64,000 nt of DNA, from NCBI RefSeq assembly GCF_964355755.1, contig NC_092671.1, positions 18,352,001 to 18,416,000 of the forward strand, written 5' to 3'. The translations under genes and the position numbers were made by a program. Numbering within the stretch: the first letter of the stretch is position 1; every line of letters starts with the position of its first letter. Below the pieces are notes generated by a model. That model saw only the letters and a list, made by a program, of their open reading frames with translations, ran no database searches and had not been told where the DNA came from. Origin of the DNA: Antedon mediterranea. Lineage: Eukaryota > Animalia > Echinodermata. Of this stretch, positions 1 through 64,000 are shown one piece after another.

Positions 1-562
1 TAGCTTAGTTTCAAGGTATTTTTGTTAAATATTTTTCTGAGCTTGTTGCCGGCAGGAAAACAATCTTCTACTATAGCTAAAAACTTGTGGCCGATGTTGG
101 TTGCTACGTTTTTGCTGAATGGTGGGTTAAACCAAATTATGTTTCTGGTGCGTGATTTTTTGGGCTTCTGCTGTTCAGCATTGAACTCAAGTTGATGATT
201 GTATCCACTTTCTTTGAGGGCTTCCTGGTATAGGGGTGCAGATGCATGAAATGTATCTTTGTCTGATGAGATGCCAGAAAGGCGTCTATTTATAGCAAGT
301 GGGATGTTTCGGATAATAGATGGAGGATGGTTGCTGTCATGGTGCACGTAGGTTGGTTTGTTATTAGGCTTAGTGAAAGGTTGGAAGATCCCTGTCCTTA
401 GGTCGAACGTTACATCCAAATAATTGACTATTTTCTTGTTAGCTTCAATTGTTAGCTTGAGGTTGTTCTCCTGGAAAATTTTACAAATATCTTTCTTGAT
501 TAGCTCAATCGTTTTGGCTGATTCGCGAAACGCGGCTAGGCCATCGTCGCGGTATAGACCAA
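1..562 (-). mobile_element. Inverted, 5'-truncated second copy of the Penelope-like element (continues off window)
   Basis: 1-562 is the reverse complement of about 1024-1584 with no differences noticed; joined head-to-head to the + copy at about 561-562. Confidence 0.92.
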
Positions 563-2123
563 CCCGACATGTAGATTAATCAACCCATCGAAATCAGAAA
601 TCGGCATCGTAAGTAAACAAATCCTTGAAAGAATAAATAAGAAAATAATAGCGTCTACAGGATTAAATCAATGGAAGAACACTAATTCTGTTATCGAATG
701 GTATAAGAACATTCAAAACAAGGATAAGCACTCGTTTATTTGCTTCGACATAGTTGACTTCTACCCGTCAATAACCAGTGACCTACTTAAAAAAGCCCTT
801 GAATTCGCCTCCAAGTTTGAAGCAATCTCCGATGAAGAAACAAATATTATTATCCAAGCAAAAAAGTCACTCCTTTTCCATGATAACGCTACATGGTGCA
901 AAAAAGGAACTGAAAACCAACCTGTGTTTGACGTCACAATGGGAAGCTTTGATGGTGCTGAAACCTGTGAAATCGTAGGTACATATCTTTTGTCGCAACT
1001 GTCTAACAAATATGGCAACCAAATTGGTCTATACCGCGACGATGGCCTAGCCGCGTTTCGCGAATCAGCCAAAACGATTGAGCTAATCAAGAAAGATATT
1101 TGTAAAATTTTCCAGGAGAACAACCTCAAGCTAACAATTGAAGCTAACAAGAAAATAGTCAATTATTTGGATGTAACGTTCGACCTAAGGACAGGGATCT
1201 TCCAACCTTTCACTAAGCCTAATAACAAACCAACCTACGTGCACCATGACAGCAACCATCCTCCATCTATTATCCGAAACATCCCACTTGCTATAAATAG
1301 ACGCCTTTCTGGCATCTCATCAGACAAAGATACATTTCATGCATCTGCACCCCTATACCAGGAAGCCCTCAAAGAAAGTGGATACAATCATCAACTTGAG
1401 TTCAATGCTGAACAGCAGAAGCCCAAAAAATCACGCACCAGAAACATAATTTGGTTTAACCCACCATTCAGCAAAAACGTAGCAACCAACATCGGCCACA
1501 AGTTTTTAGCTATAGTAGAAGATTGTTTTCCTGCCGGCAACAAGCTCAGAAAAATATTTAACAAAAATACCTTGAAACTAAGCTATAGTTGCATGCCCAG
1601 CGTAGACAAAGTAATTAACGCACACAACAAATATGTGATAGCCAAAGAAAAGCCTACTGAAACCAACGCGAAAACAAGCGGATGTAACTGCCGCAATCCC
1701 AATGAATGCCCGCTCCCAGGTAACTGCCTAACAAAAGGTGTAGTTTACCAAGCTACAGTAAAGAGAGAAGATTCATCAAAAGAAGAAACATATGTCGGAC
1801 TAACTGAAAACCAGTTTAAAACTAGATACAGAAACCATACGTCTTCATTCCGGAACGAAAAATTAAGAAGTGCAACGGAACTCAGTAAATATATATGGAC
1901 ACTTAAAGACTCTAAAACAAATTACTCAATTAAATGGAAAATTATAAAGAAATGCAAACCTTACTCAAATATTAACAAAAGATGTAATTTATGTATATAT
2001 GAAAAGTATGTTATTATATGTCAACCAGAGCTATGCTCACTGAACCGTAAGAACGAGTTAGTCTCTACTTGTAGACATAGGAAAAAATTCTTACTAAATT
2101 GCAGATCCAAACAGTTTATCTAA
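561..2123 (+). CDS. Penelope-like RT-endonuclease ORF (N-terminally truncated; frame open from 561, upstream of the listed 924 start)
   Basis: Manual translation 561-923 ([15 protein letters not shown]...NQPV) is stop-free and in frame with ORF 924-2123. Confidence 0.85.
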
Positions 2124-2207
2124 AACAATAGGCTATTGTATACGACTTCCCGATGACTCACTTCTATTAAGCACTATGAGACAACTGTGTCACTTATGTT
2201 TTATATT

Positions 2208-2263
2208 TCACCTGAAGAGTGCAGCCAGCTACATGCTGGTCGTACGAAACAAATTTGTAGTGA
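2208..2263 (+). ncRNA. Type I hammerhead ribozyme in Penelope 3' UTR
   Basis: TCAC-CTGAAGA-(GTGC..GCCAGC TACAT GCTGGT..GTAC)-GAAA-CAAATTTG-TA-GTGA: full core, stems I-III, palindromic stem III, GUA cleavage triplet. Confidence 0.88.
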
Positions 2264-2303
2264 TTAAAACAATGAAGTAACCAAGTTTTCTGCTGTTATT
2301 TTA

Positions 2304-2364
<61 letters not shown>

Positions 2365-2472
2365 CATACTGTAAATTATAGAAACAGTGCTCATATTCGG
2401 AACATGATCTCATAATCGCGTCGAGCATAGCTCATTGGCGAAAGTTCCATATTTTTTAGTTGTATGAAAAAA

Positions 2473-2544
2473 TGTCTCTGGCTGGATTCGAACCTGCAAC
2501 CTCTCGCTTACAGGGCGAGTATCATACCACTAGACCACAGAGCC
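2473..2544 (-). tRNA. tRNA-like (pseudo) core, tRNA-Pro-like body with TGT anticodon
   Basis: 72-nt cloverleaf, A box TGGTCTAGTGG, B box GGTTCGAATCC, followed by T6; mismatches in acceptor and T stems, C at position 33. Confidence 0.65.
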
Positions 2545-2862
2545 ATGTTCGAATCCAGCCAGAGACATTTTTTCATACAACTAAAAAATATGGAAATTTC
2601 GCCAATGAGCTATGCTCGACGCGATTATGAGATCATGTTCCGAATATGAGCACTGTTTCTATAATTTACAGTATGATTTATATATAATTTACACAGTGCT
2701 ACGCAACATCATTGATTTACATATACACAATATTATTTAAAAAACCGTTGCGAATTAAAGTTGGAATTTATTCTGACTTGTTAAGCCTCCACTGATTGTG
2801 AGGGCGTTTGTTGTATGAGAGAATGTATCTGGTGGGTGAAAATCTGTGATAATACCATACAT

Positions 2863-2934
2863 GGCTCTGTGGTCTAGGGGTATGATACTCGCCCTGTAAG
2901 CGAGAAGTTGCAGGTTCGAATCCAGCCAGAGACA
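2863..2934 (+). tRNA. tRNA-like (pseudo) core, TGT anticodon
   Basis: Same 72-nt cloverleaf; anticodon arm CTCGC-CCTGTAA-GCGAG; T6 terminator directly after. Confidence 0.65.
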
Positions 2935-3229
2935 TTTTTTCATACAACTAAAAAATATGGAACTTTCGCCAATGAGCTATGCTCGACGCGATTATGAGAT
3001 CATGTTCCGAATATGAGCACTGTTTCTATAATTTACAGTATGATTTATATATAATTTACACAGTGCTACGCAACATCATTGATTTACATATACACAATAT
3101 TATTTAAAAAACCGTTGCGAATTAAAGTTGGAATTTATTCTGACTTGTTAAGCCTCCACTGATTGTGAGGGCGTTTGTTGTATGAGAGAATGTATCTGGT
3201 GGGTGAAAATCTGTGATAATACCATACAT

Positions 3230-3301
3230 GGCTCTGTGGTCTAGGGGTATGATACTCGCCCTGTAAGCGAGAAGTTGCAGGTTCGAATCCAGCCAGAGAC
3301 A
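3230..3301 (+). tRNA. tRNA-like (pseudo) core, TGT anticodon
   Basis: Copy 2 of the array core. Confidence 0.65.
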
Positions 3302-3596
3302 TTTTTTCATACAACTAAAAAATATGGAACTTTCGCCAATGAGCTATGCTCGACGCGATTATGAGATCATGTTCCGAATATGAGCACTGTTTCTATAATT
3401 TACAGTATGATTTATATATAATTTACACAGTGCTACGCAACATCATTGATTTACATATACACAATATTATTTAAAAAACCGTTGCGAATTAAAGTTGGAA
3501 TTTATTCTGACTTGTTAAGCCTCCACTGATTGCGAGGGCGTTTGTTGTATGAGAGAATGTATCTGGTGGGTGAAAATCTGTGATAATACCATACAT

Positions 3597-3668
3597 GGCT
3601 CTGTGGTCTAGTGGTATGATACTCGCCCTGTAAGCGAGAGGTTGCAGGTTCGAATCCAGCCAGAGACA
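3597..3668 (+). tRNA. tRNA-like (pseudo) core, TGT anticodon
   Basis: Copy 3 of the array core. Confidence 0.65.
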
Positions 3669-3963
3669 TTTTTTCATACAACTAAAAAATATGGAACTTT
3701 CGCCAATGAGCTATGCTCGACGCGATTATGAGATCATGTTCCGAATATGAGCACTGTTTCTATAATTTACAGTATGATTTATATATAATTTACACAGTGC
3801 TACGCAACATCATTGATTTACATATACACAATATTATTTAAAAAACCGTTGCGAATTAAAGTTGGAATTTATTCTGACTTGTTAAGCCTCCACTGATTGT
3901 GAGGGCGTTTGTTGTATGAGAGAATGTATCTGGTGGGTGAAAATCTGTGATAATACCATACAT

Positions 3964-4035
3964 GGCTCTGTGGTCTAGTGGTATGATACTTGCCCTGTAA
4001 GCGAGAGGTTGCAGGTTCGAATCCAGCCAGAGACA
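3964..4035 (+). tRNA. tRNA-like (pseudo) core, TGT anticodon
   Basis: Copy 4 of the array core. Confidence 0.65.
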
Positions 4036-4182
4036 TTTTTTCATACAACTAACAAATATGGAACTTTCGCCAATGAGCTATGCTCGACGCGATTATGAGA
4101 TCATGTTCCGAATATGAGCACTGTTTCTATAATTTACAGTATGATTTATATATAATTTACACAGTGCTACGCAACATCATTG

Positions 4183-4240
<58 letters not shown>

Positions 4241-4302
4241 AAATCAGGCAAAGAACATATATATCATAATATTATATATAATAATATACAATGCCAACAT
4301 AC

Positions 4303-4483
4303 CGTAACACTTAAAGCCATCTCCCTGCAATCCGCTGGGGCAGTCTGCACATGTTGCATTTACTTCTGGAGCAAGGTTGTCCTGGCAAATGACCCCAGGG
4401 TGGCACGGTTCATCCATACATGCATCGTAATCAATAGAACAATCAAATCCTGTCCACGCAGCTGAACAGATACATTGCACAAC
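4303..4483 (-). CDS. Exon 22: EGF domains
   Basis: CICSAAWTGFDCSIDYDACMDEPCHPGVIC...CPSGLQGDGFKC; 181 nt; the following intron runs off the window. Confidence 0.88.
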
Positions 4484-7400
4484 CTGTATAAATCAATCAA
4501 TATTTTTCCAAAATGGTGGCGTCACCAATAAATCAAATGCTTGTGTAAGTGAAGCCAATACAAAACAGAAACAAGTAAAAAAAAACCATATATATATATA
4601 TAAATCCAGAGACACACACAAAAAGTGAAAAGTTAAATCAAAACGATAAAGTAAAACAACCAGAAAAGTTAGCAGAGTTTCGGGCAACACTAGCCCTTCA
4701 ATAACTTGTATGTATGATAAGGAAATAACTGGAAGCTCAAATTCATCAGTAGAAGAGTTATGTATACATTTTTCAAATAATGAATAATAGAATATTTCAC
4801 GAGTTGAAAAATTAGTATATTTAACGAGGCGAAGCAGAGTTAAGTAGAGCACTCAATCTTTCATAAAATAAGATATTCATTTCATTCATATCGTCTTAAC
4901 ATAAGTAACATAAAATTATATTATACAATAATAAAAAAAACATTAACTTTTCAAAGTATGAATAATTACCTAATCAAATTACAGGAATATTATCAGGTGT
5001 GTTATAAAAATATATGAATTGTTTATGCTTTATATGCAGGCTCTCTGTGCACTGTACATAAACTGAAGGAAAGAGGAAACTGTCAAGTCTTCAGTTGGGT
5101 CTTAAAAAGGTTAATTAAATGTATCACATTTTTATACATTTCGAATGTTACAATAAAGATTACAATAATTACTGAATATATATAAAACAGAAGTGTATCA
5201 AGATAAAATGTTCTTTTGTAATATACCAAAATATAATATCATACCGCAAACTTGTCATTATTGATATCGGATCCCTCGACTAGATTGTTAAAATCACATT
5301 GTCCGCCGTTTACGCAGCCACACAGATACACTTCCATTGTGATGCTGACGCTTTGTGCGCCATCACTGACTTCAATCGTGATGTTTACATTATCAACAGT
5401 AGTTGGTGTCCAGGTAAACAATCCAGCTGGTTAAACAACAACAAATAGATTATAAATTTAAAATAAAAAGTGTTGATCCCTCAAAACATTAACAAATAAA
5501 TATGTATAAAATCAAACATTAAATAGGATATTTTGAAGTTTTGATCAAGTTATTCACTTACTTCATTTCATTTCTTTATTCAAATTTAAAAAAAAATAAC
5601 ATTATAAAACAGTACAGGAATGAATTCAGGGTAGCGCAAAAAAGTAACCAATGGTCAACTTATTTCCATTGTGGCCTTACGCAAAAAAAAAAAATCTGTT
5701 ACAATAGACAAAATTCCATCAAAAACCTGTTGTCTGGTTCTTTAAATTATGATTTGTCAGGTAAATAATTCGTAAATTATTATATTTCAAAAGTTAGAAA
5801 GCCATCAAATTAAGCTTAAGTTTTTAAGCATGCGGCACCAATTTCACTGATAATATACAACCTACATTCTAGTATAAAAAGGGCTTTAGATATAAAAGCA
5901 GATGATATTATTACATATTATAGATAGAAGTATATATAAGCATAATTATATACAAGTATATACAGTATAAGTATATAAGTATATACAAGTATATATAAGT
6001 ATATAAAAGTATATTTAAGAAACTATTATATATATATATATATATAAATCCAAAGGCAAATTACTGAAAAAATGACAATGCTGTGGGTATCAGTGGCTGG
6101 ATCTCAATAGAGATACAACATAAAAGCGAAAAGCTAAATCAAAACGAGAAGTAAAACAGCCAGAAAAGTTATATATATATATATATTACTTGAGTTATCA
6201 ATCTGAATTTCAGGGTATTCCATTTGTGTTGAGTACGTCAAAATATCATCCTTTTCATCACTTGCCGAAACCTGTAGTCGCACCGTTCGGTTTAATAATA
6301 CATACAGCTTGGTATTGTTCTGTAAAACTGAATAACTGCTCATGTCGTCGACAGAATTTAATACTGGTGGTATATTTTCTGAATAAAATAAAATCATACA
6401 TAATCATCATCATACTGTACATTTTCACCAATATCACTTTTATTCATCATCATCATAAAAAATATATGTATTAATCAACATTATTTTGACTATTTAAATA
6501 TTACATAAGGTAAGTTTGTTTATATACATGTAATGGTAAAGATATAAACATTTAAATTCAAGTTTAGAAATGACTTCACATAAATAATAGTAAAAACGTA
6601 CATACATAGTAAATAAATTTATTATTTGTTCTTATTTATTATTCTTAAATTTTTAAAGTTTAAGATTGTTTGATTTGAGAAAGTAGTTGAACGTCATGAC
6701 GATTTTATCATGTTTTATTGTTATTACAAGCTTTAAAAAATATAATTTATATGGTAAAATATTCTAAATGTTTGAAACTTTGAAAACAAAAAGTCACCCA
6801 AAACAGGAAAAAATATATATATTATACCTAATGTGGTTTGATCCTGTAGATTGGTTTCTTCAGTATTTCTAGTGCTCATACCAATTGCAAGATTTTGCGT
6901 TGCTAAGGCATCAAACAAACATTCCTTATTGCCCTCACACGTGTCTTCTGCTTGTTGCAGAAAGGCAGGGTCTGCGTTAGATTGTAAAACATCTAAAAAC
7001 ACTGGTTGAAAATCAGGATCATTGAAATCTGCAAAACTTTGTCCATCCGGATAAACAAATGCGGATTCGTCTTCTGTTATATTCCCTAGGAAAACATTCA
7101 CATTTATTAACTTTAAATTAATGATGTATTGACAACACAAACATGAACAATAAACGTTGTAGTATTTATAAAATCATTAACTTTAAATAAATGGTGGTTT
7201 CGTCTCGGTATTAGTCTCAAGATCATTAATATTTTGAACCATGCTTCTCAGCACAGTCAATATTTGTATATTATATTGAGGCAATATAAAGTAAAAGAAA
7301 GACAACAAAAACGTTGTTGTTAATCACAGGTTATTAATGTACAGTAAACTTACAAGTTATGGCGTAATCAAATATCTCTGACTCTGTCAAATTTCTGTTG

Positions 7401-10400
7401 GTTGCATTAAGACAATTGTTGCCATATCGTGTACAGACTTCATCACTTAGTAGACCATTCCAAACACCTGAAAAAAAAAACAGTGGTGCACAAACAATAT
7501 TATAAATTTGTAAGTAATGTGTATTACAATGAATTCTTGTGAATGTATTTACTGTTTGATACTGAATGTGAATGAACGTTGGTCAGCGCTTAACACACAT
7601 AGGAGTGGAGTTGTGGCTTGGTGGTTATGATGCTTGACTACACTCCAAGGGTCCTGGGTTGAAGTCACGTCACATGTCAGAATTTTGTCTAAGGACAAAA
7701 GTACAACTCCAATCCAAAAAAAAACCTCTCCAGCCTGTGAATTTTGCTATTGTTTCTAGCTTTCACACCAGTCCCACCCAATTTCACTTATAGTCCCAGT
7801 TTCCTAAAGACGATATATCGTAACGATAATAAGTATATCAATCGAAACGTTCTTTTCAGAACTATATATACGTGGTGTAGAGTAAACTTTTTATCATTAT
7901 ATGATAAAATAAATTATTTAAATTAATAGTTTAAACTGTTTTCCTTACCAAACAATCCTGATGTTTGGGTTTTGTATTTTTCATCAAAATTAAATACGAT
8001 ATCCAGCATCTGTTGATTAACTGCCACTCCAAAAGATAAGTCTGTGCTCCATGTAGCGTACGTACGGTTTACAGCCACCAAACCTATTTTCTCTTCATTA
8101 TAAGAAATAGAGAATCCGGGATCTTCTGAGGGCGTGTAACCTAAATAAAGTAGACATCATAATAACAGTAACAGTAGCAGCAACAATAACAATAATATCG
8201 AACATTTATAAAGCGCTCTTTACCGGGGTCTCACAGCGCAACATGAAAAGAATAACTATTGAAATAGACGAGTTTTCAGGAGAGGACGTAGACATAATTA
8301 ATTTTATTCATCATGTTTTTAAAAATATAAGAAAATTGTCCTCTTTGCCAAAATAATAAAATATTTAAACAAATTAAAAATAACCAACAAAGAAATATAA
8401 AAGCAAATTAAAAATACTTATAAAAACAAATTAAAAATATTTATAAAAACAAATTATAAATACTTATAGAAACAAATTAAAATACTTATAAAAACAAATG
8501 AAAAATACTTATAAAAACAAATTAAAAATACTTATAAAAAAAATTTAAAATACTTATAAAAACAAATTAAAAATACTTAAAAAAACAAATTAAAAATACT
8601 TATAAAAACAAATTAAAAATATTTATAAAAACAAATTAAAAATATTTATAAAAACAAATTATAAATACTTATAGAAACAAATTAAAAATATTTATAAAAA
8701 CAAATTATAAATACTTATAAAAACAAATTAAAAATACATATGAAAACAAATTAAAAATACTTATAAAAACAAATTTAAAATATTTATAAAAACAAAATTA
8801 TAAATACTTATAAAAACAAATTAAAAATACTTATGAAAACAAATTAAAAATTACCTCCTCTGATATCGTCAATTGAAAGTTGAATTGTGCCATTCACCAA
8901 TATTTCAATGTCTGTTCCATCAGCATTCAGCGTAAATTGTACCTTGAAATTAATGATATTTAAATTGATTCATGTTGTTCAAAATACTTTGTAACTAATA
9001 TAATAAAGAGGATTAGAAAAGAAGTATTTAAAATCCATCCACCATAATTATATTCCACAAAATTAGGCGGAGAAAATAATAAAAAACAATTATAATAGTT
9101 AATGATTACAACACTTATATTAAAATGATCATGTTATAAACTTATTATTACTGTTAAAAAAGATTCTAACATTACTATAAAGGCCTTCGAAAATGTAGTC
9201 AGAAGATGCTAAGACACCAATTGGTTTTACTTACGAAGGTGTTACTTTCTCCACCAGTGTGTGTACCAACAAAGGCACTGAATATTGTAGCTTGGGCGTT
9301 TGGGTCCGAGATAACACCAGACATTCGGCATTGCAATTGGAACATTCCATTGGCAACATCGACGCAAAGAAACTCTCCTTTACCATTAAACGTGTATCCG
9401 AGTCCATCGAGGGTGGTTATATGTGGATCACCAAACAACCAAGCTGGAATAAAGAGTGTTGTTTGATGAGCAATTCATACATATTTCCTCTATATTGATC
9501 CCTTAATTTTGTGTTATAGAGTAGCTTAAACACACATGCGTTTAGTGAATGATGCATAAATAATCTTGTTTGTAACTATACTGTTCTTTATTATAAACAT
9601 GTGTAAACATAAGCCCGGTCAAACTACGGTTTGACCTAAACAAAATTAGAACATAATTTATTTTTGCTGTAGGTACTTCCCAATCAATCATCTGAACAAC
9701 GGAAACAATTGCTAATTTTCATATACAGTTAACTAAAATGGCTGTTTTCTCTCAATTTTACCAAAATATAGATATTAAATGTGCAGTGCCCAGAGGAAAA
9801 ACAAAGCCGAAAAGGCTATAAACACCCAAGGCCTCCAGCGTTGGAACTTGGAGGGCCACTTAGATTTCCTTAACCAGGGGTCTCAGGTCTCTGCCTGCTT
9901 CCTCGCATTATTCCTCAACATAGTTTGGTGGTTTATAGGACTAGGTGACAAGCGAAAACACATTATTGTGGAGATTGTAGGCCGTGGCAAATTAGAAATT
10001 ACTTACCAAGGAATGGAGGGATATAGTTATCACAGGTGACTGCTGGTCTTCGTTCAAAATACAATCCACATAGATCATTATCTCTTGATTCATAGCAACA
10101 GTAGTATTGAGGCATAATATCATTTTCTGAAATAAAATGTATAGTGCAGTAAAATAATAGTAAAACCACTAGTCTTGGTTCAAAATTACTTTCTCTTAAG
10201 CTCTGTCTACACTATCAAACTTGATGTGACAAAAAATATGATGTGCCGCCCATATATGGACATGATGATGTCATATCACTACCATATTTGGGCATATCAC
10301 AGTTTTTTTGTCAAACTAGTTTGATAGTGTGGACAGAGCTTTTGACGTTTTCTAAAAAAATAATGTATATATTACTTTAAAAACATTAAAACAGATCATT

Positions 10401-13400
10401 CCTTGTTGTAAGTTACACTCACACCTCCAAAAACAGTGGCGTGAATCACAGAAGCAAAACGAAAATATCAATCTGTCCGTGATGCATATGGCATTGGAGC
10501 AGACTGCTTACATTATTTAATTTACTTATTTTTTCTTATTCCTTTCTTTAATGATTTAAAGTTTAAAAAAAACTATCACAATAGACCCATATTTTGTGCC
10601 AAACACCGGTGTCTGTAGAATGAAACCTTATGATTTTAACTTTTTTAGTCAGTTTCTGTATAGTAAAAACATTTTCCTCTGGTTGGAAAAGAGTCCAATC
10701 GGCATCATCTATATATACATTTACGTAAGGGCAAAATTCGGTAAATCGCGCCTTACTTCTAGAATTTTTACTCGATGGTATATAAAGTTGGTTCGTACTT
10801 TCGGTACTGATTTTAACCACCTAACGTAACCCTGTTTACTAATTAAATTAGATATTGACGATTAAAACGAATTTAGGTTCAACGATTTGCCCCAAATCGG
10901 GGTGTTTTCCGATCGTGGTATACACTGTCTAATGGATGTCCATCTTGAAAAATACCCGCCACAAAAATGCGAGGAGGCTTCGCATTTTCCTATCTCCTCC
11001 TACGATAATTGATTTTAATAGCTGAAAACCGATTGAACAGCTAGAGTACAGTATCATAATGTTGAAGACAGGCCGATTTTCTTTAAAAAATACTATTTTG
11101 ATAGATTTAATATACGTTTATACAAATGTATTGATTTGCGATGAATGGAACATTCCAATCTCTGTTCCACAAGCGTCTATTCCCTCAGGCGTCGTAAAGG
11201 CAAGTACTGTATACTCATAACAGAAATTCGATCCATTTTTTTTTTTCAATCTGTGCTGCAGAGGTTGGACATAAATTTTTTTTTAACGGATAATGTGCTG
11301 GCGTTTTCACTCGCCGTATATTATGTATACATCTTTATTATTGCAGTTAAACCACCCACATATCACCCTTCCCTAACTGGCATGAGTAGCGTTGTAAAGC
11401 CACAGTAGAGCCTGATAGGCCTACTGTGCATCATATGCCCTAAACGCAAAACAACTTTGGTGGGTAGGGTAGGAAACAAACTTAAGTATGACTTGGCTCT
11501 AAGAAACAATTGAAAACCATTAGGCCTACTATTTAAGTTGAGTTAGATAATTTAATATTTATTACCGATTAAATCGAATTTATGATTTTCCCCGAACAGA
11601 GGTGGTTTTCACAAATTGTTTTACATTATATAAACATACACGTCGTAGTGATGTATCGTTATACATGTACTGCTATTTCAATCTACTAGGACGGTGATAC
11701 CGATAGTTTCAACAAAGTATTACATCACAATGTTTTACTGTGTTTAGTGGTATATTATTTGTAAAACATGAAAACAATTAATATTTTGTTACTAAATGGA
11801 TAAAGAATATATTTAAAAATTGTTCCTCTTTGCACCCATCCTCTTCCCCATCCCTCAATCCTAATGTTACATACAAAACACAAATTAAGTTTGTTTAAAT
11901 TTGACTTAAACAATTGGTCTCATTTTTTGACAAGTTTCTCTTTCGGAAGTAATTCCCAGGGTGCTAATTTTAGTTGAGTACATAAGTCAGTGTCTATTTA
12001 TTCGTTCCTGTGTAAACGACATGTATTATTGTACGTACATTTGAAATCTACGGAAGCGTTAAAGTGCCATTCACTTGGCGACTTGTCGAGATAATTTATC
12101 TTATCAAGTCGACATAAATATGACTATTATGTCGACATAGTAACCATTATATGTCTACATTGCGAGATAGTTTATCTTGCCAAGTTGATTCCCTAATAAA
12201 TACATGTCGACTAGACGAGATAGATCAACTTGCCAAGTTGACTTTACTTCGACGCTTGAAGCGTCCGAGTGCCATCCACTTACCGACTTGTCGAGATAAT
12301 TTATCTTGTCAAGTCGACATAAATATGGCTATTATGTCGACATAATAATCATTATATGTCGTCATGGCGAGATACATTATCTTGCCAAGTTGACTTCACC
12401 AAAATTGCATGTCGACATGACAAGTAGTGTTGATATTCTATACAAAATGTCCACATGTGTCTATTTTAACGCATACTAACGACATGTGAGGCCGACGACG
12501 ACCGGCCGAATAGGCAAGTCCAAATAATTTAGAATTACCAAGATAAATATCATCGAATTCCGTCTGTGGATGGCACTTGGACGCTTCAAGTGTCGAAGTA
12601 AAGTCAACTTGGCAAGTTAATCTCTCGTCTAGTCGACATGTATTTATTAGGGAATCAACTTGACAAGATAAACTATCTCGCAATGTAGACATATAATGGT
12701 TATTATGTCGACATAATAGTCATATTTGTGTCGACTTGACAAGATAAATTATCTCGACAAGTCGCCAAGTGAATGGCACTTTAACGCTTCCGTAGAAATC
12801 GTCAGTTTTTTAACGCTGAAATTATTATGTATTCGAGAACCATCTGTGGGCACGACCTAGATGGTAAAAGCGAGCGTACCATCTAGTAACATACAATTGA
12901 TGAAGTCTCGCTGACAGCTTGACGAAACTGTCTTGACACGTAAGTTAATTTACTGGTTTACAATTATTGAAATATATTTTAAAGTTTATGTATTTTTAAT
13001 CGGAATTGCTGTCAACCTTTCTTTGTATTTTTACAAAGAGACAAATAAAGTTTCTTGTATATAGTTTTCATTTTTACAATTTTCAAAGGTTGTGACGTTA
13101 AATTAAAAATGTAGGAAAAAGTGTCTTTAAATAACCATAACCCCCTAGAGAAAATCTATTGTAATGTCTTACCTACATGATCGAGGTACTGATTTACCAA
13201 AAAGAATCTTCCAAATGTGTAACCGTAGCGGAATGCATAGCTTGTAAACCCAAGTCCTTGATAACCTTCTATCAGGGAAAATCCATTCAACCTATAACAA
13301 CATTCAGTCCCAGACAGGTCACGGTTGAAAGTTGAGCTTTGTAGACAGATATAACTACCCAATGCTGAAATAAAATAAATTATAATTGAAATACAAGAAG

Positions 13401-16400
13401 AAATTCTAATGCACCTACTGTTCAACTCTTAAAACAAATTTGTTTCTGCTTCATTCTCCTATTTATTTTTAAATTTGTTTGTTGTTTGTTTCTGTTCTGT
13501 ACATAGTTTATTAATTCATTTTACCTACATGTCATTGTAGACAAAAAATCAATGTGAAATGATAATATAATCAAGATGCATTATTAACTACTGCAGTAAC
13601 TACTGTACATTTTATTATAAACTCTTCTTTGTTTTAGTGGTAAATCATATGTTTATTGTAGCGTATTGTAACAATGAAACCAACTAAAATCATCCGGTAT
13701 TATTGCAGAAAAATTGTAGTTACTGCAGTAACTGCAGTAGAATAATGTTTCTTCAGGTTGATAAAATCTGTGGGTATGACACTAAACTTATTTCATGACA
13801 TTTCAGTTTCTTGGTACATATTGTTGTGATTGTATAGTATAGTATACTATAACTCTACAGGGGGTAATAATACACAGTAGTATAATAGTAAACATCTTAC
13901 CATTATTTAGAAGAGCCACAACAAGTGAAAACAATCCAGAAGAGATTCCTCTGTTTCCCAATAGGGTGTTTATATTTGTTCCTCTACCATGGCCAGAAGG
14001 ATTCAGTGATATTTGAGAAACAAATCGATATCTGCCATCTAACGCGGCCAGTAGAAGCCCACAGGGACACGTTCCTTGATTTCCGGGGTAAACATAGTTT
14101 GACGCCTTATCCTCTTCATACCAGGTTATACAACGCTTCCTTGGGTTTACAGTGTCATCTGTATTTGCTTCTAATCGGACAGCATATTGGCCCTTTCTTC
14201 CAGTATTTCCATTGACCTCATCAGGTCTATAAGGATTGCTGGAAAGAGGAGCCTGTGTTTGGAAGTCAACGGTTTCAAAGGAAGGAATGTTGTAGCCAAT
14301 TGTAGCATCAGCAGGTGTCTCTAGTGCTCTGTCCCATCTCATCTGTCTCTCTTCAAAGAAGAACATGGCAAAACTATATTGACCATCGGTCAAAAGAATA
14401 GCCTGGAAGGTATTTCGCTATAAAAAGAAATGATGCAACAAAATGATATATTATATACTAATAAGATAATCAACACCATATATGACACAATTTATATGTC
14501 TCAAAGTGCTCAAAATCAAAGTTTGGACCGATAATACCATTGGCGAAGACCCAATTTACTCTTACAAGTCAATTCCAGGACATACAAATTATAATCTGGC
14601 CACAGACCAACCAGGTAACATTCAGAATATAAAAAAAATATCAAAACTAGAAGAATTAATACTTACATGATCATTACTGGTACTAACTGGTCTTTGAGGT
14701 ATGTCTACCCATGTGACTTTTAATACCCAGGTTGGAGAAAAGCTTGATGGGACAACACCTTGATACAGATCTATTAGTCTTTGCTTTACAGTGTCAATAA
14801 AAGTCATCTCTTCTGTCGTGTCAGTTGTGTATTCCTGTTGATAATGAAGGCAACAACACGTCATTAATCCATAATATAAATAGGTAGTTTTCATATTGCG
14901 ATGACCAGGATGCAACGCAAGGACGTAAGCGCAATGGAGGAAATTTGACCAATCACAAAGAATAAATTATTCGAACTGTTGCTTGGCCATTGATAAGATG
15001 TTTTTCCATTACAGTGACATACTGTTTTTAACTACTGTAACTACTTTACTCTTTCTCTGAAAGTGGTGGACATATATAAATAAGAAATAATCATCATACC
15101 CGAAAGAAAACATTTCCAATATCACTACTCAGGTCTCCATCTGTCCAAAAAACAGAAATTATGTTTCGCAGGTCAAAACTTTGAAACTGAGTAGATGAGG
15201 GTCTTGGATAACTCATCTTTTCCTCGTCATCATTTACTAGCACAAATATTCCATTTTCTGTGAACTGAAAATTGGTATTGTATAATATTTAGGTAATGTT
15301 TAAAGGATAGAAAAGTGAGTTCAATCCTATTCAAGACAAACATAATACAGAAGCTGCTCTACGTAAAATAAGTGTTATTACAAAAATGGAGTGGAGTGGA
15401 GTTGTTTTTAAAAACGTATCTGCTTTATTTGTGTAATATAACATCCACAAAAAAAGTTGCTAAATAATTGCTTCACATGTTAAAGAGAATAAATGTGGTT
15501 ATTGCAGTGACTGCAGTATGATAATGTTGACATGTTCCTTTAGTTCTATCTTAAACTTACATAAACAATCGGTAGGAAATTATGTCCATAAGGAAAGCCA
15601 AACTGAGGATCAAAATTTCTGGACACTAATTCTCCCAGTGGTCCTACGGAGAGCAATTCTTCATCACCATTTTCGATCCCACTTGGATAGTATAGAATTT
15701 CTAAAGAAAAAATATGTATTGATGAGTACAGTCGCTGCAATACCATTGTACTCGCTGTAATACCATTGTGCTCGCTGCAATACCATTGTGCTCGCTGCAA
15801 TACCATTGTGCTCGCTGCAATACCATTGTGATCGCCGCAATATCATTGTACTCGCTGCAATTCCATTGTGATCGCCGCAATACCATTGTGATCGCCGCAA
15901 TGTCATTGTCCTCACAGCAATACCATTGTGATCGCTTCAATATCATTGTGCTCGCTGCAATATCATTGTGCTCGCTGCAATATCATTGTGATCGCCGCAA
16001 TATCATTGTGCTTGCCGCAATATCATTGTGCTTGCCGCAATATCATTGTGCTCACCGCAATATCATTGTGCTCACCGCAACATCATTGCGTTCGCAGCAA
16101 TATCATTGCCCTCACCGCAATATCATTGTGCTCGCCTCAATATCATTGTGCTCACAACAATTTCATTGTGCTTGCCGCAATCTCATTGTGTTCGCTGCAA
16201 TAGCATTGTGCTCGCTGCAATATCATTGTGCTCGCCGCATCATGTACATAAATTGTACATAAATCATGTACATAAATTGTACATAAATCATGTACATAAA
16301 TTGTACATAAATCATGTACATAAATCATGTACATAAATTGTAATAAGGTAATAGAATACTTGCCTGCACAAAAAGTTCCATCACCCTCATATCCGTCGTT

Positions 16401-19400
16401 ACATATACAGTTGTAAGACCCTTCTGTATTTTCACAGTAACTGTTATTAAAACAGTCAAACGTTAGTTCTTCACACTCATCAATGTCTAGGTGTATTAAA
16501 ATTCATCAAGTAAGTATAAAGTGCAAAATATAGATAATATTGGATAAAAGTATACCACACTGGTAATCAGCATAACTGTTTATAACAGGTATTAAATTTA
16601 GTGAATTCTTAAAAATAAACAAGAATAAAAGAGTGAAGCCTTTTCTCATCTCATCCTAAGGTAAAACTGCCATTCATGTGGTCAACTTGATATTTAAACT
16701 AGGCATATGAAAATGTAATGAGATGTTCCCATACAGGTATGAAACCATCCTTTAAAATCTTATGAAAATCAGACAATAACTTTTTGAGTAATCCTGAAAA
16801 ATTAAAACTAAAATCTATCGAAAGAAACAAACAAACACACATGCATGAAAACATAACTCAACTCATGAAATATTTTCATCATCCAACTCAAAAACATTCA
16901 TTATTTGTATATTATATTCTATCTATATTTTAGTACCTTCACAAATTTCACTGGTTACATTTAGTATGTAACCAGTGTTACAGTTGCAAATGTAGCTGCC
17001 AATTGTATTTGAGCATGTAGAACGATCTGGACATGTGAACGTATCAGCAAGGCACTCGTCAATATCTAAAAAAACACCAACATTTTAAAATTAGGGTAAA
17101 TAGAATAAACATGTAATACTCTTGTATTCATTATTATCTATACTTACTGTACCTGTATTCTGCCCTAGATAATGAAAGTCGTAACATAAGAGTACAATAT
17201 TTAAAATTTTGCAATTTTAAATCAGGATATAGATATGTCAAAACACGTACCTTGGCAACGTTTTGTAGCAGCAGGGGAAAATATTCCTGACAGACATTGA
17301 ACCTCTGTTGGGGTGGGTGGATCAAGAATATATCCAGTATCACATACAGCTTCAATAAAATCACCATTAGCAATAATGACGCCTTGTGCAACCCATTCAC
17401 CATTCTCAAAATCAGCTGGATTTTCACAATTCACTAATTTTTAAAAAGAATATTCCAAAAACATTCATTAGATTAATATACTGTTAAAAACAGATTTTAG
17501 TTCTCTACAGGCCATTTTGTTTAAATGTAATGTTATAGTGTACATTCCAAAGCCTTAATTTTACTTAGAAATTGTAAATATGATTATTGTCACTATTAGC
17601 TTTTGCAGTTCAATGATAATCACCTATTTGCCTCTGTTTGTCTCTCTTTTTTAAACTCTTATGTAAAACAAACCTATACAATATAATGGTCCTATGTTTT
17701 ATTACCTTATGCACCTTTTAATGAGAATTACTGTAGTGAAAAAGCTTATTTGTTATGAAAATGATGTGTTATGGAAATAAATGTGGGGTCGTCCCACTTT
17801 TATTATAATTCTCTGTTTTATATGTGTATATATGTTATATATTATAACAATAAAGGTACATCTGTAACAATTAATTATTTGCATGAATATTTCGCTTTCT
17901 ATTGTATATTACTACGATTTTTACAGTGTTAAAAGTAGTTAAAATGCAGGTATATTTACATAAAAAGATGATTGATTTCAATATGAAACCTATACTTTCA
18001 TTTACAATTTTAAAGAAGATGTTAATTAAAATATAAAGATAAACATGGTAATAAAATTATGTGAACTGTCATTGAAATCGTTCTTATAAAATCTTGTTCA
18101 TGTTCGGGTAGAGAGGCTATAAACTCAGAGGAGGCGTATAAAATATCCTCCCTTTTTACCAAGACAAAAAGGATGAGATGAAAAAGATGAATGCAGAAGT
18201 TTGAAAACTAGATAATAAGGATGATAGCATTGGATGATGCAAGTCCAAGATGCTAATTTGTCTGTGTGTGCATGTGAGACGCTTCATACCCGATGTCATC
18301 TTATTATAATACTACTTCAATATACAATTTGTGATGTTTACATGAACTTTATCATTCATTTTTTTTAATGTATTTACAATTTAATTGTTTTAAATTGGTA
18401 ATAATCATCTAATTCAGCGCTTGGCTGCAATATTGTTTTATTGAATAAAACTGAAATGCCGACTGAAATGCCGGACATTGACTTTAAAACCTACATAAAC
18501 AGCTTGGGAATATTCCCTGTATAGTTCCATCTTGACATATAAGAGTGCTGTTTCCTTCTAAAGTACGCCCACTATAGCACTCGTAAATGAAGATCTGATT
18601 CTCAAGGTACCGAGAGCGTTGAACCGATGGGCTCAGCCGATTACCAAACGCTAGTGTTTGTGGTGCAGCACAGCTTCCTATTGTAACAAAGTTGTTAAAA
18701 CATGTTATAAACTGACTGGCCGACCATTTGAAGACATTATAATTATTATACTCCTCATGAAACAGCCTGTAGATGGATTAAAAGTTAAGTTATAACTAGC
18801 GTCTTTGATTATTTAATTGTACTCTGCTCTGCTTTGCATCGAAAACTGTTGCCTACATGACCTGATTCAAACTTAAACCTTATATATTAATATATAAGAG
18901 ATTATACTGATATTAACAGTTAAATAACTCCTTTGGAAAACTCCTATTAACACTTTCCAGTGAATGTATTTATTACTTTATACTTGATCAATTTCATTAT
19001 TTAAAGTATTACATAGGACTTTAAGGTGAAACACCACATGCTCTTACCGTCGCAAATTGTGGCGGTCTCATCATAGTTATCAGGACAATCATTAATATTG
19101 TCATCACAGAAGAGACTTTTATCTATACACAATGCATTATCACATCGAAGTTCGGTTGTATTGCAAGGACCTGAGAAGATAAAAAACTTTAGTAAATGTA
19201 GTCCTACAATTTTTGTTTTCATTATTTTGTTTTGCTGCAATAAAATAACTAAACATAAATGCAAAAATACCATAAACAACTTACCACATGCGGCTTCATT
19301 TTCATCTAAATAATCATCACAGTCTTGAACCTTGTCACAGAAAGCATCTTCAGGTATACACTTGCCTGCTCCAGGGCACGCTTTAAACGTGTTAAAACAC

Positions 19401-22400
19401 ACAGTGGTATTAACTGTACATACAAAAAAAACCAGAATATGATATTTAAACAAGTTCCTTCAAAGAATCACGTTGAAATTAAAAACTAGTTCGGTAGTTA
19501 AATGGCCTTGAAGTTGAATGGTTCGGTAGCAGATTGGTTTAGTAGCACATGGCTCAGTTGTTTAGGTTTGTGATGGCTTGTTAGTAAATAATTAGAATCT
19601 TCCCTCATCGACAGTGTTTGTTGATGGTTCTGAAATGAGCATGACTTAGTACTTTGGAGTAAAATGGCTCTGCTATTGGTTCAGTTACAATACAGCATAG
19701 TAATAAAACATTAAGTAGTTTAGTAGTATTCACAGGTACTGTGGTTAACACTTCAAAAATAATATTTCAAATATTTTTTTTAACTCAAATGAATTATGAT
19801 ATCTCTTAAAACAAATTACTGAAAGAAAAAATAGCCTGGAGGTATACAATAATTTTATAAAAAGTAATTTTATACCGTCATGTACCAAAAGGTTACAAGT
19901 AAAACAACAAATTGAATAAATATTGTCAATAAATCGATTACCTGACTCAGTAGTAGAATGCTCAGTAGTTTAACAGCTCTGTAGTGGATGGCTATGTAGT
20001 TGACAGCTCGATTGTAGATTTTAGAAGTTATATAATTATTATTAAATGAAAACATAGAGCAAATTATGTCTAGTTTACAAATTTAAGAAAACTCAATTGC
20101 ATGATTATAGTTAAGAAGTCGATTACCTGAATCAGTAGTAGTTGATGGTTCAGCTGTAGCTGGTTCAGCTGTAGCTGGTACAGTTGTAGCTGGTACAGTT
20201 GTAGCTGGTACAGTTGTAGCTGGTACAGTAGTAGCTGGCTCAGTTGCAGCTGGTTCAGTTGCAGCTGGTTCAGTTGCAGCTGGTTCAGTTGCAGCTGGTT
20301 CAGTTGCAGCTGGTTCAGTTGTAGCTGGTACAGTTATAGCTGGTACAGTTATAGCTGGTACAGTTGTAGCTGGTTCAATTGTAGCTGGTACAGTTGTGGC
20401 TGGTTCAGTTGTGGCTGGTTCAGTTGTAGCTGGTACAGTTGTAGCTGGTTCAGTTGTAGCTGATTCATTCGTAGAAGGTTCAGTAGTAGATGGTTCGGTA
20501 GTAGATGGCTCTGTTGTCGACGGTTCTGTTGTTGAAGGCTCAGTAGTCAAGGGCTCTGTCGTTGATGGCTCTGTGGTTGATGGTTCAGTAGTCGATGGTC
20601 CAGTAGTAGATCGTTCGGTAGTCAATGGTTCAGTACTAGACGGCTCAGTAGTTGAGGGTTCAGTAGTCGATGGCTCTGTAGTAGACGGCTCTGTTGTTGA
20701 TGGCTCTGTGGTTGATGTTTCAGTAGTAGATGTTTCAGTAGTGGATGGCTCAGTAGTAGATGGCTCTGTTGTCGACGGTTCTGTGGTTGAAGGCTCAGTA
20801 GTCGAGGGCTCTGTCGTCGATGACTCTGTGGTTGATGGTTCAGTAGTCGATGGTCCAGTAGTAGATCGTTCGGTAGTTGATGGCTCAGTAGTTGATGCCT
20901 CAGTAGTAGATGCCTCAGTAGTAGATGTTTCAGTAGTTGAGGGTTCAGTAGTTGAGGGCTCTGCTGTTGATGGTTCAGTAGTAGATGGTTCAGTAGTTGA
21001 CGGTTCAGTAGTCGATGGCTCTGTAGAAGACGGCTCTGTTGTTGAAGGTTCAGTAGTCGAGGGCTCTGTCGTTGATGGCTCTGTGGTTGATGGTTCAGTA
21101 GACAATGGTTCAGTAGTAGACGGCTCAGTAGTAGACGGCTCTGTTGTTGATGGCTCTGTGGTTGATGGTTCAGTAGTAGATGTTTCAGTAGTTGATGGCT
21201 CAGTAGTAGATGGCTCTGTTGTCGACGGTTCTGTGGTTGAAGGCTCAATAGTCGAGGGTTTTGTCGTCGATGACTCTGTGGTTGATGGTTCAGTAGTCGA
21301 TGGTTCAGTAGTAGATCGTTCGGTAGTTGATGGCTCAGTAGTTGATGGCTCAGTAGTTGATGGCTCAGTAGTTGATGGCTCAGTAGTTGATGGCTCAGTA
21401 GTTGATGCCTCAGTAGTAGATGTTTCAGTAGTTGAGGGTTCAGTAGTTGAGGGCTCTGCTGTTGATGGTTCAGTAGTAGATGGTTGAGTAGTTGACGGTT
21501 CAGTAGTCGATGGCTCTGTAGTAGACGGCTCTGTTGTTGATTGCTCTGTGGTTGATGGCTCAGTAGTTGAGAGCTCTGTCGTAGAAGGTTCAGTAGTAGA
21601 TGGTTCAGTAGTTGAAAGCTCAGTTGTTGAGGGCTCTGTAGTAGATAGCTCTGTTGTCGAAGGTTCTGTTGTTGAAGGCTCAGTAGTCGAGGGCTCTGTC
21701 GTCGATGGCTCTGTGGTTGATGGTTCAGTAGTCAATGGTTCAGTAGTAGGCGGCTCAGTAGTTGAGGGTTCAGTAGTCGATGGCTCTGTAGTAGACGGCT
21801 CTGTTGTTGGCTCTGTGGTTGATGGTTCATTAGTTGAGGGCTCTGATGTTGATGGTTCAGTAGTAGATGGTTCAGTAGTAGATGGTTCAGTAGTTGACGG
21901 TTCAGTAGTCGATTGCTCTGTAGTAGACGGCTCTGTTGTTGATGGCTCAGTAGTTGAGGGCTCTGTTGTAGATGGTTCAGTAGTAGATGGTTCAGTAGTT
22001 GATGACTCGGTAGATGGAAGCTCAGTAGTAGATGTTTTAGTTGTTGATGGCTTTGTGGTTGATGGTTCAGTAGTCGACGGTTCTGTGGTTGAAACCTCAG
22101 TAGTCGAGGGCTCTATCGTCACTGGCTCTGTGGTTGATGGTTCAGTAGTCAATGGTTCAGTAGTAGAAGGCTCAGTAGTTGATAGCTCTGTTGTTGAGGG
22201 CTTTGTTGTTGATGGTTCAGTAGTAGGGGGTTGTATAGTTGATCGTTCAGTAGTCGATGGCTCTGTTTTCGATGTCTCTGTGGTTGATGGATCAGTAGTT
22301 GAGGTCTCTGTAGTTGATGGTTCAGTAGTCGATGGCTCTGTAGTAGACGGCTCTGTCGTAGACGGTTCTGTTGTCGATTTATCAGTAGTTGGGGGCTCTG

Positions 22401-25400
22401 TCGTTGATGGTACAGTAGTTGATGGCTCGCTAGATGAAGGCTGAGTAGTAGATGTTTCAGTTGTTGAGGGCTTTGTCGTTGATTGTTCAGTAGTTGAGGG
22501 TTCAGTAGTCGATGGCTCTGTAGTAGACGGCTCTGTAGTAGACGGTTCTGTTGTCGATTTATCAGTAGTTGGGGGCTCTGTCGTTGATGGTACAGTAGTT
22601 GATGGCTCGCTAGATGAAGGCTGAGTAGTAGATGTTTCAGTTGTTGAGGGCTTTGTCGTTGATGGTTCAGTAGTTGATGGTTCAGTAGTCGATGGCTCTG
22701 TAGTAGACGGCTCTGTTGTTGATGACTCTGTTGTTGATGACTCTGTGGTTGATGACTCTGTAGTTGATAACTCTGTAGTTGATGGCCCTGTAGTTGATGG
22801 CTCTGTAGTTGATGGCTCTGTAGTTGATGGCTCTGTAGTTGAGGGCTCTGTTGTTGATGGTTTAGTAGTAGATCCTTCAGTAGTTGATGGCTCAGTAGTT
22901 GATGGCTCAGTAGTAGATTGTTCAGTAGTTGAGGGCTCTGTCGTTGATGGTTCTGTAGTAGATGGTTCTGTAGTAGATGGTTCTGTAGTTGATGATTCAG
23001 TAGTCAAGGGCTCTGTAGTAGACGGCTCTGTAGTTGATGGCTCAGTAGTTGAGGGTTCAGTAGTAGATGGTTCAGTAGTCGATGGCTCTGTAGTAGACGG
23101 CTCTGTAGTAGACGGCTCTGTAGTAGACGGCTCTGTAGTAGACGGCTCTGTTGTTGATGACTCTGTGGTTGATGGCTCAGTAGTAGACGGCTCTGTTGTT
23201 GATGGTTTAGTAGTAGATCCTTCAGTAGTTGTGGGCTCAGTAGTTGATGGCTCTGTAGTTGAGGGCTCTGTAGTTGAGGGCTCTGTAGTTGAGGGCTCTG
23301 TTGTTGATGGTTTAGTAGTAGATCCTTCAGTAGTTGAGGGCTCAGTAGTTGAGGGTTCAGTAGTTGAGGGCTCAGTAGTTGAGGGTTCAGTAGTTGAGGG
23401 CTCAGTAGTTGAGGGCTCAGTAGTTGAGGGCTCAGTAGTTGAGGGCTCAGTAGTTGAGGGCTCTGTAGTTGAGGGCTCTGTAGTAGATCCTTCAGTAGTT
23501 GATGGCTCAGTAGTTGATGGCTCAGTAGTAGATTGTTCAGTAGTTGAGGGCTCTGTCGTTGATGGTTCTGTAGTAGATGGTTCAGTAGTTGAGGGCTCAG
23601 TAGTTGAGGGTTCAGTAGTTGAGGGCTCTGTAGTTGATGGTTCAGTAGTTGAGGGCTCTGTCGTTGATGGTTCAGTAGTAGATGGTTCAGTAGTCGATGG
23701 CTCTGTAGTAGACGGCTCTGTTGTTGATGACTCTGTGGTTGATGGCTCAGTAGTTGAGGGCTCTGTTGTTGATGGTTTAGTAGTAGATCCTTCAGTAGTT
23801 GATGGCTCAGTAGTTGATGGCTCAGTAGTAGATTGTTCAGTAGTCGATTGTTCAGTAGTCGATGGCTCTGTAGTAGACAGCTCTGTGGTTGATGGCTCAG
23901 TAGTTGAGGGCTCAGTAGTTGATGGCTCAGTAGTTGATGGCTCAGTAGTTGATGGCTCAGTAGTTGATGGCTCTGTTGTTGATGGTTCAGTAGTTGATGG
24001 TTCAGTAGTTGATGGTTCAGTAGTTGAGGGCTCTGTAGTTGATGGCTCTGTTGTTGATGGTTTAGTAGTAGATCCTTCAGTAGTTGATGGCTCAGTAGTA
24101 GATTGTTCAGTAGTTGAGGGCTCTGTCGTTGATGGTTCTGTAGTAGATGGTTCAGTAGTTGAGTGCTCTGTTGTTGATGGTTCAGTAGTTGAGGGCTCTG
24201 TAGTTGATGGCTTTGTTGTTGAGGGCTCTGTTGTTGATAATTCAGTAGTTGATGGTTCAGTAGTTGATGGTTCAGTAGTTGAGGGCTCTGTAGTTGATGG
24301 CTCTGTTGTTGATGGTTTAGTAGTAGATCCTTCAGTAGTTGATGGCTCAGTAGTAGATTGTTCAGTAGTTGAGGGCTCTGTCGTTGATGGTTCTGTAGTA
24401 GATGGTTCAGTAGTTGAGTGCTCTGTTGTTGATGGTTCAGTAGTTGAGGGCTCTGTAGTTGATGGCTTTGTTGTTGAGGGCTCTGTTGTTGATAATTCAG
24501 TAGTTGATGGCTCAATAGTTGAGGGTTCAGTAGTTGAGGGTTCAGTAGTTGAGGGCTCAGTAGTTGAGGGCTCAGTAGTTGAGGGCTCAGTAGTTGAGGG
24601 CTCAGTAGTTGAGGGCTCAGTAGTTGAGGGCTCAGTAGTTGAGGGCTCAGTAGTTGATTGTTCAGTAGTTGATGGTTCAGTAGTTGAGGGCTCTGTAGTT
24701 GATGGCTTTGTTGTTGAGGGCTCTGTTGTTGATAATTCAGTAGTTGAGGGCTCAGTAGTTGAGGGCTCAGTAGTTGAGGGCTCAGTAGTTGAGGGCTCAG
24801 TAGTTGAGGGCTCAGTAGTTGAGGGCTCAGTTGTTGAGGACTCAGTTGTTGAGGGCTCAGTTGTTGAGGGCTCTGTAGTTGATGGCTCTGTAGTTGATGG
24901 CTCTGTAGTCGATGGCTCTGTAGTTGATGGTTTAGTAGTAGATCCTTCAGTAGTTGATGGCTCAGTAGTTGATGGCTCAGTAGTAGATTGTTCAGTAGTT
25001 GAGGGCTCTGTCGTTGATGGTTCTGTAGTAGATGGTTCAGTAGTTGAGGATTCAGTAGTCGGTGGCTCTGTAGTAGACGGCTCTGTAGTTGATGGCTCAG
25101 TAGTTGATGGCTCAGTAGTTGATGGTTCAGTAGTTGAGGGCTCTGTTGTTGATGGTTCAGTAGTTGAGGGCTCTGTCGTTGATGGTTCAGTAGTAGATGG
25201 TTCAGTAGTCGATGGCTCTGTAGTAGACGGCTCTGTTGTTGATGACTCTGTGGTTGATGGCTCAGTAGTTGAGGGCTCTGTTGTTGATGGTTTAGTAGTA
25301 GATCCTTCAGTAGTTGATGGCTCAGTAGTTGATGGCTCAGTAGTAGATTGTTCAGTAGTCGATGGCTCTGTAGTAGACGGCTCTGTTGTTGATGGCTCAG

Positions 25401-28400
25401 TAGTTGAGGGCTCTGTAGTTGAGGGCTCTGTAGTTGATGGCTCAGTAGTCGATGGCTCAGTAGTCGATGGCTCTGTTGTTGATGGTTCAGTAGTTGATGG
25501 TTCAGTAGTTGAGGGCTCTGTAGTTGATGGCTCTGTTGTTGATGGTTTAGTAGTAGATCCTTCAGTAGTTGATGGCTCAGTAGTAGATTGTTCAGCAGTT
25601 GAGGGCTTTGTCATTGATGGTTCTGTAGTAAATGGTTCAGTAGATGAGGATTCAGTAGTCGATGGCTCAGTAGTTGAGAGCTCTGTAGTTGAGGGCTCTG
25701 TAGTTGATGGCTCAGTAGTTGAGGGCTCAGTAGTTGAGTGCTCTGTTGTTGATGGTTCAGTAGTTGATGGTTCAGTAGTTGAGGGCTCTGTTGTTGAGGG
25801 CTCTGTTGTTGATGGCTCAGTAGTTGATGGCTCAGTAGTTGAGGGCTCAGTAGTTGAGGGCTCAGTAGTTGAGGGCTCGGTAGTTGAGGGCTCAGTAGTT
25901 GAGGGCTCAGTAGTTGAGGACTCAGTTGTTGAGGGCTCTGTAGTTGATGGCTCTGTAGTTGATGGCTCTGTAGTTGATGGCTCTGTAGTTGATGGCTCTG
26001 TAGTAGATCCTTCAGTAGTTGATGGCTCAGTAGTTGATGGCTCAGTAGTAGATTGTTCAGTAGTTGAGGGCTCTGTCGTTGATGGTTCTGTAGTAGATAG
26101 TTCAGTAGTTGAGGATTCAGTAGTCGGTGGCTCTGTAGTAGACGGCTCTGTAGTTGATGGCTCAGTAGTTGATGGCTCAGTAGTTGAGGGTTCAGTAGTT
26201 GAGGGCTCTGTAGTTGATGGTTCAGTAGTAGATGGTTCAGTAGTCGATGGCTCTGTAGTAGACGGCTCTGTTGTTGATGACTCTGTGGTTGATGGCTCAG
26301 TAGTTGAGGGCTCTGTTGTTGATGGTTTAGTAGTAGATCCTTCAGTAGTTGATGGCTCAGTAGTTGATGGCTCATTAGTTGAGTGCTCTGTTGTTGATGG
26401 TTCAGTAGTTGATGGTTCAGTAGTTGAGGGCTCTGTTGTTGATGGTTTAGTAGTAGATCCTTCAGTAGTTGATGGCTCAGTAGTAGATTGTTCAGTAGTT
26501 GAGGGCTCTGTCGTTGATGGTTCTGTAGTAGATGGTTCAGTAGATGAGGATTTAGTAGTCGGTGTCTCTGTAGTAGACGGCTCTGTAGTTGAGGGTTCAG
26601 TAGTTGAGGGCTCTGTAGTCGATGGTTCAGTAGTTGAGGGCTCTGTCGTTGATGGTTCAGTAGTAGAAGGTTCAGTAGTAGATGGTTCAGTAGTCGATGG
26701 CGCTGTAGTAGACGGCTCTGTTGTTGATGACTCTGTGGTCGATGGCTCAGTAGTTGAGGGCTCTGTTGTTGATGATTTAGTAGTAGATCCTTCAGTAGTT
26801 GATGGCTCAGTAGTCGATGGCTCAGTAGTCGATTGTTCAGTAGTTGATTGTTCAGTAGTTGAGGATTCAGTAGTTGAGGATTCAGTAGTCGGTGGCTCTG
26901 TAGTAGACGGCTCTGTAGTTGATGGCTCAGTAGTTGAGGGTTCAGTAGTTGAGAGCTCTGTAGTTGATGGTTCAGTAGTTGAGGGCTCTGTCGTTGATGG
27001 TTCAGTAGTAGATGGTTCAGTAGTCGATGGCTCTGTAGTAGACGGCTCTGTTGTTGATGACTCTGTGGTTGATGGCTCAGTAGTTGAGGATTCAGTAGTC
27101 AAGGGCTCTGTAGTAGACGGCTCTGTAGTTGATGGCTCAGTAGTTGAGGGCTCTGTAGTTGATGGTTCAGTAGTTGAGGGCTCTGTCGTCGATGGCTCTG
27201 TAGTAGACGGCTCTGTTGTTGACGGCTCTGTCGTCGATGGCTCTGTAGTAGACGGCTCTGTTGTTGACGGCTCTGTAGTTGACGGCTCAGTAGTTGACGG
27301 CTCAGTAGTTGACGGCTCAGTAGTTGACGGCTCAGTAGTTGATGGCTCTGTAGTTGATGGCTCAGTAGTTGATGGTTCAGTAGTAGATGGCTCTGTCGTT
27401 GATGGTTCAGTAGTAGATGGTTCAGTAGTAGATGGTTCAGTAGTCGATGGCTCTGTAGTAGACGGCTCTGTTGTTGATGACTCTGTGGTTGATGGCTCAG
27501 TAGTTGATGGCTCAGTAGTTGATGGCTCAGTAGTTGATGGCTCAGTAGTAGATGGTTCAGTAGTTGAGAGATGTGTCGTCGATTGTTCAGTAGTAGATGG
27601 TTTAGTAGTTGAGGGTTCAGTAGTCGATCGCTCTGTAGTAGACGGCTCTGTTGTTGATAGCTTTGTGGTTAATGGCTCAGTAGTTGAGGGCTCTGTAGTT
27701 GATGGCTCTGTAGTTGATGGCTCAGTAGTTGAGGGCTCTGTAGTTGATGGTTCAGTAGTTGATGGCTCTGTAGTTGATGGCTCAGTAGTTGAGGGTTCAG
27801 TTGTTGAGGGCTCTGTAGTTGATGGCTCTGTAGTTGATGGCTCCGTTGTTGATAGTTCAGTGGTAGATCTTTCTGTAGTTGATGGCTCAGTAGTTGATGG
27901 CTCAGTAGTAGATTGTTCAGTAGTTGAGGGCTCTGTCGTTGATGGTTCTGTAGTAGATGGTTCAGTTGTTGAGGGTTCAGTAGTCGATGGCTCTGTAGTA
28001 GACGGCTCATTTGTTGATAGCTCTGTGGTTGATTGCTCAGTAGTTGATTGCTCAGTAGTTGAGGGGTCTGTTGTTGATAGCTTTGTGGTTAATGGCTCAG
28101 TAGTTGAGGGCTCTGTAGTTGATGGCTCTGTAGTTGATGGCTCTGTAGTTGATGGCTCAGTAGTTGAGGGCTCTGTAGTTGATGGTTCAGTAGTTGAGGG
28201 CTCAGTAGTTGATTGCTCAGTAGTTGAGGGGTCTGTTGTTGATAGCTTTATGGTTAATGGCTCAGTAGTTGAGGGCTCTGTAGTTGATGGCTCTGTAGTT
28301 GATGGCTCAGTAGTTGAGGGCTCTGTAGTTGATTGTTCAGTAGTTAAGGGCTCTGTAGTTGATGGCTCAGTAGTTGAGGGCTCAGTAGTTGAGGGCTCCG

Positions 28401-31400
28401 TTGTTGATGGTTCAGTGGTAGATCTTTCCGTAGTTGATGGCTCAGTAGTTGATGGCTCAGTAGTAGACTGTTCAGTAGTTGAGGGCTCTGTCGTTGATGG
28501 TTCTGTAGTAGATGGTTCTGTAGTAGATGGTTCTGTAGTAGATGGTTCTGTAGTAGATGGTTCAGTTGTTGAGGGTTCAGTAGTCGATGGCTCTGTAGTA
28601 GACGGCTCATTTGTTGATAGCTCTGTGGTTGATAGCTCTGTGGTTGATTGCTCAGTAGTTGATTGCTCAGTAGTTGAGGGCTCTGTAGTTGAGGGCTCAG
28701 TAGTTGAGGGCTCTGTTGTTGATGGTTCAGTAGTTGATTGTTCAGTAGTTGAAGGCTCAGTAGTAGATTGTTCAGTAGTTGAAGGCTCAGTAGTTGATGA
28801 CTCAGTAGTTGAAGGCTCAGTAGTTGATGACTCAGTAGTTGATGGCTCAGTAGTTGATGGCTCAGTAGTTGATGGCTCAGTAGTTGATGGCTCAGTAGTT
28901 GATGGCTCTGTTGTTGATGGCTCTGTTGTTGATGGCTCTGTTGTTGATGGCTCTGTTGTTGATGGCTCTGTTGTTGATGGTTCAGTAGTTGATGGCTCTG
29001 TAGTTGATGGCTCTGTAGTATATGGCTCTGTAGTAGATGGTTCAGTAGTTGAGGGTTCTGTAGTAGATGGTTCTGGAGGAACAATCGCTGAACCTGGATT
29101 TGAAATTTTAAGATAAAATGAATTAATAATTATGATATCTCTTTAGTATAGAGTTAAAAGTGAATCAGTTGGTTTAAAAATCATTAGTTTGATGTTTTGA
29201 ATTGTAGTAGTTGTGTCAAGAGATGTAACACAAACAATTAGGATTGGTACTAATAACTAATTAAATTTTCAACAGCGACAGCAACAATAATGATTATAAA
29301 TGGATATTTAATTCTTTGTTCCTTCCACAAAATGGTCTTTTGGACAGGTTGAGACCATGCATTATTGGAAGTAGAGATTTATATACAATTGAATTATGCA
29401 CAACTATTATCAATTTATAAATAAAAGATCACAAAATGTGCCTGAATTTAAACTTTCGTACTACTCTATACATACTAATACCAGTCTTGTTTATAATCAA
29501 TTCATATTTGAAAAAATGCGAGTTGGCATGCCGTATTTTTCATCTTTGGCATGCCTGGCATACCCACGTTTACAATATAGATGATAATCCCCGTGGTAAT
29601 TATAGCGACCTCTATGTCTGATGTACTGTATGGTATTTTTGTGCATCCCAATGTGTAACAGTTACAATGCAAAAAGAATTAGCCGTGTGAGACTTGACAT
29701 GAATAAAACCATTTTTGAGTGGTCACTTAGGGCTACAGTCTCGGGCAACTTACAGGATAAAGTTGCTGTCATTGCTGTTTTAACATTATATACACATGCG
29801 GACAATATCCAACAACTTTTATCCGTGTTGCTTTTCACATGATTAAATCCATTTTTTACCCCTCCTATTTGGTGTCCCCAGGGAAAATGTACAGGTCTGA
29901 TATGACCCGACAGCAATATTGATTATTGAATCTTAGTTATATATCTACATAATCAGCCCATCAAACCTTTTGTGGCTTTTCACATGAACAAACTTTCTGG
30001 GCGCCCTGTCTATTATGAAAAAAACAAAAGTGGGTCAAACCTAACCAAAAAAAAAAAGAAACAACATTAACTATTATCTTGAGCCTAACTATTAGGGGAG
30101 GAGGGGGAGATACACTATTTGAAAATAGGCGAAATATATTGATTTAATCCCAGATTGAATTAGAAGAAACAAATAATTTTTTGAACCAGGGAAGGGTACT
30201 CTTCATTAAAGGATCGTTCACATTTGTTCCGGTAAAAAAAATCGAACGTCAATTTTTCGTTTTCACGAAACTCCACACGACAATGTGATTACATTTTTTT
30301 TTTTTTTTTTTTTTTTTTAAATGCGCCTTGAGCACTCTTGAGTGGTATGTGCGCTTTAAAAATCCTGTTATTATTATTATTATTACACGCGTGAAAACGA
30401 AACATTGACGTTCGATTTGCCGGCGCCGGACCCGTGCCGGAACAGGTGTGAAAGACCCTTGATGATAGAACCGAAAATAAAACGTTGTATATTAGAAATT
30501 TATGATTATCATCAAACGAAAAAAGGAGAACTAATTATTCACTCCCTAAAAAAATTGAATATGTCATTTTAATGTCGCATAATAATTATTCACTTCAACC
30601 AAAAACTGGATCGAAAAAAAAATTATTTTCCTGAAAGAAATGTAATTTAAATCAAACAATATCTAAATTGTCTGTCAGACAATGGTTTTTGGTTGAAATT
30701 AACATATTCTTTTGGTTTTTTTTTTATAAGTGGAATTATAATAATTTTTTCTACAGACGTGAATAACTTGATTAAAACAAAATGGGCTATTCAAGGTCTG
30801 ATTTTCAGGGTTATTGGGACAATAGACCTACATCTTCAAGGAAATAAATAGGGTATACTGTATTAACTTGTGAACGCGAAAGGAAAGCATGGTGGATTGA
30901 AAGAGACCTTTTGAAGATTATTGTCCTCAAAAACATGAAAACTGAAGATTAATAAAATCAGACTTTGAATAGGTAATTTTTCATTAAGGATAAGGGTTGA
31001 TTTCCCGCATGATCGTAAATAAAACGGTACTGGGTTTCGTCTAATAGCGTTCTTGCTCTCAAATAGTCATGCATACATAGAAGTACTGATGAAAATAGGA
31101 TATACGATGTTTGATTATAATTATAGATACTAGAGGGTTCGCTCGCTTCGCTCGCGCACCCTCTACTGGGTGTACCCGAATGGTTCTCGAAAACATGACC
31201 AACGCCTCTGGAAATTGAAGCCCGGGTGACACCTATGCATATGACTGATGAGTGATGCATGTTTATTTTGTGATGTTTTGCACCTAAATTTTATTAAAAG
31301 ATTAATAAATAGAATAAATAATTAGTTCAATTAGCCTCCTACAGTAACATTGAATCGCACCTAAATTTGATAAAATGATTAATAAATAGCATAAATAATT

Positions 31401-33531
31401 AGTTCAATTACTGATCAAATTTAATTTCACGTAAAGTAAAGGCCTTTATAATTAATTAGTTGAATATCTAGGCTAAAACAAATAAATTGTAGTTCACGAT
31501 TCAGTTGAATCACTAAAATCACATTATAGTTCACGTAAAAGTAAGGCCTTCAATAAAAGTTAAATTACTAAAACAAATTGTAGTTGACGTAAAGTATATG
31601 TCTTTAATCAATATAACTGATTAGTTGAATATCTAAAACAAATTAATTTCAGTAGTTCACGATACGTTGAACCACTAAAATATTTTTGTGTTTAATATTG
31701 AATGGCGCCACCAACGGCCATTTTGCCGGAAGTGACGGACCCGAAAGTCAGTTGAACAACAGCGCGAGTGTGTGAAAATAACCATGTGATATCCACAAAT
31801 TTTGATAGGTAACGCTAACATTTTTTTTTAGACAAAAATGGAACAATAGCGTCGATGTGAAAACTAATGTTATCAAATCTACGTTTCGCGGTACATCTGA
31901 GATAGATAAGGTAGGTATCCAAGGCGGAGTTTTTGCATTGTGCTCGCCTATGTCAGAATTAACCATAATTTGTATATAGATGCGACTATATTTAAATGAT
32001 GTTCCGCATATTATAGATAGGAAGATGATGATGGTGGTTGGATGAAATGATCTTGTATATCGATTAAGACCGTCATGTGATAAATTGGTTAATCCATTAT
32101 TTTATATATATTTAATTGTTGTTATGATTATAATATTAATAAAAAAATAGAAGAAGACTATCCCCGATGATAATGCAGCATATGGGTCTGGGGTGGATGA
32201 GGCTAGTCTAGATTTTGAAGATAGGTCTTTAGGCTACTTTTTTAGCACTTAATTTTTAAATTATTAGGCTCTGGGCCTGTGTTAATTTCTAAATCAAAAT
32301 GATTCGAAAACATTATGTTGCTCAAAGTAATTGCTGACGATTTCTATAACTCAGTGAAAAATATAAATTCAATGGAAAATTACTGAAAAAAATGACAGTG
32401 CTGTAAACATTTTGTTTATGGCGTCAGAAATTTACAATTTACACAGGCGAGCGTGAACGGTAATAAAAATATAGATTGTTATTCCTTATGACCATTTTAC
32501 ACACAACAACAACGCGTCGGGCGTTTCTCATACAGACAAGCTACGCGGTTTTCCGCTTCTCCTCATATGTGTAAATTGGCAAAATTTACAAACATCAATT
32601 TGGGAATTCACAGTAATAGGTATATCAAATCGCAGGTTTTCTAAATATTGTTGTTCGGCACAATTACGTAGGTTGAAAAAAAATTAGTTTACTTGTTTGT
32701 CGCAAAAAATACTTTGTAGGTACAGGTTCATCATGTTAGTGCAATATTTGCCGCTTCGATTTTGGCTAGAACGGTATGGCTAGTTGTGGTATCGGTAGAA
32801 TCGGGTTCAACCAGTGAAGTACCAATAATTAAAAGATAATTTGATATTTTTGGAGGAAATGATGATCCTAGATGAAACCTACAAAAAATGGACGATATAA
32901 TGAACTAATTACATTTAAATTTACATTAATATCAGTTTGGTTTTGGTTACATGATGTAAAAATAAAACCTATTTATCGATTTATATAATTTTTGGATGTG
33001 GTGATTCATTTATTTTGACACAAAGGCAAATTGTTTTACTTTTACGAACTATTTTAAAACCATTGAAAGAAGAAAAAAATATTTGTGATATTAATGATTA
33101 TAAGCCAGTTTTGTGCGTTGGCATACAGTAGGCCTACTATAATTCTCATGAATTAGTTTTTAACACGCCCATGACTAATTAATTTTAAGCGTATTCAGAT
33201 AATTTACAATTAGGCTATACAAAGGCAATCCTGGTTAAAGATGTATTGTCGTACGCACCCCCCCCCCCCCCTCCCTAAAATAAAGATTAATAAAATCAGA
33301 CTTTAAATAGGCCATTTTGCAGTTTTAATAAAGTTGTTCACTTCTGTAATCCCCCAAATTTACAAGTGTAAACGTAATAAAACTCCTTTGCCTATTTTTA
33401 AGAATTACATGTTGTGCCGCATACCCCGAAGAATAAAACAACATCGCTTTCTTCAAAAACTTACCTTGTCTTAATATCATAAACAGTAAAAGGAGTTTAA
33501 TAAATCTTCCTAAAATGTATTTAATTCCCAT
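4303..33531 (-). CDS. MUC4-like giant mucin gene (signal peptide, PSTTE mucin, 2 LDLa, 2 Sushi, 2 Ca-EGF, NIDO, AMOP, VWD, EGFs); 22 exons in window, 3' end off window
   Basis: All exons below have AG acceptors and GT (one GC) donors with compatible phases; total 12,619 nt (about 4,206 codons). NIDO-AMOP-VWD-EGF order and WLFGDPH match the MUC4/SUSD2/Mesh family. Confidence 0.88.
4600..4700 (-). mobile_element. 3' fragment of the Neptune-like Penelope family, with truncated hammerhead
   Basis: Reverse complement matches about 54927-55010 (GAAGGGCTAGTGTTGCCCGAAA...) but lacks CTGA; next to a TA tract. Confidence 0.75.
5245..5426 (-). CDS. Exon 21: Ig-like end and EGF start
   Basis: GLFTWTP...VSDG...LCGCVNGGQC; 182 nt. 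Confidence 0.85.
6046..6170 (-). mobile_element. Extreme 3' end of the same Neptune-like family between TA tracts
   Basis: Reverse complement matches about 54958-55082. Confidence 0.8.
6190..6378 (-). CDS. Exon 20: cadherin/Ig-like segment
   Basis: NIPPVL...LQVSASDEKDDILTY; 189 nt. Confidence 0.8.
6828..7085 (-). CDS. Exon 19: post-VWD Cys region
   Basis: ESAFVYPDGQSF...CEGNKECLFDALAT; 258 nt. Confidence 0.87.
7354..7467 (-). CDS. Exon 18: VWD end
   Basis: GVWNGLLSDE...TESEIFDYAITW; 114 nt. Confidence 0.85.
7601..7716 (+). mobile_element. Degenerate tRNA-derived SINE-like element with short terminal inverted repeat GGAGTGGAGTTGT
   Basis: A-box-like TGGCTTGTGG, B-box-like GGTTGAAGTC; second copy on the minus strand at 34879-35404. 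Confidence 0.6.
7949..8140 (-). CDS. Exon 17: VWD
   Basis: ...DEKYKTQTSGLFG; 192 nt. Confidence 0.85.
8395..8851. repeat. 23-bp AT-rich minisatellite (ACTTATAAAAACAAATTAAAAAT)n
   Basis: About 20 copies directly abutting the exon 16 donor. Confidence 0.9.
8855..8942 (-). CDS. Exon 16: VWD
   Basis: VQFTLNADGTDIEILVNG; 88 nt, phase 0-1. Confidence 0.8.
9235..9443 (-). CDS. Exon 15: VWD start with GDPH motif
   Basis: AWLFGDPHITTLDGLGYTFNGKGEF; 209 nt. Confidence 0.92.
10007..10126 (-). CDS. Exon 14: AMOP end
   Basis: DIMPQYYCCYES...CGLYFERRPAVTCDNYIPP; 120 nt. Confidence 0.88.
10199..10340. mobile_element. MITE (PIF/Harbinger-like)
   Basis: TIR AGCTCTGTCTACACTATCAAACT / AGTTTGATAGTGTGGACAGAGCT; flanks TTA and TTT. 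Confidence 0.75.
10708..12886 (+). mobile_element. Non-autonomous Helitron family A, copy 1
   Basis: A|TCTATATA 5' end, 3' hairpin then CTAG|T; both ends shared with 47479-48799. Confidence 0.82.
12049..12794. mobile_element. Foldback non-autonomous DNA transposon (IS3EU-like) nested in Helitron A
   Basis: About 230-bp TIRs starting TACGG and ending CCGTA; GAAATC duplicated on both sides; empty site TTTGAAATCG in Helitron copy 2 (about 48693). Confidence 0.8.
13173..13364 (-). CDS. Exon 13: AMOP
   Basis: YICLQS...GTECCYRLNG; 192 nt. Confidence 0.85.
13901..14417 (-). CDS. Exon 12: NIDO end and AMOP start
   Basis: RNTFQAILLTDGQYSFAMF...GNTGRKG...CITWY...CPC; 517 nt. Confidence 0.9.
14667..14834 (-). 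CDS. Exon 11: NIDO
   Basis: EYTTD...SFSPTWVLKVTWVDI; 168 nt. Confidence 0.87.
15100..15264 (-). CDS. Exon 10: NIDO
   Basis: FTENGIFV...ISVFWTDGDLSSDIGNVFFR; 165 nt. Confidence 0.87.
15561..15700 (-). CDS. Exon 9: NIDO-region start
   Basis: EILYYPSGIENGDEEL...FGFPYGHNFLPIVY; phase 1-0. Confidence 0.85.
15732..16340. repeat. 20-bp minisatellite (TCGCTGCAATACCATTGTGC)n followed by a 24-bp repeat (CATGTACATAAATTGTACATAAAT)
   Basis: Direct inspection; fills most of the GC-AG intron. Confidence 0.9.
16364..16486 (-). CDS. Exon 8: calcium-binding EGF, ending at a GC donor
   Basis: DIDECEELTFDCFNNSYCENTEGSYNCICNDGYEGDGTFCA; donor CAG|GCAAGT; 123 nt. Confidence 0.85.
16937..17065 (-). CDS. Exon 7: calcium-binding EGF
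   Basis: DIDECLADTFTCPDRSTCSNTIGSYICNCNTGY; 129 nt. Confidence 0.9.
17251..17433 (-). CDS. Exon 6: Sushi/CCP domain
   Basis: NCENPADFENGEW...CDTGYIL...CLSG...C; 183 nt, phase 1-1. Confidence 0.85.
18495..18677 (-). CDS. Exon 5: Sushi/CCP domain (not in ORF track)
   Basis: SCAAPQTLAFG...YECYSGRTLEGNSTLICQDG...PSCL; 183 nt, phase 1-1. Confidence 0.85.
19048..19170 (-). CDS. Exon 4: LDL-receptor class A repeat
   Basis: PCNTTELRCDNALCIDKSLFCDDNINDCPDNYDE; 123 nt, phase 1-1. Confidence 0.88.
19285..19413 (-). CDS. Exon 3: LDL-receptor class A repeat
   Basis: CFNTFKACPGAGKCIPEDAFCDKVQDCDDYLDENEAAC; 129 nt, phase 1-1. Confidence 0.88.
20127..29093 (-). CDS. Exon 2: 8,967-bp mucin (PSTTE)n exon
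   Basis: Acceptor AAATCCAG|GT at 29094, donor TCAG|GTAATC at 20126; length divisible by 3; in frame with ORF 20083-27102; 15-bp repeat. Confidence 0.9.
30208..30460. mobile_element. MITE with a LINE/SINE-type 3' tail fragment inside
   Basis: Imperfect TIR AAGGATCGTTCACATTTGTTCCGG / CCGGAACAGGTGTGAAAGACCCTT; inner poly-T then GCGCCTTGAGCAC...(TTA)n. Confidence 0.6.
31130..31980 (-). mobile_element. Non-autonomous Helitron family B (complete)
   Basis: Minus strand A|TCTATATAC...GCGCGAGCGAAGCGAGCG hairpin...CTAG|T; internal AT-rich repeats; 5' part repeated at 44030-44382. Confidence 0.8.
33465..33531 (-). CDS. Exon 1: start codon and signal peptide
   Basis: MGIKYILGRFIKLLLLFMILRQ then G|GTAAGT (phase 1); splices to GSA-IVPPEPSTTE, giving a plausible signal peptide cleavage site. 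Confidence 0.75.
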
Positions 33532-33754
33532 AATGTAAAGTTAATATGTTCGTACACTATCACATAGTAAAATAAACGCACTTCATCCGATTAACTGTTT
33601 AAGGCAAGTCAGGTTTTGCATCGATGATGCTATGTCAAATTGATAATAAAAGAGAAATTACAATATAGACGTTTTGTTGAACCTTGATCAACCCTTTCGA
33701 AACCCTGTGTTAATCCGTAATCCGATGTCGCGCTTCAATTATTCATAAAAAAAA

Positions 33755-33833
33755 ACAACAATCGCTTTTTTCAAAACTTACCTTGTCTTAATACCATAAA
33801 CAGTAAAGGAGTTTAATAAATCTTCCTAAAATG
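33755..33833 (-). pseudogene. Partial duplicate of the signal-peptide exon and its donor site
   Basis: Near copy of about 33436-33517 with a 1-bp deletion and no original ATG; ends at a TA tract. Confidence 0.75.
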
Positions 33834-33880
33834 AGATATATATTATATATATATATTATATTATATATATTTATATATAT

Positions 33881-34092
33881 ATACGTTAAGTCTGGAAAAG
33901 AAGTAAAAACTACAGTTTGGTCTCTACAGGCTTGTTTCGTGAATGCTAATTTTACAAGAAGTAAATGTGCTTATAAGCAGCGTTGTAATTGATTCTTCTC
34001 ATTATAGTCTCCTGATGAGTGAGTTGCACGACTCACAAAACAAGCCTGTAGAGACCAAACTGTTTTTACTTCTTTTCCAGACTTAACGTATA
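33881..34092. mobile_element. Head-to-head pair of Penelope-type 3' ends carrying a hammerhead (core at 34007-34055, GAAA mutated to AAAA)
   Basis: GTCTC-CTGATGA-GTGAGT..ACTCAC-AAAA-CAAGCCTG-TA-GAGAC; the inverted partial copy at 33881-33945 retains GAAA; TA flanks. Confidence 0.78.
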
Positions 34093-34148
34093 TTTTAGCT
34101 CTACTTTACCGTATTGAGCACTTTCTAGACGGTTACATTGAACCGAAC

Positions 34149-34209
<61 letters not shown>

Positions 34210-34336
34210 TACAAAGCACGCTCGTTGAGCTTGCTGTGCACCCTTTGTGTTCATAATCAGTGTACATGTCCCGCATACCTGGCTCAGCCTATATTGTTGT
34301 GCCAGTTCTGCGGTACATATCATTTCAAAACATGAG

Positions 34337-34381
34337 CTGCACTGACGAGATCTAATAAGATCGAAACAGTACTGTCTGCAG
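34337..34381 (+). ncRNA. Type I hammerhead ribozyme
   Basis: CTGCA-CTGACGA-GATCT AATA AGATC-GAAA-CAGTACTG-TC-TGCAG; perfect core, GUC site. Confidence 0.92.
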
Positions 34382-34621
34382 ATTGGATATTACGATCCTC
34401 TACTTTCTGTTATATACATATGTAGTATGTTGTTTTGTAGAGCACTCTTTAGTTCGAAACGGTGCATTTTTGTTGTGAATACTATTAGCATTTTGCAAAG
34501 CACGCCCGTTGAGCTTGTGCACTCTTTGTGTTCATAACAGTGTACGGTACCATGTCCCGCATACCTGGCTCAGCCTATATATTGTGCCAGTTCTGCGGTA
34601 CATTTCATTTCGAAACCTGAG

Positions 34622-34666
34622 CTGCACTGACGAGATCTAATAAGATCGAAACAGTACTGTCTGCAG
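34622..34666 (+). ncRNA. Type I hammerhead ribozyme (second copy)
   Basis: Identical to 34337-34381. Confidence 0.92.
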
Positions 34667-34669
34667 ATT

Positions 34670-34739
<70 letters not shown>

Positions 34740-34951
34740 CATAATCTGTTTTTTTTAAACCATATTTAATGAGGGTGATCCATCCAGCAATTGCTGATCA
34801 TTAGGGACCCTCAGAGGTTCACAAGACAAACATATACACAAGATGCTCTACATAAACAAAGTCTTATTACAAGTCTTTGGGAGTGGAGTTGTAATTTTCT
34901 CATTGACATGTGACAGGACTTGAACCCAGGATCCGTGGAGTGGTAGCCAAG

Positions 34952-35367
34952 TGTCATAATATTATGTTTCTACATTCCTATGGTTAGATAATGGATGTTT
35001 TAGACTATATGTCTGCTAAATTTATAAGCCAATCATATGGTAATATTTTGGAGGGAAACTTTTGGAGGGAACATATTTTCCTCCTCTGAAGCCCTCATTT
35101 GCATGTTGAGTATATAAAGGAAATGTTATAGATTTTGAGTAGAAGAGATAATAATATCATAGTAGAAAGACGTGTAAAGCATAGAGAAGAAAGCTCTAGA
35201 CTGGTAGAAAGTTGTATTGTAATAGTAATACGGAGTTACAAGAAATAAAAGTTGATATAGTAGAATATACTATTTGTATGAGAAATTATTTAGTCTGTGT
35301 ACGGTCTCGTGGATTAATACGCCAGAGAAAGCATACGCTCGGAACCGACTCTAATAAATTCACTACA
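34952..35367 (+). mobile_element. Solo LTR inserted in a tRNA-derived SINE-like element
   Basis: TG...CA ends, 5-bp TSD CCAAG (34947-34951, 35368-35372), TATATAAA at 35111 and AATAAA near 35244; removing it restores the element seen at 7601. Confidence 0.85.
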
Positions 35368-36399
35368 CCAAGCATCATAACCACCAAGCCACAACTCCAC
35401 TCCTAAAATCTCAACAAGGCTAATCTATTTTACTTGATGTTTCAAGATCAACAGTTACACATTTAAAAACAAAATATGCAACCGTTAGTGAATTCGTCTA
35501 CGAAATAATACAGGGGGAAGCGTAGGCCGCCATAGTTGTTAGTTATTTTATGATGATAATGGACAAATAAAGCATTTTAGTATTAGTAACACTTTTTTAG
35601 AAACATGTGAAGGTTAGGCCTAATTAATTAAAAACCAAAATTAAAGGTCGATTTGTATATAGGTCCTAAACAGGATTTGATTAATCAAATATATTTATAG
35701 AAATGATGATAAACTAGATTTTAATTGATCATATTGACGAATACAAAATACGTTACAGGTCTACGTTAAAACAAGTGGATTATGATAATGATTGAAATAG
35801 GCCTGTTATCATTATCATTTCATACGGTACCAGATAATCAGATTTATCAAACTGTCTAAGCAAAAGATAAACTATGTGTTAAGTGAAGTAAAATTATTTT
35901 ATTGTAAATGCCAAGGCTCTCTGAACTATCAACATTAATAATAAAGGAAAACACACTATTTCCTCTTTCAAACCAACCATTGTCGTTGAATTCAAGTTGA
36001 TTAACACCAATACTAATTTATTGACATGCACGATTTAGTGGCACTCAAACCAGAAAGGTGCGTCAAATCATCCAATTTTAATATGAAAGCAACCAATTAC
36101 AATACAAACCACAAAGCCAATTTCTATGGAATGGTGAAAAGTCAGTCAATTATTTGAAAAAACCCCATAGTTTCAATATATAACAAGCTGTATTTAAACT
36201 AACATTCAATAAATTTGTGATTCCAAAACGTGAGAATATTTTGGTGTTGCGGTTTGTCATGCCAGAACCCTCCTCTGAAAATTGGACTGATAAGTATTGT
36301 CTGGAAATGCTTATGATATGCTCATAATCTACATATAATGATAATAATAATATTTTATTTATTCAGCAGGTTATATCATGGACAATCTTAATAAATGTT

Positions 36400-37983
36400 A
36401 TTATTTTAAGTCATTGAAAAATTCTAAAGTAACATCATGAAAAGGTCATTATTACACAAGGCCTGTGCTTACTTAAACCAAATATTTTAAAATCATGTGC
36501 AATGCAGTTATCGTATATTTTCTCAATTATTTTTAATTTGTGTTTCACAACTAGTTCACTTCCAGAAACATGGAAACAATCATCTATTGTTCCTATTCCA
36601 AAAAGCCGTGTTATTAAGTATATGAATGATCTCAGGCCAGTTGCCTTAACATCAGTTGTAGGTAAAATATGTGAAAAAATTGTTTTAAAATGCTTAAAAC
36701 CAATAGTCACTACGCATACTGATCCCATGCAATTTGCATACAGAAGTGCTCGGAGCACAGAAGATGCGATTGTCGTTAAACTTGAAAGGCTGTATCGTCA
36801 TTTAGATAAAACAAAGGTTGGAAATTCAGCCGTGTTATGTATTACGACTTCTCCTCTGCGTTTAACACTATTCAACCCCATTTACTAGTAGATAAGCTGT
36901 GTAAGATGGCCATTCCCCTTAATTTGATTCTTTTTATTCTGAATTTTCTAACAAACAGAAAGCAGTATGTGAAGCTTAGCCCAACAGTATGTTCTGATGT
37001 TAGTGTTTCCAATACAGGTGCGCCACAAGGCACTGTATTAGCCCCTTTTTTGTTTACCTTGTATACAAGTGATTATAGATCTAAATATGATTCTTGCCCA
37101 GTTGTACGATTTGCTGACGATACGGCGATGATTGGCTTGATTCAGAAGGACGATTGCACTTCATATTTAAATGAGATTAATAATTTTGTAAAATATAGTA
37201 ATTATAACTTTTTAGAATTGAATTTTGAAAAAACAAAGGAAATGATTATAGATTTTAGAAAGAAAACGAATAAATGTGATCTAGTTGACATAATGGGTAG
37301 ACAAATTCAGAGGGTGGAAACATATAAATATCTGGGGGTTGTATTTAACAATAAATTGATGTGGAGTAACCACTTGGATCTCGTTATGAAGAAAGTAAAT
37401 ACTAGAATGTACTGTTTAAGACAACTAAACAAGTTCAGTGTAAATAATAATATTTTGATTACATTCTATCAGTCTATTATTGTTGGGGTTTGGAAATATT
37501 GTATTGCAGGGTGGGGTGGAAATGTTACAGATGGAGATAAGGGTAGAATTGATTGTGTGGTAAGAAGGGTTGAGAGGATGTCTGGTTAGTGTCAGCAGTC
37601 GGTGGATTCAGTTTATTGCGAGAACCTGGACAGGCTTTTTGGGATGGTGTTGAGGGATGAAAGTCATCCTGTGAATTCCGATTTAGGCAGTTTCAGGAGT
37701 GCTCGTAGTGGAAGATTGCGATCCGCGGCTGCTGACACAAACCGATATCTTTTCTCCTTTCTGCCCACAGGTATCAGGAGACATCAGCGACATCCATCCA
37801 GATGAGCACCATGAAATAATATGTAATAATATGTTCTTGTTGTGAGTTTTTAATATTGGTATTGTTGTATTGTCATGTTATTTTATATATTGTAATTATG
37901 ATGTATTTGAAGACGAGCAATGTAAATTTTCTCCTTGTGGGAACGAATAAAGATTATACTTGATACTTGATACTTGATACTTG
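36400..37983 (+). mobile_element. 5'-truncated Rex1/Babar-like LINE (frameshifted RT)
   Basis: NDLRPVALTS, DPMQFAYR, DFSSAFNTI, GAPQGTVLAPFLFTLYTSD, FADD, KTKEMIIDFRK; (GATACTT)n tail. Confidence 0.88.
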
Positions 37984-38221
37984 CTTTATGATGTTGTTGC
38001 AAAGGTTTCTATTGTGTAATTAACAGTAGAATGTTATCCAGTCAGAGCTACCCTTTCATCTGCCTATTATAACAATTTAAAAATCACTACATCATTATGT
38101 TCTTTTATTTCATTTAGAGACTATAAACAACCACTGACTTCTACACAATAGGAAAGCTAGTATAGTCTAATCATGTGTACTTGAAATAGCCTCATTGTTT
38201 ACCTGAAGGTAATGCCACTTA

Positions 38222-39050
38222 AGCCTCTTTCTCACAGATGTGCCTGCAATATACCGGTACAGTGCTGGCGTCGTGCCGGTATCGTTACCGGCATATACCC
38301 ATTCTCATCGGACTATCGTGCCGGAAATATAACCGGTATATACCGGCTTTCTGTGAGAAAGGAGTCGGGCATATTATTCGGCCAATAAAAAGTCTCTGAC
38401 AAAATAATTATTGAGGGCGTCCTTTATTGTTATTATTTTTGTCTAGCGATGATATGGCGGCGAATGTTAAGTTACAGATTATTATCTTCCTTTATAGCAT
38501 ATTTATGCAATACATGCTATGTACAGTATATTGTGCATATATTATACAGGTATAGCAATTAATTTGCCGTCATCGGCAATCTGTAAAACACCTTAGAAGG
38601 CTGTAGGCCTACAATTTACAAGGCGACGAAAGGTCAGGCACCAACAAACAAAGAGCTATATGGCTGGCCTAGCCTAGCGGCCTATATAGATTATGCTACA
38701 AATTTCTTCTTGTCCCCTTATTTTAAGCAGCTCTCTTATCTCATTATCCCTCCAGTTCGACATTATTATTGTTAATTGAATAGGCGCCAAAGTGATACAC
38801 TTGACTGCGCAAGGTGTCAAAGCCTCGACGGGGAACCCCGGAATACAACGGCAATACGTTCTCACAGAATGCCCGTCTAGCATTGCGGGGAATATCCCTA
38901 GAATATTACTAGGTCTAAAGCAGGTCATGTCGATGCCGGCATGGTGCCGGCATGATGCCAAGACGACCCGTTCTCACAGAAAACCATACCGGCATGGTAA
39001 TGGTATATTCCCGCAATATTCCTGGCACACAACTCTGTGAGAAAGGGGCT
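38222..39050. mobile_element. Non-autonomous PIF/Harbinger element with a Myb/SANT-like ORF remnant
   Basis: TIR AGCCTCTTTCTCACAG / CTGTGAGAAAGGGGCT, TTA TSD on both sides; minus-strand MSNWRDNEIRELLKIR. Confidence 0.8.
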
Positions 39051-40859
39051 TTATTGTACAAAATGTCAAAGAGAAATTACAATTGTATTGTGAATACTAT
39101 GCATCATACATTCCTGTGGTACATTTTAGAAGAGGTGCAGGATTGGTCCTTTTATTTTTAGTCCCTGTGGTCTGTTACTGCTGGCCAAATAAACAGTTTA
39201 TTTAAAAATTTTAATTTTAAGACCGTTCACATTTCTGCTAATTTTGTGCTCAAATAACCGTTTAAATTTGTGGCTGGTCGTGGAAAAAATGAACATTAAA
39301 CAAAATGCAATGCAATCAAATAACCGTTATTTTTCGTTTAAGATTTTCAATTTTTTTTGTCGAATATGCCATTTGAATTTCTTTTAATAGTTATCCACGT
39401 TGAACAAAAATTGAATCCAAGACAAGGTTTTTGGTTGAATTTGAACATTTATTTTGTCATTTTATATAAGAAAAAATAATTTGTTCGATTTTCTTTTACG
39501 GAAGGGATTAACTTGATTAAAACTATAAAATAACCTATTTAAATTCTTAATTAATTAATCTTCATTTTTCATGTTTTTGGGGGACAATACATAAACGGTT
39601 GAATGATGTTCAACTATTTATTTTACGCAGGGGTGTTGACCTAGTTGCCCGGGCAACACCCTTCATTTTATAGTAACTTTTTTTTCTGCCACTGAATTCA
39701 AATTTAGATCTTATTTCATCATATATAATAATCATTAACGTTATAGAAGTCCAGGGTTGGAAGAGCCTATATATAAATTGACAGACTGCAGCGCAAAACA
39801 AGCAGTCAACAATACCGCGCACAGTTTACTGCTGGTCAGCATATTTTTTTTGTAGATATGTTTCTGAACATGCGTGCGAGAGTACCAATTCTGGCCATCG
39901 AGGGGTGTCATTAAAAAAAATTTGCCTCGCCACAGGCCCCACTATGGCGGGCCTGTGGTGCAAACACTCGGTGTCTACGGCCCTGGACTCTTGGGCATCC
40001 CCCTTAAAATAGTCCTGCGACCACTCTTGGCAGTTATTAAAACTTTGTCCGTTTTCTGCTGCCAAGAAATTTAAGATAATTTATTCACACAGTTAATTAT
40101 CGGTTATATTTTCTCAACAGAAACAACTGAACCTTTTTATAATAGTCGAGCCTGTTTCTATACTGCAAACAAATAACTTTGCAATATTTATTAGTTTATT
40201 ATTTTATCATATAAATAATAAAAGCAATATTATGTTCAAAATGTAAAACTATACAATTTTTGTAAAAGTATTCAAACAAAACATAATCTTATAATGCAAT
40301 ATACCATTTTATCATATATATTTATATTCTTTTTAATACTGAATATCAATCTTTATATCGTTTTAGCTCTGTAATATAAAATTTCTCTGTATACATGTTT
40401 GTTTTATCTAGATTTCAACACAATATCAAAATATTTTATATAATCTTTTAACCTCTGTCTGTGTAATATCACTTAAATATTCATTGATAAATAGATAGAT
40501 AGACATATATTACTGTAACCTTCACCATATATTGTTTATCATTGCAATAAAAGTGGGTTGCCCCCACAAAAGAGAAGAAAAGCCCCAAATAACTGCTCAA
40601 CCAGAAGGCTTTTAGTTCACTACATGATTGTTTAAGTCTACCTACCCATAGAAGAATTATCTGATTAGTCATTTTATGATCGAAGAGACATTGAAAATTC
40701 GTGTTAGGTATTTCAAAATAGAATTTAGTTACCATTGACAGCCACAATGAGCTATTGTTACAAAATTGACTCCACCCGATATGCTACAATGCCGTAGCAA
40801 TTTGGCGTAACTCAACTGATAATTTCATAATATAACAAGGCCATATACAGGGCTGCAGT

Positions 40860-40943
40860 CGCGTGCTTAAGTGAGTGTTTACCGACCGACCAAACGACCG
40901 ACCGACATAGTGAGCTGTAGAGTCGCGTTGCACGCCACTAAAA
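40860..40943. mobile_element. Helentron/DINE-like end fragment
   Basis: (ACCG)n microsatellite followed by imperfect palindrome AGTCGCGTTGCACGCCACT and AAAA. Confidence 0.45.
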
Positions 40944-41133
40944 TAGTATTATAAAGAAGAAAAGCAAAGAGATTATGGAGCGGCTATTCCTGAATATACA
41001 ATAATAAGTACCGTATCGTAATTGTAGTTTTGCGTCAGGGAGTTGAGTAATTAGATGTTTTGCCCTACTCTGACGTAAGTTGTACTTTATGCTAAGTACA
41101 TTTGAGAATACATGCGGGAAAAAATCGCAAGTA

Positions 41134-41206
41134 GTTCTCGGGTGGGACTCGAACCCACGACCTCCAGATCACTAGCCAGGCGTTCATACCTCTAGACCAC
41201 GGAGCT
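41134..41206 (-). tRNA. Degenerate tRNA-like core (AGT anticodon) of a solo element
   Basis: A box TGGTCTAGAGG, perfect T arm GTGGG-TTCGAGT-CCCAC, weak acceptor stem, T6 shortly downstream. Confidence 0.55.
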
Positions 41207-41721
41207 TGCGCTGATGGCTAGTTGTTAAATTCGAGCCCAATTTAACCACTCCAATTAAACATGAAAAATGAATGCATAACAATAACCAGTTAAAGTCGGT
41301 GTGAATAAATTAAAATCGGTGTGAATAAATTAACTCCATTTTCTTGGCAGCAGAAACAGGACAAATTTGAGGTAACCGGTAAAAATTCAGCGCAAAATCA
41401 CCGGCTAAAACACCAATTTAAGGGCGCGTTTATACAACACGCTATTACACGCATATTCTACACGCCTACGAGAAGTGTGTTGTATAACAACAAAGAGATT
41501 CCGTGTAATGAGATTTTAATTGCAAAAAAGGCTACTTGGCTGAATCCTAAAATTTGGTGGATTCCCGGTCGCCGTTACCGTGTTGGAAGTGTCCTCAGGG
41601 TATATTTTGACCTCTCGTTAAAACAGGTCGTAATATCAATCATGTCATGCGACGTTGCTAACAAGATTGGGCCCATTTATTGCTGCTTCGCTGCCAGCAA
41701 TCATCCTCCTACCCCGTCTTA

Positions 41722-41907
41722 AGCGTGGTTCCCACGCACTAGTGACGCAACACAAGGACGTAACGCAACGCAAGTGAATTGACCACCAATCACAATTGAT
41801 GCTTTATTCGCTTGTGATTGCTAACTGTCTATAACTTCGCTTGTCATTGGTTAAAACGCTTGCGTTGCGTTTACGTCCTTGCGTTACGTTCTAGTGGGAA
41901 CCAAGCT
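41722..41907. mobile_element. MITE (PIF/Harbinger-like)
   Basis: TIR AGCGTGGTTCCCAC / GTGGGAACCAAGCT, TTA TSD; related fragment near 14912-14960. Confidence 0.75.
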
Positions 41908-42729
41908 TTACGCCTAGCTAGCCTAGTGGGGCCAACTCGTAGTGGTAGTAGGCCTCTATCGTTTCCCACTCCAAACAGAATAAAAAATAACATCGCAAAA
42001 ATGGCATCTTCTTCCATAGTGTATAGATGAAACAATGAAACCCTTAAAATAACTTTTATTAATTTAAATGAACCGAGAACAAAATAAACAACAATGCAAA
42101 CGTGAACGAATACAATAATGAAAATGGTAAAAACCGCGCGAATACATCGGACAGCGCGGAGGCGACGATGATTGTTGACAACCCAGCCAATTCAAGCGAT
42201 CAACGATTTGACCTTTTATCCTAGCATGCACTGCGTGTTGATGAAACTTCCGGTATAACACGGTATCGTGATTTCTAGTATAACAGCAAACGTTAAGGTG
42301 GGTTGACCTCGGTCCGAACAACACGCTAAAAATTAAAGCCGTGTTCAAATTTAGGGTGTTGTATAAACACGAACTTAGAACGCCGTTTAACCAGTTATCG
42401 CTGAGCAATTTTTAGCTGCAACACGAAATAACGGTTATTTGATTGACAGTTGTGACCCCGAGTCAGATACCGTCGCGTACCATGTGTGTTTTCTTCGTGG
42501 TTTTGACAGTCGAACAAAGAAGTGAACATGTGTGTGGATGAATGAAATCACAAGATAGGTTATTCAGTTTTGGGGGAAGAGAAAGTACAGGGAAGGTGGA
42601 ATGCAATAGAAAAGATTCACAGATATATAAGAGCATTTTTGCAAAAGTAAAAGAGGAATTCGGGGTGGAGTTCCGGACTACCCAAGCTAAACAATTTGAG
42701 GCGTTAATATACACGCTCGCGAAGGGTAT

Positions 42730-43340
42730 GGTCCTATAAACCCCAAAACGGAAACAAAAGGGACTCAGAATGTTGCAAATACCTACCAAACAAGAATAGA
42801 TAATTGTTAATTAATTATGAAAACCCAAATTTTATAGCAAAAATCGTCCGAATTTATGTTAAAAACGATCATAATTTAGCAACAAAAACTGACACCAAAC
42901 GAGCGTATTTATGGCACACCAGTGCCTTTAATAGGAGAACAATGAACAATCTTACTTTGATCGTTTTACATAATATAATTTTTTAGAAAAAAATCACATC
43001 GACAGAAAACAAAGGTTATCAGAGCCTTTGATAATATATTAAATATGATTTTATTAAGAAATGTGTTATTATTTATGTTAGTACATAAATATACGAAATA
43101 ATGTTCAATACTCATTGTTCTATTAAAGGCACTATGTTCGTGCGATATTCTATGACTTTGATTATACTCTCGTTTGATTTAAGTTTTAGTTGCTAAACTC
43201 ATGGTTTTTAACATAAATTCGGACGATTTGTGCTATAAAACTTGGGTTTTCATAATTAATTAACAATTATCTACTCTCGTTTGGTAGGTATTGCAACATT
43301 CCGAGTCTCGTTTTTGTTTGCGTTTGGTGTTTATAGGACC
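42730..43340. mobile_element. Foldback MITE with about 160-bp TIRs
   Basis: GGTCCTATAAAC...GTTTATAGGACC; long inverted arms. Confidence 0.75.
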
Positions 43341-44029
43341 GCGCTCGCGAAAGACAACAGTCGTTAACGTGGGAAGGGCCGTATAACATCGCCTTTGAGG
43401 AATTAGGCTAGATAATTGCGCGACTCTTCCCATGTTATTGAAGGCGCCATGAAAATTAATTTTATTAGCAATGGTAAGTAGGCTTTACAAAAAACAAAAC
43501 TTGTAGACCTGGAGACAACATTATTGTTTTACGATGTTTGAGATATTCGGCGATATCACACACGTGTGTATATACTGACATCGATGTAAACAAACAGCCA
43601 ACTTACTACTTCCGTCAGAGTGTATTGCATTTTGGGTTTTGCTGGACGACCACCCATAGATTTAACCGGTTATTTCGGAGCACAAATTGAGCAGAAACGC
43701 GGTCTTGTAATTGTTATCTATTTTTAATCTATTTTAAAATAACCGGTTAAATTGCGTTATGCAGCAGCTGAAACAGACCCATTGACATGACCCTTGATAT
43801 AATTAGCCTTCGAATTATTGAATTAACTTTGTATAACAGAACATTACTGCCTATTTGGTGTTGTCAAGTGCCATATATTAGGGGTCATCAACAGTTAGTA
43901 AAAAGTTTCTTTCTTTATGGATTACTTTGGGTGTAATGTAACTATAGAAATTCTCAACAAATGGAAGCGGAAATGATTCATAATGGGAATTGTTCACAGA
44001 TAAAGTTTTGTTAAATCAATTGACCTGTA

Positions 44030-44382
44030 TCTATATATAAATTATGGTTAATACTGACAGACGAGCACAATGCAAAAACTGCGGTACAAATCTCCGCCTT
44101 GGATACCTACCTTATCTATCTCAGATGTACCGCGAAACATAGATTTGATAACATTAGTTCTCACATCGACGCTATTGTTCCATTTTTTTCTTTTACAACG
44201 ACAAAATTTAACGTTACCTATCAAAATTTTTGGATATTATTTTCACACACTCGCGCTGTTGTTCAACTGGCTTCCGGGTCGATCACTTCCGGCAAAATGA
44301 CCGTTGGTGGCGCCATTCAATAATAAATACAAAAATATTTTAGTGGTTCAACGTATCGTGAACTACTGAAATTAATTTGTTT
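44030..44382 (+). mobile_element. Helitron family B, 5' fragment
   Basis: Reverse complement of about 31640-31980. Confidence 0.78.
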
Positions 44383-45569
44383 TGTTTGTTTATTTGTTAA
44401 ATATATTACAACTACTTAATTTACATAGTATCAGTAGGTCATTTACTTTATACCATGTATAGCTTATTTTGACATTCACTTTTACATTTAGGCATACCTA
44501 CTTTAGTAGACCTACGAAGCTTATAACCTTACATTTCTGAAACATTGGTCACAAAAATGTCTAAATAATTCTTGGGCCGGACTCGTCGTCAATGGAGTTA
44601 CTTTTTAAGATGTTTTTGCCATACTCTGGACAATTCTCGCTTCACTGAGAATTCAGTAAAATTACGTCAGAGTAGACCAATAAACTTAGCTTTCTGATAA
44701 TTAGTAATTTAAATTATCATCTATAATTTTTTTTTCTTACTGTATTCATTACATTCTCGATTGAAGCATCATTTTGCTAATAAAAATATTAATAAATACT
44801 GTTACTTAATCCTAATATTATACTGATACTTTAAAATGTTTGTGTTTAGATAAATTTTAACATACACTAAGGGTATTTAAATATGAATACAAACTACACT
44901 TGTTTTTAATGGCTGGATTTTTTTAAATTTTCATCCATCTCAAACTTTAAAATTTAGGGTGTTACGAAAGATTCTATTTTTTTTTATGTATCTCTATATT
45001 TTCTGTATTTGTGTCATTTGAAAGCAGAGGACTCTTGTTCTAAAGATTTTTAGTTCACATAGTCTCTGTATTCTTAATACACAGAATATGTCATCTTTCA
45101 CTACTGCACCCACTTTGGTTAGTACAACTTTTAAGTAAAACCTGACCCTAACATTGGGAAAAGTGGTTGGTTACTGTTTGAACCACATGACCTCCATTTT
45201 CACAGTTAACACATTTTGTAAGGGTAAAGGTGTTTCCACACTTTCCCATAATTTCAGTTTAAACACTTCAGGGATTGACAGTTTTTGTGTGACATATTTT
45301 AGCATAGTGTACTATAATCTATAAAAAAAAAACCAAATATAATAAATGTAATTCCTTACAATTAAAACACCTTTCCTAATAGTCTGATCCCTGAAGTTAA
45401 CTCAAATGAGCTTTTCAAAAGAGATATGATTTGTTCATAGGTACATCATCCAAATTGAAATGAATTCACTTCATAATTAGAGTATTTTATATTGTAAGAT
45501 AATGACATCTTATCTTAAACCCAATACAAATCAAATGAAAATCATAAGAACATTTTACTGTATATTTCT

Positions 45570-46200
45570 ATTAAATACATTCTTGTTCAAAATAGGCCTA
45601 CCTGATGTTTTGAGAGATAATTAACATATTTTATATGGCATAATTAGATGACATTTGATTTTGACCTCATACAACTCAATTGCGTCTTTCTGAATATTTA
45701 GGGTCATATTTATATTAAATACGTTCTTGTTAAAAATTCCTGATGTTTTGAGAGATAATTAGCATATTTTATATGGCATAATTAGATGACATTTGACTTT
45801 GACCCCATATACAACTCAATTGCATCATTCTGAATATTTAGGGTCATATTTATATTTAATACATTCTTGTTAAAAATACCTGATGTTTTGAGAGTTATTT
45901 TCAAATTTTATATAGTGTAATTAGATGACCTTTTGAACTTTGAACCCTAATACAACTCAATTACTGTACATTTTTCTAAACCATTAGGGTCATGTTTAGG
46001 CCTATATTTGTACTTATAGTTAAACATTCTTATTCAAAATACCTAATGGATTAAGAGATAATTAGCATATTTAGAGGCCATACTGGAATGACCTTTGGCA
46101 AATCAAATATATTATTCTGAATCTTTGGGGTCATGTTTATATTTGTGTTCAATACATTCTTACACCAAATTCTTTATGATTTAAGAGATAATTGGGATCA
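45570..46200. repeat. Degenerate tandem repeat of about 135-145 bp (4-5 copies)
   Basis: Recurring AATACATTCTT...GAGATAATT...TGAC(C)TTTG...GGGTCAT. Confidence 0.7.
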
Positions 46201-47478
46201 AAGTTGTAAAATGGCAGCCATTTTGATTTTATGCAAATTAGGTAATTTATAATGGGCAGATCAGGGTAGATTTTGGATGTGATCTACATAATAGTTGAGC
46301 ATGTTTCAGCAAAAAAACAAACTGTTGCAATTTGTTTGACTGAAAAGTCTATTTCCAGATTTGATAACATCAGTTTTCACATCGACGCTATTTTTCCATA
46401 TTTCTATCTTAGGAAGATATTATAAAGAGTTTTTTAACAAAATTTATGATTTCAACATTAGATTTTCAACTCAATTTCAATTCTTCGCGGGTCAAAGTAA
46501 TTTCCGGGTTAACCTTGCAACAACCTGGTTTCAACTATTTTCTCTCTTTTATAAACAAGGGAGCAGTTAAAATAATAGATTTGACCCTAAAGGTGACTGG
46601 AAACAGGCACTTTCCATCAATCAATACAGTGTCCCTTTGGAAGGAGGAAGAAGTTGCATAGCCATTTCAGTTTTTTTTTGTTTATTTTAGGAACGGACCG
46701 CGCGTGTGTGAAGGTACAGTAGTTAAAAAATTATACTGCAAATTAATAAAGATCAAATTAAATATACGCCATAAAGAATCGGAATATATTGTGGGAAATA
46801 GTAGGCTATTATAAAATTACATAGGGAGATTTGATGATAAGACATTTTGTTTAAAATCGACTGAAATCCCGATAGTTGATTGAGTAAGCTGCCAGGAATA
46901 ACTGTAGGCTATCTGTGTCCCGTTAGGACCGATATGTCTGCCCATGTTGCAAGCCGTAATGTCTTCTTTCTTGGGCCCACTCTGTCACGGCAGTTAGTTT
47001 CAAAAGATGTTTAAATTAAATAATGTATTAATAATTATTAGGATGGTATTTATTTGAATAAACGCCTCTCCAATAAAACATCACTTTCAATAATAATCAT
47101 TATAGTGATACTATTTGTAGTAGAATTCATCGCACTGTTATCTACAATTTACCAAGCATTTGTTATTCTTTTTTACCACTTTTCATCTATCTATTAGAGG
47201 ATTTCATTTGATTATAAATGTTACCATATTATTAAAACTAAAAAAATTAACATATATCACTCGAATAAGCACCTCCCTCAAATTAACTCCGCCTCCCCAA
47301 AGGGCCCTACCAAACAATAAACACTATACTTTAACATTTTATTTATCATATAAAACACCGTGAAACAGAGTAGTTTAGTTTTACGAATGTCAAGCATTTT
47401 CAATAATGGTAACCGACAGAAAACGTACAAGGAGAACATTTTTATTATTCCGAGAACCATCGTCTACACTATCTAGTA

Positions 47479-48799
47479 TCTATATATAAATTTACGTAAG
47501 GGCAAAATTCGGTAAATCGCGCCTTACTTCTAGAATTTTTACTCGATGATATATAAAGTTGGTTCGTACTTTCGGTACTGATTTTAACCACCTGATGTAA
47601 CCCTGTTTACTAATTAAATTAAGTTAGATAATTAGTTATTGACGATTAAAACGAATTTAGGTTCAACGATTTGCCCCAAATAGGGGTGTTTTGCGATCGT
47701 GGTATACACTGTCTAATGGATGTCCATCTTGAAAAATACCCGCCACAAAAATGCGAGGAGGCTTCGCATTTTCCTATCTCCTCCTACGATAATTGTTTTT
47801 AATAGCTGAAAACTGGTTGAACAGCTAGAGTACAGCATCATAATGTTGAAGACAGGCCGATTTTCTTTAAAAAAATACTATTTTGATAGATTTAATATAC
47901 GATTATACAAATGTATTGATTTGCGATGAATGGAACATCCCAGAGTTTGGTACACAAGTAGGTAAATTTATGAGCCCTTGGTTTAACACATACGGTAGGT
48001 AAATATATGGGTCCTTTGAGAATAAACTTGCAATACTTTAACAATACTGTAAATACCTATTAACTATTTTTGGTCCTCATTTGAATCGAACATTTCTTAC
48101 TGTGAATGTTCGTACTGTTAGATGTAATATAAAAATATATACAAATAAACTTTAATACTGAGATTGTGGTTAGTCTCTACTGTTAGATATATAAACACAT
48201 TATTATATACAAATAAACTTTATACTGACAGTTCCTTCTCAACGTTTGTATTAATTAATAATTACCAATAATATAAACGTCGTAGTGGTGTATCGTAACA
48301 TGTACTTTAATATTTCAATCGATTATGACAGTGACAGTTTTAACAAAGTATTAAATCGCAAATGTTTTACTGTATTTAGAGGTATATTATTTATAGGCCT
48401 ATAAAACATGAACAAAATATTTCGTTACTGAGTGGATAAAGAATATATTTAAAAATTGTTCCTCTTTGTACCTATCCGCTTTCCCATCCCTCAACCCCAA
48501 TGTTACATACAAAAAACAAATTGGGTTTCTTTAAATGAGTCCAAATCAAAAATTTGGACTCATTTTGTGATAAGTTTCTCCTTCGGAAGTAATTCCCAGG
48601 TTGCTAATTTTAGTTGACTACATAAAATTAATCATCGTGTCTATTTATTCGTTTCTATAAACGACAATGTATTATAGTCCTGCGGTACGTACATTTGAAA
48701 TCGCCAGTTTTGTTACGCTGAAATTACTGTGTACGTATTCGAGAACCATCTGTGGGCACGACCTAGATGGTACGCGAGCGAAGCGAGCGTACCATCTAG
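47479..48799 (+). mobile_element. Non-autonomous Helitron family A, copy 2
   Basis: A|TC start; CTAGATGGTACGCGAGCGAAGCGAGCGTACCATCTAG|T end; preceded by a degenerate Helitron 3' end at about 47450-47477. Confidence 0.82.
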
Positions 48800-48939
48800 T
48801 CTTAAATAATTGTTAACAAGGCCATTGTGTCCATCTGTCTGTTAATAGGTTTTATATCTGAATGGTAAAATACTGTAAACCCTCAATGATACAACATTTC
48901 TAATGTTTCTCCTTTACAGTAAGGAGAGCTGGTACTTAA

Positions 48940-49676
48940 AAAGCTTTTAAGAAATCTCAACTTCATAAAGCGCAAAATAATAGTAATTGTTGGGTAAGCG
49001 ATGTAAAACATATGTTATCCTCTATTGGTCATGGAAACATATGGTTTTCACAAAATAATGTCCTTGATAAATTTTATATAGTTAATAAAATAAAAGAAAG
49101 GCTAACCGATATGGAACGCCAATCCTTTCTTGAAAGCATAAATATTTCTTCAAAATTAAGATACTATAAAATGTTCAAAAACAATTTCGGAGTAGATGGA
49201 TACTTACTACAGACCCTTGATACTAGATATAAGCGAGCTTTAAATCAACTAAGACTGGGCATACTGCAACTAGAGGTAGAAAGGGGAAGATGGAAAAGAA
49301 TAGAGCGCAGCAATAGGTTATGTAAAATATGTAATATAAATGAAGTTGAAGATGAATATCATTTTGTTACAGTTTGCTCTCGTTACAAGGAAATCAGAAA
49401 AAAATGTATACCTTCTTTATTATTTGAAAATCCAAATACTTTTAAATTCTGCCGTTTAATGTCATCACAGGATCCACTAATTATTGATAATCTATCTAAA
49501 TATATTTATCATGCTTATAAGCTAAGGTATATGTTTTGCTTAGAGAACGAAATTAATTAATTCATTTATCTTGTGACCATAAATTGCTTTATTTTTCAAT
49601 GTAATTATTATTTTGTTAATTACTAGGGGCCAGAGGCCTAAAGTAAATAAAGTCAGGCGATAAGCCTGAATGAATG
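48940..49676 (+). mobile_element. RTE-X-like LINE 3' fragment
   Basis: LEVERGRW..RLCKIC..VEDEYHFVTVC zinc finger; 3' UTR GGGCCAGAGGCCT, AATAAA, hairpin, (AATG)n. Confidence 0.78.
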
Positions 49677-50129
49677 GTTGGTCCAGACTCTTGTGTCTGT
49701 TGTTCAGGTTGTAATGACTGAACCGATTCTACATCAGAATCAGAATTCTATACCGGATATTGTTGTTGATTGTTTATCTGCAGCCATATTTTAAATCTGG
49801 ATAAGGTTTTGTTACTAGTTAATCGTAGTTACCGAGACGTTCACAAGTCTACTGTTCCAAATAAAATAATGTACTGTTCTTAAAACAATGTTTGTGTACT
49901 TACGATTAAACAAAGCGTTGCACCACGGCTTCCATAAAAGATCACAGTATCGTAAGCACCGCTTCCACAAAATATATCAATAAAAGTACAGTTGATCCTA
50001 AACCAGCCACCAATCTATGCCAAAATACAGTAGATCAAACGTACTGCTACCACAAAATAACACAACAGTAGATAAATCCACAGTTAAGTCGAACAGTAGA
50101 TCGAAATAACCACTGCCACCAATTAATTA

Positions 50130-51136
50130 TGTCACAAACTCCTCTTACGTATGTTTCCGAGCGGTTGAAAATACTTTAGGAACTCCCGTGTGACATAAAA
50201 GACTACACACAAAATCCAGAAAGTTGTAAAATAACTCAAAACAAAGCTTTAATTTCAATCAACTTCAACTTTCAACAACCCAGTAAGCACTTTAAACAGC
50301 AGTTTCACAATAACCTTTACAATCTAATATCCAACCTCTAATATCCAACAACCTTACAATAGTTTTACATCCCTTTATATACAAAATGTTCCTATCCTTC
50401 TAGATCATTCTTTATACTTCTTATTCTATGGGAGGGATTACAGTTTCTATTAATAGCACTTCTGAAATGTTCCTGATTTTTCTGATTAATTATACATGAT
50501 TTCTTAAATCAAAACATCTTATTCTAGAATGTTCATATTAAAGATGTATTGTCCCTTTGACTAATTAAACAATTTTTTTTTTAATTTTGAAAAAAAGGGG
50601 GTAATTTCTTATTATTATTAACTTTCACAAAAAATTAGTCGGAAAAAAAATTTAACCGAAATACAGAAGTTTTCAATCAAAACATATCTCATAATGCAAC
50701 GCGCTTGTTTGGCTACTCATATGCATAATCATAAAACTTCCTCGCAATCTGTGTGAAAACACCTTCTCAACCGTGACGAATTGTAAACAATCCTAATTAG
50801 CATCATGCATAATGCATACTCATGGTTTGAAATCTTTGTTTACTTTCGCTTGCGACGATTTCCCAGACGAAATGTAATCTAATTAATTTACCTGTTAATT
50901 ACGTAAACTTGTTGTTTTTGGCTCGAATTTTGGACTTAAAGTGAATAACTTTAATATTACTTTGATATGGCTAATTTAAATTTAGAATTTTTGTTTTTTT
51001 CATTTTTTTGTGTTTCAAGGGACAATACATCTTTAAGGAATGGTAATTTATTACATTAACATAATTATATTAACATTGTTTTTGTTTTAATCATCCATCC
51101 CATACATGTTTTCATTTTATGTTCATCTCTGTTACA
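50130..51136 (-). mobile_element. Probable solo LTR interrupted by a Kolobok-like MITE
   Basis: Minus strand TGTAACA...TGTGACA, TATATAAAGG, ATTAAA; no clean TSD. Confidence 0.5.
50542..51032. mobile_element. Kolobok-like MITE
   Basis: TTAA|AGATGTATTGTCCC...GGGACAATACATCT|TTAA; related ends near 30815, 33237, 39580, 62450-62572. Confidence 0.8.
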
Positions 51137-51772
51137 TTATTTAACTCTTAACAAATTTGTTTACAGCATATATATTTTTCTTATTTTTATTCGTAGTTAA
51201 TTTTCCAAATAAATACCAACATCACTTTAATTCTTCAACATCATAATTCAACTAATTTCTACTAATTCTATTTACATATATTTTATAGCATAACATATTT
51301 TAGTTTAAATTAATAACCTATTAACATATTTTATTAGATAAATCATGTATGATACCACCAAACGTTCGAGTTAAAATCAAAATTGTAAGACATTTGATTA
51401 ACAGGCAAATTGCCTTAAAATAACGTGACATGTATTACCGTATCATCAGAACAGAACTAAAGGCCTAGAGTACTTATAGGCTATACCGTACCAATTTGTC
51501 TTTTTCTGTTAGTATCAATTTCTTTACATATATTTTCATATACACTTTAAAGTTGTTTATAATCCTTCATTGATGATCCAACCCTTTTTTCTCATTTAGT
51601 TTACATAGCATTTGATACAGTTAACCCTATAATCATAAAATTCAGTGTATATAAATACTATATACATACATTACACACAAAAATACAAATATGTACCTAG
51701 AATCAGTTAAAACAAAACAAATAAAGAATTCAATGTATGGCCAAGAATGTATTCATGTATTTAGAATAAGGA

Positions 51773-52090
51773 TTATAATTTGTAACGACGGTAACTTAAG
51801 TCCAAGGTGTTGCCTTCAACAGTATTGTTAGCTATTCTTGTATGAAAATTAACCATTTGTCTAAAATCAAGCGACTCCATGGAGTAAAAAATAAGATGTT
51901 CAAACTTATTTACAAGATATTGTCTTTGGTGAAGAATATTAAAGTCCCCTAAAAGAATGATGGCTTTGTAGTGATGACTATTATCTAGCACTTCTTCCAT
52001 TGCATTTAAAAAGTTTTGTGTGTACAGCATAGGTGCATTAGGTGCAACATAAAATAAGCTCAATATGTTTGTAACAATAACTACATCCTA
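51773..52090 (-). pseudogene. APE endonuclease fragment of a LINE
   Basis: IILLGDFNI, QMVNFHTR, NTLDL motifs. Confidence 0.7.
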
Positions 52091-52319
52091 CATCCATAGT
52101 AGTATTCATGCACGTCAACTGGCTAGGCCCAGAGGAGGGCAATAAGAAGTATGGGTATGAGGATTCTATTCCCTGGTGTATATCATGGGTCGACACCGTT
52201 GCCACAGAGGCTATGCCTAGCCTAGACCTAGGTATAGTTCAGAAAAATAATATAAAAAGCGGTAGATATCCATCAAACTGTCCTCTTCTCTTAATTCTCT
52301 CTTATCTATAGTACTGTAA

Positions 52320-53720
52320 ACTTAATCATTTAGTTAATCTGACCATTTTTGGAAAAATAATTATCTTAAAGACGCTTGGCCTGTCGAAACTTGTTTATGT
52401 TGCAAGTATTATAGACACGCCTGAAAGTGTTCTAAAACGTGTTGATAACATAATTTTTGACTTTTTGTGGGATGGAAAAAGAGAAAAGGTTAAAAGAGTA
52501 GTTCTTATAAACGAATATGAAAGTGGTGGTGTTAAAGCGCCTGATTTCAGGTCACAGGTTAAATCTTTAAAAATATCTTGGCTTAAAAGGTTGTATAACA
52601 ATGAGGATTCAAAGGGGAAATGTCTGCCAAACACATATTTTAATAGAATAGGCCCAAAAGATATTATTGAAAACATATCATATATTGATAAGAAAAATGC
52701 TAGTTTTAAAGCCATACCCGATTTCTATAAATCTATACTATGTATTTTAGTCAAACTTAATAGTGGTATGACTAAACGTCAATTATGTTATGATGATATA
52801 TTGCAACTCTGGTATAACAAATGATTTTATACAAGGACATGTTATTATTTTTTAGGAACTGGATAAGGTCAGGTGTGTGAAATATTAAGGATATTGTAAT
52901 TGAGAATAGGTTCATTAACGCAAATGAATTACTTGATATGCTTAGGTATAAATCAAACTGGATTGCTGAATGGCAAATTGTATTAAACGCAATTCCAAAA
53001 GAATGGAAAGAGAAAATCTTTTTAAGGGATAAAAACCAAAAGCACTCAAAAACAACACACGTTCGATGTTTGAATATGAGTAGCAAACAAATATGTTTTT
53101 TCTTTATTAAGGAAAAATGTCTAGAACCATCCAAAAGTAAAACAAAATGGGAAACATATTTTAACATGGAGAACGATTGGTCTCTAACATGGAAAAGAAA
53201 AATTAAAGATATTAAAGATAATAAACTTAAACAGTTGAACATCAAACTATTGCATTGTATAACACCTACCAAAAGAAGGCTGTTAAAATGGAAAATAAGC
53301 AACACAGATACTTGCCTACAATGCAACGTAGTAGAGGATGATGCCCATTTCTTTTATGAATGCACTGAAGTAAAACCCTTATGGGAATATATTAACGTTT
53401 ACACCATGCACAAATTTGGGATCGAGGCAAATTATCGAAACATTGTACTAGGTACAGGAAACAAATATGTAGACCACATGTTCTCTATTGGATGCTTCTG
53501 CGTTTACAAGGCACATACTTTGAAAAATGTAAACAAATGGACCGGATCATTGACTCGTCTTTTTATGGCGGAAAAAAACAAAAGATCTTACCTTAACCAC
53601 CTATTATAATTTATATTGATGTGAATCTGATTATTTAAAATATATTACATAATAATGTTGTATAATACACATAGGCAGTTTCATTTTATCTTATATGAAA
53701 TATCAATTTAAAAAAAAAAT
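52320..53720 (+). mobile_element. L1/Tx1-like LINE 3' part (disrupted ORF2)
   Basis: GKIIILKTLGLSKLVY, FLWDGK, GGVKAPDF, ISWLKRL, CLQC..EDDAHFFYEC; poly-A at about 53710. Confidence 0.82.
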
Positions 53721-54120
53721 TGTATAAATTATTATTGAAAACAAAAAAGAAACGTAACGCAACATAAGTAACGCACGAGAAGATAAGCAAACAAATATAA
53801 CCACGAGACATAAAACTAGACACAGGAGTAAGAAAATCATTTTTAATATTTTTGGTTTTTTTTATATTCGTATTTTAAAATAATGTATATAATCTGTATA
53901 TAAATGAATTATATGTCAAAAAATACTACCGAAAATAACTATACAACATTAGTAAATGTATCTCCTACAGTACATTTATTAGTTAAGTGTTCACAATTTT
54001 AGATGTTGAGAATTATAGAACAAAAAAAAAATACTAGAAAATTATGAAAAAAGGTGGATAACAGAAAAGAAATATTAATGTTCTGATTCCAAGAACAGTA
54101 ACGTTGATAAAAATAAAAAA

Positions 54121-55082
54121 TATATTCTCCAGTCCACAGAACGTCTCAGGACTGTTTTTCCGGAACCACCCATTATTGCATTTCGTAGACCTCCCAACCT
54201 TCGTGATATATTAGTCAGATCCAAATTTAAGAGTGAAATTAACTCTCATGACAGCCAAAATTTGGGCAGTCACCTTTGCGGCAAATCTTGCAAAACTTGT
54301 TCATTGGTTGATTCTACTGAAAAATTTGAGAGTAACCAAACTGGCGGCATTTTTCGGATAAGACAATCAATTAATTGTCTAACCAAAAACGTCATTTATC
54401 TCATATACTGTAATATTTGTGGCAAACAGTACGTCGGAGAAACAAAAAACACTCTCCGTATGAGAATGACACAACATAGATCAGCTATCAAAACATTAAA
54501 GCTTGATCAACTTGTATCCGAACATTTTAATTCAGCTGGTCACTCGATTGCAAATTTCAGAGTTATTGCAATAGACCACGATGTCAAATGGAGCGACAAA
54601 ACTCGCAAAGACAAAGAAAACCACTGGGAATTACTACTTAAAACCACAAAACCTTTTGGACTTAACATTAGGAACATACTCCCAGATCGGTAAAATTATT
54701 CCATTGACTACCAACATTTAAGTTTCAATATTAACCACCATTTAAGCTGTTTTTTAGTCTCATTCCAAAATTGTTTATATCTCTACCAAGCTACCTTCTT
54801 TGTTTTCCACTCTTATTCAGACTCCACCCTGGCTCCCTTTGTTATATTTCTTTTATTCATGTCCACCCAGGCAGCACTTGCCAGCTTTATACTATGGCGT
54901 TATCCAAATTCCTTCACTTGCACTGATGAAGGGCTAGTGTTGCCCGAAAGCTCTGCTAACTTTTCTGGCTGTTTACTTTATCGTTTTGATTTAGCTTTTC
55001 GCTTTTTATTTTTGTATCTCCATTGAGATCCAGCCACTGATACCCACAGCATTGTCATTTTTCTCAGTAATTTGCCTTTGGA
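54121..55082 (+). mobile_element. Neptune-like Penelope element, 3' fragment (GIY-YIG)
   Basis: PIIAFRRPPNLRDILV, CGKSCKTC linker, NVIYLIYCNICGKQYVGET, VSEHF, PFGLN; hammerhead in 3' UTR; ends in TA. Confidence 0.88.
54920..54956 (+). ncRNA. Minimal type I hammerhead ribozyme
   Basis: GCA-CTGATGA-A-GGGC TAGTGTT GCCC-GAAA-GC-TC-TGC; loop-less palindromic stem III as in Penelope minimal hammerheads. Confidence 0.8.
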
Positions 55083-57180
55083 TATATATATATATTTATA
55101 TATATACAGGTATATATATAAACACAGTAGGCAAAGAACATTAATTCTGAACCGCCCGGTGATATACTGAAATTTAATTAATTAATTTGAAACGATAAAG
55201 ATGAGGAAATCTGTGAGAATGAGAAAAAGTCGCCCCAACCGAGACCCGAACTCGGACCGCCTGCTTGATATGCAGTTGCCCTAACCATTAGACCACTGGT
55301 CTAACCACATGGTATTGTTCAAACTCGATTGTATAGCGACTCTTTAACACTCTCGGCGTGGTACGGCGGAACAGCAATAGTCCTCAGTTGTACACACGCG
55401 CAACAGAGATCAAATTGATACGCCCTCATCTTACAGTATTTTTATTCACGAGGCGGGATCTCCGAAGAGATACTTTTATATATATAACCACAGTAGGCAA
55501 AGAACATTAATTCTGAACCGCCGGTGATATACTGAAATTTAATTAATTAATTTGAAACGATAAAGATGAGGAAATCTGTGAGAATGAGAAAAAGTCGCCC
55601 CAACCGAGACTCGAACTCGGACCGCCTGCTTGATATGCAGTTGCTCTAACCATTAGACCACTGGGGCTTTCATGGTATTGTTCAATCTCGATTGTATAGC
55701 GACTCTTTAACACTCTCGGCGTGGTACGGCGGAACAGCACTAGTCCTCAGTTGTACACACGCGCAACAGAGATCAAATTGATACGCCCTCATCTTACAGT
55801 ATTTTTATTCACGAGGCGGGATCTCCGAAGAGATACTTTTATATATATAAACACAGTAGGCAAAGAACATTAATTCTGAACCGCCCGGTGATATATTGAA
55901 ATTTAATTAATTAATTTGAAACGATAAAGATGAGGAAATCTGTGAGAATGAGAAAAAGTCGCTCCAACCGAGACTCGAACTCGGACCGCCTGCTTGATAT
56001 GCAGTTGCCCTAACCATTAGACGACTGGGGCTTTCATGGTATTGTTCAAACTCGATTGTATAGCGACTCTTTAACACTCTCGGCGTGGTACGGCGGAACA
56101 GCACTAGACCTCAGTTGTACACACGCGCAACAGAGATCAAATTGATACGCCCTCATCTTACAGTATTTTTATTCACAAGGCGGGATCTCCGAAGAGATAC
56201 TTTTATATATATAAACACAGTAGGCAAAGAAAATTAATTCTGAACCACCCGGTGATATACTGAAATTTAATTAATTAATTTGAAACGATAAAGATGAGGA
56301 AATTTGTGAGAATGAGAAAAAGTCGCCCCAACCGAGACTCGAACTCGGACCGCCTGCTTGATATGCAGTTGCCCTAACCATTAGACCACTGGGGCTTTCA
56401 TGGTATTGTTCAAACTCGATTGTATAGCGACTCTTTAACACTCTCGGCGTGGTACGGCGGAACAGCACTAGACCTCAGTTGTACACACGCGCAACAGAGA
56501 TCAAATTGATACGCCCTCATCTTACAGTATTTTTATTCACAAGGCGGGATCTCCGAAGAGATACTTTTATATATATAAACACAGTAGGCAAAGAAAATTA
56601 ATTCTGAACCACCCGGTGATATACTGAAATTTAATTAATTAATTTGAAACGATAAAGATGAGGAAATTTGTGAGAATGAGAAAAAGTCGCCCCAACCGAG
56701 ACTCGAACTCGGACCGCCTGCTTGATATGCAGTTGCCCTAACCATTAGACCACTGGGGCTTTCATGGTATTGTTCAAACTCGATTGTATAGCGACTCTTT
56801 AACACTCTCGGCGTGGTACGACGGAACAGCACTAGTCCTCAGTTGTACACACGCGCAACAGAGATCAAATTGATACGCCCTCATCTTACAGTATTTTTAT
56901 TCACGAGGCGGGATCTCCGAAGAGATACTTTTATATATATAACCACAGTAGGCAAAGAACATTAATTCTGAACCGCCGGTGATATACTGAAATTTAATTA
57001 ATTAATTTGAAACGATAAAGATGAGGAAATCTGTGAGAATGAGAAAAAGTCGCCCCAACCGAGACTCGAACTCGGACCGCCTGCTAATCTAAATACAATC
57101 GAGTTTGAACAATACCATGAAAGCCCTAGTGGTCTAATTGTTAGGGCAACTGTCTCGGTTGGGGCGACTTTTTCTCATTC

Positions 57181-60100
57181 AGGGAAATAGCGTTTGTGAC
57201 TATTTACTTGCGCCGTACGAAGAATTCAACAATATTTCCTTGTTGATAGACTAAAGTGTGGAGTCTTATCACATGCCGGTCAACTTTGAAATTAAAATTG
57301 AAAATACTGAATATAATAATCTTTATAATAATAGTAATGAAAATGATAATTTTAAAACGCTAAATAAATATCAATGGAAAGAAAACTATAAAGACACATT
57401 TAGGGCACGTTGGGAACATGAAACAGTCGAGAAGTTAGACAACAGTTTCATGAGCGCAATAATTCAAAACAAAATCGACGAGGCTGTAACATGTCTTCAA
57501 AAAACTTTTGAATACACTTGTAGCGGAATATCTAAAGTATTTACACATTTTACCGCTAATACCACTATTCAAAATGTTAAGAAAACAAATAACTGGTTTG
57601 ATCGCGAATGCCTTACTTTAAAAAAAGATTTAAAAAAGAATTGAATAAAGCTTTAGCTTTAAGAAATAACGATCAACAGAATTCATTTAATAATTATATC
57701 AAACTTAAAAAGGAATACAAAAAACAATAAGACAAAAGAAATATAACCATCAAAAACAAAAACGTGACGAAATCTTAATAGCAGCCAGTAATAGGAGCTC
57801 AAAACAATTTTGGTCAAAATTAAAAACTCATAAACAAACAATAACTTCTGAAATAACAATTAACGAATGGCGAGATCATTTCCAATCACTGTTTGAACCC
57901 CCCGAGCCAGTTAACAAAGTTACAGACGAAATAGTACATAACATTGTTAACGAAAACGATAACCTCAATTCAGAAATTGACTTGGGTGAAATCAAACAAG
58001 CATTGAAAATGCAGAAATCAGGAAAATCTCCTGGTATGGATGGTATGTTTTTAGAATATATCTTAAATGCACCCAATTTATTATTTGATAATCTAAAACT
58101 TATTTTTAATTCAATTTTTCAGTTTGGCCAATTCCCAACACAATGGGCGACGAGCATGATAATTCCTATTTACAAAAAGGGCAAAAAGAATAAGCCAGAA
58201 AATTACAGAGGCATTGCTCTTATTCCGATACTTGGCAAAATGTTGTTACACATCCTTAAATCAAGATTAGACCACTTCACTGAAAATAACAACATTATTT
58301 ATCAAGAGCAAGCAGGTTTTCGTAAGGGTTTTTGCACATTCGACAATATTTTATTTTAAATAGTATCATTGCAAAATATTTAAGTAAAAAACGAGGTAGG
58401 GTATTCTGCTGTTTCATTGATCTCAAGCGTGCCTTCGATAGTATAAATCATAGTTTTCTTTTACTTAAATTAAAACGAATAGGTGTAAATGGTAATATGT
58501 ACAATATAATTCAGTCTATGTATAACAATTTGTCTGCACATGTAAAAATTGGTAACAAAGTGACATTTCCATTTGACTGTTCTATTGGAATACAACAAGG
58601 TTCACCTTTATCCTCTTTACTTTTCAACATATTTATGAATGATTTAAGTTATGATCTAAATCAGAGTAGAGATAGAGACAAAATACAAGTTGAAGACAGC
58701 TTTATCAATCATTTATTATACGCTGATGATTTAGTATTATTTGGAGATACGGTAAGGGGCTTACAAATTTTAATAAATAAACTCGAAATTTTTTGTGACA
58801 CATGGGGTCTCAGTGTAAACATAAATAAATAAAAAATAATGGTATTTAAAAAGGGTGGGAAACTAAAATATTTTGAAAAATGGTATTACAGGAATATTCA
58901 AATGGAGGTTGTTACGACTTATAATTATTTAGGAGTGGAATTTAGTTCAAATGGCCAGTGGAACAAAGCACTTGAATATAATTGTCAAAAAGCAAACAAC
59001 GCGTTATTTTCCGTTAAATCTTTTATTAGTCGAAATATGAAATATTTACCAGAAAATACATGGAATTATATTTTTGACACAAAAATATTACCAATTTTAA
59101 TTTACGGCAGTGAAATATGGGGGTTTTCTAACCAAATAATTATTAATAATTTCCACACGCGTTTTGCGAGGTTTATTTTGAACATTGGAAAAAGTGCCCC
59201 TAGCGCAGCCGTAACTACAGAATTAGGCAGAGTTTCCTTGCATGTCGATTGTTTAATTTCAATTATTCGTTTTTGGTTGCATATTATTGACATGGATAAA
59301 AATAGATTTATTTTTAAATGTTACAGTTTTCAGTTAAGAAAAATTAACATAAATGAATATTGCTGGGCTAGTCAGGTAAAACATTTACTTTGTTCAACCG
59401 GCTTTGGTTATGTTTGGTACAAACAAAATTGCATCTTCACAAATTTCTCAAAGTCTTGCCTTTTTGTTTAACTGGTCATTAAGATCTGGTGTTATTCCAA
59501 GTGAATGGAAATGTGCTAAGGTTACTCCGCTTTATAAAGGAGGATGTAAACATGAACTTAACAACTACCGTCCAATATCTGTTATACCTATTGCTATGAA
59601 AGTTTTTGAAAGATGCATCCATAATCAAGTTATGAATCATATAAATGAGTTTAATTTATTATGTAAAAATCAATCTGGTTTTAGGTCGTTACATTCAACT
59701 TCTACTACACTGATAGATGTATGCAATTATATATATAAAAATATTGATAATGGCTTGGTAACTGGAGCAATTTTTCTTGACCTAAAAAAGGCGTTTGATA
59801 CGGTAGACCACGATATTTTATTACGTAAATTATGCACCTTTGGAATGATAAACACTGAGCTTGCATGGTTCAGTAATTATTTAAAAAATCGCAAACAATT
59901 TGTTAATTTTAATGGAAAAAAATCTGAAATTTTAAATGTCAACTATGGGGTACCACAAGGCTCAATTCTTGGCCCTTTGTTGTTTATTTTATACATAAAT
60001 GACTTACATGATAGTGTTGATGGGATTTGTAAAACAGTCCTCTATGCAGACGACACTGCGCTTTTTTATGCATGTAAATCAAATGAAGAGCTTACAACAG

Positions 60101-61671
60101 TTTTAACTGAACAGTTGGAAAATGTAAAACAATGGTTAGATAAACATAAATTAACTCTAAACATTGATAAAACCAAATACATGCTTTTTGGTACTCATGC
60201 ACGTGTTAATAAAACAACAGATGAAACAGCAATTCCGATTGAGAAAGTTGAAACGTTTAAATATTTGGGACTTACATTTGATGAACAACTCTCATGGAAA
60301 GTACATATTGATTCTATATGTGCAAAACTATCAAAAATTCTACATCTATTTTATAGATTGAAAAGTTTTACATCTCCTAAAATTATTAAAAGATTATACA
60401 ATGCTCTATTTTTATCACATATTGACTATTGTTCAACAGTCTGGGGTACTGGTTCAAACGCCCATATTTTAAAATTGCAAAGGGTACAAAATAGAGCTGC
60501 ACGATTAATACTAGGTGCTGATATTCGAACTCCTGTTAGACAAATGCATTATGATTTAGGTTGGCTAACAATTAAGACAAGAATTGAATATCATACAATT
60601 TGTACAATATTTAGATGTTTACAAGAATCTGTACCTTCATACTTATGTAATGTTTTGCAATATATTAGTAGTGTACACAATATTCAAACCAGAAACTATG
60701 AAAACAATCTGTTGTATTTGCCCAGATGTAACCTCGAAATATACAAACGTAGTTTTGTTTATTATGGAAGTTCACTCTGGAATGGCCTACCTTATGAATT
60801 AAGAAAACAAAACAATTATAACCGTTTTAAATCACTTGTTAAGATTCATTTATTGTTGCCGGTGGTCTAGGATGGTTCCAGTGAAATATATTTAAATATG
60901 GTATAAAAGTATAATAATAATGAGAACATGCATTGAAGTTTAGTTTTAGTTTAAGTTTTAGTTTAAGTTTAGTTTAAGTTGTTTTCAAATTTTGTTTAAA
61001 TGTGCCGTAGGGCCCCTCGGAAGAGCAGTTTTATTTCATTACTGAAAGGGCTACCCTACTAAAAGAAAACGAAATAAATAAATAAATAAATCAAATGATT
61101 GAAGACAAGAAATTATTTATTAAAGAATTTAAATTACGACTGATTGATTTAGAAAAACAAAAATATTTTGAACAATTTTCTTTACATTCAAAACTAAAAT
61201 ATTTTAAGTATTTTAAAACGAAAATTGAAATAAGTTATCATTTGTTACACTTAAAAGATTGGAAACGTAAAAATATATTCACAAAATTTTGTTTAGGAGT
61301 GTTAGATTTGGAAATAGAAAAAGGAAGATGGAACAAAATCCCACTTCAAAACCGTTTATGTAAATTATGCAATATGAATTCTATTGATGACGAATTTCAT
61401 TTTATGTTAGTCTGTCCATATTATTCCGAACTCAGAAACTTATATATTCCTAATTTTTATCACACGTTCCCTTGTTTAAATAAGTTTTATTTTTTAATGT
61501 GCAACACTAGAGTAGTCCAAGATTTAGCAAATTTTGTTTATTTAGCTTACGAAAATAGAAAATATTATTTTGCAACCCAACAAGAAAATATTATTGTATG
61601 ATTTGTATGTAAGATATAAGGGCCAGAGGCCTAAATATTGTGGAAATAAAACCCCGTTAGGGGAACGAACG
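57181..61671 (+). mobile_element. RTE-X-like LINE, 5'-truncated within the APE domain, with stops and frameshifts; split by a nested LINE
   Basis: GNSVCDY..SYHMP, KSPGMDG, NYRGIAL, QAGFRKG, FIDLKRAFDS, QGSPLSSLLF, LLYADD; WYKQ rejoins MIEDK across the insertion; zinc finger; tail AACGAACG. Confidence 0.85.
59428..61091 (+). mobile_element. L2/Crack-like (CR1 group) LINE nested in the RTE-X element; RT frame intact to 60870
   Basis: NYRPISV, QSGFR, FLDLKKAFDTVDH, GVPQGSILGPLLF, YADD; 3' stem GTAGGG...CCCTAC and (AAAT)n; CAAA on both sides. Confidence 0.88.
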
Positions 61672-62006
61672 ATATCAAGCAGGCGGTCCGAGTTCGAGTC
61701 TCGGTTGGGGCGACTTTTTCTCATTCTCACAGATTTCCTCATCTTTATCGTTTCAAATTAATTAATTAAATTTCAGTGTATCACCGGGCGGTTCAGAATT
61801 AATGTTCTTTGCCTACTGTGTTTATATATATATATAAGTATCTCTTCGGAGATCCCGCCTCGTGAATAAAAATACTGTAAGATGAGGGCGTATCAATTTG
61901 ATCTCTGTTGCGCGTGTGTACAACTGAGGACTAGTGCTGTTCCGCCGTACCACGCCGAGAGTGTTAAAGAGTCGCTATACAATCGAGTTTGAACAATACC
62001 ATGAAA

Positions 62007-62078
62007 GCCCCAGTGGTCTAATGGTTAGGGCAACTGCATATCAAGCAGGCAGTCCGAGTTCGAGTCTCGGTTGGGGCG
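62007..62078 (+). tRNA. tRNA-like core (tRNA-Arg-like 5' half, ATC in anticodon position); representative of array 2
   Basis: GCCCCAG/TTGGGGC acceptor, perfect T arm CCGAG-TTCGAGT-CTCGG, then ACTTTTT; atypical anticodon loop ATATCAA. Confidence 0.65.
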
Positions 62079-62120
62079 ACTTTTTCTCATTCTCACAGAT
62101 TTCCTCATCTTTATCGTTTC

Positions 62121-62169
<49 letters not shown>

Positions 62170-64000
62170 ACCAAACAAAAGTAAGAATAACAATGAATAG
62201 TTATTATTATTATTAGAAATAATTGTATTAATCTGTTGATGAAATGAAATGAATAAATAGTGGTTAACGCCACAAAAGAGAAAAAAAAAACTTAATCATT
62301 ATTAGTTCAGGATTTGTGAGATTTTAAGAATTGTAATCAAGACGATTTTTTAGTAACCTACCGGACTCACGAGTTGTTCCGAGCATTGCCCATTCGAATG
62401 ATGTAGGCCTATTATAGCCTCTCGTTAAAAGTTGGTGTGCTATTAGGAAAGATGTATTGTCCCCCAGAAATTTTTTTTTTTCTTTTTAAAACAACAAAAT
62501 AACCTATTCAAAGTCTGATTTAATTAATCTTCATTTTTTTTGGTGGGGGGGGGGGGGGAAATACTTCTTTAAACAATTATTGAATGAATAAATTTCCTTC
62601 AACTCACGAAACATGTCTTGATTTAAGATAGCACAGTAGTGAAGTGACGTGGATTTAAATACGTCAACTTGTCGTAAACATTTTGAATTCAATTTAAAAA
62701 CGTGCAAGGTTTTTATAATTTGGCATTGATAAACAACATGAAGCAGTGTTCTTTCCCATTTGTCAGTTATATTTAGGCCTACGTCTGCGCCACTTAAATA
62801 TGTGAATAACTTTTAAATTGTTGGTTAAAAACAAAGGACTCGAACACGTCTTTCTTGTTGACCAGTACCTGCATCAATGAAGACTTTTAACAGCTTTATT
62901 TTCTTGACTTATTTCTCTCCCAAGTACTCGTCGTCTAGGGTATAGATTGCTTACTGACTATATATTATAGGTCATTCCTTGTCTTAGATGTACGTTTTAT
63001 GGCAATTTATGATAAAAAGAGAGAAACAATGCACTATACCTAAGTAGCTCGCGGTGGAATGTCCTCTCGTGTACGCTCTTTAGGCCTAGCCAAGGGGCTT
63101 AGTTGTGTAGGCCTAGCTGGTAAACTAGTAACGTACGAACATCGTACGCTAGCTATAGGCCCATTAATTGTCTTTTGACAGAATCCGTATAGTAATACAG
63201 AATGTGGGAAACCCGGTATTTTCGCTGAATAGTTACGATTCTTCCATTTATTGTGGCCTTCATGGTTGATCAAAAGTACTAAAACTAAAATATCAATCCG
63301 CGCGCAATGTCAAAGACGAAAACAGTTATTGTAATAGAACCATATAGTATTTATTTTTACATTAAATGTAGTTTGTGACCTTAAATGAGAGCTAAAAAAC
63401 GTAGGGAATGGGACATTAACAGAAAATGAAGTTAGAGATTCATTAATTCATTAACCATTATTTAGGCCTACTTCAGCTTATTGTCAGATTATGCATGAAG
63501 ATATAATTCTTCCATACTGAAATTATTATATAGTTATATATACTTTATGCTCAAATTCCACCCCAATTGGTAACCTCATTTGCTAATTATCCATCTAAAG
63601 CCCTAGAAATAATATAAGTAAACTTTTCGTATAATAACCTAGGTAAACGTTTTGGATTGGTTTTTTTTTAATGAAAAGAACGCGTTCTATGGTCGTCGCG
63701 ATACACTATATAATGATGTATATCACCGCCGTGTGGTGGTGTCCTTTCTCATAGTGTTACATCATACTTTTAGAAATGTTACATACGTTGTTAGAAGTAC
63801 CTTTTGTCAGATGTTTTTGATAACATTCGAGTATACATAAGTAAGGGTGAAAATTTAACGTTAAACAGTTAAACCGAGAAGAACAATTTGCAGGCCACAT
63901 CTCCTTCTTTGGTAGATGGTAAGATAGATAGTATTGTATTTAGATAGATAATATATTCCTCGGAATTCTTTTATTGATAATAATTATTATAGTCTAATTT

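What the first reader, a model, noticed from the sequence alone, without database searches (positions are those of the whole stretch)
1..4236. Same head-to-head, 3'-ends-out geometry in four insertions; array 1 has an optional 39-bp tail
The Penelope element (junction about 562), array 1 (junction 2547-2548, GT microhomology), the hammerhead pair at 33881-34092 and array 2 (junction 57085-57093, short filler) each consist of two 5'-truncated arms joined head-to-head, with the visible 3' ends in TA. In array 1 the inverted arm ends at TATGATTT|ATAT while the direct arm ends about 39 bp further at CATTGATTT|ATAT, resembling the optional short tail described for Penelope pseudo-LTRs. This is the main mechanistic link between the tRNA arrays and Penelope RT.
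Basis: partly seen in the sequence, partly recalled or inferred. Interest (0 to 1): 0.7.

Follow-up and report, generated by a model that had tools for sequence, protein, structure and literature searches.

The report
tRNA arrays bearing Penelope insertion scars
Two abundant non-coding tandem repeats that each carry a tRNA look-alike sit in TA microsatellites with the same head-to-head layout and one-sided 3' extension as Penelope-type jumping genes, so they are likely ribozyme-free passengers copied by a Penelope-type reverse transcriptase.

Summary
The geometry is real. Array 1 matches the description exactly: GT microhomology at 2547-2548, and two 3' ends 39 bp apart. The element at 1-2313 fits the Hydra clade of Penelope-like elements (PLEs), and head-to-head arms plus a one-sided tail are the published PLE signature, so that part is ordinary. 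The arrays are less ordinary. In all 3 insertions with both ends visible, the short arm has the short end and the long arm carries the extension (39, 64, 67 nt). Public-run contigs show the array-1 family dispersed, using both ends, with an independent head-to-head junction in two studies. In both unrelated units the ~50 nt before each tRNA can pair with its 3' half and T-run, with G-U bias (9 vs 1), which points to selection on a rod-like RNA. Caveats: no sequence ties the arrays to either PLE in the window; array 1's ends coincide with its only two TA-like words; 6 of 10 such pieces show no inverted arm; the window's own junctions were not recovered in reads. I found no such element in print (9 searches). 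This scan noted the same kind in at least 5 other genomes.

The parts
1..562 (-). Inverted, 5'-truncated arm of the Hydra-clade PLE; runs off the window
   Evidence: 562 of 562 identical to the reverse complement of 1024-1585
563..2313 (+). Direct arm of the Hydra-clade PLE: 5'-truncated RT + GIY-YIG ORF (to 2123), 3' pLTR with a minimal hammerhead (core from 2212, predicted cut after 2259), ends in TA
   Evidence: ORF; CxCx5C, YRDD and CxxC..CxH motifs; homologs of about 700 aa; hammerhead pattern
2314..2361 (.). (TA)n run shared by the PLE 3' end and the array-1 inverted arm
2362..2548 (-). Array 1 inverted arm: short 3' end, no tail; 5' end 2-4 nt upstream of tRNA +1
2547..4186 (+). Array 1 direct arm, 4.5 x 367 bp; tRNA-like modules at 2863, 3230, 3597 and 3964, each followed by T6; starts in the T-arm; GT microhomology at 2547-2548
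4148..4186 (+). 39-bp extension ('tail') present only on the long arm of array 1
   Evidence: both ends also seen in other copies
3908..3959 (+). Segment upstream of the next tRNA, predicted to pair with the tRNA 3' half and T-run (one example; present in every full unit)
4187..4237 (.). (TA)n run at the long 3' end of array 1
4238..4258 (-). Stub of the array-2 family's long 3' end, facing the same TA run
   Evidence: 26 of 29 aligned columns identical, 8 of them TA run
33884..33942 (-). Hammerhead pair, left arm (short end, intact GAAA, lacks the CUGAUGA half)
33947..34155 (+). Hammerhead pair, right arm (5' limit approximate; GAAA core mutated) with a probable 67-nt extension to the TA run at 34156
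34207..34671 (+). Retrozyme-like 284-bp hammerhead dimer with TA on both sides and no inverted arm (counter-example)
   Evidence: Rfam Hammerhead_HH9 matches below gathering score
54079..55081 (+). 3' fragment of a Neptune-type PLE (CxxxCxxC linker, GIY-YIG) with a hammerhead pLTR, ending in the TA run shared with array 2
55121..57085 (-). Array 2 long arm, 5.4 x 364 bp, long 3' end in TA; tRNA-like module followed by T5
57086..57092 (.). 7-bp filler at the array-2 inversion junction
57093..57180 (+). Start of the array-2 opposite arm, with a 28-bp deletion inside the tRNA module
57181..61655 (+). Nested LINE-type sequence interrupting the opposite arm
   Evidence: RVT_1 hits
61656..62126 (+). 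Rest of the array-2 opposite arm, ending at the short 3' end (64 nt before the long one) in TA

Best explanation
The 367-bp and 364-bp tRNA-bearing tandem repeats share the TA target, head-to-head arms and one-sided 3' extension of Penelope-like elements, and are likely non-autonomous retroelements copied in trans by a PLE reverse transcriptase/endonuclease. Shown: the geometry, two alternative 3' ends, dispersed copies biased to the 3' end, and no recognisable hammerhead. Inferred mechanism: the enzyme, probably as a dimer, nicks both strands of a (TA)n run. Each nick primes cDNA at one of two internal sites of the RNA; in array 1 these are the unit's two TA-like words. The two cDNAs stop at different points, anneal through 2-nt microhomology or a short filler and copy each other. 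This gives 3' ends out, 5' ends joined, and a tail on one arm only. The template is inferred to be a multimeric or terminally redundant RNA from a donor array, begun at the tRNA-type A/B-box promoter or read through from a flank. It is predicted to fold into a rod that masks the tRNA 3' half and the U-run from tRNA processing. Which PLE clade supplies the enzyme is unknown.
For: Geometry exact for array 1. In 3 of 3 insertions with both ends visible, the short arm has the short end and the long arm the extension, as described for PLEs (PMC3846280, PMC8557442 passages). PAc protein cuts and extends both strands and starts at two internal sites (PMC11167929); the array-1 unit is covered in 4 of 4 runs. 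Among the 24 loose ends shown (204 not shown), 4 rows lie at or just before the short end (3034 or 3053; 11, 4, 13 and 1 contigs) and 2 rows lie at the long end followed by TA (3092; 2 and 4 contigs). One independent head-to-head junction (2816/2964) appears in runs X2 and X5, from two studies; orientation read from table 8, record 9; 5 of the 32 listed pieces are 93-100-nt array-2 3' stubs inside longer unrelated contigs, as expected of 5' truncation. Sense-strand fold z = -5.7 vs -3.8 antisense. The long-range duplex is -45.4 kcal/mol sense in both families vs -31.0 and -29.5 antisense, with 9 G-U vs 1 A-C oppositions (p = 0.02). TA-targeting Hydra- and Neptune-type PLEs share TA runs with both arrays.
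Against: No significant 3' similarity between either array and either PLE (best p = 0.13 among the 4 array-PLE pairs of 15 tests), although the 5' part of each PLE is missing from the window. For 5 other PLE-type or tandem pieces no inverted arm was found. Only 2 of 8 listed joints and 1 of 15 listed change strand; the latter's orientation is unresolved and may reflect the unit's own complementarity. The window's own junctions were not among the listed joints. A T6 or T5 run directly behind each tRNA should stop Pol III before the priming region (established knowledge). Array 1's ends have target homology, unlike PAc in vitro. The extensions of 64 and 67 nt exceed the published 30-40 bp. The 3 of 3 tail pattern is a small sample and relies on reading across the LINE (array 2) and on an inferred end (hammerhead pair).
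Confidence: 0.72

Rival explanations
1. The arrays are tRNA- or SINE-derived satellites that spread and invert at the DNA level, by template switching or microhomology repair at fragile (TA)n runs, using the TA-like words inside the unit as landing homology. The Penelope resemblance is convergent.
For: Both array-1 ends and the long end of array 2 fall on the units' only TA-like words (9 of 367 and 8 of 364 positions). Units share variants as after local duplication or conversion: u1/u2, the identical pair mA/mB, and non-adjacent m0/mD. SINE-derived satellites are described (PMC10702118, abstract).
Against: Array 2's short end has no TA seed. Dispersed 3' stubs and 3'-biased cover point to reverse transcription. 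The strand-specific G-U pattern points to an RNA stage. A tail on one arm only is not predicted.
Confidence: 0.13
2. They are tRNA-headed SINEs moved by an ordinary LINE, with inversions from twin priming and arrays from later recombination.
For: A- and B-box-like sequences are intact, and LINEs are abundant in the window. Tandem and palindromic tRNA-SINE structures occur in bivalves (PMC11481361 passages). Twin priming also joins 5' ends with 3' ends out (recalled). The only resolved independent junction (2816/2964) shows non-overlapping pieces in its contig.
Against: No poly(A) or short-repeat tail. The 3' ends lie inside the unit, which continues into the next copy. The window's two arms overlap and both start from the 3' region, which twin priming on one monomer does not give. 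The terminator sits directly behind the tRNA.
Confidence: 0.1
3. The inversions are assembly or library fold-back artefacts.
For: The Penelope arms are 100% identical, and the window's own junctions were not recovered from the runs laid. No long reads were available.
Against: The arms are asymmetric. The array-1 inverted arm lacks the tail and has a different flank from the direct arm. The arms of the hammerhead pair and of array 2 have diverged. A like junction stands in two independent studies.
Confidence: 0.03

Closest known systems
Penelope-like elements, Hydra clade (Craig et al. 2021, PMC8557442) - for the element at 1-2313
   Same: C-terminal GIY-YIG, CxCX5C linker, CxxC and CxH motifs, hammerhead, (TA)n target, inverted 5'-truncated copy
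   Different: Nothing found; the N-terminal motifs are truncated in this copy
Animal non-LTR retrozymes (PMC7229834; bioRxiv 10.64898/2026.07.22.740005)
   Same: Tandem 150-400-nt non-coding units, self-paired RNA, proposed PLE mobilisation, co-occurrence with PLEs. Plant retrozyme and viroid circles block their ribozyme with a complementary segment, as the tRNA is predicted to be blocked here.
   Different: No hammerhead found in the units, a tRNA-like module instead, no pLTR homology. The preprint's main text has no mention of tRNA. Circular RNA was not tested here.
Schistosome Sm-alpha / Sj-alpha SINE-like repeats (PMC6765202, passages)
   Same: Pol III-type promoter inside a tandem mobile unit
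   Different: Those carry a hammerhead that cuts multimers; the passages read do not report PLE-type inversions or tails
Non-autonomous Chlamys PLEs such as MRC1 (PMC8557442)
   Same: Non-coding, multicopy head-to-tail insertions attributed to a PLE
   Different: Those generally resemble the autonomous family at the 3' end; no such similarity here, and no tRNA module is mentioned for them
SINE-derived satellites and tandem or palindromic tRNA-SINEs (PMC10702118; PMC11481361)
   Same: tRNA-related heads in tandem and inverted arrangements
   Different: Those have LINE partners and arrays ascribed to recombination; here two internal 3' ends and a TA target

Membership tests
Hydra-clade PLE (element 1-2313) | RT followed by C-terminal GIY-YIG-type endonuclease in one ORF | tested here: met
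   YRDD and a VVYQATV..YVGLT endonuclease core in one frame; full-length homologs of about 700 aa. Pfam gave no hit on this ORF.
Hydra-clade PLE (element 1-2313) | CxCX5C linker; CxxC and CxH motifs around the conserved E and N | tested here: met
   CNCRNPNEC and CNLC..CRH; present in 120 and 119 of 120 homologs
Hydra-clade PLE (element 1-2313) | RWK and DKT N-terminal motifs | tested here: inconclusive
   Region truncated in the window; loose patterns found in 72 and 100 of 120 homologs
Hydra-clade PLE (element 1-2313) | Hammerhead in the pLTR and (TA)n target | tested here: met
   Core at 2212 with stems readable by eye, 3' end in a 48-bp TA run; not reported by Rfam
Hydra-clade PLE (element 1-2313) | Phylogenetic placement with named Hydra families | not tested
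   No named reference sequences were at hand
Non-autonomous PLE passenger (arrays) | Inverted 5'-truncated copy joined head-to-head | tested here: met
   Both arrays; one resolved independent case
Non-autonomous PLE passenger (arrays) | 3' extension on one end only | tested here: met
   39 nt in array 1; 64 nt in array 2, read across a LINE. The second is longer than the published 30-40 bp.
Non-autonomous PLE passenger (arrays) | 3' sequence similarity to an autonomous PLE | tested here: not met
   None with the parts of the two PLEs in the window; their 5' regions could not be tested
Non-autonomous PLE passenger (arrays) | RNA is reverse-transcribed by the PLE protein | not testable with these tools
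   Needs an in vitro assay
Non-LTR retrozyme (arrays) | Type I hammerhead in each unit | tested here: not met
   No Rfam ribozyme match at E <= 0.1 and no CUGANGA..GAAA core with stem II in either array; an unknown ribozyme is not excluded
Non-LTR retrozyme (arrays) | Tandem 150-400-nt, highly self-paired unit | tested here: met
   367 and 364 bp; sense z of -5.7 and -3.3 to -3.8
Non-LTR retrozyme (arrays) | Expressed as circular RNA | not testable with these tools
   Only contigs were available, and no run was on record as RNA
tRNA-derived SINE (arrays) | tRNA-related head with A and B boxes | tested here: met
   Rfam tRNA 43.6-52.3 bits for 10 modules
tRNA-derived SINE (arrays) | No Pol III terminator before the 3' end; A-rich or LINE-derived tail; monomeric insertion | tested here: not met
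   T6 or T5 directly behind the tRNA; 3' ends internal to a tandem unit

The most novel reading that the evidence does not exclude
A class of ribozyme-free PLE parasites, arisen repeatedly from tRNA genes. A complementary segment folds the RNA into a rod that masks the tRNA and its U-run, and a dimeric PLE enzyme primes twice on internal TA-like words, once with and once without the tail. Every head-to-head insertion would then record both cDNAs of one integration event and expose the unresolved second-strand step of PLE transposition. It would also mean that many 'tRNA gene arrays' in invertebrate genomes are mobile elements.
Probability: 0.4. Interest if true: 0.78.

Novelty: new variant of a known kind. 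Interest (0 to 1): 0.56.

Why it matters
How PLEs make inverted arms and tails is stated as unresolved in the papers read. Short, abundant, non-coding substrates with two defined start sites would make it testable by counting genomic copies and by an in vitro assay. A hammerhead-free passenger would show that the ribozyme is not needed for tandem PLE-type spread. These repeats also pass ARAGORN and Rfam as tRNA genes (10 calls in this window) and can inflate tRNA annotation.

Tried and rejected
No whole genome is held for this window, so no genome-wide catalogue was possible. Exact-pattern scans for the array-1 unit found 0 matches in metagenome and in genome contigs. PLE locus scans gave 1 short contig-end hit and 0 viral hits. 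No RNA holder was listed. A shared 3' recognition motif was sought and rejected: an 11-nt word common to array 2 and the Neptune pLTR (p = 0.13) and a GAGCAC word common to array 1 and the hammerhead pair (p = 0.07) are not significant among 15 tests. Depletion of T>=4 runs in the spacers is not significant (p = 0.08 to 0.36). A simple rolling circle around one monomer fits poorly, because variants are shared between units, including non-adjacent m0 and mD; later duplication or conversion could also explain this. The array-1 inverted arm ends 2-4 nt upstream of tRNA +1, which suggests run-off at a Pol III start, but no pile-up of ends was reported there (table 6). A 'short end' for the Neptune family (copy at 4603) was rejected as more likely an internal deletion. 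Contig depth profiles were used only qualitatively; the tool masked 55070-55122. tRNA isotype of origin was not tested. Supplements of the papers were not read; the preprint's are closed and could list such families.
Full report
Setting. The window is AT-rich animal DNA, and no whole genome is held for it. The only named homologs of the Penelope protein among the 120 listed are from corals at 57-58% identity, which does not identify the host. ARAGORN tRNA genes, all inside two tandem arrays of 367 and 364 bp.

Observation. Array 1 is exactly as described: an inverted arm identical to unit 3 over 195 bp, GT shared at 2547-2548, and 3' ends 39 bp apart, each running into a TA run. The Penelope arms are identical over 562 bp, but the left end is outside the window. 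Array 2 has the stated junction with a 7-bp filler. Its plus arm is damaged by a 28-bp deletion and nested LINE sequence, and ends, if read across the LINE, 64 nt before the end used by the minus arm. The hammerhead pair is an older or two-template inverted repeat (55 of 59 columns), whose right arm probably continues 67 nt to a TA run. Five other PLE-type or tandem pieces ending in TA show no inverted arm: the hammerhead dimer at 34207, the Neptune-type fragment at 54079, pieces at 4603 and 6047, and a 317-bp dimer at 33432. A sixth, the stub at 4238, was not tested. Inversion is therefore common but not the rule: 4 of 10 pieces.

What the Penelope element is. Its ORF has the CxCX5C linker and the CxxC and CxH motifs, a hammerhead and a TA target. 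These define the Hydra clade in Craig et al. 2021 (PMC8557442, section 11). A second PLE fragment with a CxxxCxxC linker and GIY-YIG hit, Neptune-type by the same paper's motif description, ends in the TA run shared with array 2. An inverted 5'-truncated copy and a 30-40-bp tail on one end are the typical PLE structure (PMC8557442 passages; PMC3846280 passages). In vitro, a Poseidon protein cuts and extends both target strands and starts at two internal RNA sites whose spacing is the tail, without homology to the target (PMC11167929, parts 1-2 of 4). For the PLE itself the finding is thus already known.

Do the arrays behave the same elsewhere? I laid Logan contigs of coded public runs on one array-1 unit (447, 141, 806 and 14 contigs laid). 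The head-to-tail joint is present in 4 of 4 runs. Of 24 loose ends shown (204 not shown), four rows lie at or just before the short end and two at the long end followed by TA; the rest are scattered. Two of 8 listed joints change strand. One (2816/2964) is in two studies and is head-to-head by table 8. The window's own junction is not listed; these runs hold at most 0.61 of the Penelope words and are probably other individuals. For array 2, 5 of 32 listed pieces are about 100-nt 3' stubs in unrelated flanks. Twenty contigs in X7 diverge at 55143, and their consensus reads as a variant long end abutting TA; 4 in X1 stop near the short end without TA. One listed joint of 15 changes strand, with unresolved orientation. 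Summed depth is highest near the 3' ends in both calls, which agrees but is a poor measure. One X7 contig (depth 111) joins array 2 to the start of the Neptune-type hammerhead with a short filler; its orientation is not printed, so it is a lead only.

New anatomy. (i) In 3 of 3 insertions with both ends visible, the shorter arm has the short end and the longer arm the extension. (ii) Array 1's two ends coincide with the only two TA-like words in the unit (9 of 367 positions), so priming there is likely homology-guided, and the 39-bp length is set by the unit. (iii) Each tRNA module is followed at once by T6 or T5, the only T>=4 run of the typical sense unit, and array 1's module has a T-stem mismatch that the common family allele does not repair. 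(iv) In both families, which share no significant sequence, the ~50 nt before each tRNA are an imperfect complement of its 3' half and T-run. The duplex is -45.4 kcal/mol on the sense strand in both, against -31.0 and -29.5 antisense, with 9 G-U against 1 A-C oppositions (p = 0.02). This points to selection on the sense RNA, and recalls the blocked ribozyme of plant retrozyme and viroid circles (PMC7229834 Discussion). (v) Units share variants in adjacent and non-adjacent positions, which a single pass around one monomeric circle would not give.

Mechanism. Most likely (0.72) the arrays are non-autonomous passengers of a TA-targeting PLE. Inferred steps: nicks on both strands of (TA)n, two primings at the two internal sites, annealing of the two truncated cDNAs by microhomology or filler, then mutual copying. 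The template is inferred to be multimeric or terminally redundant. How transcription passes the T-run is unexplained. Against: no homology to either PLE, extensions longer than published, few independent inversions resolved, and no RNA evidence. Rivals are DNA-level satellite spread (0.13), a LINE-driven SINE with twin priming (0.10; twin priming recalled) and artefact (0.03).

Comparison. The arrays work like animal retrozymes, which a 2026 preprint derives from PLE pLTRs (10.64898/2026.07.22.740005: abstract, passages, Discussion; no mention of tRNA). They fail membership: no hammerhead and no pLTR homology. They are not ordinary SINEs either. Schistosome SINE-like repeats combine a Pol III promoter with a hammerhead (PMC6765202 passages). 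SINE satellites (PMC10702118, abstract) and bivalve tandem SINEs (PMC11481361 passages, no mention of Penelope) are ascribed to other routes. Nine literature searches listed no paper on tRNA-bearing, ribozyme-free PLE passengers; most subscription papers, Repbase and supplements were not searchable. This scan's own unchecked notes describe the same kind in at least 5 other genomes; none matches this sequence and a word search for the rod found none.

Verdict. A real feature; textbook for the PLE, and a new variant of a known kind for the arrays. Interest 0.56.

Noticed in passing
window 55285-55310: One array-2 unit junction is changed so that the tRNA 5' end forms a perfect hairpin, as after template-switch correction of a quasi-palindrome.
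   Followed up: no
window 57181-61655: A LINE with a second LINE nested in it sits inside the tRNA module of array 2, and about 55-70 bp of the array is present on both sides; possibly a long target duplication or tRNA targeting.
   Followed up: partly
window 33432-33835: 317-bp partial tandem (1.3 units) ending in TA, with no tRNA, hammerhead or fold signal; a possible further passenger family.
   Followed up: partly
window 6047-6169: Neptune-type pLTR piece between two TA runs, whose 5' end lies a few nt downstream of the predicted hammerhead cut.
   Followed up: no
window 41137-41204: Solitary weak tRNA match (30.1 bits), 72% like the array-1 module and followed by T6; possibly an older relative.
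   Followed up: partly
window 20083-29142: 3019-aa open frame on the minus strand made of a 15-bp repeat (mucin-like), with a NIDO-domain exon at 13806-14417 on the same strand; probably a host gene whose introns hold these elements.
   Followed up: no
run X7 contig laid on window 55299 and 54916: Joint between an array-2 piece and the start of the Neptune-type hammerhead region; a possible array/PLE chimera.
   Followed up: no
window 12047-12796 and 42730-43340: Nested inverted repeats resembling non-autonomous DNA transposons.
   Followed up: no

Follow-up and report, generated by a model that had tools for sequence, protein, structure and literature searches.

Two families of non-coding tandem repeats, A1 (unit 367 bp) and A2 (unit 364 bp), are present in the window, the whole stretch of 64,000 nt of Antedon mediterranea DNA that was analysed (GCF_964355755.1 NC_092671.1:18352001-18416000). 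In both, a leader complementary to the T arm, the 3' strand of the acceptor stem and the trailer lies upstream of an internal tRNA-like core. A1 and A2 are probably non-autonomous passengers of a TA-targeting Penelope-like element (PLE), likely copied from multimeric RNA, in which the tRNA would serve as promoter and the leader would mask it.

Organisation and abundance of the A1 and A2 families

The features of the window are as follows (one copy of the leader and octamer is given for each family).

1..562, minus strand: inverted 5'-truncated arm of a Hydra-like PLE, 100% identical to 1024-1585
558..2313, plus strand: Hydra-like PLE, 5'-truncated; reverse transcriptase (RT), then a C-terminal GIY-YIG-like domain; TA end
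2314..2361: (TA)n tract between the 3' end of the PLE and the inverted A1 arm, common to both
2361..2548, minus strand: A1 inverted arm; core 2473-2544; starts 3-4 nt before the core, ends at 3' site 1
2544..4186, plus strand: A1 array, 4.5 x 367 bp; runs from within the T loop to 3' site 2
3544..3584, plus strand: A1 anti-tRNA leader, pairing with tRNA positions 45-72 and the trailer to +86
3585..3592, plus strand: octamer AATACCAT, 4 nt upstream of the core; predicted D-loop pairing
3597..3674, plus strand: A1 tRNA-like core with T6; 72 nt, 18/21 cloverleaf pairs
4147..4186, plus strand: A1 'tail' of 39 nt, from one alternative 3' end to the other; GATTT then TA at each
4186..4237: (TA)n tract 3' of A1
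4238..4262, minus strand: remnant of 25 nt similar to the 3' end of A2, within the TA tract that follows A1; score reached in 0/300 shuffles
41085..41280, minus strand: solo tRNA-like element S3; core about 41134-41205; weaker anti-T-arm leader
54079..55082, plus strand: Neptune-like PLE 3' fragment, typed by motifs; GIY-YIG ORF; hammerhead core 54923-54949; TA end
55082..55120: interrupted (TA)n tract common to the Neptune-like end and A2
55120..57085, minus strand: A2 array, 5.4 x 364 bp; ends at 3' site 2
56324..56395, minus strand: A2 tRNA-like core, 20/21 cloverleaf pairs; T5 next
56400..56445, minus strand: A2 leader (56408-56445) and octamer (56400-56407)
57093..57180, plus strand: short inverted A2 arm, 88 bp; partial leader; tRNA with a 28-nt internal deletion
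57181..61671, plus strand: two nested LINE-like fragments between the A2 arms, about 4.5 kb; RVT_1 matches
61672..62126, plus strand: A2 plus arm, 455 bp or 1.25 units, reaching to 3' site 1; core 62007-62078
62125..62166: (TA)n tract 3' of the A2 plus arm

TRF located the arrays at 2547-4193 (4.5 copies of 367 bp) and 55111-57085 (5.4 copies of 364 bp), and A1 and A2 have no alignable sequence in common (best blastn E 0.055), as the earlier note had maintained. Its treatment of 55120-62125 as a single array proved wrong, this region being composed of the minus-strand array, the 88-bp inverted arm, the LINE pieces and the 455-bp plus arm. Rfam RF00005 recognised 12 tRNA-like cores in the window (5 in A1, 6 in A2 and one at 41137-41204) with scores of up to 52 bits, and ARAGORN 10, typed as Thr(TGT) and Asp(ATC). 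Within the arrays, the cores begin at 2863, 3230, 3597 and 3964 in A1 and lie near 55235, 55596, 55960, 56324 and 56688 in A2. Both the internal core and the oligo-T directly 3' of it (T6 in A1, T5 in A2) had been correctly described; other T4 runs are absent from the unit, which lends slight support to a Pol III template (P 0.08, 0.16, 0.37). The cores have A and B boxes and reach the 60-nt minimum that SINEBase sets for a tRNA-like sequence. The nearly perfect A2 cloverleaf is more than a promoter alone needs.

Neighbouring copies within the arrays are non-identical and have private changes in common, in blocks (A1 copies 1-2; A2 copies 3-4, 4-5, and 2 and 6), as is expected from a multimeric template or from local duplication. 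Truncated and inverted copies, and the great number of contigs with variants, speak for a mobile repeat rather than a functional tRNA gene cluster.

A1 and A2 are large, abundant families in public contigs, with 1417 and 7594 matching contigs, respectively, in run X1 and 836 and 5763 in run X6. Summed contig depth, which is distorted by variant density and stretch edges and does not equal copy number, peaks in the trailer and drops across the mapped 3' ends, with no step at the tRNA 5' end. In X1, the A1 depth is 429-471k in the leader, 433-504k in the tRNA 5' half and 931-965k in the trailer; for A2 it is 1.7-1.9M in the tRNA, 1.8-1.9M in the first leader bins, 2.4-2.7M in the trailer and 0.8-0.9M in the tail. 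Since the leader is covered like the tRNA, A1 and A2 are not ordinary SINE monomers, and the earlier note was right to set them apart from these. Like tRNA-derived SINEs (SINEBase, PMC3531059), they have a tRNA-like core with A and B boxes, a length below 1 kb and a high copy number; SINEs, however, are non-tandem and LINE-dependent with a 5'-terminal tRNA head, whereas A1 and A2 are tandem, and their core is preceded by a conserved leader and immediately followed by oligo-T. A head-to-tail run around A1 was found in one contig, and strand changes at 4/15 (A1) and 1/15 (A2) of the joints listed. A1 and A2 monomers may occur elsewhere in the genome.

The anti-tRNA leader and its predicted folds

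The duplex between the leader and the 3' half of the tRNA has an energy of -47.3 kcal/mol in A1, -44.7 in A2 and -31.7 in S3, which was matched by 0/1000, 0/1000 and 3/1000 shuffles, respectively; the z values of -5.9 (A1) and -5.0 (A2) bear out the complementarity described in the earlier note. Pairing of the opposite strand is much weaker (-31.2, -27.0 and -24.0 in the same order). Each leader fits its own tRNA (-46.6 and -43.4) far better than that of the other family (-17.8 and -14.2). In the duplex, changes giving G-U outnumber those giving A-C by 6:1 in A1 and 6:0 in A2, together 12:1, and by 19:5 (P 0.003) when S3 is included. Common variants leave the duplex equal or more stable (ddG -2.1, -3.0 and 0.0 for three in the A2 leader; -2.8 and -3.1 for two in the A1 duplex), against a background in which 8.5% of the 129 possible A2 leader changes give a ddG below -0.5; some rarer A2 variants, at 3-8% of depth, weaken it by up to 6 kcal/mol. 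In four ordinary SINE-like loci from metagenomes, a leader duplex is lacking (z -1.2 to 0.2). Of the covariation and G-U bias named as checks earlier, a strand-specific G-U bias was observed, but two-sided compensatory changes between leader and tRNA were not seen within either family. These signals are seen in the sequence; that the duplex is maintained functionally, in RNA from the sense strand, is very probable.

The octamer AATACCAT does end 4 nt upstream of the core in both families; however, it is not independent of the leader: its predicted partner is the D loop, a pairing that gives the same three-way fold in A1 and A2. The two competing folds envisaged before, rod and cloverleaf, are likewise predicted: the leader fold is favoured over the acceptor-stem fold by 22 (A1) and 16 (A2) kcal/mol, and the predicted probability of the cloverleaf is about zero once the leader is present. 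Folded without the leader, the A2 core is predicted to form a cloverleaf and the A1 core is not.

S3, put forward as a third type of the same design, has a leader duplex, but this is weaker, and no octamer, TA end or tandem copy was found for it; its membership with A1 and A2 is doubtful.

Penelope-style architecture and closest known elements

All four outer arms in the window end sense-3' in (TA)n with the sense 3' end facing outward, and these ends fall at two defined sites per family (one locus per family). The inverted 5'-truncated arms at 2361-2548 (A1) and 57093-57180 (A2) are head-to-head. The 3' ends of the two arms lie 39 nt apart in A1 and 64 nt apart in A2, where site 1 precedes site 2; Neptune-like ends within the window likewise differ by roughly 58 nt. 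Among the contigs, TA follows A1 loose ends at 3401-3459 (X1, X4, X6); several of the 20 A1 loose ends listed (of 304) lead into non-TA sequence, and TA ends are not documented by the 24 A2 loose ends listed (of 949).

Partial tandems, an adjacent inverted 5'-truncated copy, a 30-40-bp tail at one end and TA bias are given as PLE architecture in PMC8557442, and the tail has been explained by two internal RT start sites (PMC11167929). A1 and A2 match this description in their tandems and inverted arms, as anticipated, and in their two 3' ends; the A1 'tail' falls within the printed range, whereas that of A2 is longer and near the Neptune-like ends of the window. Hydra, Neptune and Naiad PLEs have the same partial tandems, inverted copy and optional 3' tail, and a (TA)n bias, but encode RT and a GIY-YIG endonuclease (PMC8557442; PMC11167929), while A1 and A2 encode nothing. 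Being inserted in a Penelope-like manner, A1 and A2 likely borrow the enzyme of such an element.

The units had been placed right after a Penelope 3' end. They do have a TA tract in common with neighbouring PLEs, but meet them tail-to-tail, and the neighbours are of two different types. The Hydra-like element, assigned by motifs as in PMC8557442 rather than by phylogeny, has a CxCX5C linker and a hammerhead at 2212-2249, and gave no Pfam match above the cut-off. The architecture of its inverted arm equals that of the tRNA arrays. An autonomous Penelope element with the same 3' end did not emerge: between A1 or A2 and the four PLE-type 3' ends of the window there is no significant shared sequence (P 0.12-0.96). 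As known non-autonomous PLEs generally have the 3' end in common with their helper (PMC8557442, in part), this counts against the passenger reading, whose helper is a predicted one.

No HDV-like motif was found in the A1 or A2 unit, and no hammerhead on either strand, in line with the description of the units as ribozyme-free; the hammerhead scan recovered 3/4 of the PLE hammerheads of the window, and an Rfam search to E 10, which gave no ribozyme in the units, also missed the PLE hammerheads. The closest known elements, Sm-alpha and the animal retrozymes, both bear hammerheads. Sm-alpha/Sj-alpha of schistosomes have a tRNA-derived Pol III-type promoter in tandem units, to which the tandem units of A1 and A2 with their putative tRNA promoter compare, and Sm-alpha is high-copy and non-autonomous with proposed multimeric transcripts; there, however, a hammerhead frees the units, in place of which A1 and A2 have the anti-tRNA leader, and PLE-type inversions and tails are unmentioned in the portions available (PMC6765202, PMC2770079). 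Animal non-LTR retrozymes, proposed to be non-autonomous PLE passengers (PMC7229834; 10.64898/2026.07.22.740005), are also non-coding tandem units (150-450 bp) with structured RNA; they carry a type I hammerhead per unit and are often pLTR-related (PMC7229834), whereas A1 and A2 have neither a hammerhead nor detected pLTR homology and contain a tRNA core, 'tRNA' being a word absent from the available text of the preprint. Chlamys elements such as MRC1, from green algae, are non-autonomous passengers of PLEs that insert head-to-tail in multiple copies; hammerheads are mostly lacking in their clade, but their 3' end is generally common to them and autonomous families, and a tRNA is not mentioned for them (PMC8557442), A1 and A2 being animal elements. 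The literature searched yielded neither the anti-tRNA leader nor the combination of tRNA, tandem units and PLE passenger, and A1 and A2 may represent an undescribed kind; with Sm-alpha and MRC1 in print, the 'new class' of the earlier note was somewhat overstated.

Proposed mechanism and alternative explanations

In the preferred reading, the RT and endonuclease of a PLE would likely copy multi-unit RNA into TA microsatellites, very probably by target-primed reverse transcription that is initiated at one or the other of two internal AU-rich sites of the RNA. By analogy with Sm-alpha, it is somewhat favoured that the A and B boxes drive transcription and that some transcripts read through the oligo-T. 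Both 3' ends lie beyond the oligo-T, and a Pol III template would therefore need such read-through; this is a point against the reading, as is the nearly perfect A2 cloverleaf. The last step is evenly balanced: the leader of each downstream unit, made first, would sequester acceptor strand, trailer and T arm; the multimer would thereby escape cleavage by RNase P and RNase Z and remain intact as template.

With the same PLE helper, the tRNA could instead be a processing signal, as the earlier note suggested in letting it replace the hammerhead. Cleavage of the multimer by RNase P at every tRNA +1 would release unit-length RNA whose 3' leader pairs back with the tRNA at its 5' end; ligation of the neighbouring ends would then yield a circle as template for rolling reverse transcription. 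With the tRNA placed first, A1 and A2 units both fold into one common three-way junction, made up of the octamer:D-loop helix, the anticodon arm and a long rod, with a 4-nt 3' overhang; over 40 shuffles, the circular fold has z of -4.3 and -4.5 for the sense strand, vs -2.6 and -1.5 for the opposite one. The A2 cloverleaf pairs and leaderless fold, two copying breaks no more than 4 nt from tRNA +1 (one is the A1 inversion, the other a fold-back patch in a single A2 copy) and a unit size matching animal retrozymes (PMC7229834, in part) are also in its favour. Against it stand the near-zero cloverleaf probability with the leader, the A1 core that does not fold even alone, coverage without a step at tRNA +1, and the blocks of private changes, which are not expected from one monomer circle. 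A tRNA acting as processing site is possible but not the first choice, given the lead of the leader fold and the arrays of non-identical units, and the circle pathway as a whole is rather unlikely.

A1 and A2 might also be LINE-dependent tRNA SINEs or tRNA pseudogenes turned into local satellites by recombination, with the leader a neutral inversion fossil and the TA ends coincidental. The A1 inversion junction at 2546 re-creates a perfect anti-tRNA stretch right before the core, hence such leaders can arise mechanically; the arrays display local duplication, LINE pieces adjoin A2, and SINE-derived satellites are known (PMC10702118, in part). A neutral fossil fits poorly with the strand-specific G-U bias, the stabilising common variants, the identical fold in two unrelated families, the equal coverage of leader and tRNA, the 4/4 TA ends at defined sites and the SINE-like loci that lack a leader duplex. 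This explanation is improbable and, by the leader, fold, coverage and TA-end evidence, largely refuted for A1 and A2.

Helenus TRIMs, non-SINE non-autonomous retroelements with a tRNA-derived sequence inside the LTR and sometimes in arrays, have LTRs, PBS, PPT and 4-5-bp TSDs and are moved by LTR elements (PMC10886601, in part), whereas A1 and A2 consist of a single repeated unit; a rolling-circle DNA element, with arrays and hairpin acting at the DNA level, would accommodate the G-U bias, as single-stranded DNA forms G-T pairs too. Either origin is very improbable, there being no LTR/internal alternation, no purine tract of at least 9 on the sense strand and no 4-5-bp TSD visible in the window, with variable 5' truncation and head-to-head arms in A1 and A2, and the contig profiles, with ragged 5' and fixed sense 3' ends, suggest the same. 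To our knowledge, such truncation and arms are not made by LTR integration.

Beyond the passenger reading preferred here, A1 and A2 could conceivably, though this is unlikely, belong to a class of animal RNA parasites, undescribed but widespread, that depend on Penelope elements and in which a tRNA mimic and an antisense strand do the job of hammerheads. Their RNA would then have two states, a cloverleaf cut by host tRNA enzymes and a rod clamping the ends for ligation into a circle of about 365 nt. If true, this would be a ribozyme-free route to genomic circular RNAs.

tRNA-bearing arrays and their surroundings

The window is AT-rich animal DNA with many mobile-element pieces, and TRF delimits two tandem arrays in it, made up of the tRNA-bearing units A1 and A2.

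2547-4193: A1 array, 367-bp period
55111-57085: A2 array, 364-bp period

The A1 and A2 units do not align to each other. ARAGORN found 10 tRNA genes in the window and Rfam gave 12 tRNA matches, 11 in A1 and A2 together and one at 41137-41204, within the solo tRNA-like element S3. Presumably, the A1 core resembles tRNA-Pro and the A2 core tRNA-Arg(CCT). The earlier note had drawn A2 as a single array at 55120-62125; this stretch proved to hold the array and a short inverted arm, then 4.5 kb of LINE pieces and, beyond them, another arm. Other features of the window are as follows.

55300-55310 (-): tRNA 5' end of the first A2 copy, replaced by a short D-stem copy in fold-back orientation
57181-61671 (+): two LINE-like fragments, one (~59420-61090, AAAT tail) nested inside the other; the 3' end of the outer one is similar to 48940-49650
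36433-37970 (+): LINE fragment (RVT_1) with a 7-bp tandem tail at its end
7600-7680 (+), 34880-34960 (-), 35369-35405 (-): pieces of an ordinary tRNA-like SINE family
12047-12796, 42730-43340, 10198-10341: palindromic or inverted-repeat elements, MITE- or fold-back-like in appearance
20083-29142 (-): 3019-codon open frame of a large mucin-like gene, built of 15-bp tandem repeats
13806-14417 (-), 19004-19459 (-), 6736-7173 (-): NIDO, LDL-a and C8-3_MUC4 exons of the mucin-like gene

The anti-tRNA leader and the predicted fold

The tRNA-like core is preceded by a 40-nt leader, whose 3' edge lies 13 nt upstream of the core and which complements the T arm, the 3' strand of the acceptor stem and the trailer, i.e. 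the sequence just 3' of the core. The leader duplex energies in A1, A2 and S3 are -47.3, -44.7 and -31.7 kcal/mol, equalled by 0, 0 and 3 of 1000 shuffles, respectively, as compared with -31.2, -27.0 and -24.0 kcal/mol for the opposite-strand duplex. Each leader prefers its own core over that of the other family. A G-U bias, whose absence the earlier note would have counted against its reading, is present: G-U-keeping and A-C changes on the sense strand stand at 6:1, 6:0 and 7:4 (total 19:5, P 0.003), with both transition types scored equally. Common duplex variants are neutral or stabilising (-2.1, -3.0 and 0.0 in the A2 leader; -2.8 and -3.1 in A1), and rarer ones, several of them at CpG, destabilise the duplex. 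Among the variants listed, there was no two-sided compensatory leader/tRNA change within a family.

In both A1 and A2, the octamer AATACCAT ends 4 nt upstream of the core, and its predicted pairing partner is the D loop. S3, which had been put forward as a third member, has neither the octamer nor TA ends nor tandem copies. The A1 and A2 units are predicted to fold into the same three-way junction, in which the anticodon arm is unpaired with the rest. When the leader is included, the folding predicts loss of the cloverleaf, which is 16-22 kcal/mol less stable. That two unrelated families have both kept an anti-tRNA leader and share a predicted fold is the surprise of the analysis. At the A1 inversion junction at 2546, a perfect anti-tRNA stretch lies directly upstream of a core, which offers a simple route to such leaders, namely PLE-type (Penelope-like element) inversion followed by selection.

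Pattern scans of the A1 and A2 units revealed neither a hammerhead, whether as bare core or as structured motif, nor an HDV-like fold. As a control, the structured hammerhead scan recovered 3 of the 4 PLE hammerheads of the window; the HDV-like scan was made without a positive control, as were the twister, pistol and hairpin patterns, which are crude motifs. The Rfam ribozyme search was blank on the units, a result of little weight since it also missed the tested PLE hammerheads. A ribozyme of unrecognised type may be present in the units.

Insertion anatomy and family-wide copies

In all four outer arms of A1 and A2, it is the sense 3' end that lies in (TA)n, and the 5' side is truncated. The A1 arms end at two GATTT sites spaced by 39 nt, the ends of the two A2 arms are 64 nt apart, and copies of the Neptune-like 3' end in the window stop ~58 nt apart. 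According to PMC8557442, PLE insertions are marked by partial tandems next to an inverted, 5'-truncated copy, by a tail of 30-40 bp at one end and by a TA bias, and PMC11167929 links this tail to RT starting at two internal sites. The PLE-type neighbours of A1 and A2, which are the first two entries below, have the same insertion habits as the arrays; the remaining entries are other pieces in the window.

558-2313 (+): putative Hydra-like PLE with a CxCX5C linker, a C-terminal endonuclease-like domain, a hammerhead and its own inverted arm
54079-55082 (+): 3' fragment of a putative Neptune-like PLE, so named by its linker
4600-4700 (-), 6046-6170 (-): short copies of the Neptune-like 3' end with two different stop sites, the second TA-flanked on both sides
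4238-4262 (-): 25-nt remnant of an A2-like 3' end, within the TA tract after A1
34207-34671 (+): hammerhead-bearing unit repeated in partial tandem (cores 34342 and 34627) and flanked by TA tracts, its first copy extended by 25 nt; either a retrozyme or a solo PLE end
33885-34092: hammerhead-bearing piece with one core mismatch and an inverted arm, adjoining a TA tract

Both clade names come from motifs, not from a tree; the linker, endonuclease-like domain and hammerhead together are given as Hydra clade traits in PMC8557442. The Hydra-like ORF had no relative in viral contigs, no informative PDB match and no Pfam match above the cut-off.

The position of the arrays right after Penelope 3' ends had been taken as meaningful. 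Long TA tracts in the window mostly adjoin PLE-type ends, and A1 and A2 have no sequence in common with the PLE ends found there; this adjacency therefore reflects a common TA target. An 11-mer and a 7-mer common to the A2 and Neptune-like 3' ends were considered as a shared 3' signal and rejected as not significant.

Family-wide evidence was drawn from public contigs, in which summed depth is not copy number. A1 words occurred in 19 of the 23 listed sequencing runs (at least half of the words in 9); the runs that contain A1 bear five coded organism labels (A-E) and include an aquatic metagenome and unlabelled ones, with no RNA run among those listed. One A1 unit drew 1417, 157, 2 and 836 contigs from runs X1, X4, X2 and X6, and one A2 unit 7594, 962, 5763 and 81 from X1, X4, X6 and X5, respectively; the 2 records of X2 and the 81 of X5, of low depth, are possibly admixed DNA. 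X4, an RNA run only by guess, gave an A2 profile with a sharp trailer peak.

For A1 and A2, summed depth reaches its maximum in the trailer and declines across the mapped 3' ends, and neither contig profile changes abruptly where the tRNA begins. Such profiles agree with copies that are anchored at the 3' end, truncated to varying degrees and extend over the leader, not with tRNA-first monomers, and they sustain the claim of the earlier note that the units are not ordinary SINEs. Several A1 loose ends continue into TA and others into unrelated sequence (among the rows listed, 20 of 304), and those of A2 chiefly show a divergent subfamily (24 of 949 rows listed). In that subfamily (contigs on 56344-56354), the T arm is more canonical and the anticodon stem is fully paired. 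Strand switches account for 4 of 15 A1 joints and 1 of 15 A2 joints among those listed.

The design pattern (octamer, 4 nt, tRNA start) matched no locus in viral contigs and 5 loci in metagenome contigs. The latter were set aside: all five resemble animal DNA carrying scattered SINE-like elements that start with a tRNA and have no tandem copies, and no leader duplex was found in the four tested (L001-L005 minus L004, near-identical to L002). The T-arm/trailer pattern had 0 matches in viral contigs, and two exact core patterns had 0 in prokaryote genomes.

Probable mobilisation and proposed place among Penelope passengers

A1 and A2 are real, high-copy and structurally conserved, and they are probably PLE-mobilised. 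Taken as a whole, they are best explained as non-autonomous passengers of a TA-targeting PLE, the candidate helper, an explanation that we consider reasonably likely. Within an array, certain copies have blocks of private changes in common (A1 copies 1-2; A2 copies 3-4, 4-5, and 2 with 6). Thus, the RNA copied was likely multimeric and its units not identical, or reshuffling took place in the arrays at a later time; a single monomer circle fails to account for these blocks.

The A and B boxes are retained in the core and suggest a Pol III promoter, by analogy with Sm-alpha; T-run depletion, there being no other T4 runs in the unit, lends this weak support. The oligo-T of the core lies upstream of both mapped 3' ends, hence the transcript must either read through it or come from Pol II. 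The acceptor stem and T arm are what RNase P and RNase Z recognise. By unfolding the cloverleaf, the leader would shield the multimer RNA from both enzymes, because the features that they read would be lost with it.

An unlikely alternative is that the cloverleaf itself signals cleavage, with the rod holding the ends together so that they can be ligated; this is favoured by an overhang of 4 nt in both predicted folds, by an A2 cloverleaf that is nearly perfect and by two copying breaks close to the core 5' end (tRNA +1). Slightly more doubtful still are ribozyme-free, Penelope-dependent RNA parasites, in which a tRNA mimic and an antisense strand would replace the hammerhead to give ~365-nt circles.

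As PLE passengers, A1 and A2 would work like retrozymes and Sm-alpha, yet they fall outside both classes, the hammerhead being absent. They differ from SINEs in being tandem with a non-terminal tRNA head, and from Helenus in having no LTR structure. Full-text literature searches on Penelope-like elements turned up no account of PLE passengers that carry a tRNA and an anti-tRNA leader and lack a ribozyme; Repbase and Dfam consensus files may hold such families.

SINE-like, small-RNA-derived passengers are known for LINEs (SINEs) and LTR elements (Cassandra, Helenus, Ajax). To our knowledge, the PLE passengers so far described are hammerhead retrozymes and pLTR derivatives. A1 and A2 would supply the missing small-RNA-derived type for PLEs, and would show the PLE enzyme copying RNA that has no hammerhead and no evident pLTR homology. 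They are short substrates for studying how PLEs recognise a template, how tandem and inverted insertions arise and how important hammerheads are. They also raise tRNA gene counts, and their mis-annotation as SINEs or tRNA clusters is likely.

Follow-up and report, generated by a model that had tools for sequence, protein, structure and literature searches.

Within the window (the whole stretch of 64,000 nucleotides that was analyzed), we found two unrelated families of noncoding tandem elements of the same design, in which a tRNA-like gene is preceded by a G-U-biased antisense copy of its own 3' half. The duplex between this leader and the tRNA very probably has a function at the RNA level. 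Our best reading of the design, a tentative one drawn from modeled folds, is that host TSEN and RtcB would excise and circularize one unit, in place of the hammerhead used by retrozymes. The arrays might then belong to a class of animal retroelements in which host tRNA splicing replaces a self-cleaving ribozyme and each unit would be a self-regenerating tRNA intron, a proposal that we make with reserve. The DNA in the window is animal-like, with introns, a mucin-like repeat exon, and LINE fragments. Coordinates of the features are given in Table 1.

Table 1. Coordinates of the tandem arrays, their parts, and the adjoining Penelope-like element in the window
Feature	Position	Strand	Description
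Penelope-like ORF	558..2123	+	5'-truncated; RT and C-terminal endonuclease region; CxCX5C linker, CxxC, and CxH motifs (by eye)
Type I hammerhead-like motif of Penelope-like element	2207..2264	+	Core words at 2212-2219 and 2246-2250, by eye
(TA)n target, left of array 1	2314..2361		Doubles as tail of the adjoining Penelope-like element
Inverted arm, array 1	2362..2548	-	Precedes the forward arm
Forward arm, array 1	2547..4185	+	4.5 head-to-tail 367-bp units, 99% alike
Distal leader	2810..2849	+	G-U-biased antisense copy of tRNA 3' half, T-run, and first trailer bases
ATACCAT	2852..2858	+	Pairs with D loop in copies reading GTGGTAT
tRNA-like gene	2863..2934	+	Pro-like D and anticodon stems, rewritten loop, called Thr-TGT; acceptor and T-stem mismatches
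Anticodon arm	2888..2904	+	Only tRNA arm kept in the rod; loop 2893-2899
Duplex 3' arm	2908..2948	+	T arm, acceptor 3' strand, T6 (2935-2940), trailer
(TA)n target, right of array 1	4186..4237		
Family 2 array	55111..57085	-	5.4 units of 364 bp, anatomy as in family 1
Family 2 inverted arm	57093..57180	+	Internal deletion
Third insertion, family 2	61672..62126	+	1.25 units; 5' end at N32, 3' end in (TA)n

As the original prediction had claimed, positions 2810-2849 pair with 2908-2948. Alignment of the leader with the reverse complement of the 3' arm gave six G-U-type differences (A>G or C>T on the tRNA-sense strand), one gap, and four true mismatches (one transition of the opposite type and three transversions), three of which lie opposite the T loop, again as claimed. 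Folding of linear and circular 367-mers on both strands against shuffles favored the tRNA-sense strand. The 2810-2948 segment folded at -57.9 kcal/mol and its reverse complement at -38.0. For the linear 367-mer, the values were -105.9 (z -4.42; 0 of 100 shuffles as good) versus -86.3 for the other strand (z -2.57; 3 of 100), and for the circular 367-mer, they were -98.8 (z -4.8) versus -80.3 on the opposite strand (z -2.7). As a null for the strand gap, we gave a perfect antisense leader the same number of random transitions and transversions and one deletion; the gap of -21.2 observed in the copy at 3544-3682 was reached in only 2 of 400 such trials. With DNA parameters, the gap was about 5 kcal/mol. 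The leader/3'-half duplexes of the two families had energies of -47.3 and -38.9, whereas tRNAs in the fetched loci (58 of 59 calls) reached -24.8 at best, with a median of -13.8.

The G-U bias had been taken as a sign of selection on RNA. The strand asymmetry, the recurrence in family 2, and majority alleles that strengthen the duplex support this reading, but a per-variant test does not. In family 1 alone, the 6:1 ratio of G-U-type to opposite-type differences was not significant (p=0.06); the two families pooled had 12 against 2 (p=0.006, with family-2 boundaries that we chose ourselves). Per variant, pairing in the family 2 duplex was kept in 8 of 11 cases (7 of 10 gives p=0.36), with about 59% expected for transitions, which is not significant. 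The majority alleles in other sequencing runs nevertheless strengthened the local fold in both families (-62.3 versus -59.2 and -63.7 versus -59.1), and the family 1 allele prevailing in two of four runs has lost the leader-duplex bulge, leaving a T-stem mismatch. RNA editing or deamination of a duplex produces A>G and C>T changes. A template-switch duplication could have made the hairpin, with the bias introduced without selection when its duplex RNA was edited or deaminated prior to reverse transcription. The types of change in the bias and the nonsignificant per-variant test agree with this scenario, which we still consider very unlikely: two families agree in their layout and in its limits (3' half, T-loop gap, D-loop helix), the duplex is strengthened by majority alleles in both, and an RNA duplex on the tRNA-sense strand is implied in any case.

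The claim that the rod formed by the leader excludes the cloverleaf was right for the acceptor, D, and T arms, which are removed, but not for the anticodon stem-loop, which is the only tRNA arm kept in the rods of both families. Likewise, the leader hides the tRNA in a circle, where the cloverleaf costs 27 and 17 kcal/mol, with the anticodon arm left exposed; in a dimer, it instead frees the outer tRNA halves to pair together. The proposed pairing of ATACCAT with the D loop forms in a copy reading GTGGTAT (3597-3668). It is absent from the minimum free energy (MFE) fold of the copy for which it was proposed because the D loop there reads GGGGTAT, with G at 2878; the next copy has the same loop through G at 3245.

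The body of the family-1 tRNA matches tRNA-Pro at the D and anticodon stems, with five of the seven loop bases different. Both families depart from the paired stems, pyrimidine 32, and U33 of functional tRNAs: the unusual loops have C33 in family 1 and A32 in family 2, and family 1 also has stem mismatches. As a background, we used the 36 distinct loops from 59 tRNA calls in the fetched loci, 34 of which have U33. Positions 32 and 35 are Watson-Crick partners in both families (C:G and A:U; about 0.04, given 7 of 36 background loops), and a palindromic loop like that of family 2 occurred in 1 of the 36 (about 0.01). The family-1 loop is one base away from a natural Thr-TGT loop, and judging from this sequence, its C32:G35 may be inherited from a loop of that type. 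Under the splicing model, C32:G35 would be the anticodon-intron pair of family 1, with a predicted cut between 2898 and 2899.

Families 1 and 2 have only short motifs in common. The antisense leader of family 2 has six G-U-type differences and one of the opposite type, and AATACCAT lies 4 nt before the tRNA, as at the family-1 ATACCAT site. The unit also has a T-run after the tRNA (T5) and an internal TATATA. As a circle, it folded with a z of -5.0, with a strand asymmetry of -104.7 versus -79.5. Bases A32, U33, A34, and U35 of its anticodon loop form a palindrome.

Both arrays are composed of noncoding tandem units (367 and 364 bp) that encode no protein, and their insertion pattern combines a (TA)n microsatellite target, head-to-tail copies, and an inverted 5' arm. 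The forward arm of array 1 runs from within the T arm to a TA-like site of the 367-bp unit. The inverted arm starts 4 nt before the tRNA, passes T6, and ends at the internal TATATA of the unit, and both outer ends of the array are TA-like sites within the unit. In family 2, the 5' end of the array arm is A38. Arrays of ordinary tRNA genes, or a satellite that recombination has spread, would account for the tRNA calls made in the arrays by both ARAGORN and Rfam and for variants common to adjacent units, but this insertion anatomy of dispersed short arrays, inverted arms, and (TA)n ends makes such an origin extremely unlikely, as do the lack of U33 in family 1, A32 in family 2, and the stem mismatches. 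Units 1 and 2 of array 1 share variants (2878/3245 and 2906/3273) that are absent in units 3 and 4 and in the inverted arm, which suggests duplication at the DNA level or a multimeric template rather than separate rounds of copying from a single circle.

According to the accessible part of PMC8557442, Penelope-like elements insert as partial tandems with an inverted 5' copy, and mobilization of the tandem elements by a Penelope-type machinery seems likely. Array 1 is nested in the TA tail of a Penelope-like element (1-2313), which we regard as a young insertion; it has an inverted arm of its own (1-562) that is 100% identical to 1024-1585. The motifs recognized by eye in its ORF agree with the description of the Hydra clade, which inserts in (TA)n, and on the basis of sequence, this ORF is a candidate for the type of helper used by the arrays. 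A Pfam scan of the ORF gave 0 families, and its hammerhead-like motif had no Rfam hit and a noncanonical MFE. We rejected an identification of this neighbor as Naiad: its endonuclease-like region is C-terminal, with CxCX5C, and is followed by the hammerhead-like motif, whereas Naiad has an N-terminal endonuclease and no hammerhead in the text available from PMC8557442. The end of a second hammerhead-bearing, TA-tailed element is present as four fragments (54861-55082, 6049-6171, 4608-4700, and 32370-32404), and array 2 is nested at 55082 in its TA tail. Within the window, the sequences of the units matched the 3' end of neither Penelope-like element, and searches for loci of a helper protein confirmed 0 of 5 and 0 of 47 candidates. 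Beyond the right (TA)n of array 1, positions 4228-4258 hold a 31-bp remnant of a family-2 3' end, so three different elements have entered one microsatellite.

The splicing route would begin with an RNA that covers two tRNA copies, either because Pol III reads through the T-run or because transcription starts at an outside promoter. In computed folds, the leader of unit n+1 would invade the 3' half of tRNA n, with the trailer as the toehold, and ATACCAT would capture the D loop of tRNA n+1; the 5' half of tRNA n and the 3' half of tRNA n+1 would then form a cloverleaf. From the geometry, the insert would be exactly one unit at the canonical 37/38 position, and N32 would pair with the third-last intron base, contributed by the next copy as its N35 (a C:G pair in family 1, A:U in family 2). 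TSEN would cut both bulges, and RtcB would join the ends of the freed unit, which the anticodon stem would keep together. Within the circle, the rod is computed to bury the acceptor, T, and D arms. A Hydra-type Penelope RT/endonuclease could finally prime at TA-like sites of the RNA and write multimers into (TA)n.

Under a constrained fold, the modeled dimers of both families had a 37/38 intron, an A-I pair, and a 3-nt 3' bulge, and the 32-35 palindrome of family 2 gave a full bulge-helix-bulge. The trans pre-tRNA was better than two separate cloverleaves by 22.8 and 15.6 kcal/mol; with a scrambled leader (20 scrambles each), the advantage was just 5.4 and 0.9 kcal/mol. The mature tRNA domain was best or near-best among the cloverleaf-containing states, with stem mismatches in family 1. 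However, the unconstrained dimers lay 16 and 6 kcal/mol below the proposed trans state, without a cloverleaf in family 1, and a state in which only tRNA n+1 is folded was about equal to the trans state (-119.3 versus -116.5 and -134.5 versus -135.3). The excised unit folded with both ends within the anticodon stem, and RtcB closes ends held in such a geometry in tricRNAs (accessible text of PMC4536317) and in retrozymes (likewise PMC7229834).

In the consulted portions of the TSEN literature, the cleavage determinants are the N32-N35 helix and the A-I pair (PMC10275265; see also PMC10485636 on these determinants), and the identity of the A-I pair is not strict (PMC8479045; 10.1101/497545). The available part of a fly reporter study describes less circle with unpaired middle positions, an A-U first pair, or a fully paired helix (10.1101/497545). 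Such yield-lowering features are present in both families, as two C.U mismatches in the 4-bp helix of family 1 and as an A-U pair and a fully paired helix in family 2. T-runs terminate transcription, and the splicing route needs read-through of T6 in family 1 and of T5 in family 2. Support for the route comes from two families, with modest and partly post hoc statistics. When we looked for a third family, viral contigs yielded 0, 3, and at least 120 (loose pattern) stretches, none of them confirmed, metagenomes yielded 98 stretches that were SINE heads and ordinary tRNAs, and prokaryote genomes yielded 0. Among the 221 fetched loci, none had a tandem period of at least 150 or a leader duplex like those of the two families.

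All or part of the stretch was carried by 19 of the 23 runs listed, across eight studies, with assembled contigs as the evidence and no run listed as RNA among the carriers. Run X1 may be the source, and run X4 is only guessed to be RNA. Runs X2, X5, and X14 carry little, which may be carry-over, and we therefore do not claim spread across species. The head-to-tail junction was present in contigs of all four runs examined for each family, and contigs in some of these runs continue into (TA)n at the same unit sites. Variation tended to spare the anticodon arm. In family 1, none of the eight tRNA variant positions listed fell there (four runs; p=0.10), and in family 2, the arm core had 0 of 14 variant positions (p=0.03; 40 of 103 rows). 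A diverged family-2 form has kept the loop and changed the flanking bases. The window contains five arm 5' ends, among them one at A38 (p 0.014-0.04 for one end at 38) and one at N32, although a single base of chance homology could account for the A38 end.

Heterogeneous 5' flanks of family 2 clustered mainly elsewhere, at the trailer start (62080-62081), with 7, 15, 15, and 1 contigs in four runs among the matches listed. This site is one to two bases past the discriminator, not position 38, and either an RNase Z site or an RT stall would fit it better than tRNA splicing does. The cluster leads to the main rival of the splicing route, which is close to the idea of the original prediction and which we consider rather unlikely. 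Pol III would start just before tRNA n, so that the RNA begins without a leader, and tRNA n would fold and be removed by RNase Z. The leader would hide the next tRNA, giving a monomer from the trailer start to the next U-run, and would hold the monomer ends together as a splint for ligation or for RT template jumping. Apart from the cluster, seen in all four runs, this account is favored by the start of the array 1 inverted arm at -4, a plausible Pol III start, and by the leader helix, which covers the tRNA end and trailer; the modeled monomer pairs both ends with the leader. It leaves unexplained the anticodon loops, which are exposed, conserved, and self-complementary, and the inverted arm includes an uncut tRNA with its trailer. 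The cluster itself may reflect stalling of the RT when it meets the first GC-rich helix, and no trailer-start cluster was seen among the family-1 matches listed.

A further alternative, unlikely in our judgment, is SINE-like: the tRNA would be an internal Pol III promoter only, the leader a generic mask or stabilizer, and the multimers the product of RT template jumps on read-through RNA, without host cleavage. The A and B box regions are indeed intact, and each family 1 unit has a single T-run. The accessible text of PMC8557442 has Penelope-like elements forming tandems unaided, and that of PMC7229834 describes retrozyme RNAs as generally highly self-paired. For a promoter, an anticodon arm is dispensable, but here it is among the least variable parts, and the terminator lies right behind the tRNA, unlike in a SINE.

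Compared with known systems, the element resembles a non-LTR retrozyme but lacks the defining hammerhead, and it is neither a typical SINE nor a working tRNA gene. In the available parts of the sources, metazoan non-LTR retrozymes are highly self-paired, noncoding tandem units of 170-400 nt, with a Penelope-like helper and closure by RtcB proposed (PMC7229834; 10.64898/2026.07.22.740005). The arrays are like them, as so described, in unit size (367 and 364 bp), self-pairing, and noncoding tandem form, whereas each retrozyme unit has a type I hammerhead where the arrays have a tRNA look-alike and an antisense leader. No CTGANGA hammerhead core was found on either strand of the two reference units; by eye, one family 2 allele has the word CTGAGGA, with the rest of the core missing. 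A hidden known ribozyme was likewise not found; the Rfam matches for 2100-4300 included no ribozyme up to E=5. The word "tRNA" has 0 occurrences in the accessible text of the 2026 preprint (10.64898/2026.07.22.740005). Hydra-clade Penelope-like elements, within the same limits of PMC8557442, share (TA)n targets, partial tandems, and an inverted 5' arm with the arrays, which differ in having no protein and no hammerhead. A tRNA-derived SINE has in common a tRNA head with A and B boxes but no terminator behind the head, whereas the arrays carry T6 or T5 directly after the tRNA and form permuted multimers.

TricRNAs, as far as the consulted text covers them, share TSEN cleavage at 37/38, RtcB closure of a structured intron, the A-I pair, and the 3-nt bulge, all of which are predictions on the side of the arrays (PMC4536317; 10.1101/497545). 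They come from single genes, whereas the "intron" of an array would be the whole repeat unit, with the tRNA regenerated at the junction and the circle serving as a template for retrotransposition. The nearest described objects, judging from the accessible parts of the publications, are tRNA-related tandems of amphibians: PolIII/TAN (about 360 nt, newt), OAX, and Rana/polIII have tandem units of comparable size, a tRNA-like part, and no SINE counterpart (PMC10702118; PMC12054243). A mechanism, an antisense leader, or a Penelope-type insertion is not described in these parts, and the comparison is by description only. In the literature outside subscription journals, Repbase, and the supplement of PMC8557442, we found no published description of a retroelement mechanism based on tRNA splicing.

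If the splicing model is true, the arrays would be a mobile element that relies on tRNA splicing to replicate and a new natural class of substrates for metazoan TSEN. They would also be a natural, self-regenerating counterpart of circular RNA production based on tricRNAs and could explain puzzling tRNA-related tandem repeats of amphibians and invertebrates. The model offers a sharp test of the role of the tRNA in ribozyme-free Penelope-type tandems, through the N32:N35 pairing and RNA ends at 37/38.

Elsewhere in the window, a lone, weak tRNA-like match on the minus strand (41137-41204; Rfam, 30.1 bits), by eye without a tandem or an antisense leader, is probably a SINE head. Also on the minus strand, an open frame of 3,019 codons (20083-29142) encodes a five-residue Ser/Thr/Glu/Pro repeat from about 573 copies of a 15-bp unit. 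This is the mucin-like exon, which we take to adjoin LDL-receptor-like and AMOP/NIDO-like exons.

Follow-up and report, generated by a model that had tools for sequence, protein, structure and literature searches.

The locus described here raises the question of why a tRNA-like sequence that is repeated in tandem carries, shortly upstream of its body, a leader able to pair with that body. We analysed the window as a whole, a stretch of 64,000 nucleotides from Antedon mediterranea, which an intron-split gene with a very long Ser/Thr-repeat exon, LINE remnants and Penelope-like elements (PLE) mark as animal DNA. On the minus strand (20083-29142), an open frame of about 3000 codons made of a 15-bp Ser/Thr/Glu/Pro repeat is apparently a single exon of a mucin-like gene, downstream of which lie cysteine-rich exons. 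ARAGORN called ten tRNA-like genes in the window, and all ten lay within two tandem repeat families. The earlier note had taken 61840-62094 for array 2 of these repeats. Array 2 lies at 55111-57085 on the minus strand, and those coordinates fall in a separate copy of 1.25 units. The features of the two families are as follows.

2544..4193, plus strand: family-1 array, 4.5 units of 367 bp, with the same architecture as family 2; 3' end in (TA)26
2361..2548, minus strand: inverted family-1 arm, from tRNA position −3 to the TA run of the unit; ends in (TA)24
55111..57085, minus strand: array 2, the main family-2 array, 5.4 units of 364 bp
57093..57180, plus strand: two inverted family-2 pieces on the 5' side of array 2 (unit 151-210 and 238-266)
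61672-62126, plus strand: separate family-2 copy of 1.25 units
61672..61822, plus strand: 5'-truncated upstream unit of the separate copy, starting at tRNA position 32 (base 1 of the anticodon loop)
within 61672..61822, plus strand: contents of that upstream unit, namely a tRNA 3' half, a T5 run (61715-61719) and a trailer
61823..61836, plus strand: internal TA run, or TATA-like box, of the unit
61840..61853, plus strand: c(UUCG)g hairpin of 5 bp, in family 2 only
61879..61888, plus strand: arm of an outer helix, predicted to pair with 62102-62111
61957..61994, plus strand: anti-tRNA leader, predicted to form 33 pairs (6 G-U) with the T-loop, 3' acceptor strand, T-run and trailer
61995..62002, plus strand: AATACCAT motif at −12, the same in both families; predicted partner of the D-loop
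62007..62078, plus strand: tRNA-like body that has both A and B boxes and the anticodon loop ATATCAA (A32); called by ARAGORN, Rfam tRNA 50.5 bits
62081..62085, plus strand: T5 run, resembling a Pol III terminator, inside the leader helix
62086..62124, plus strand: trailer, leader-paired up to 62094; the copy ends in an AT-rich part of the unit
62125..62166, no strand: (TA)21 at the 3' end of the separate copy, its likely target site

The pairing of 61957-61994 with 62058-62094, proposed with about six G-U pairs, could be followed exactly. All quoted sequences were present at the coordinates given, and the predicted duplex has 33 pairs with exactly 6 G-U. With RNA parameters its energy was −44.7 kcal/mol for the tRNA-sense strand as against −25.4 for the opposite strand; it was stronger than the duplexes of 1000 out of 1000 shuffled leaders (best −36.4) and of 1356 out of 1356 background windows (best −39.8). 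The predicted sense-strand fold of 61840-62125 reached −91.9 (z −3.74; 1 of 200 shuffles as good), as against −73 for the antisense fold (z −0.72; 44 of 200 shuffles as good). The family-1 leader helix has 37 pairs, 7 of them G-U, so that the two families together place 13 G-U pairs on one strand, with one in each of the opposite-strand duplexes. In a single unit the leader helix was better than the cloverleaf by 15.5 and 27.2 kcal/mol, in energies that leave out tRNA tertiary contacts, and it leaves the anticodon stem free. Pairing of AATACCAT (61995-62002) with the D-loop ATGGT was found in the minimum-energy fold as well, through 5 pairs only (−4.4 kcal/mol). The UUCG hairpin said to open the unit is present at 61840-61853, and among 20000 shuffled versions of the unit 6 gave a 5-bp hairpin of this type; its place is not the true start of the unit but follows the internal TA run of the tandem. 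The hairpin is absent from array 1, and as a feature common to both families it was rejected.

Variants of both families were surveyed in contigs of four public assemblies, from three studies and under two organism labels; one of the four assemblies may be the window's own source. Family 2 was present on 1094-8978 contigs per run and family 1 on 146-1343. At cut-offs of 10% for family 2 and 5% for family 1, 5 of 19 and 3 of 22 variant rows, respectively, fell in helix arms. All eight keep or add a pair, a count that overstates independence because the variants are related by descent. The duplex gains 2-3 kcal/mol from four of them and is unaffected by three, and in the remaining one a G-C pair becomes G-U; of all single substitutions, only about 9-11% would strengthen it. 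Family-2 variants at 62030, 62033 and 62049 leave the D and anticodon stems of the cloverleaf intact or better paired. Since variants in the helix and in the cloverleaf stems alike preserve pairing, both folds appear constrained, and the leader helix appears to be maintained within a mobile tandem repeat. In the copies of the window itself, a pair is broken by one of the three changes that fall in the helix, and one pair between AATACCAT and the D-loop has been lost from two family-1 copies. Predicted folds, strand bias and variants thus support the proposed leader:tRNA helix as an RNA structure of the sense strand.

A plainer reading would make these repeats a pseudogene satellite or a tRNA-derived SINE that a LINE and unequal crossing-over had spread, with the leader as a functionless left-over of an inverted duplication. 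A neutral inverted copy would have drifted to A-C as often as to G-U, against the 13 G-U pairs seen on one strand, and both leader and spacing are retained across two families. Within one array, shared variants are spread over the units as a mosaic (m0=m4, m1=m2; a1=a2), which fits duplication at the DNA level, and both family-2 copies are flanked by LINE remnants. SINE tandems and palindromes are described in the accessible parts of reports on bivalves (PMC11481361) and reptiles (PMC10702118). The tRNA of the present units, however, sits in mid-unit before the terminator and has no fixed tail, and the three insertions in the window have variable ends and no target-site duplication, which is not the layout of a tRNA-SINE (SINE2). 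We regard this reading as unlikely.

Whether the pairing was maintained through deep divergence of the tRNA bodies or arose twice had been left as alternatives, and the position of AATACCAT and the matching spacings favour the former. The tRNA bodies of the two families are identical at 40 of 72 positions. Eleven tRNA positions are leader-paired in both families; 7 of these differ on both sides of the pair, 1 differs on one side and 3 are unchanged. AATACCAT is identical and stands at −12 in both families, and it makes 7 pairs with the D-loop of family 1 and 5 with that of family 2. This better fit to family 1 indicates that family 2 did not gain the motif by simply copying its own tRNA. The TATA-like run lies at −180/−184, and the units of 364 and 367 bp are 3 bp apart in length. 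From the matching layout, the pairs changed on both sides at 7 of 11 positions and the shared place of AATACCAT, we infer that the families descend from one origin; the case stops at inference because, between the two units, the middle parts now align no better than shuffles do. A short motif common to both middle parts was also not above shuffles and was discarded.

The bodies of the two families, which may be Arg-like and Pro-like, were named Asp(ATC) and Thr(TGT) from their anticodons by ARAGORN. Each unit carries A and B boxes, read from the sequence, and one T5 or T6 run directly 3' of the body, so that it is a tandem unit with a tRNA-like region and Pol III boxes, as in repeats of the PolIII/TAN type. 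On the plus strand, the T5 run at 62081-62085 is the sole run of at least four T in the unit of the separate copy. In one unit per family, none of the 8 and none of the 9 other runs of at least three T reaches T4 (P 0.11 and 0.076 against shuffles; true of 10% of background windows), and the hammerhead retrozyme of the window has four T4-reaching runs in 466 nt. The avoidance is not strict: two family-2 copies in the window carry a T4, and T4-making variants reach up to 10% at 61770 (family 2) and up to 32% by depth at 3473 (family 1). As a sign of Pol III read-through, the scarcity of T4 would be a modest signal. In addition to these units, the minus strand bears a third, solitary tRNA-like body at 41137-41205 (Rfam 30.1 bits), possibly an old third family; the 70 nt upstream of it show weak pairing with its T-arm and its trailer (−30.6 as against −21.6 antisense), and a duplex as good was seen in 11 of 1150 background windows and in 6 of 500 shuffles.

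These bodies might instead belong to host arrays of working tRNA genes, or of tRNA-like small-RNA genes, in which the leader would be an antisense control element. The ten full copies that ARAGORN called also score 44-52 bits with the Rfam tRNA model, their T5 or T6 runs follow the bodies directly, and some variants favour the cloverleaf. A canonical anticodon loop and intact stems are the yardstick for a functional tRNA gene, and neither family has both: family 2 has A32 with the anticodon ATC, and family 1 has C33 and stem mismatches. Thousands of variant contigs, and truncated and inverted copies in TA tracts, also argue against host genes, as does the point that a Pol III transcript begun at the body would lack its own leader. 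Such a role is thus highly improbable.

The ends of the three insertions are more informative about how the repeats spread. All three 3' ends lie in (TA)n, at AT-rich points within the unit, and the same 3' TA ends recur in other contigs. Many genomic family-2 copies end in (TA)n at the internal TA run (61823-61836), and loose ends behind 61836 were found on 37 and 34 contigs in two assemblies. Inverted 5' pieces accompany two of the three insertions. The repeats thus combine partial tandems, an inverted 5' piece and a microsatellite target, as PLE-dependent elements do. Of the six 5' junctions, five fall within the stretch from tRNA position −3 to 72 (binomial p 0.002, a post hoc value from three insertions), at 32, at 38, just past the T-loop A, at −3 and at 52. 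The inverted piece at 57152-57180 stops, as a single case, just past the T-loop A (standard position 58); methylated A58 would stop reverse transcription. The sequence 5' of array 2 and 5' of the separate copy is not TA but belongs to LINE remnants or adjoins them. A LINE-like tail is separated from the beginning of the separate copy by 21 nt with a small perfect hairpin (61651-61671). Short look-alikes of the family-2 3' end, in opposite orientation across TA tracts, were seen at 4228-4258 and 62167-62190 and may be PLE-type tails or tiny insertions.

Both main arrays adjoin the TA tail of a PLE in the window.

558..2313, plus strand: Hydra-like PLE, candidate partner type; ORF with reverse transcriptase and C-terminal GIY-YIG-type domains, CxCX5C linker, hammerhead core
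54262..55082, plus strand: 3' end of a second Penelope-like element, candidate partner type; GIY-YIG ORF, hammerhead core

The Hydra-like PLE shares its TA tail with array 1 and has an inverted 5' copy at 1-562. It spans 1-2313 with this copy, which is 562 bp long and 100% identical, and it has an open frame of 521 aa and a hammerhead core near 2212; from its sequence it looks recently inserted. Of 7993 scored candidates, 3578 were homologues. The second PLE has its TA tail in common with array 2, whose direct arm starts at tRNA position 38 and has its 3' end within that tail. Further 3'-end pieces of the second PLE lie on the minus strand at 4608-4700, 6049-6171 and 32370-32404, two of them adjoining TA runs. 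No sequence common to the units and the 3' ends of the two window PLEs, or the hammerhead retrozyme, was found, and for this reason a PLE partner is deduced from the insertion pattern only. The shared TA tracts may reflect mere use of a hotspot.

The retrozyme, on the plus strand at 34207-34672, has two type I hammerhead cores 285 bp apart between (TA)25 and (TA)31, a TA-flanked tandem layout like that of the copies with tRNA mimics. Rfam did not report its hammerheads at the gathering threshold. The present units, too, are tandem and non-coding and lack an LTR, a PBS (primer-binding site) and a PPT (polypurine tract), as non-LTR retrozymes do, but they have no type I hammerhead per unit. Our search recovered four control cores, from the two PLEs and the retrozyme, and found none in either array on either strand. 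Rfam scans of the units (the only search for twister) gave no ribozyme family, though they missed the control hammerheads too; an HDV-like pattern, used with no positive control, gave no match in the units. A Helenus-type or LTR identity was rejected, there being no purine tract of at least 10 on either strand, and sense CA..TGG sites in the units occur only in or at the tRNA body. A motif scan of metagenome contigs yielded 23 loci, none with this architecture on leader-duplex check and inspection; they were other SINE-like heads, ordinary tRNA-like genes and chance matches. The scan gave no locus in viral contigs, and the family-2 pattern gave none in prokaryote genomes.

The same ends bear on an origin at the DNA level, in which a rolling-circle or cut-and-paste element (Helitron- or MITE-like) would have a tandem core and the helix would act in single-stranded DNA. 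Tandem cores are common within non-autonomous DNA elements of marine invertebrates, and G-T pairs can form in DNA. With DNA parameters, however, the duplex gave −19.1 as against −14.8, a small strand asymmetry where RNA parameters gave a large one. The UUCG loop, the A and B boxes and the single T-run indicate RNA, and fixed termini or terminal inverted repeats were not found, the three insertions ending differently. We consider a DNA element very unlikely.

The explanation that we prefer, to which we would give about an even chance, is a non-coding tandem retroposon of about 365 bp with a tRNA-like Pol III promoter, copied in trans by a PLE into (TA)n, whose leader shields the read-through RNA. 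Its observed parts are the tandem units, the A and B boxes, one T-run per unit, the TA ends, the inverted 5' pieces and the high copy number; its sense-strand helix is predicted from the folds, and its transcription, masking and copying are proposed steps. Pol III would start at the tRNA body and read through the leaky T5 or T6 run into the next unit or units. The first tRNA, with no leader, could fold as a cloverleaf, and later tRNAs would be captured by the leader. An unmasked tRNA body would be cut by RNase P and RNase Z; covered over its tRNA 3' half and T-run, the RNA would likely escape such trimming and stay a full template. A TA-cutting PLE protein would then reverse-transcribe it from AU-rich points in the unit, and the outcome would be partial tandems with 5' inversions. 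Arrays may also grow through duplication at the DNA level. The available text on PLEs gives partial tandems, 5' inversions and a (TA)n bias as their signature (PMC8557442), and a purified PLE protein is described in part of another report as cutting both strands of AT-rich DNA and as starting reverse transcription inside the RNA, at a site without homology to the target (PMC11167929).

A more elaborate route would make the repeat a retrozyme that uses tRNA splicing. The leader would hide the inner halves of two tandem tRNA mimics in an RNA that spans tRNA n to the T-run after tRNA n+1, and the outer halves would form a pre-tRNA with a unit-length intron. TSEN would cut at 37/38, RtcB would close a rod-like circle of about 365 nt, and a Penelope-like reverse transcriptase would copy this circular template into (TA)n, host tRNA splicing thus replacing a ribozyme. 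The unconstrained fold of family 2 joins the 5' acceptor strand of tRNA n to the 3' strand of n+1 (five pairs have P 1.0, and two more have 0.92 and 0.52), with the inner 3' half taken by the leader; in family 1 that fold has no outer acceptor stem (P at most 0.05). The fold with joined outer halves was better than two cloverleaves in both families (−135.7 as against −119.1 in family 2, −121.5 as against −95.1 in family 1), but an alternative with only the downstream cloverleaf came within 0.5-2 kcal/mol in both. Circular units gave a fold z of about −4.5. The leader spares the anticodon stem, and the 5' starts of the array 2 direct arm and of the separate copy fall exactly at position 38 and at 32.

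The 32:35' pair that this route needs, between position 32 and the third-last base of the intron, can form in both families, as A32:U35' (within a self-complementary AUAU) and as C32:G35'. C32 together with G35 is, however, common among ordinary tRNAs, and a circle copied by rolling would not give the mosaic of variants in one array; given that mosaic, there is no support for single-circle rolling replication as the only origin of the arrays. Set against published TSEN preferences, each family falls short in one: family 2 has a weak A-U pair but a 4-bp helix, and family 1 has C-G but C33 and U34 unpaired. According to the accessible part of that work, less tricRNA is made when the proximal pair is A-U, and unpaired middle positions are inhibitory (PMC6614914). 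RNA of an animal retrozyme is circularised by RtcB in vitro, as a partly available report describes (PMC7229834). On balance we hold this route to be doubtful. If it were true, the repeat would be a natural mobile element that makes circular RNA through tRNA splicing. Two tandem tRNA mimics are not the source of known tricRNAs, which derive from single tRNA genes with an intron, and we know of none that serves as a mobile template; the TSEN cut, the RtcB ligation and the pair between position 32 and the intron are the steps of their production in the available text of PMC6614914.

Several known systems resemble these units in part. PolIII/TAN of newt (about 360 nt), OAX of Xenopus, Rana/polIII and Hy/polIII likewise are tandem units of similar size with a tRNA-like region. 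Secondary descriptions of these amphibian repeats, in the available text of PMC10702118 and PMC12054243, state that no matching SINE is known and call their origin unconfirmed; it is through these descriptions that the repeats were compared, and they mention no anti-tRNA leader, TA targeting or PLE link. Animal non-LTR retrozymes likewise have non-coding tandem units of a few hundred bases and highly self-paired predicted circles, and their dependence on, or origin from, PLEs has been proposed in the parts available of two reports (PMC7229834; bioRxiv 10.64898/2026.07.22.740005). The units described here differ from them in having a tRNA body with Pol III boxes in place of a hammerhead and in showing no similarity to PLE pLTRs. 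Sm-alpha of Schistosoma is also arranged in tandem, but has the hammerhead that these units lack. It is likewise a SINE-like repeat, large numbers of which score as tRNA, as far as the accessible text goes (PMC2770079). Helenus and Cassandra (TRIMp3) are likewise non-autonomous, with a Pol III promoter derived from a small RNA inside the repeat, and Cassandra RNA spans one 5S copy to the next, in the part of the report that was available (PMC10886601). In contrast to them, the present units have no LTR ends, purine tract or 4-5-bp duplication, and their cloverleaf can still form.

Tandem tRNA-like repeats as such are therefore already known from amphibians. In the literature searched, which covered the amphibian repeats through secondary descriptions, we found no description of an anti-tRNA leader in such repeats or of a mobile element that uses tRNA splicing. 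The two families could already be entries in Repbase or Dfam.

For tRNA annotation the consequence is direct, as every one of the ten ARAGORN calls in the window is a copy of one of these families, and such repeats inflate tRNA counts. If the preferred explanation is true, it would join the tRNA-containing tandem repeats of amphibians, known for decades, to the Penelope-dependent retrozymes, and it would mean that, in elements of this kind, the ribozyme can be replaced by a tRNA mimic that carries its own antisense mask.
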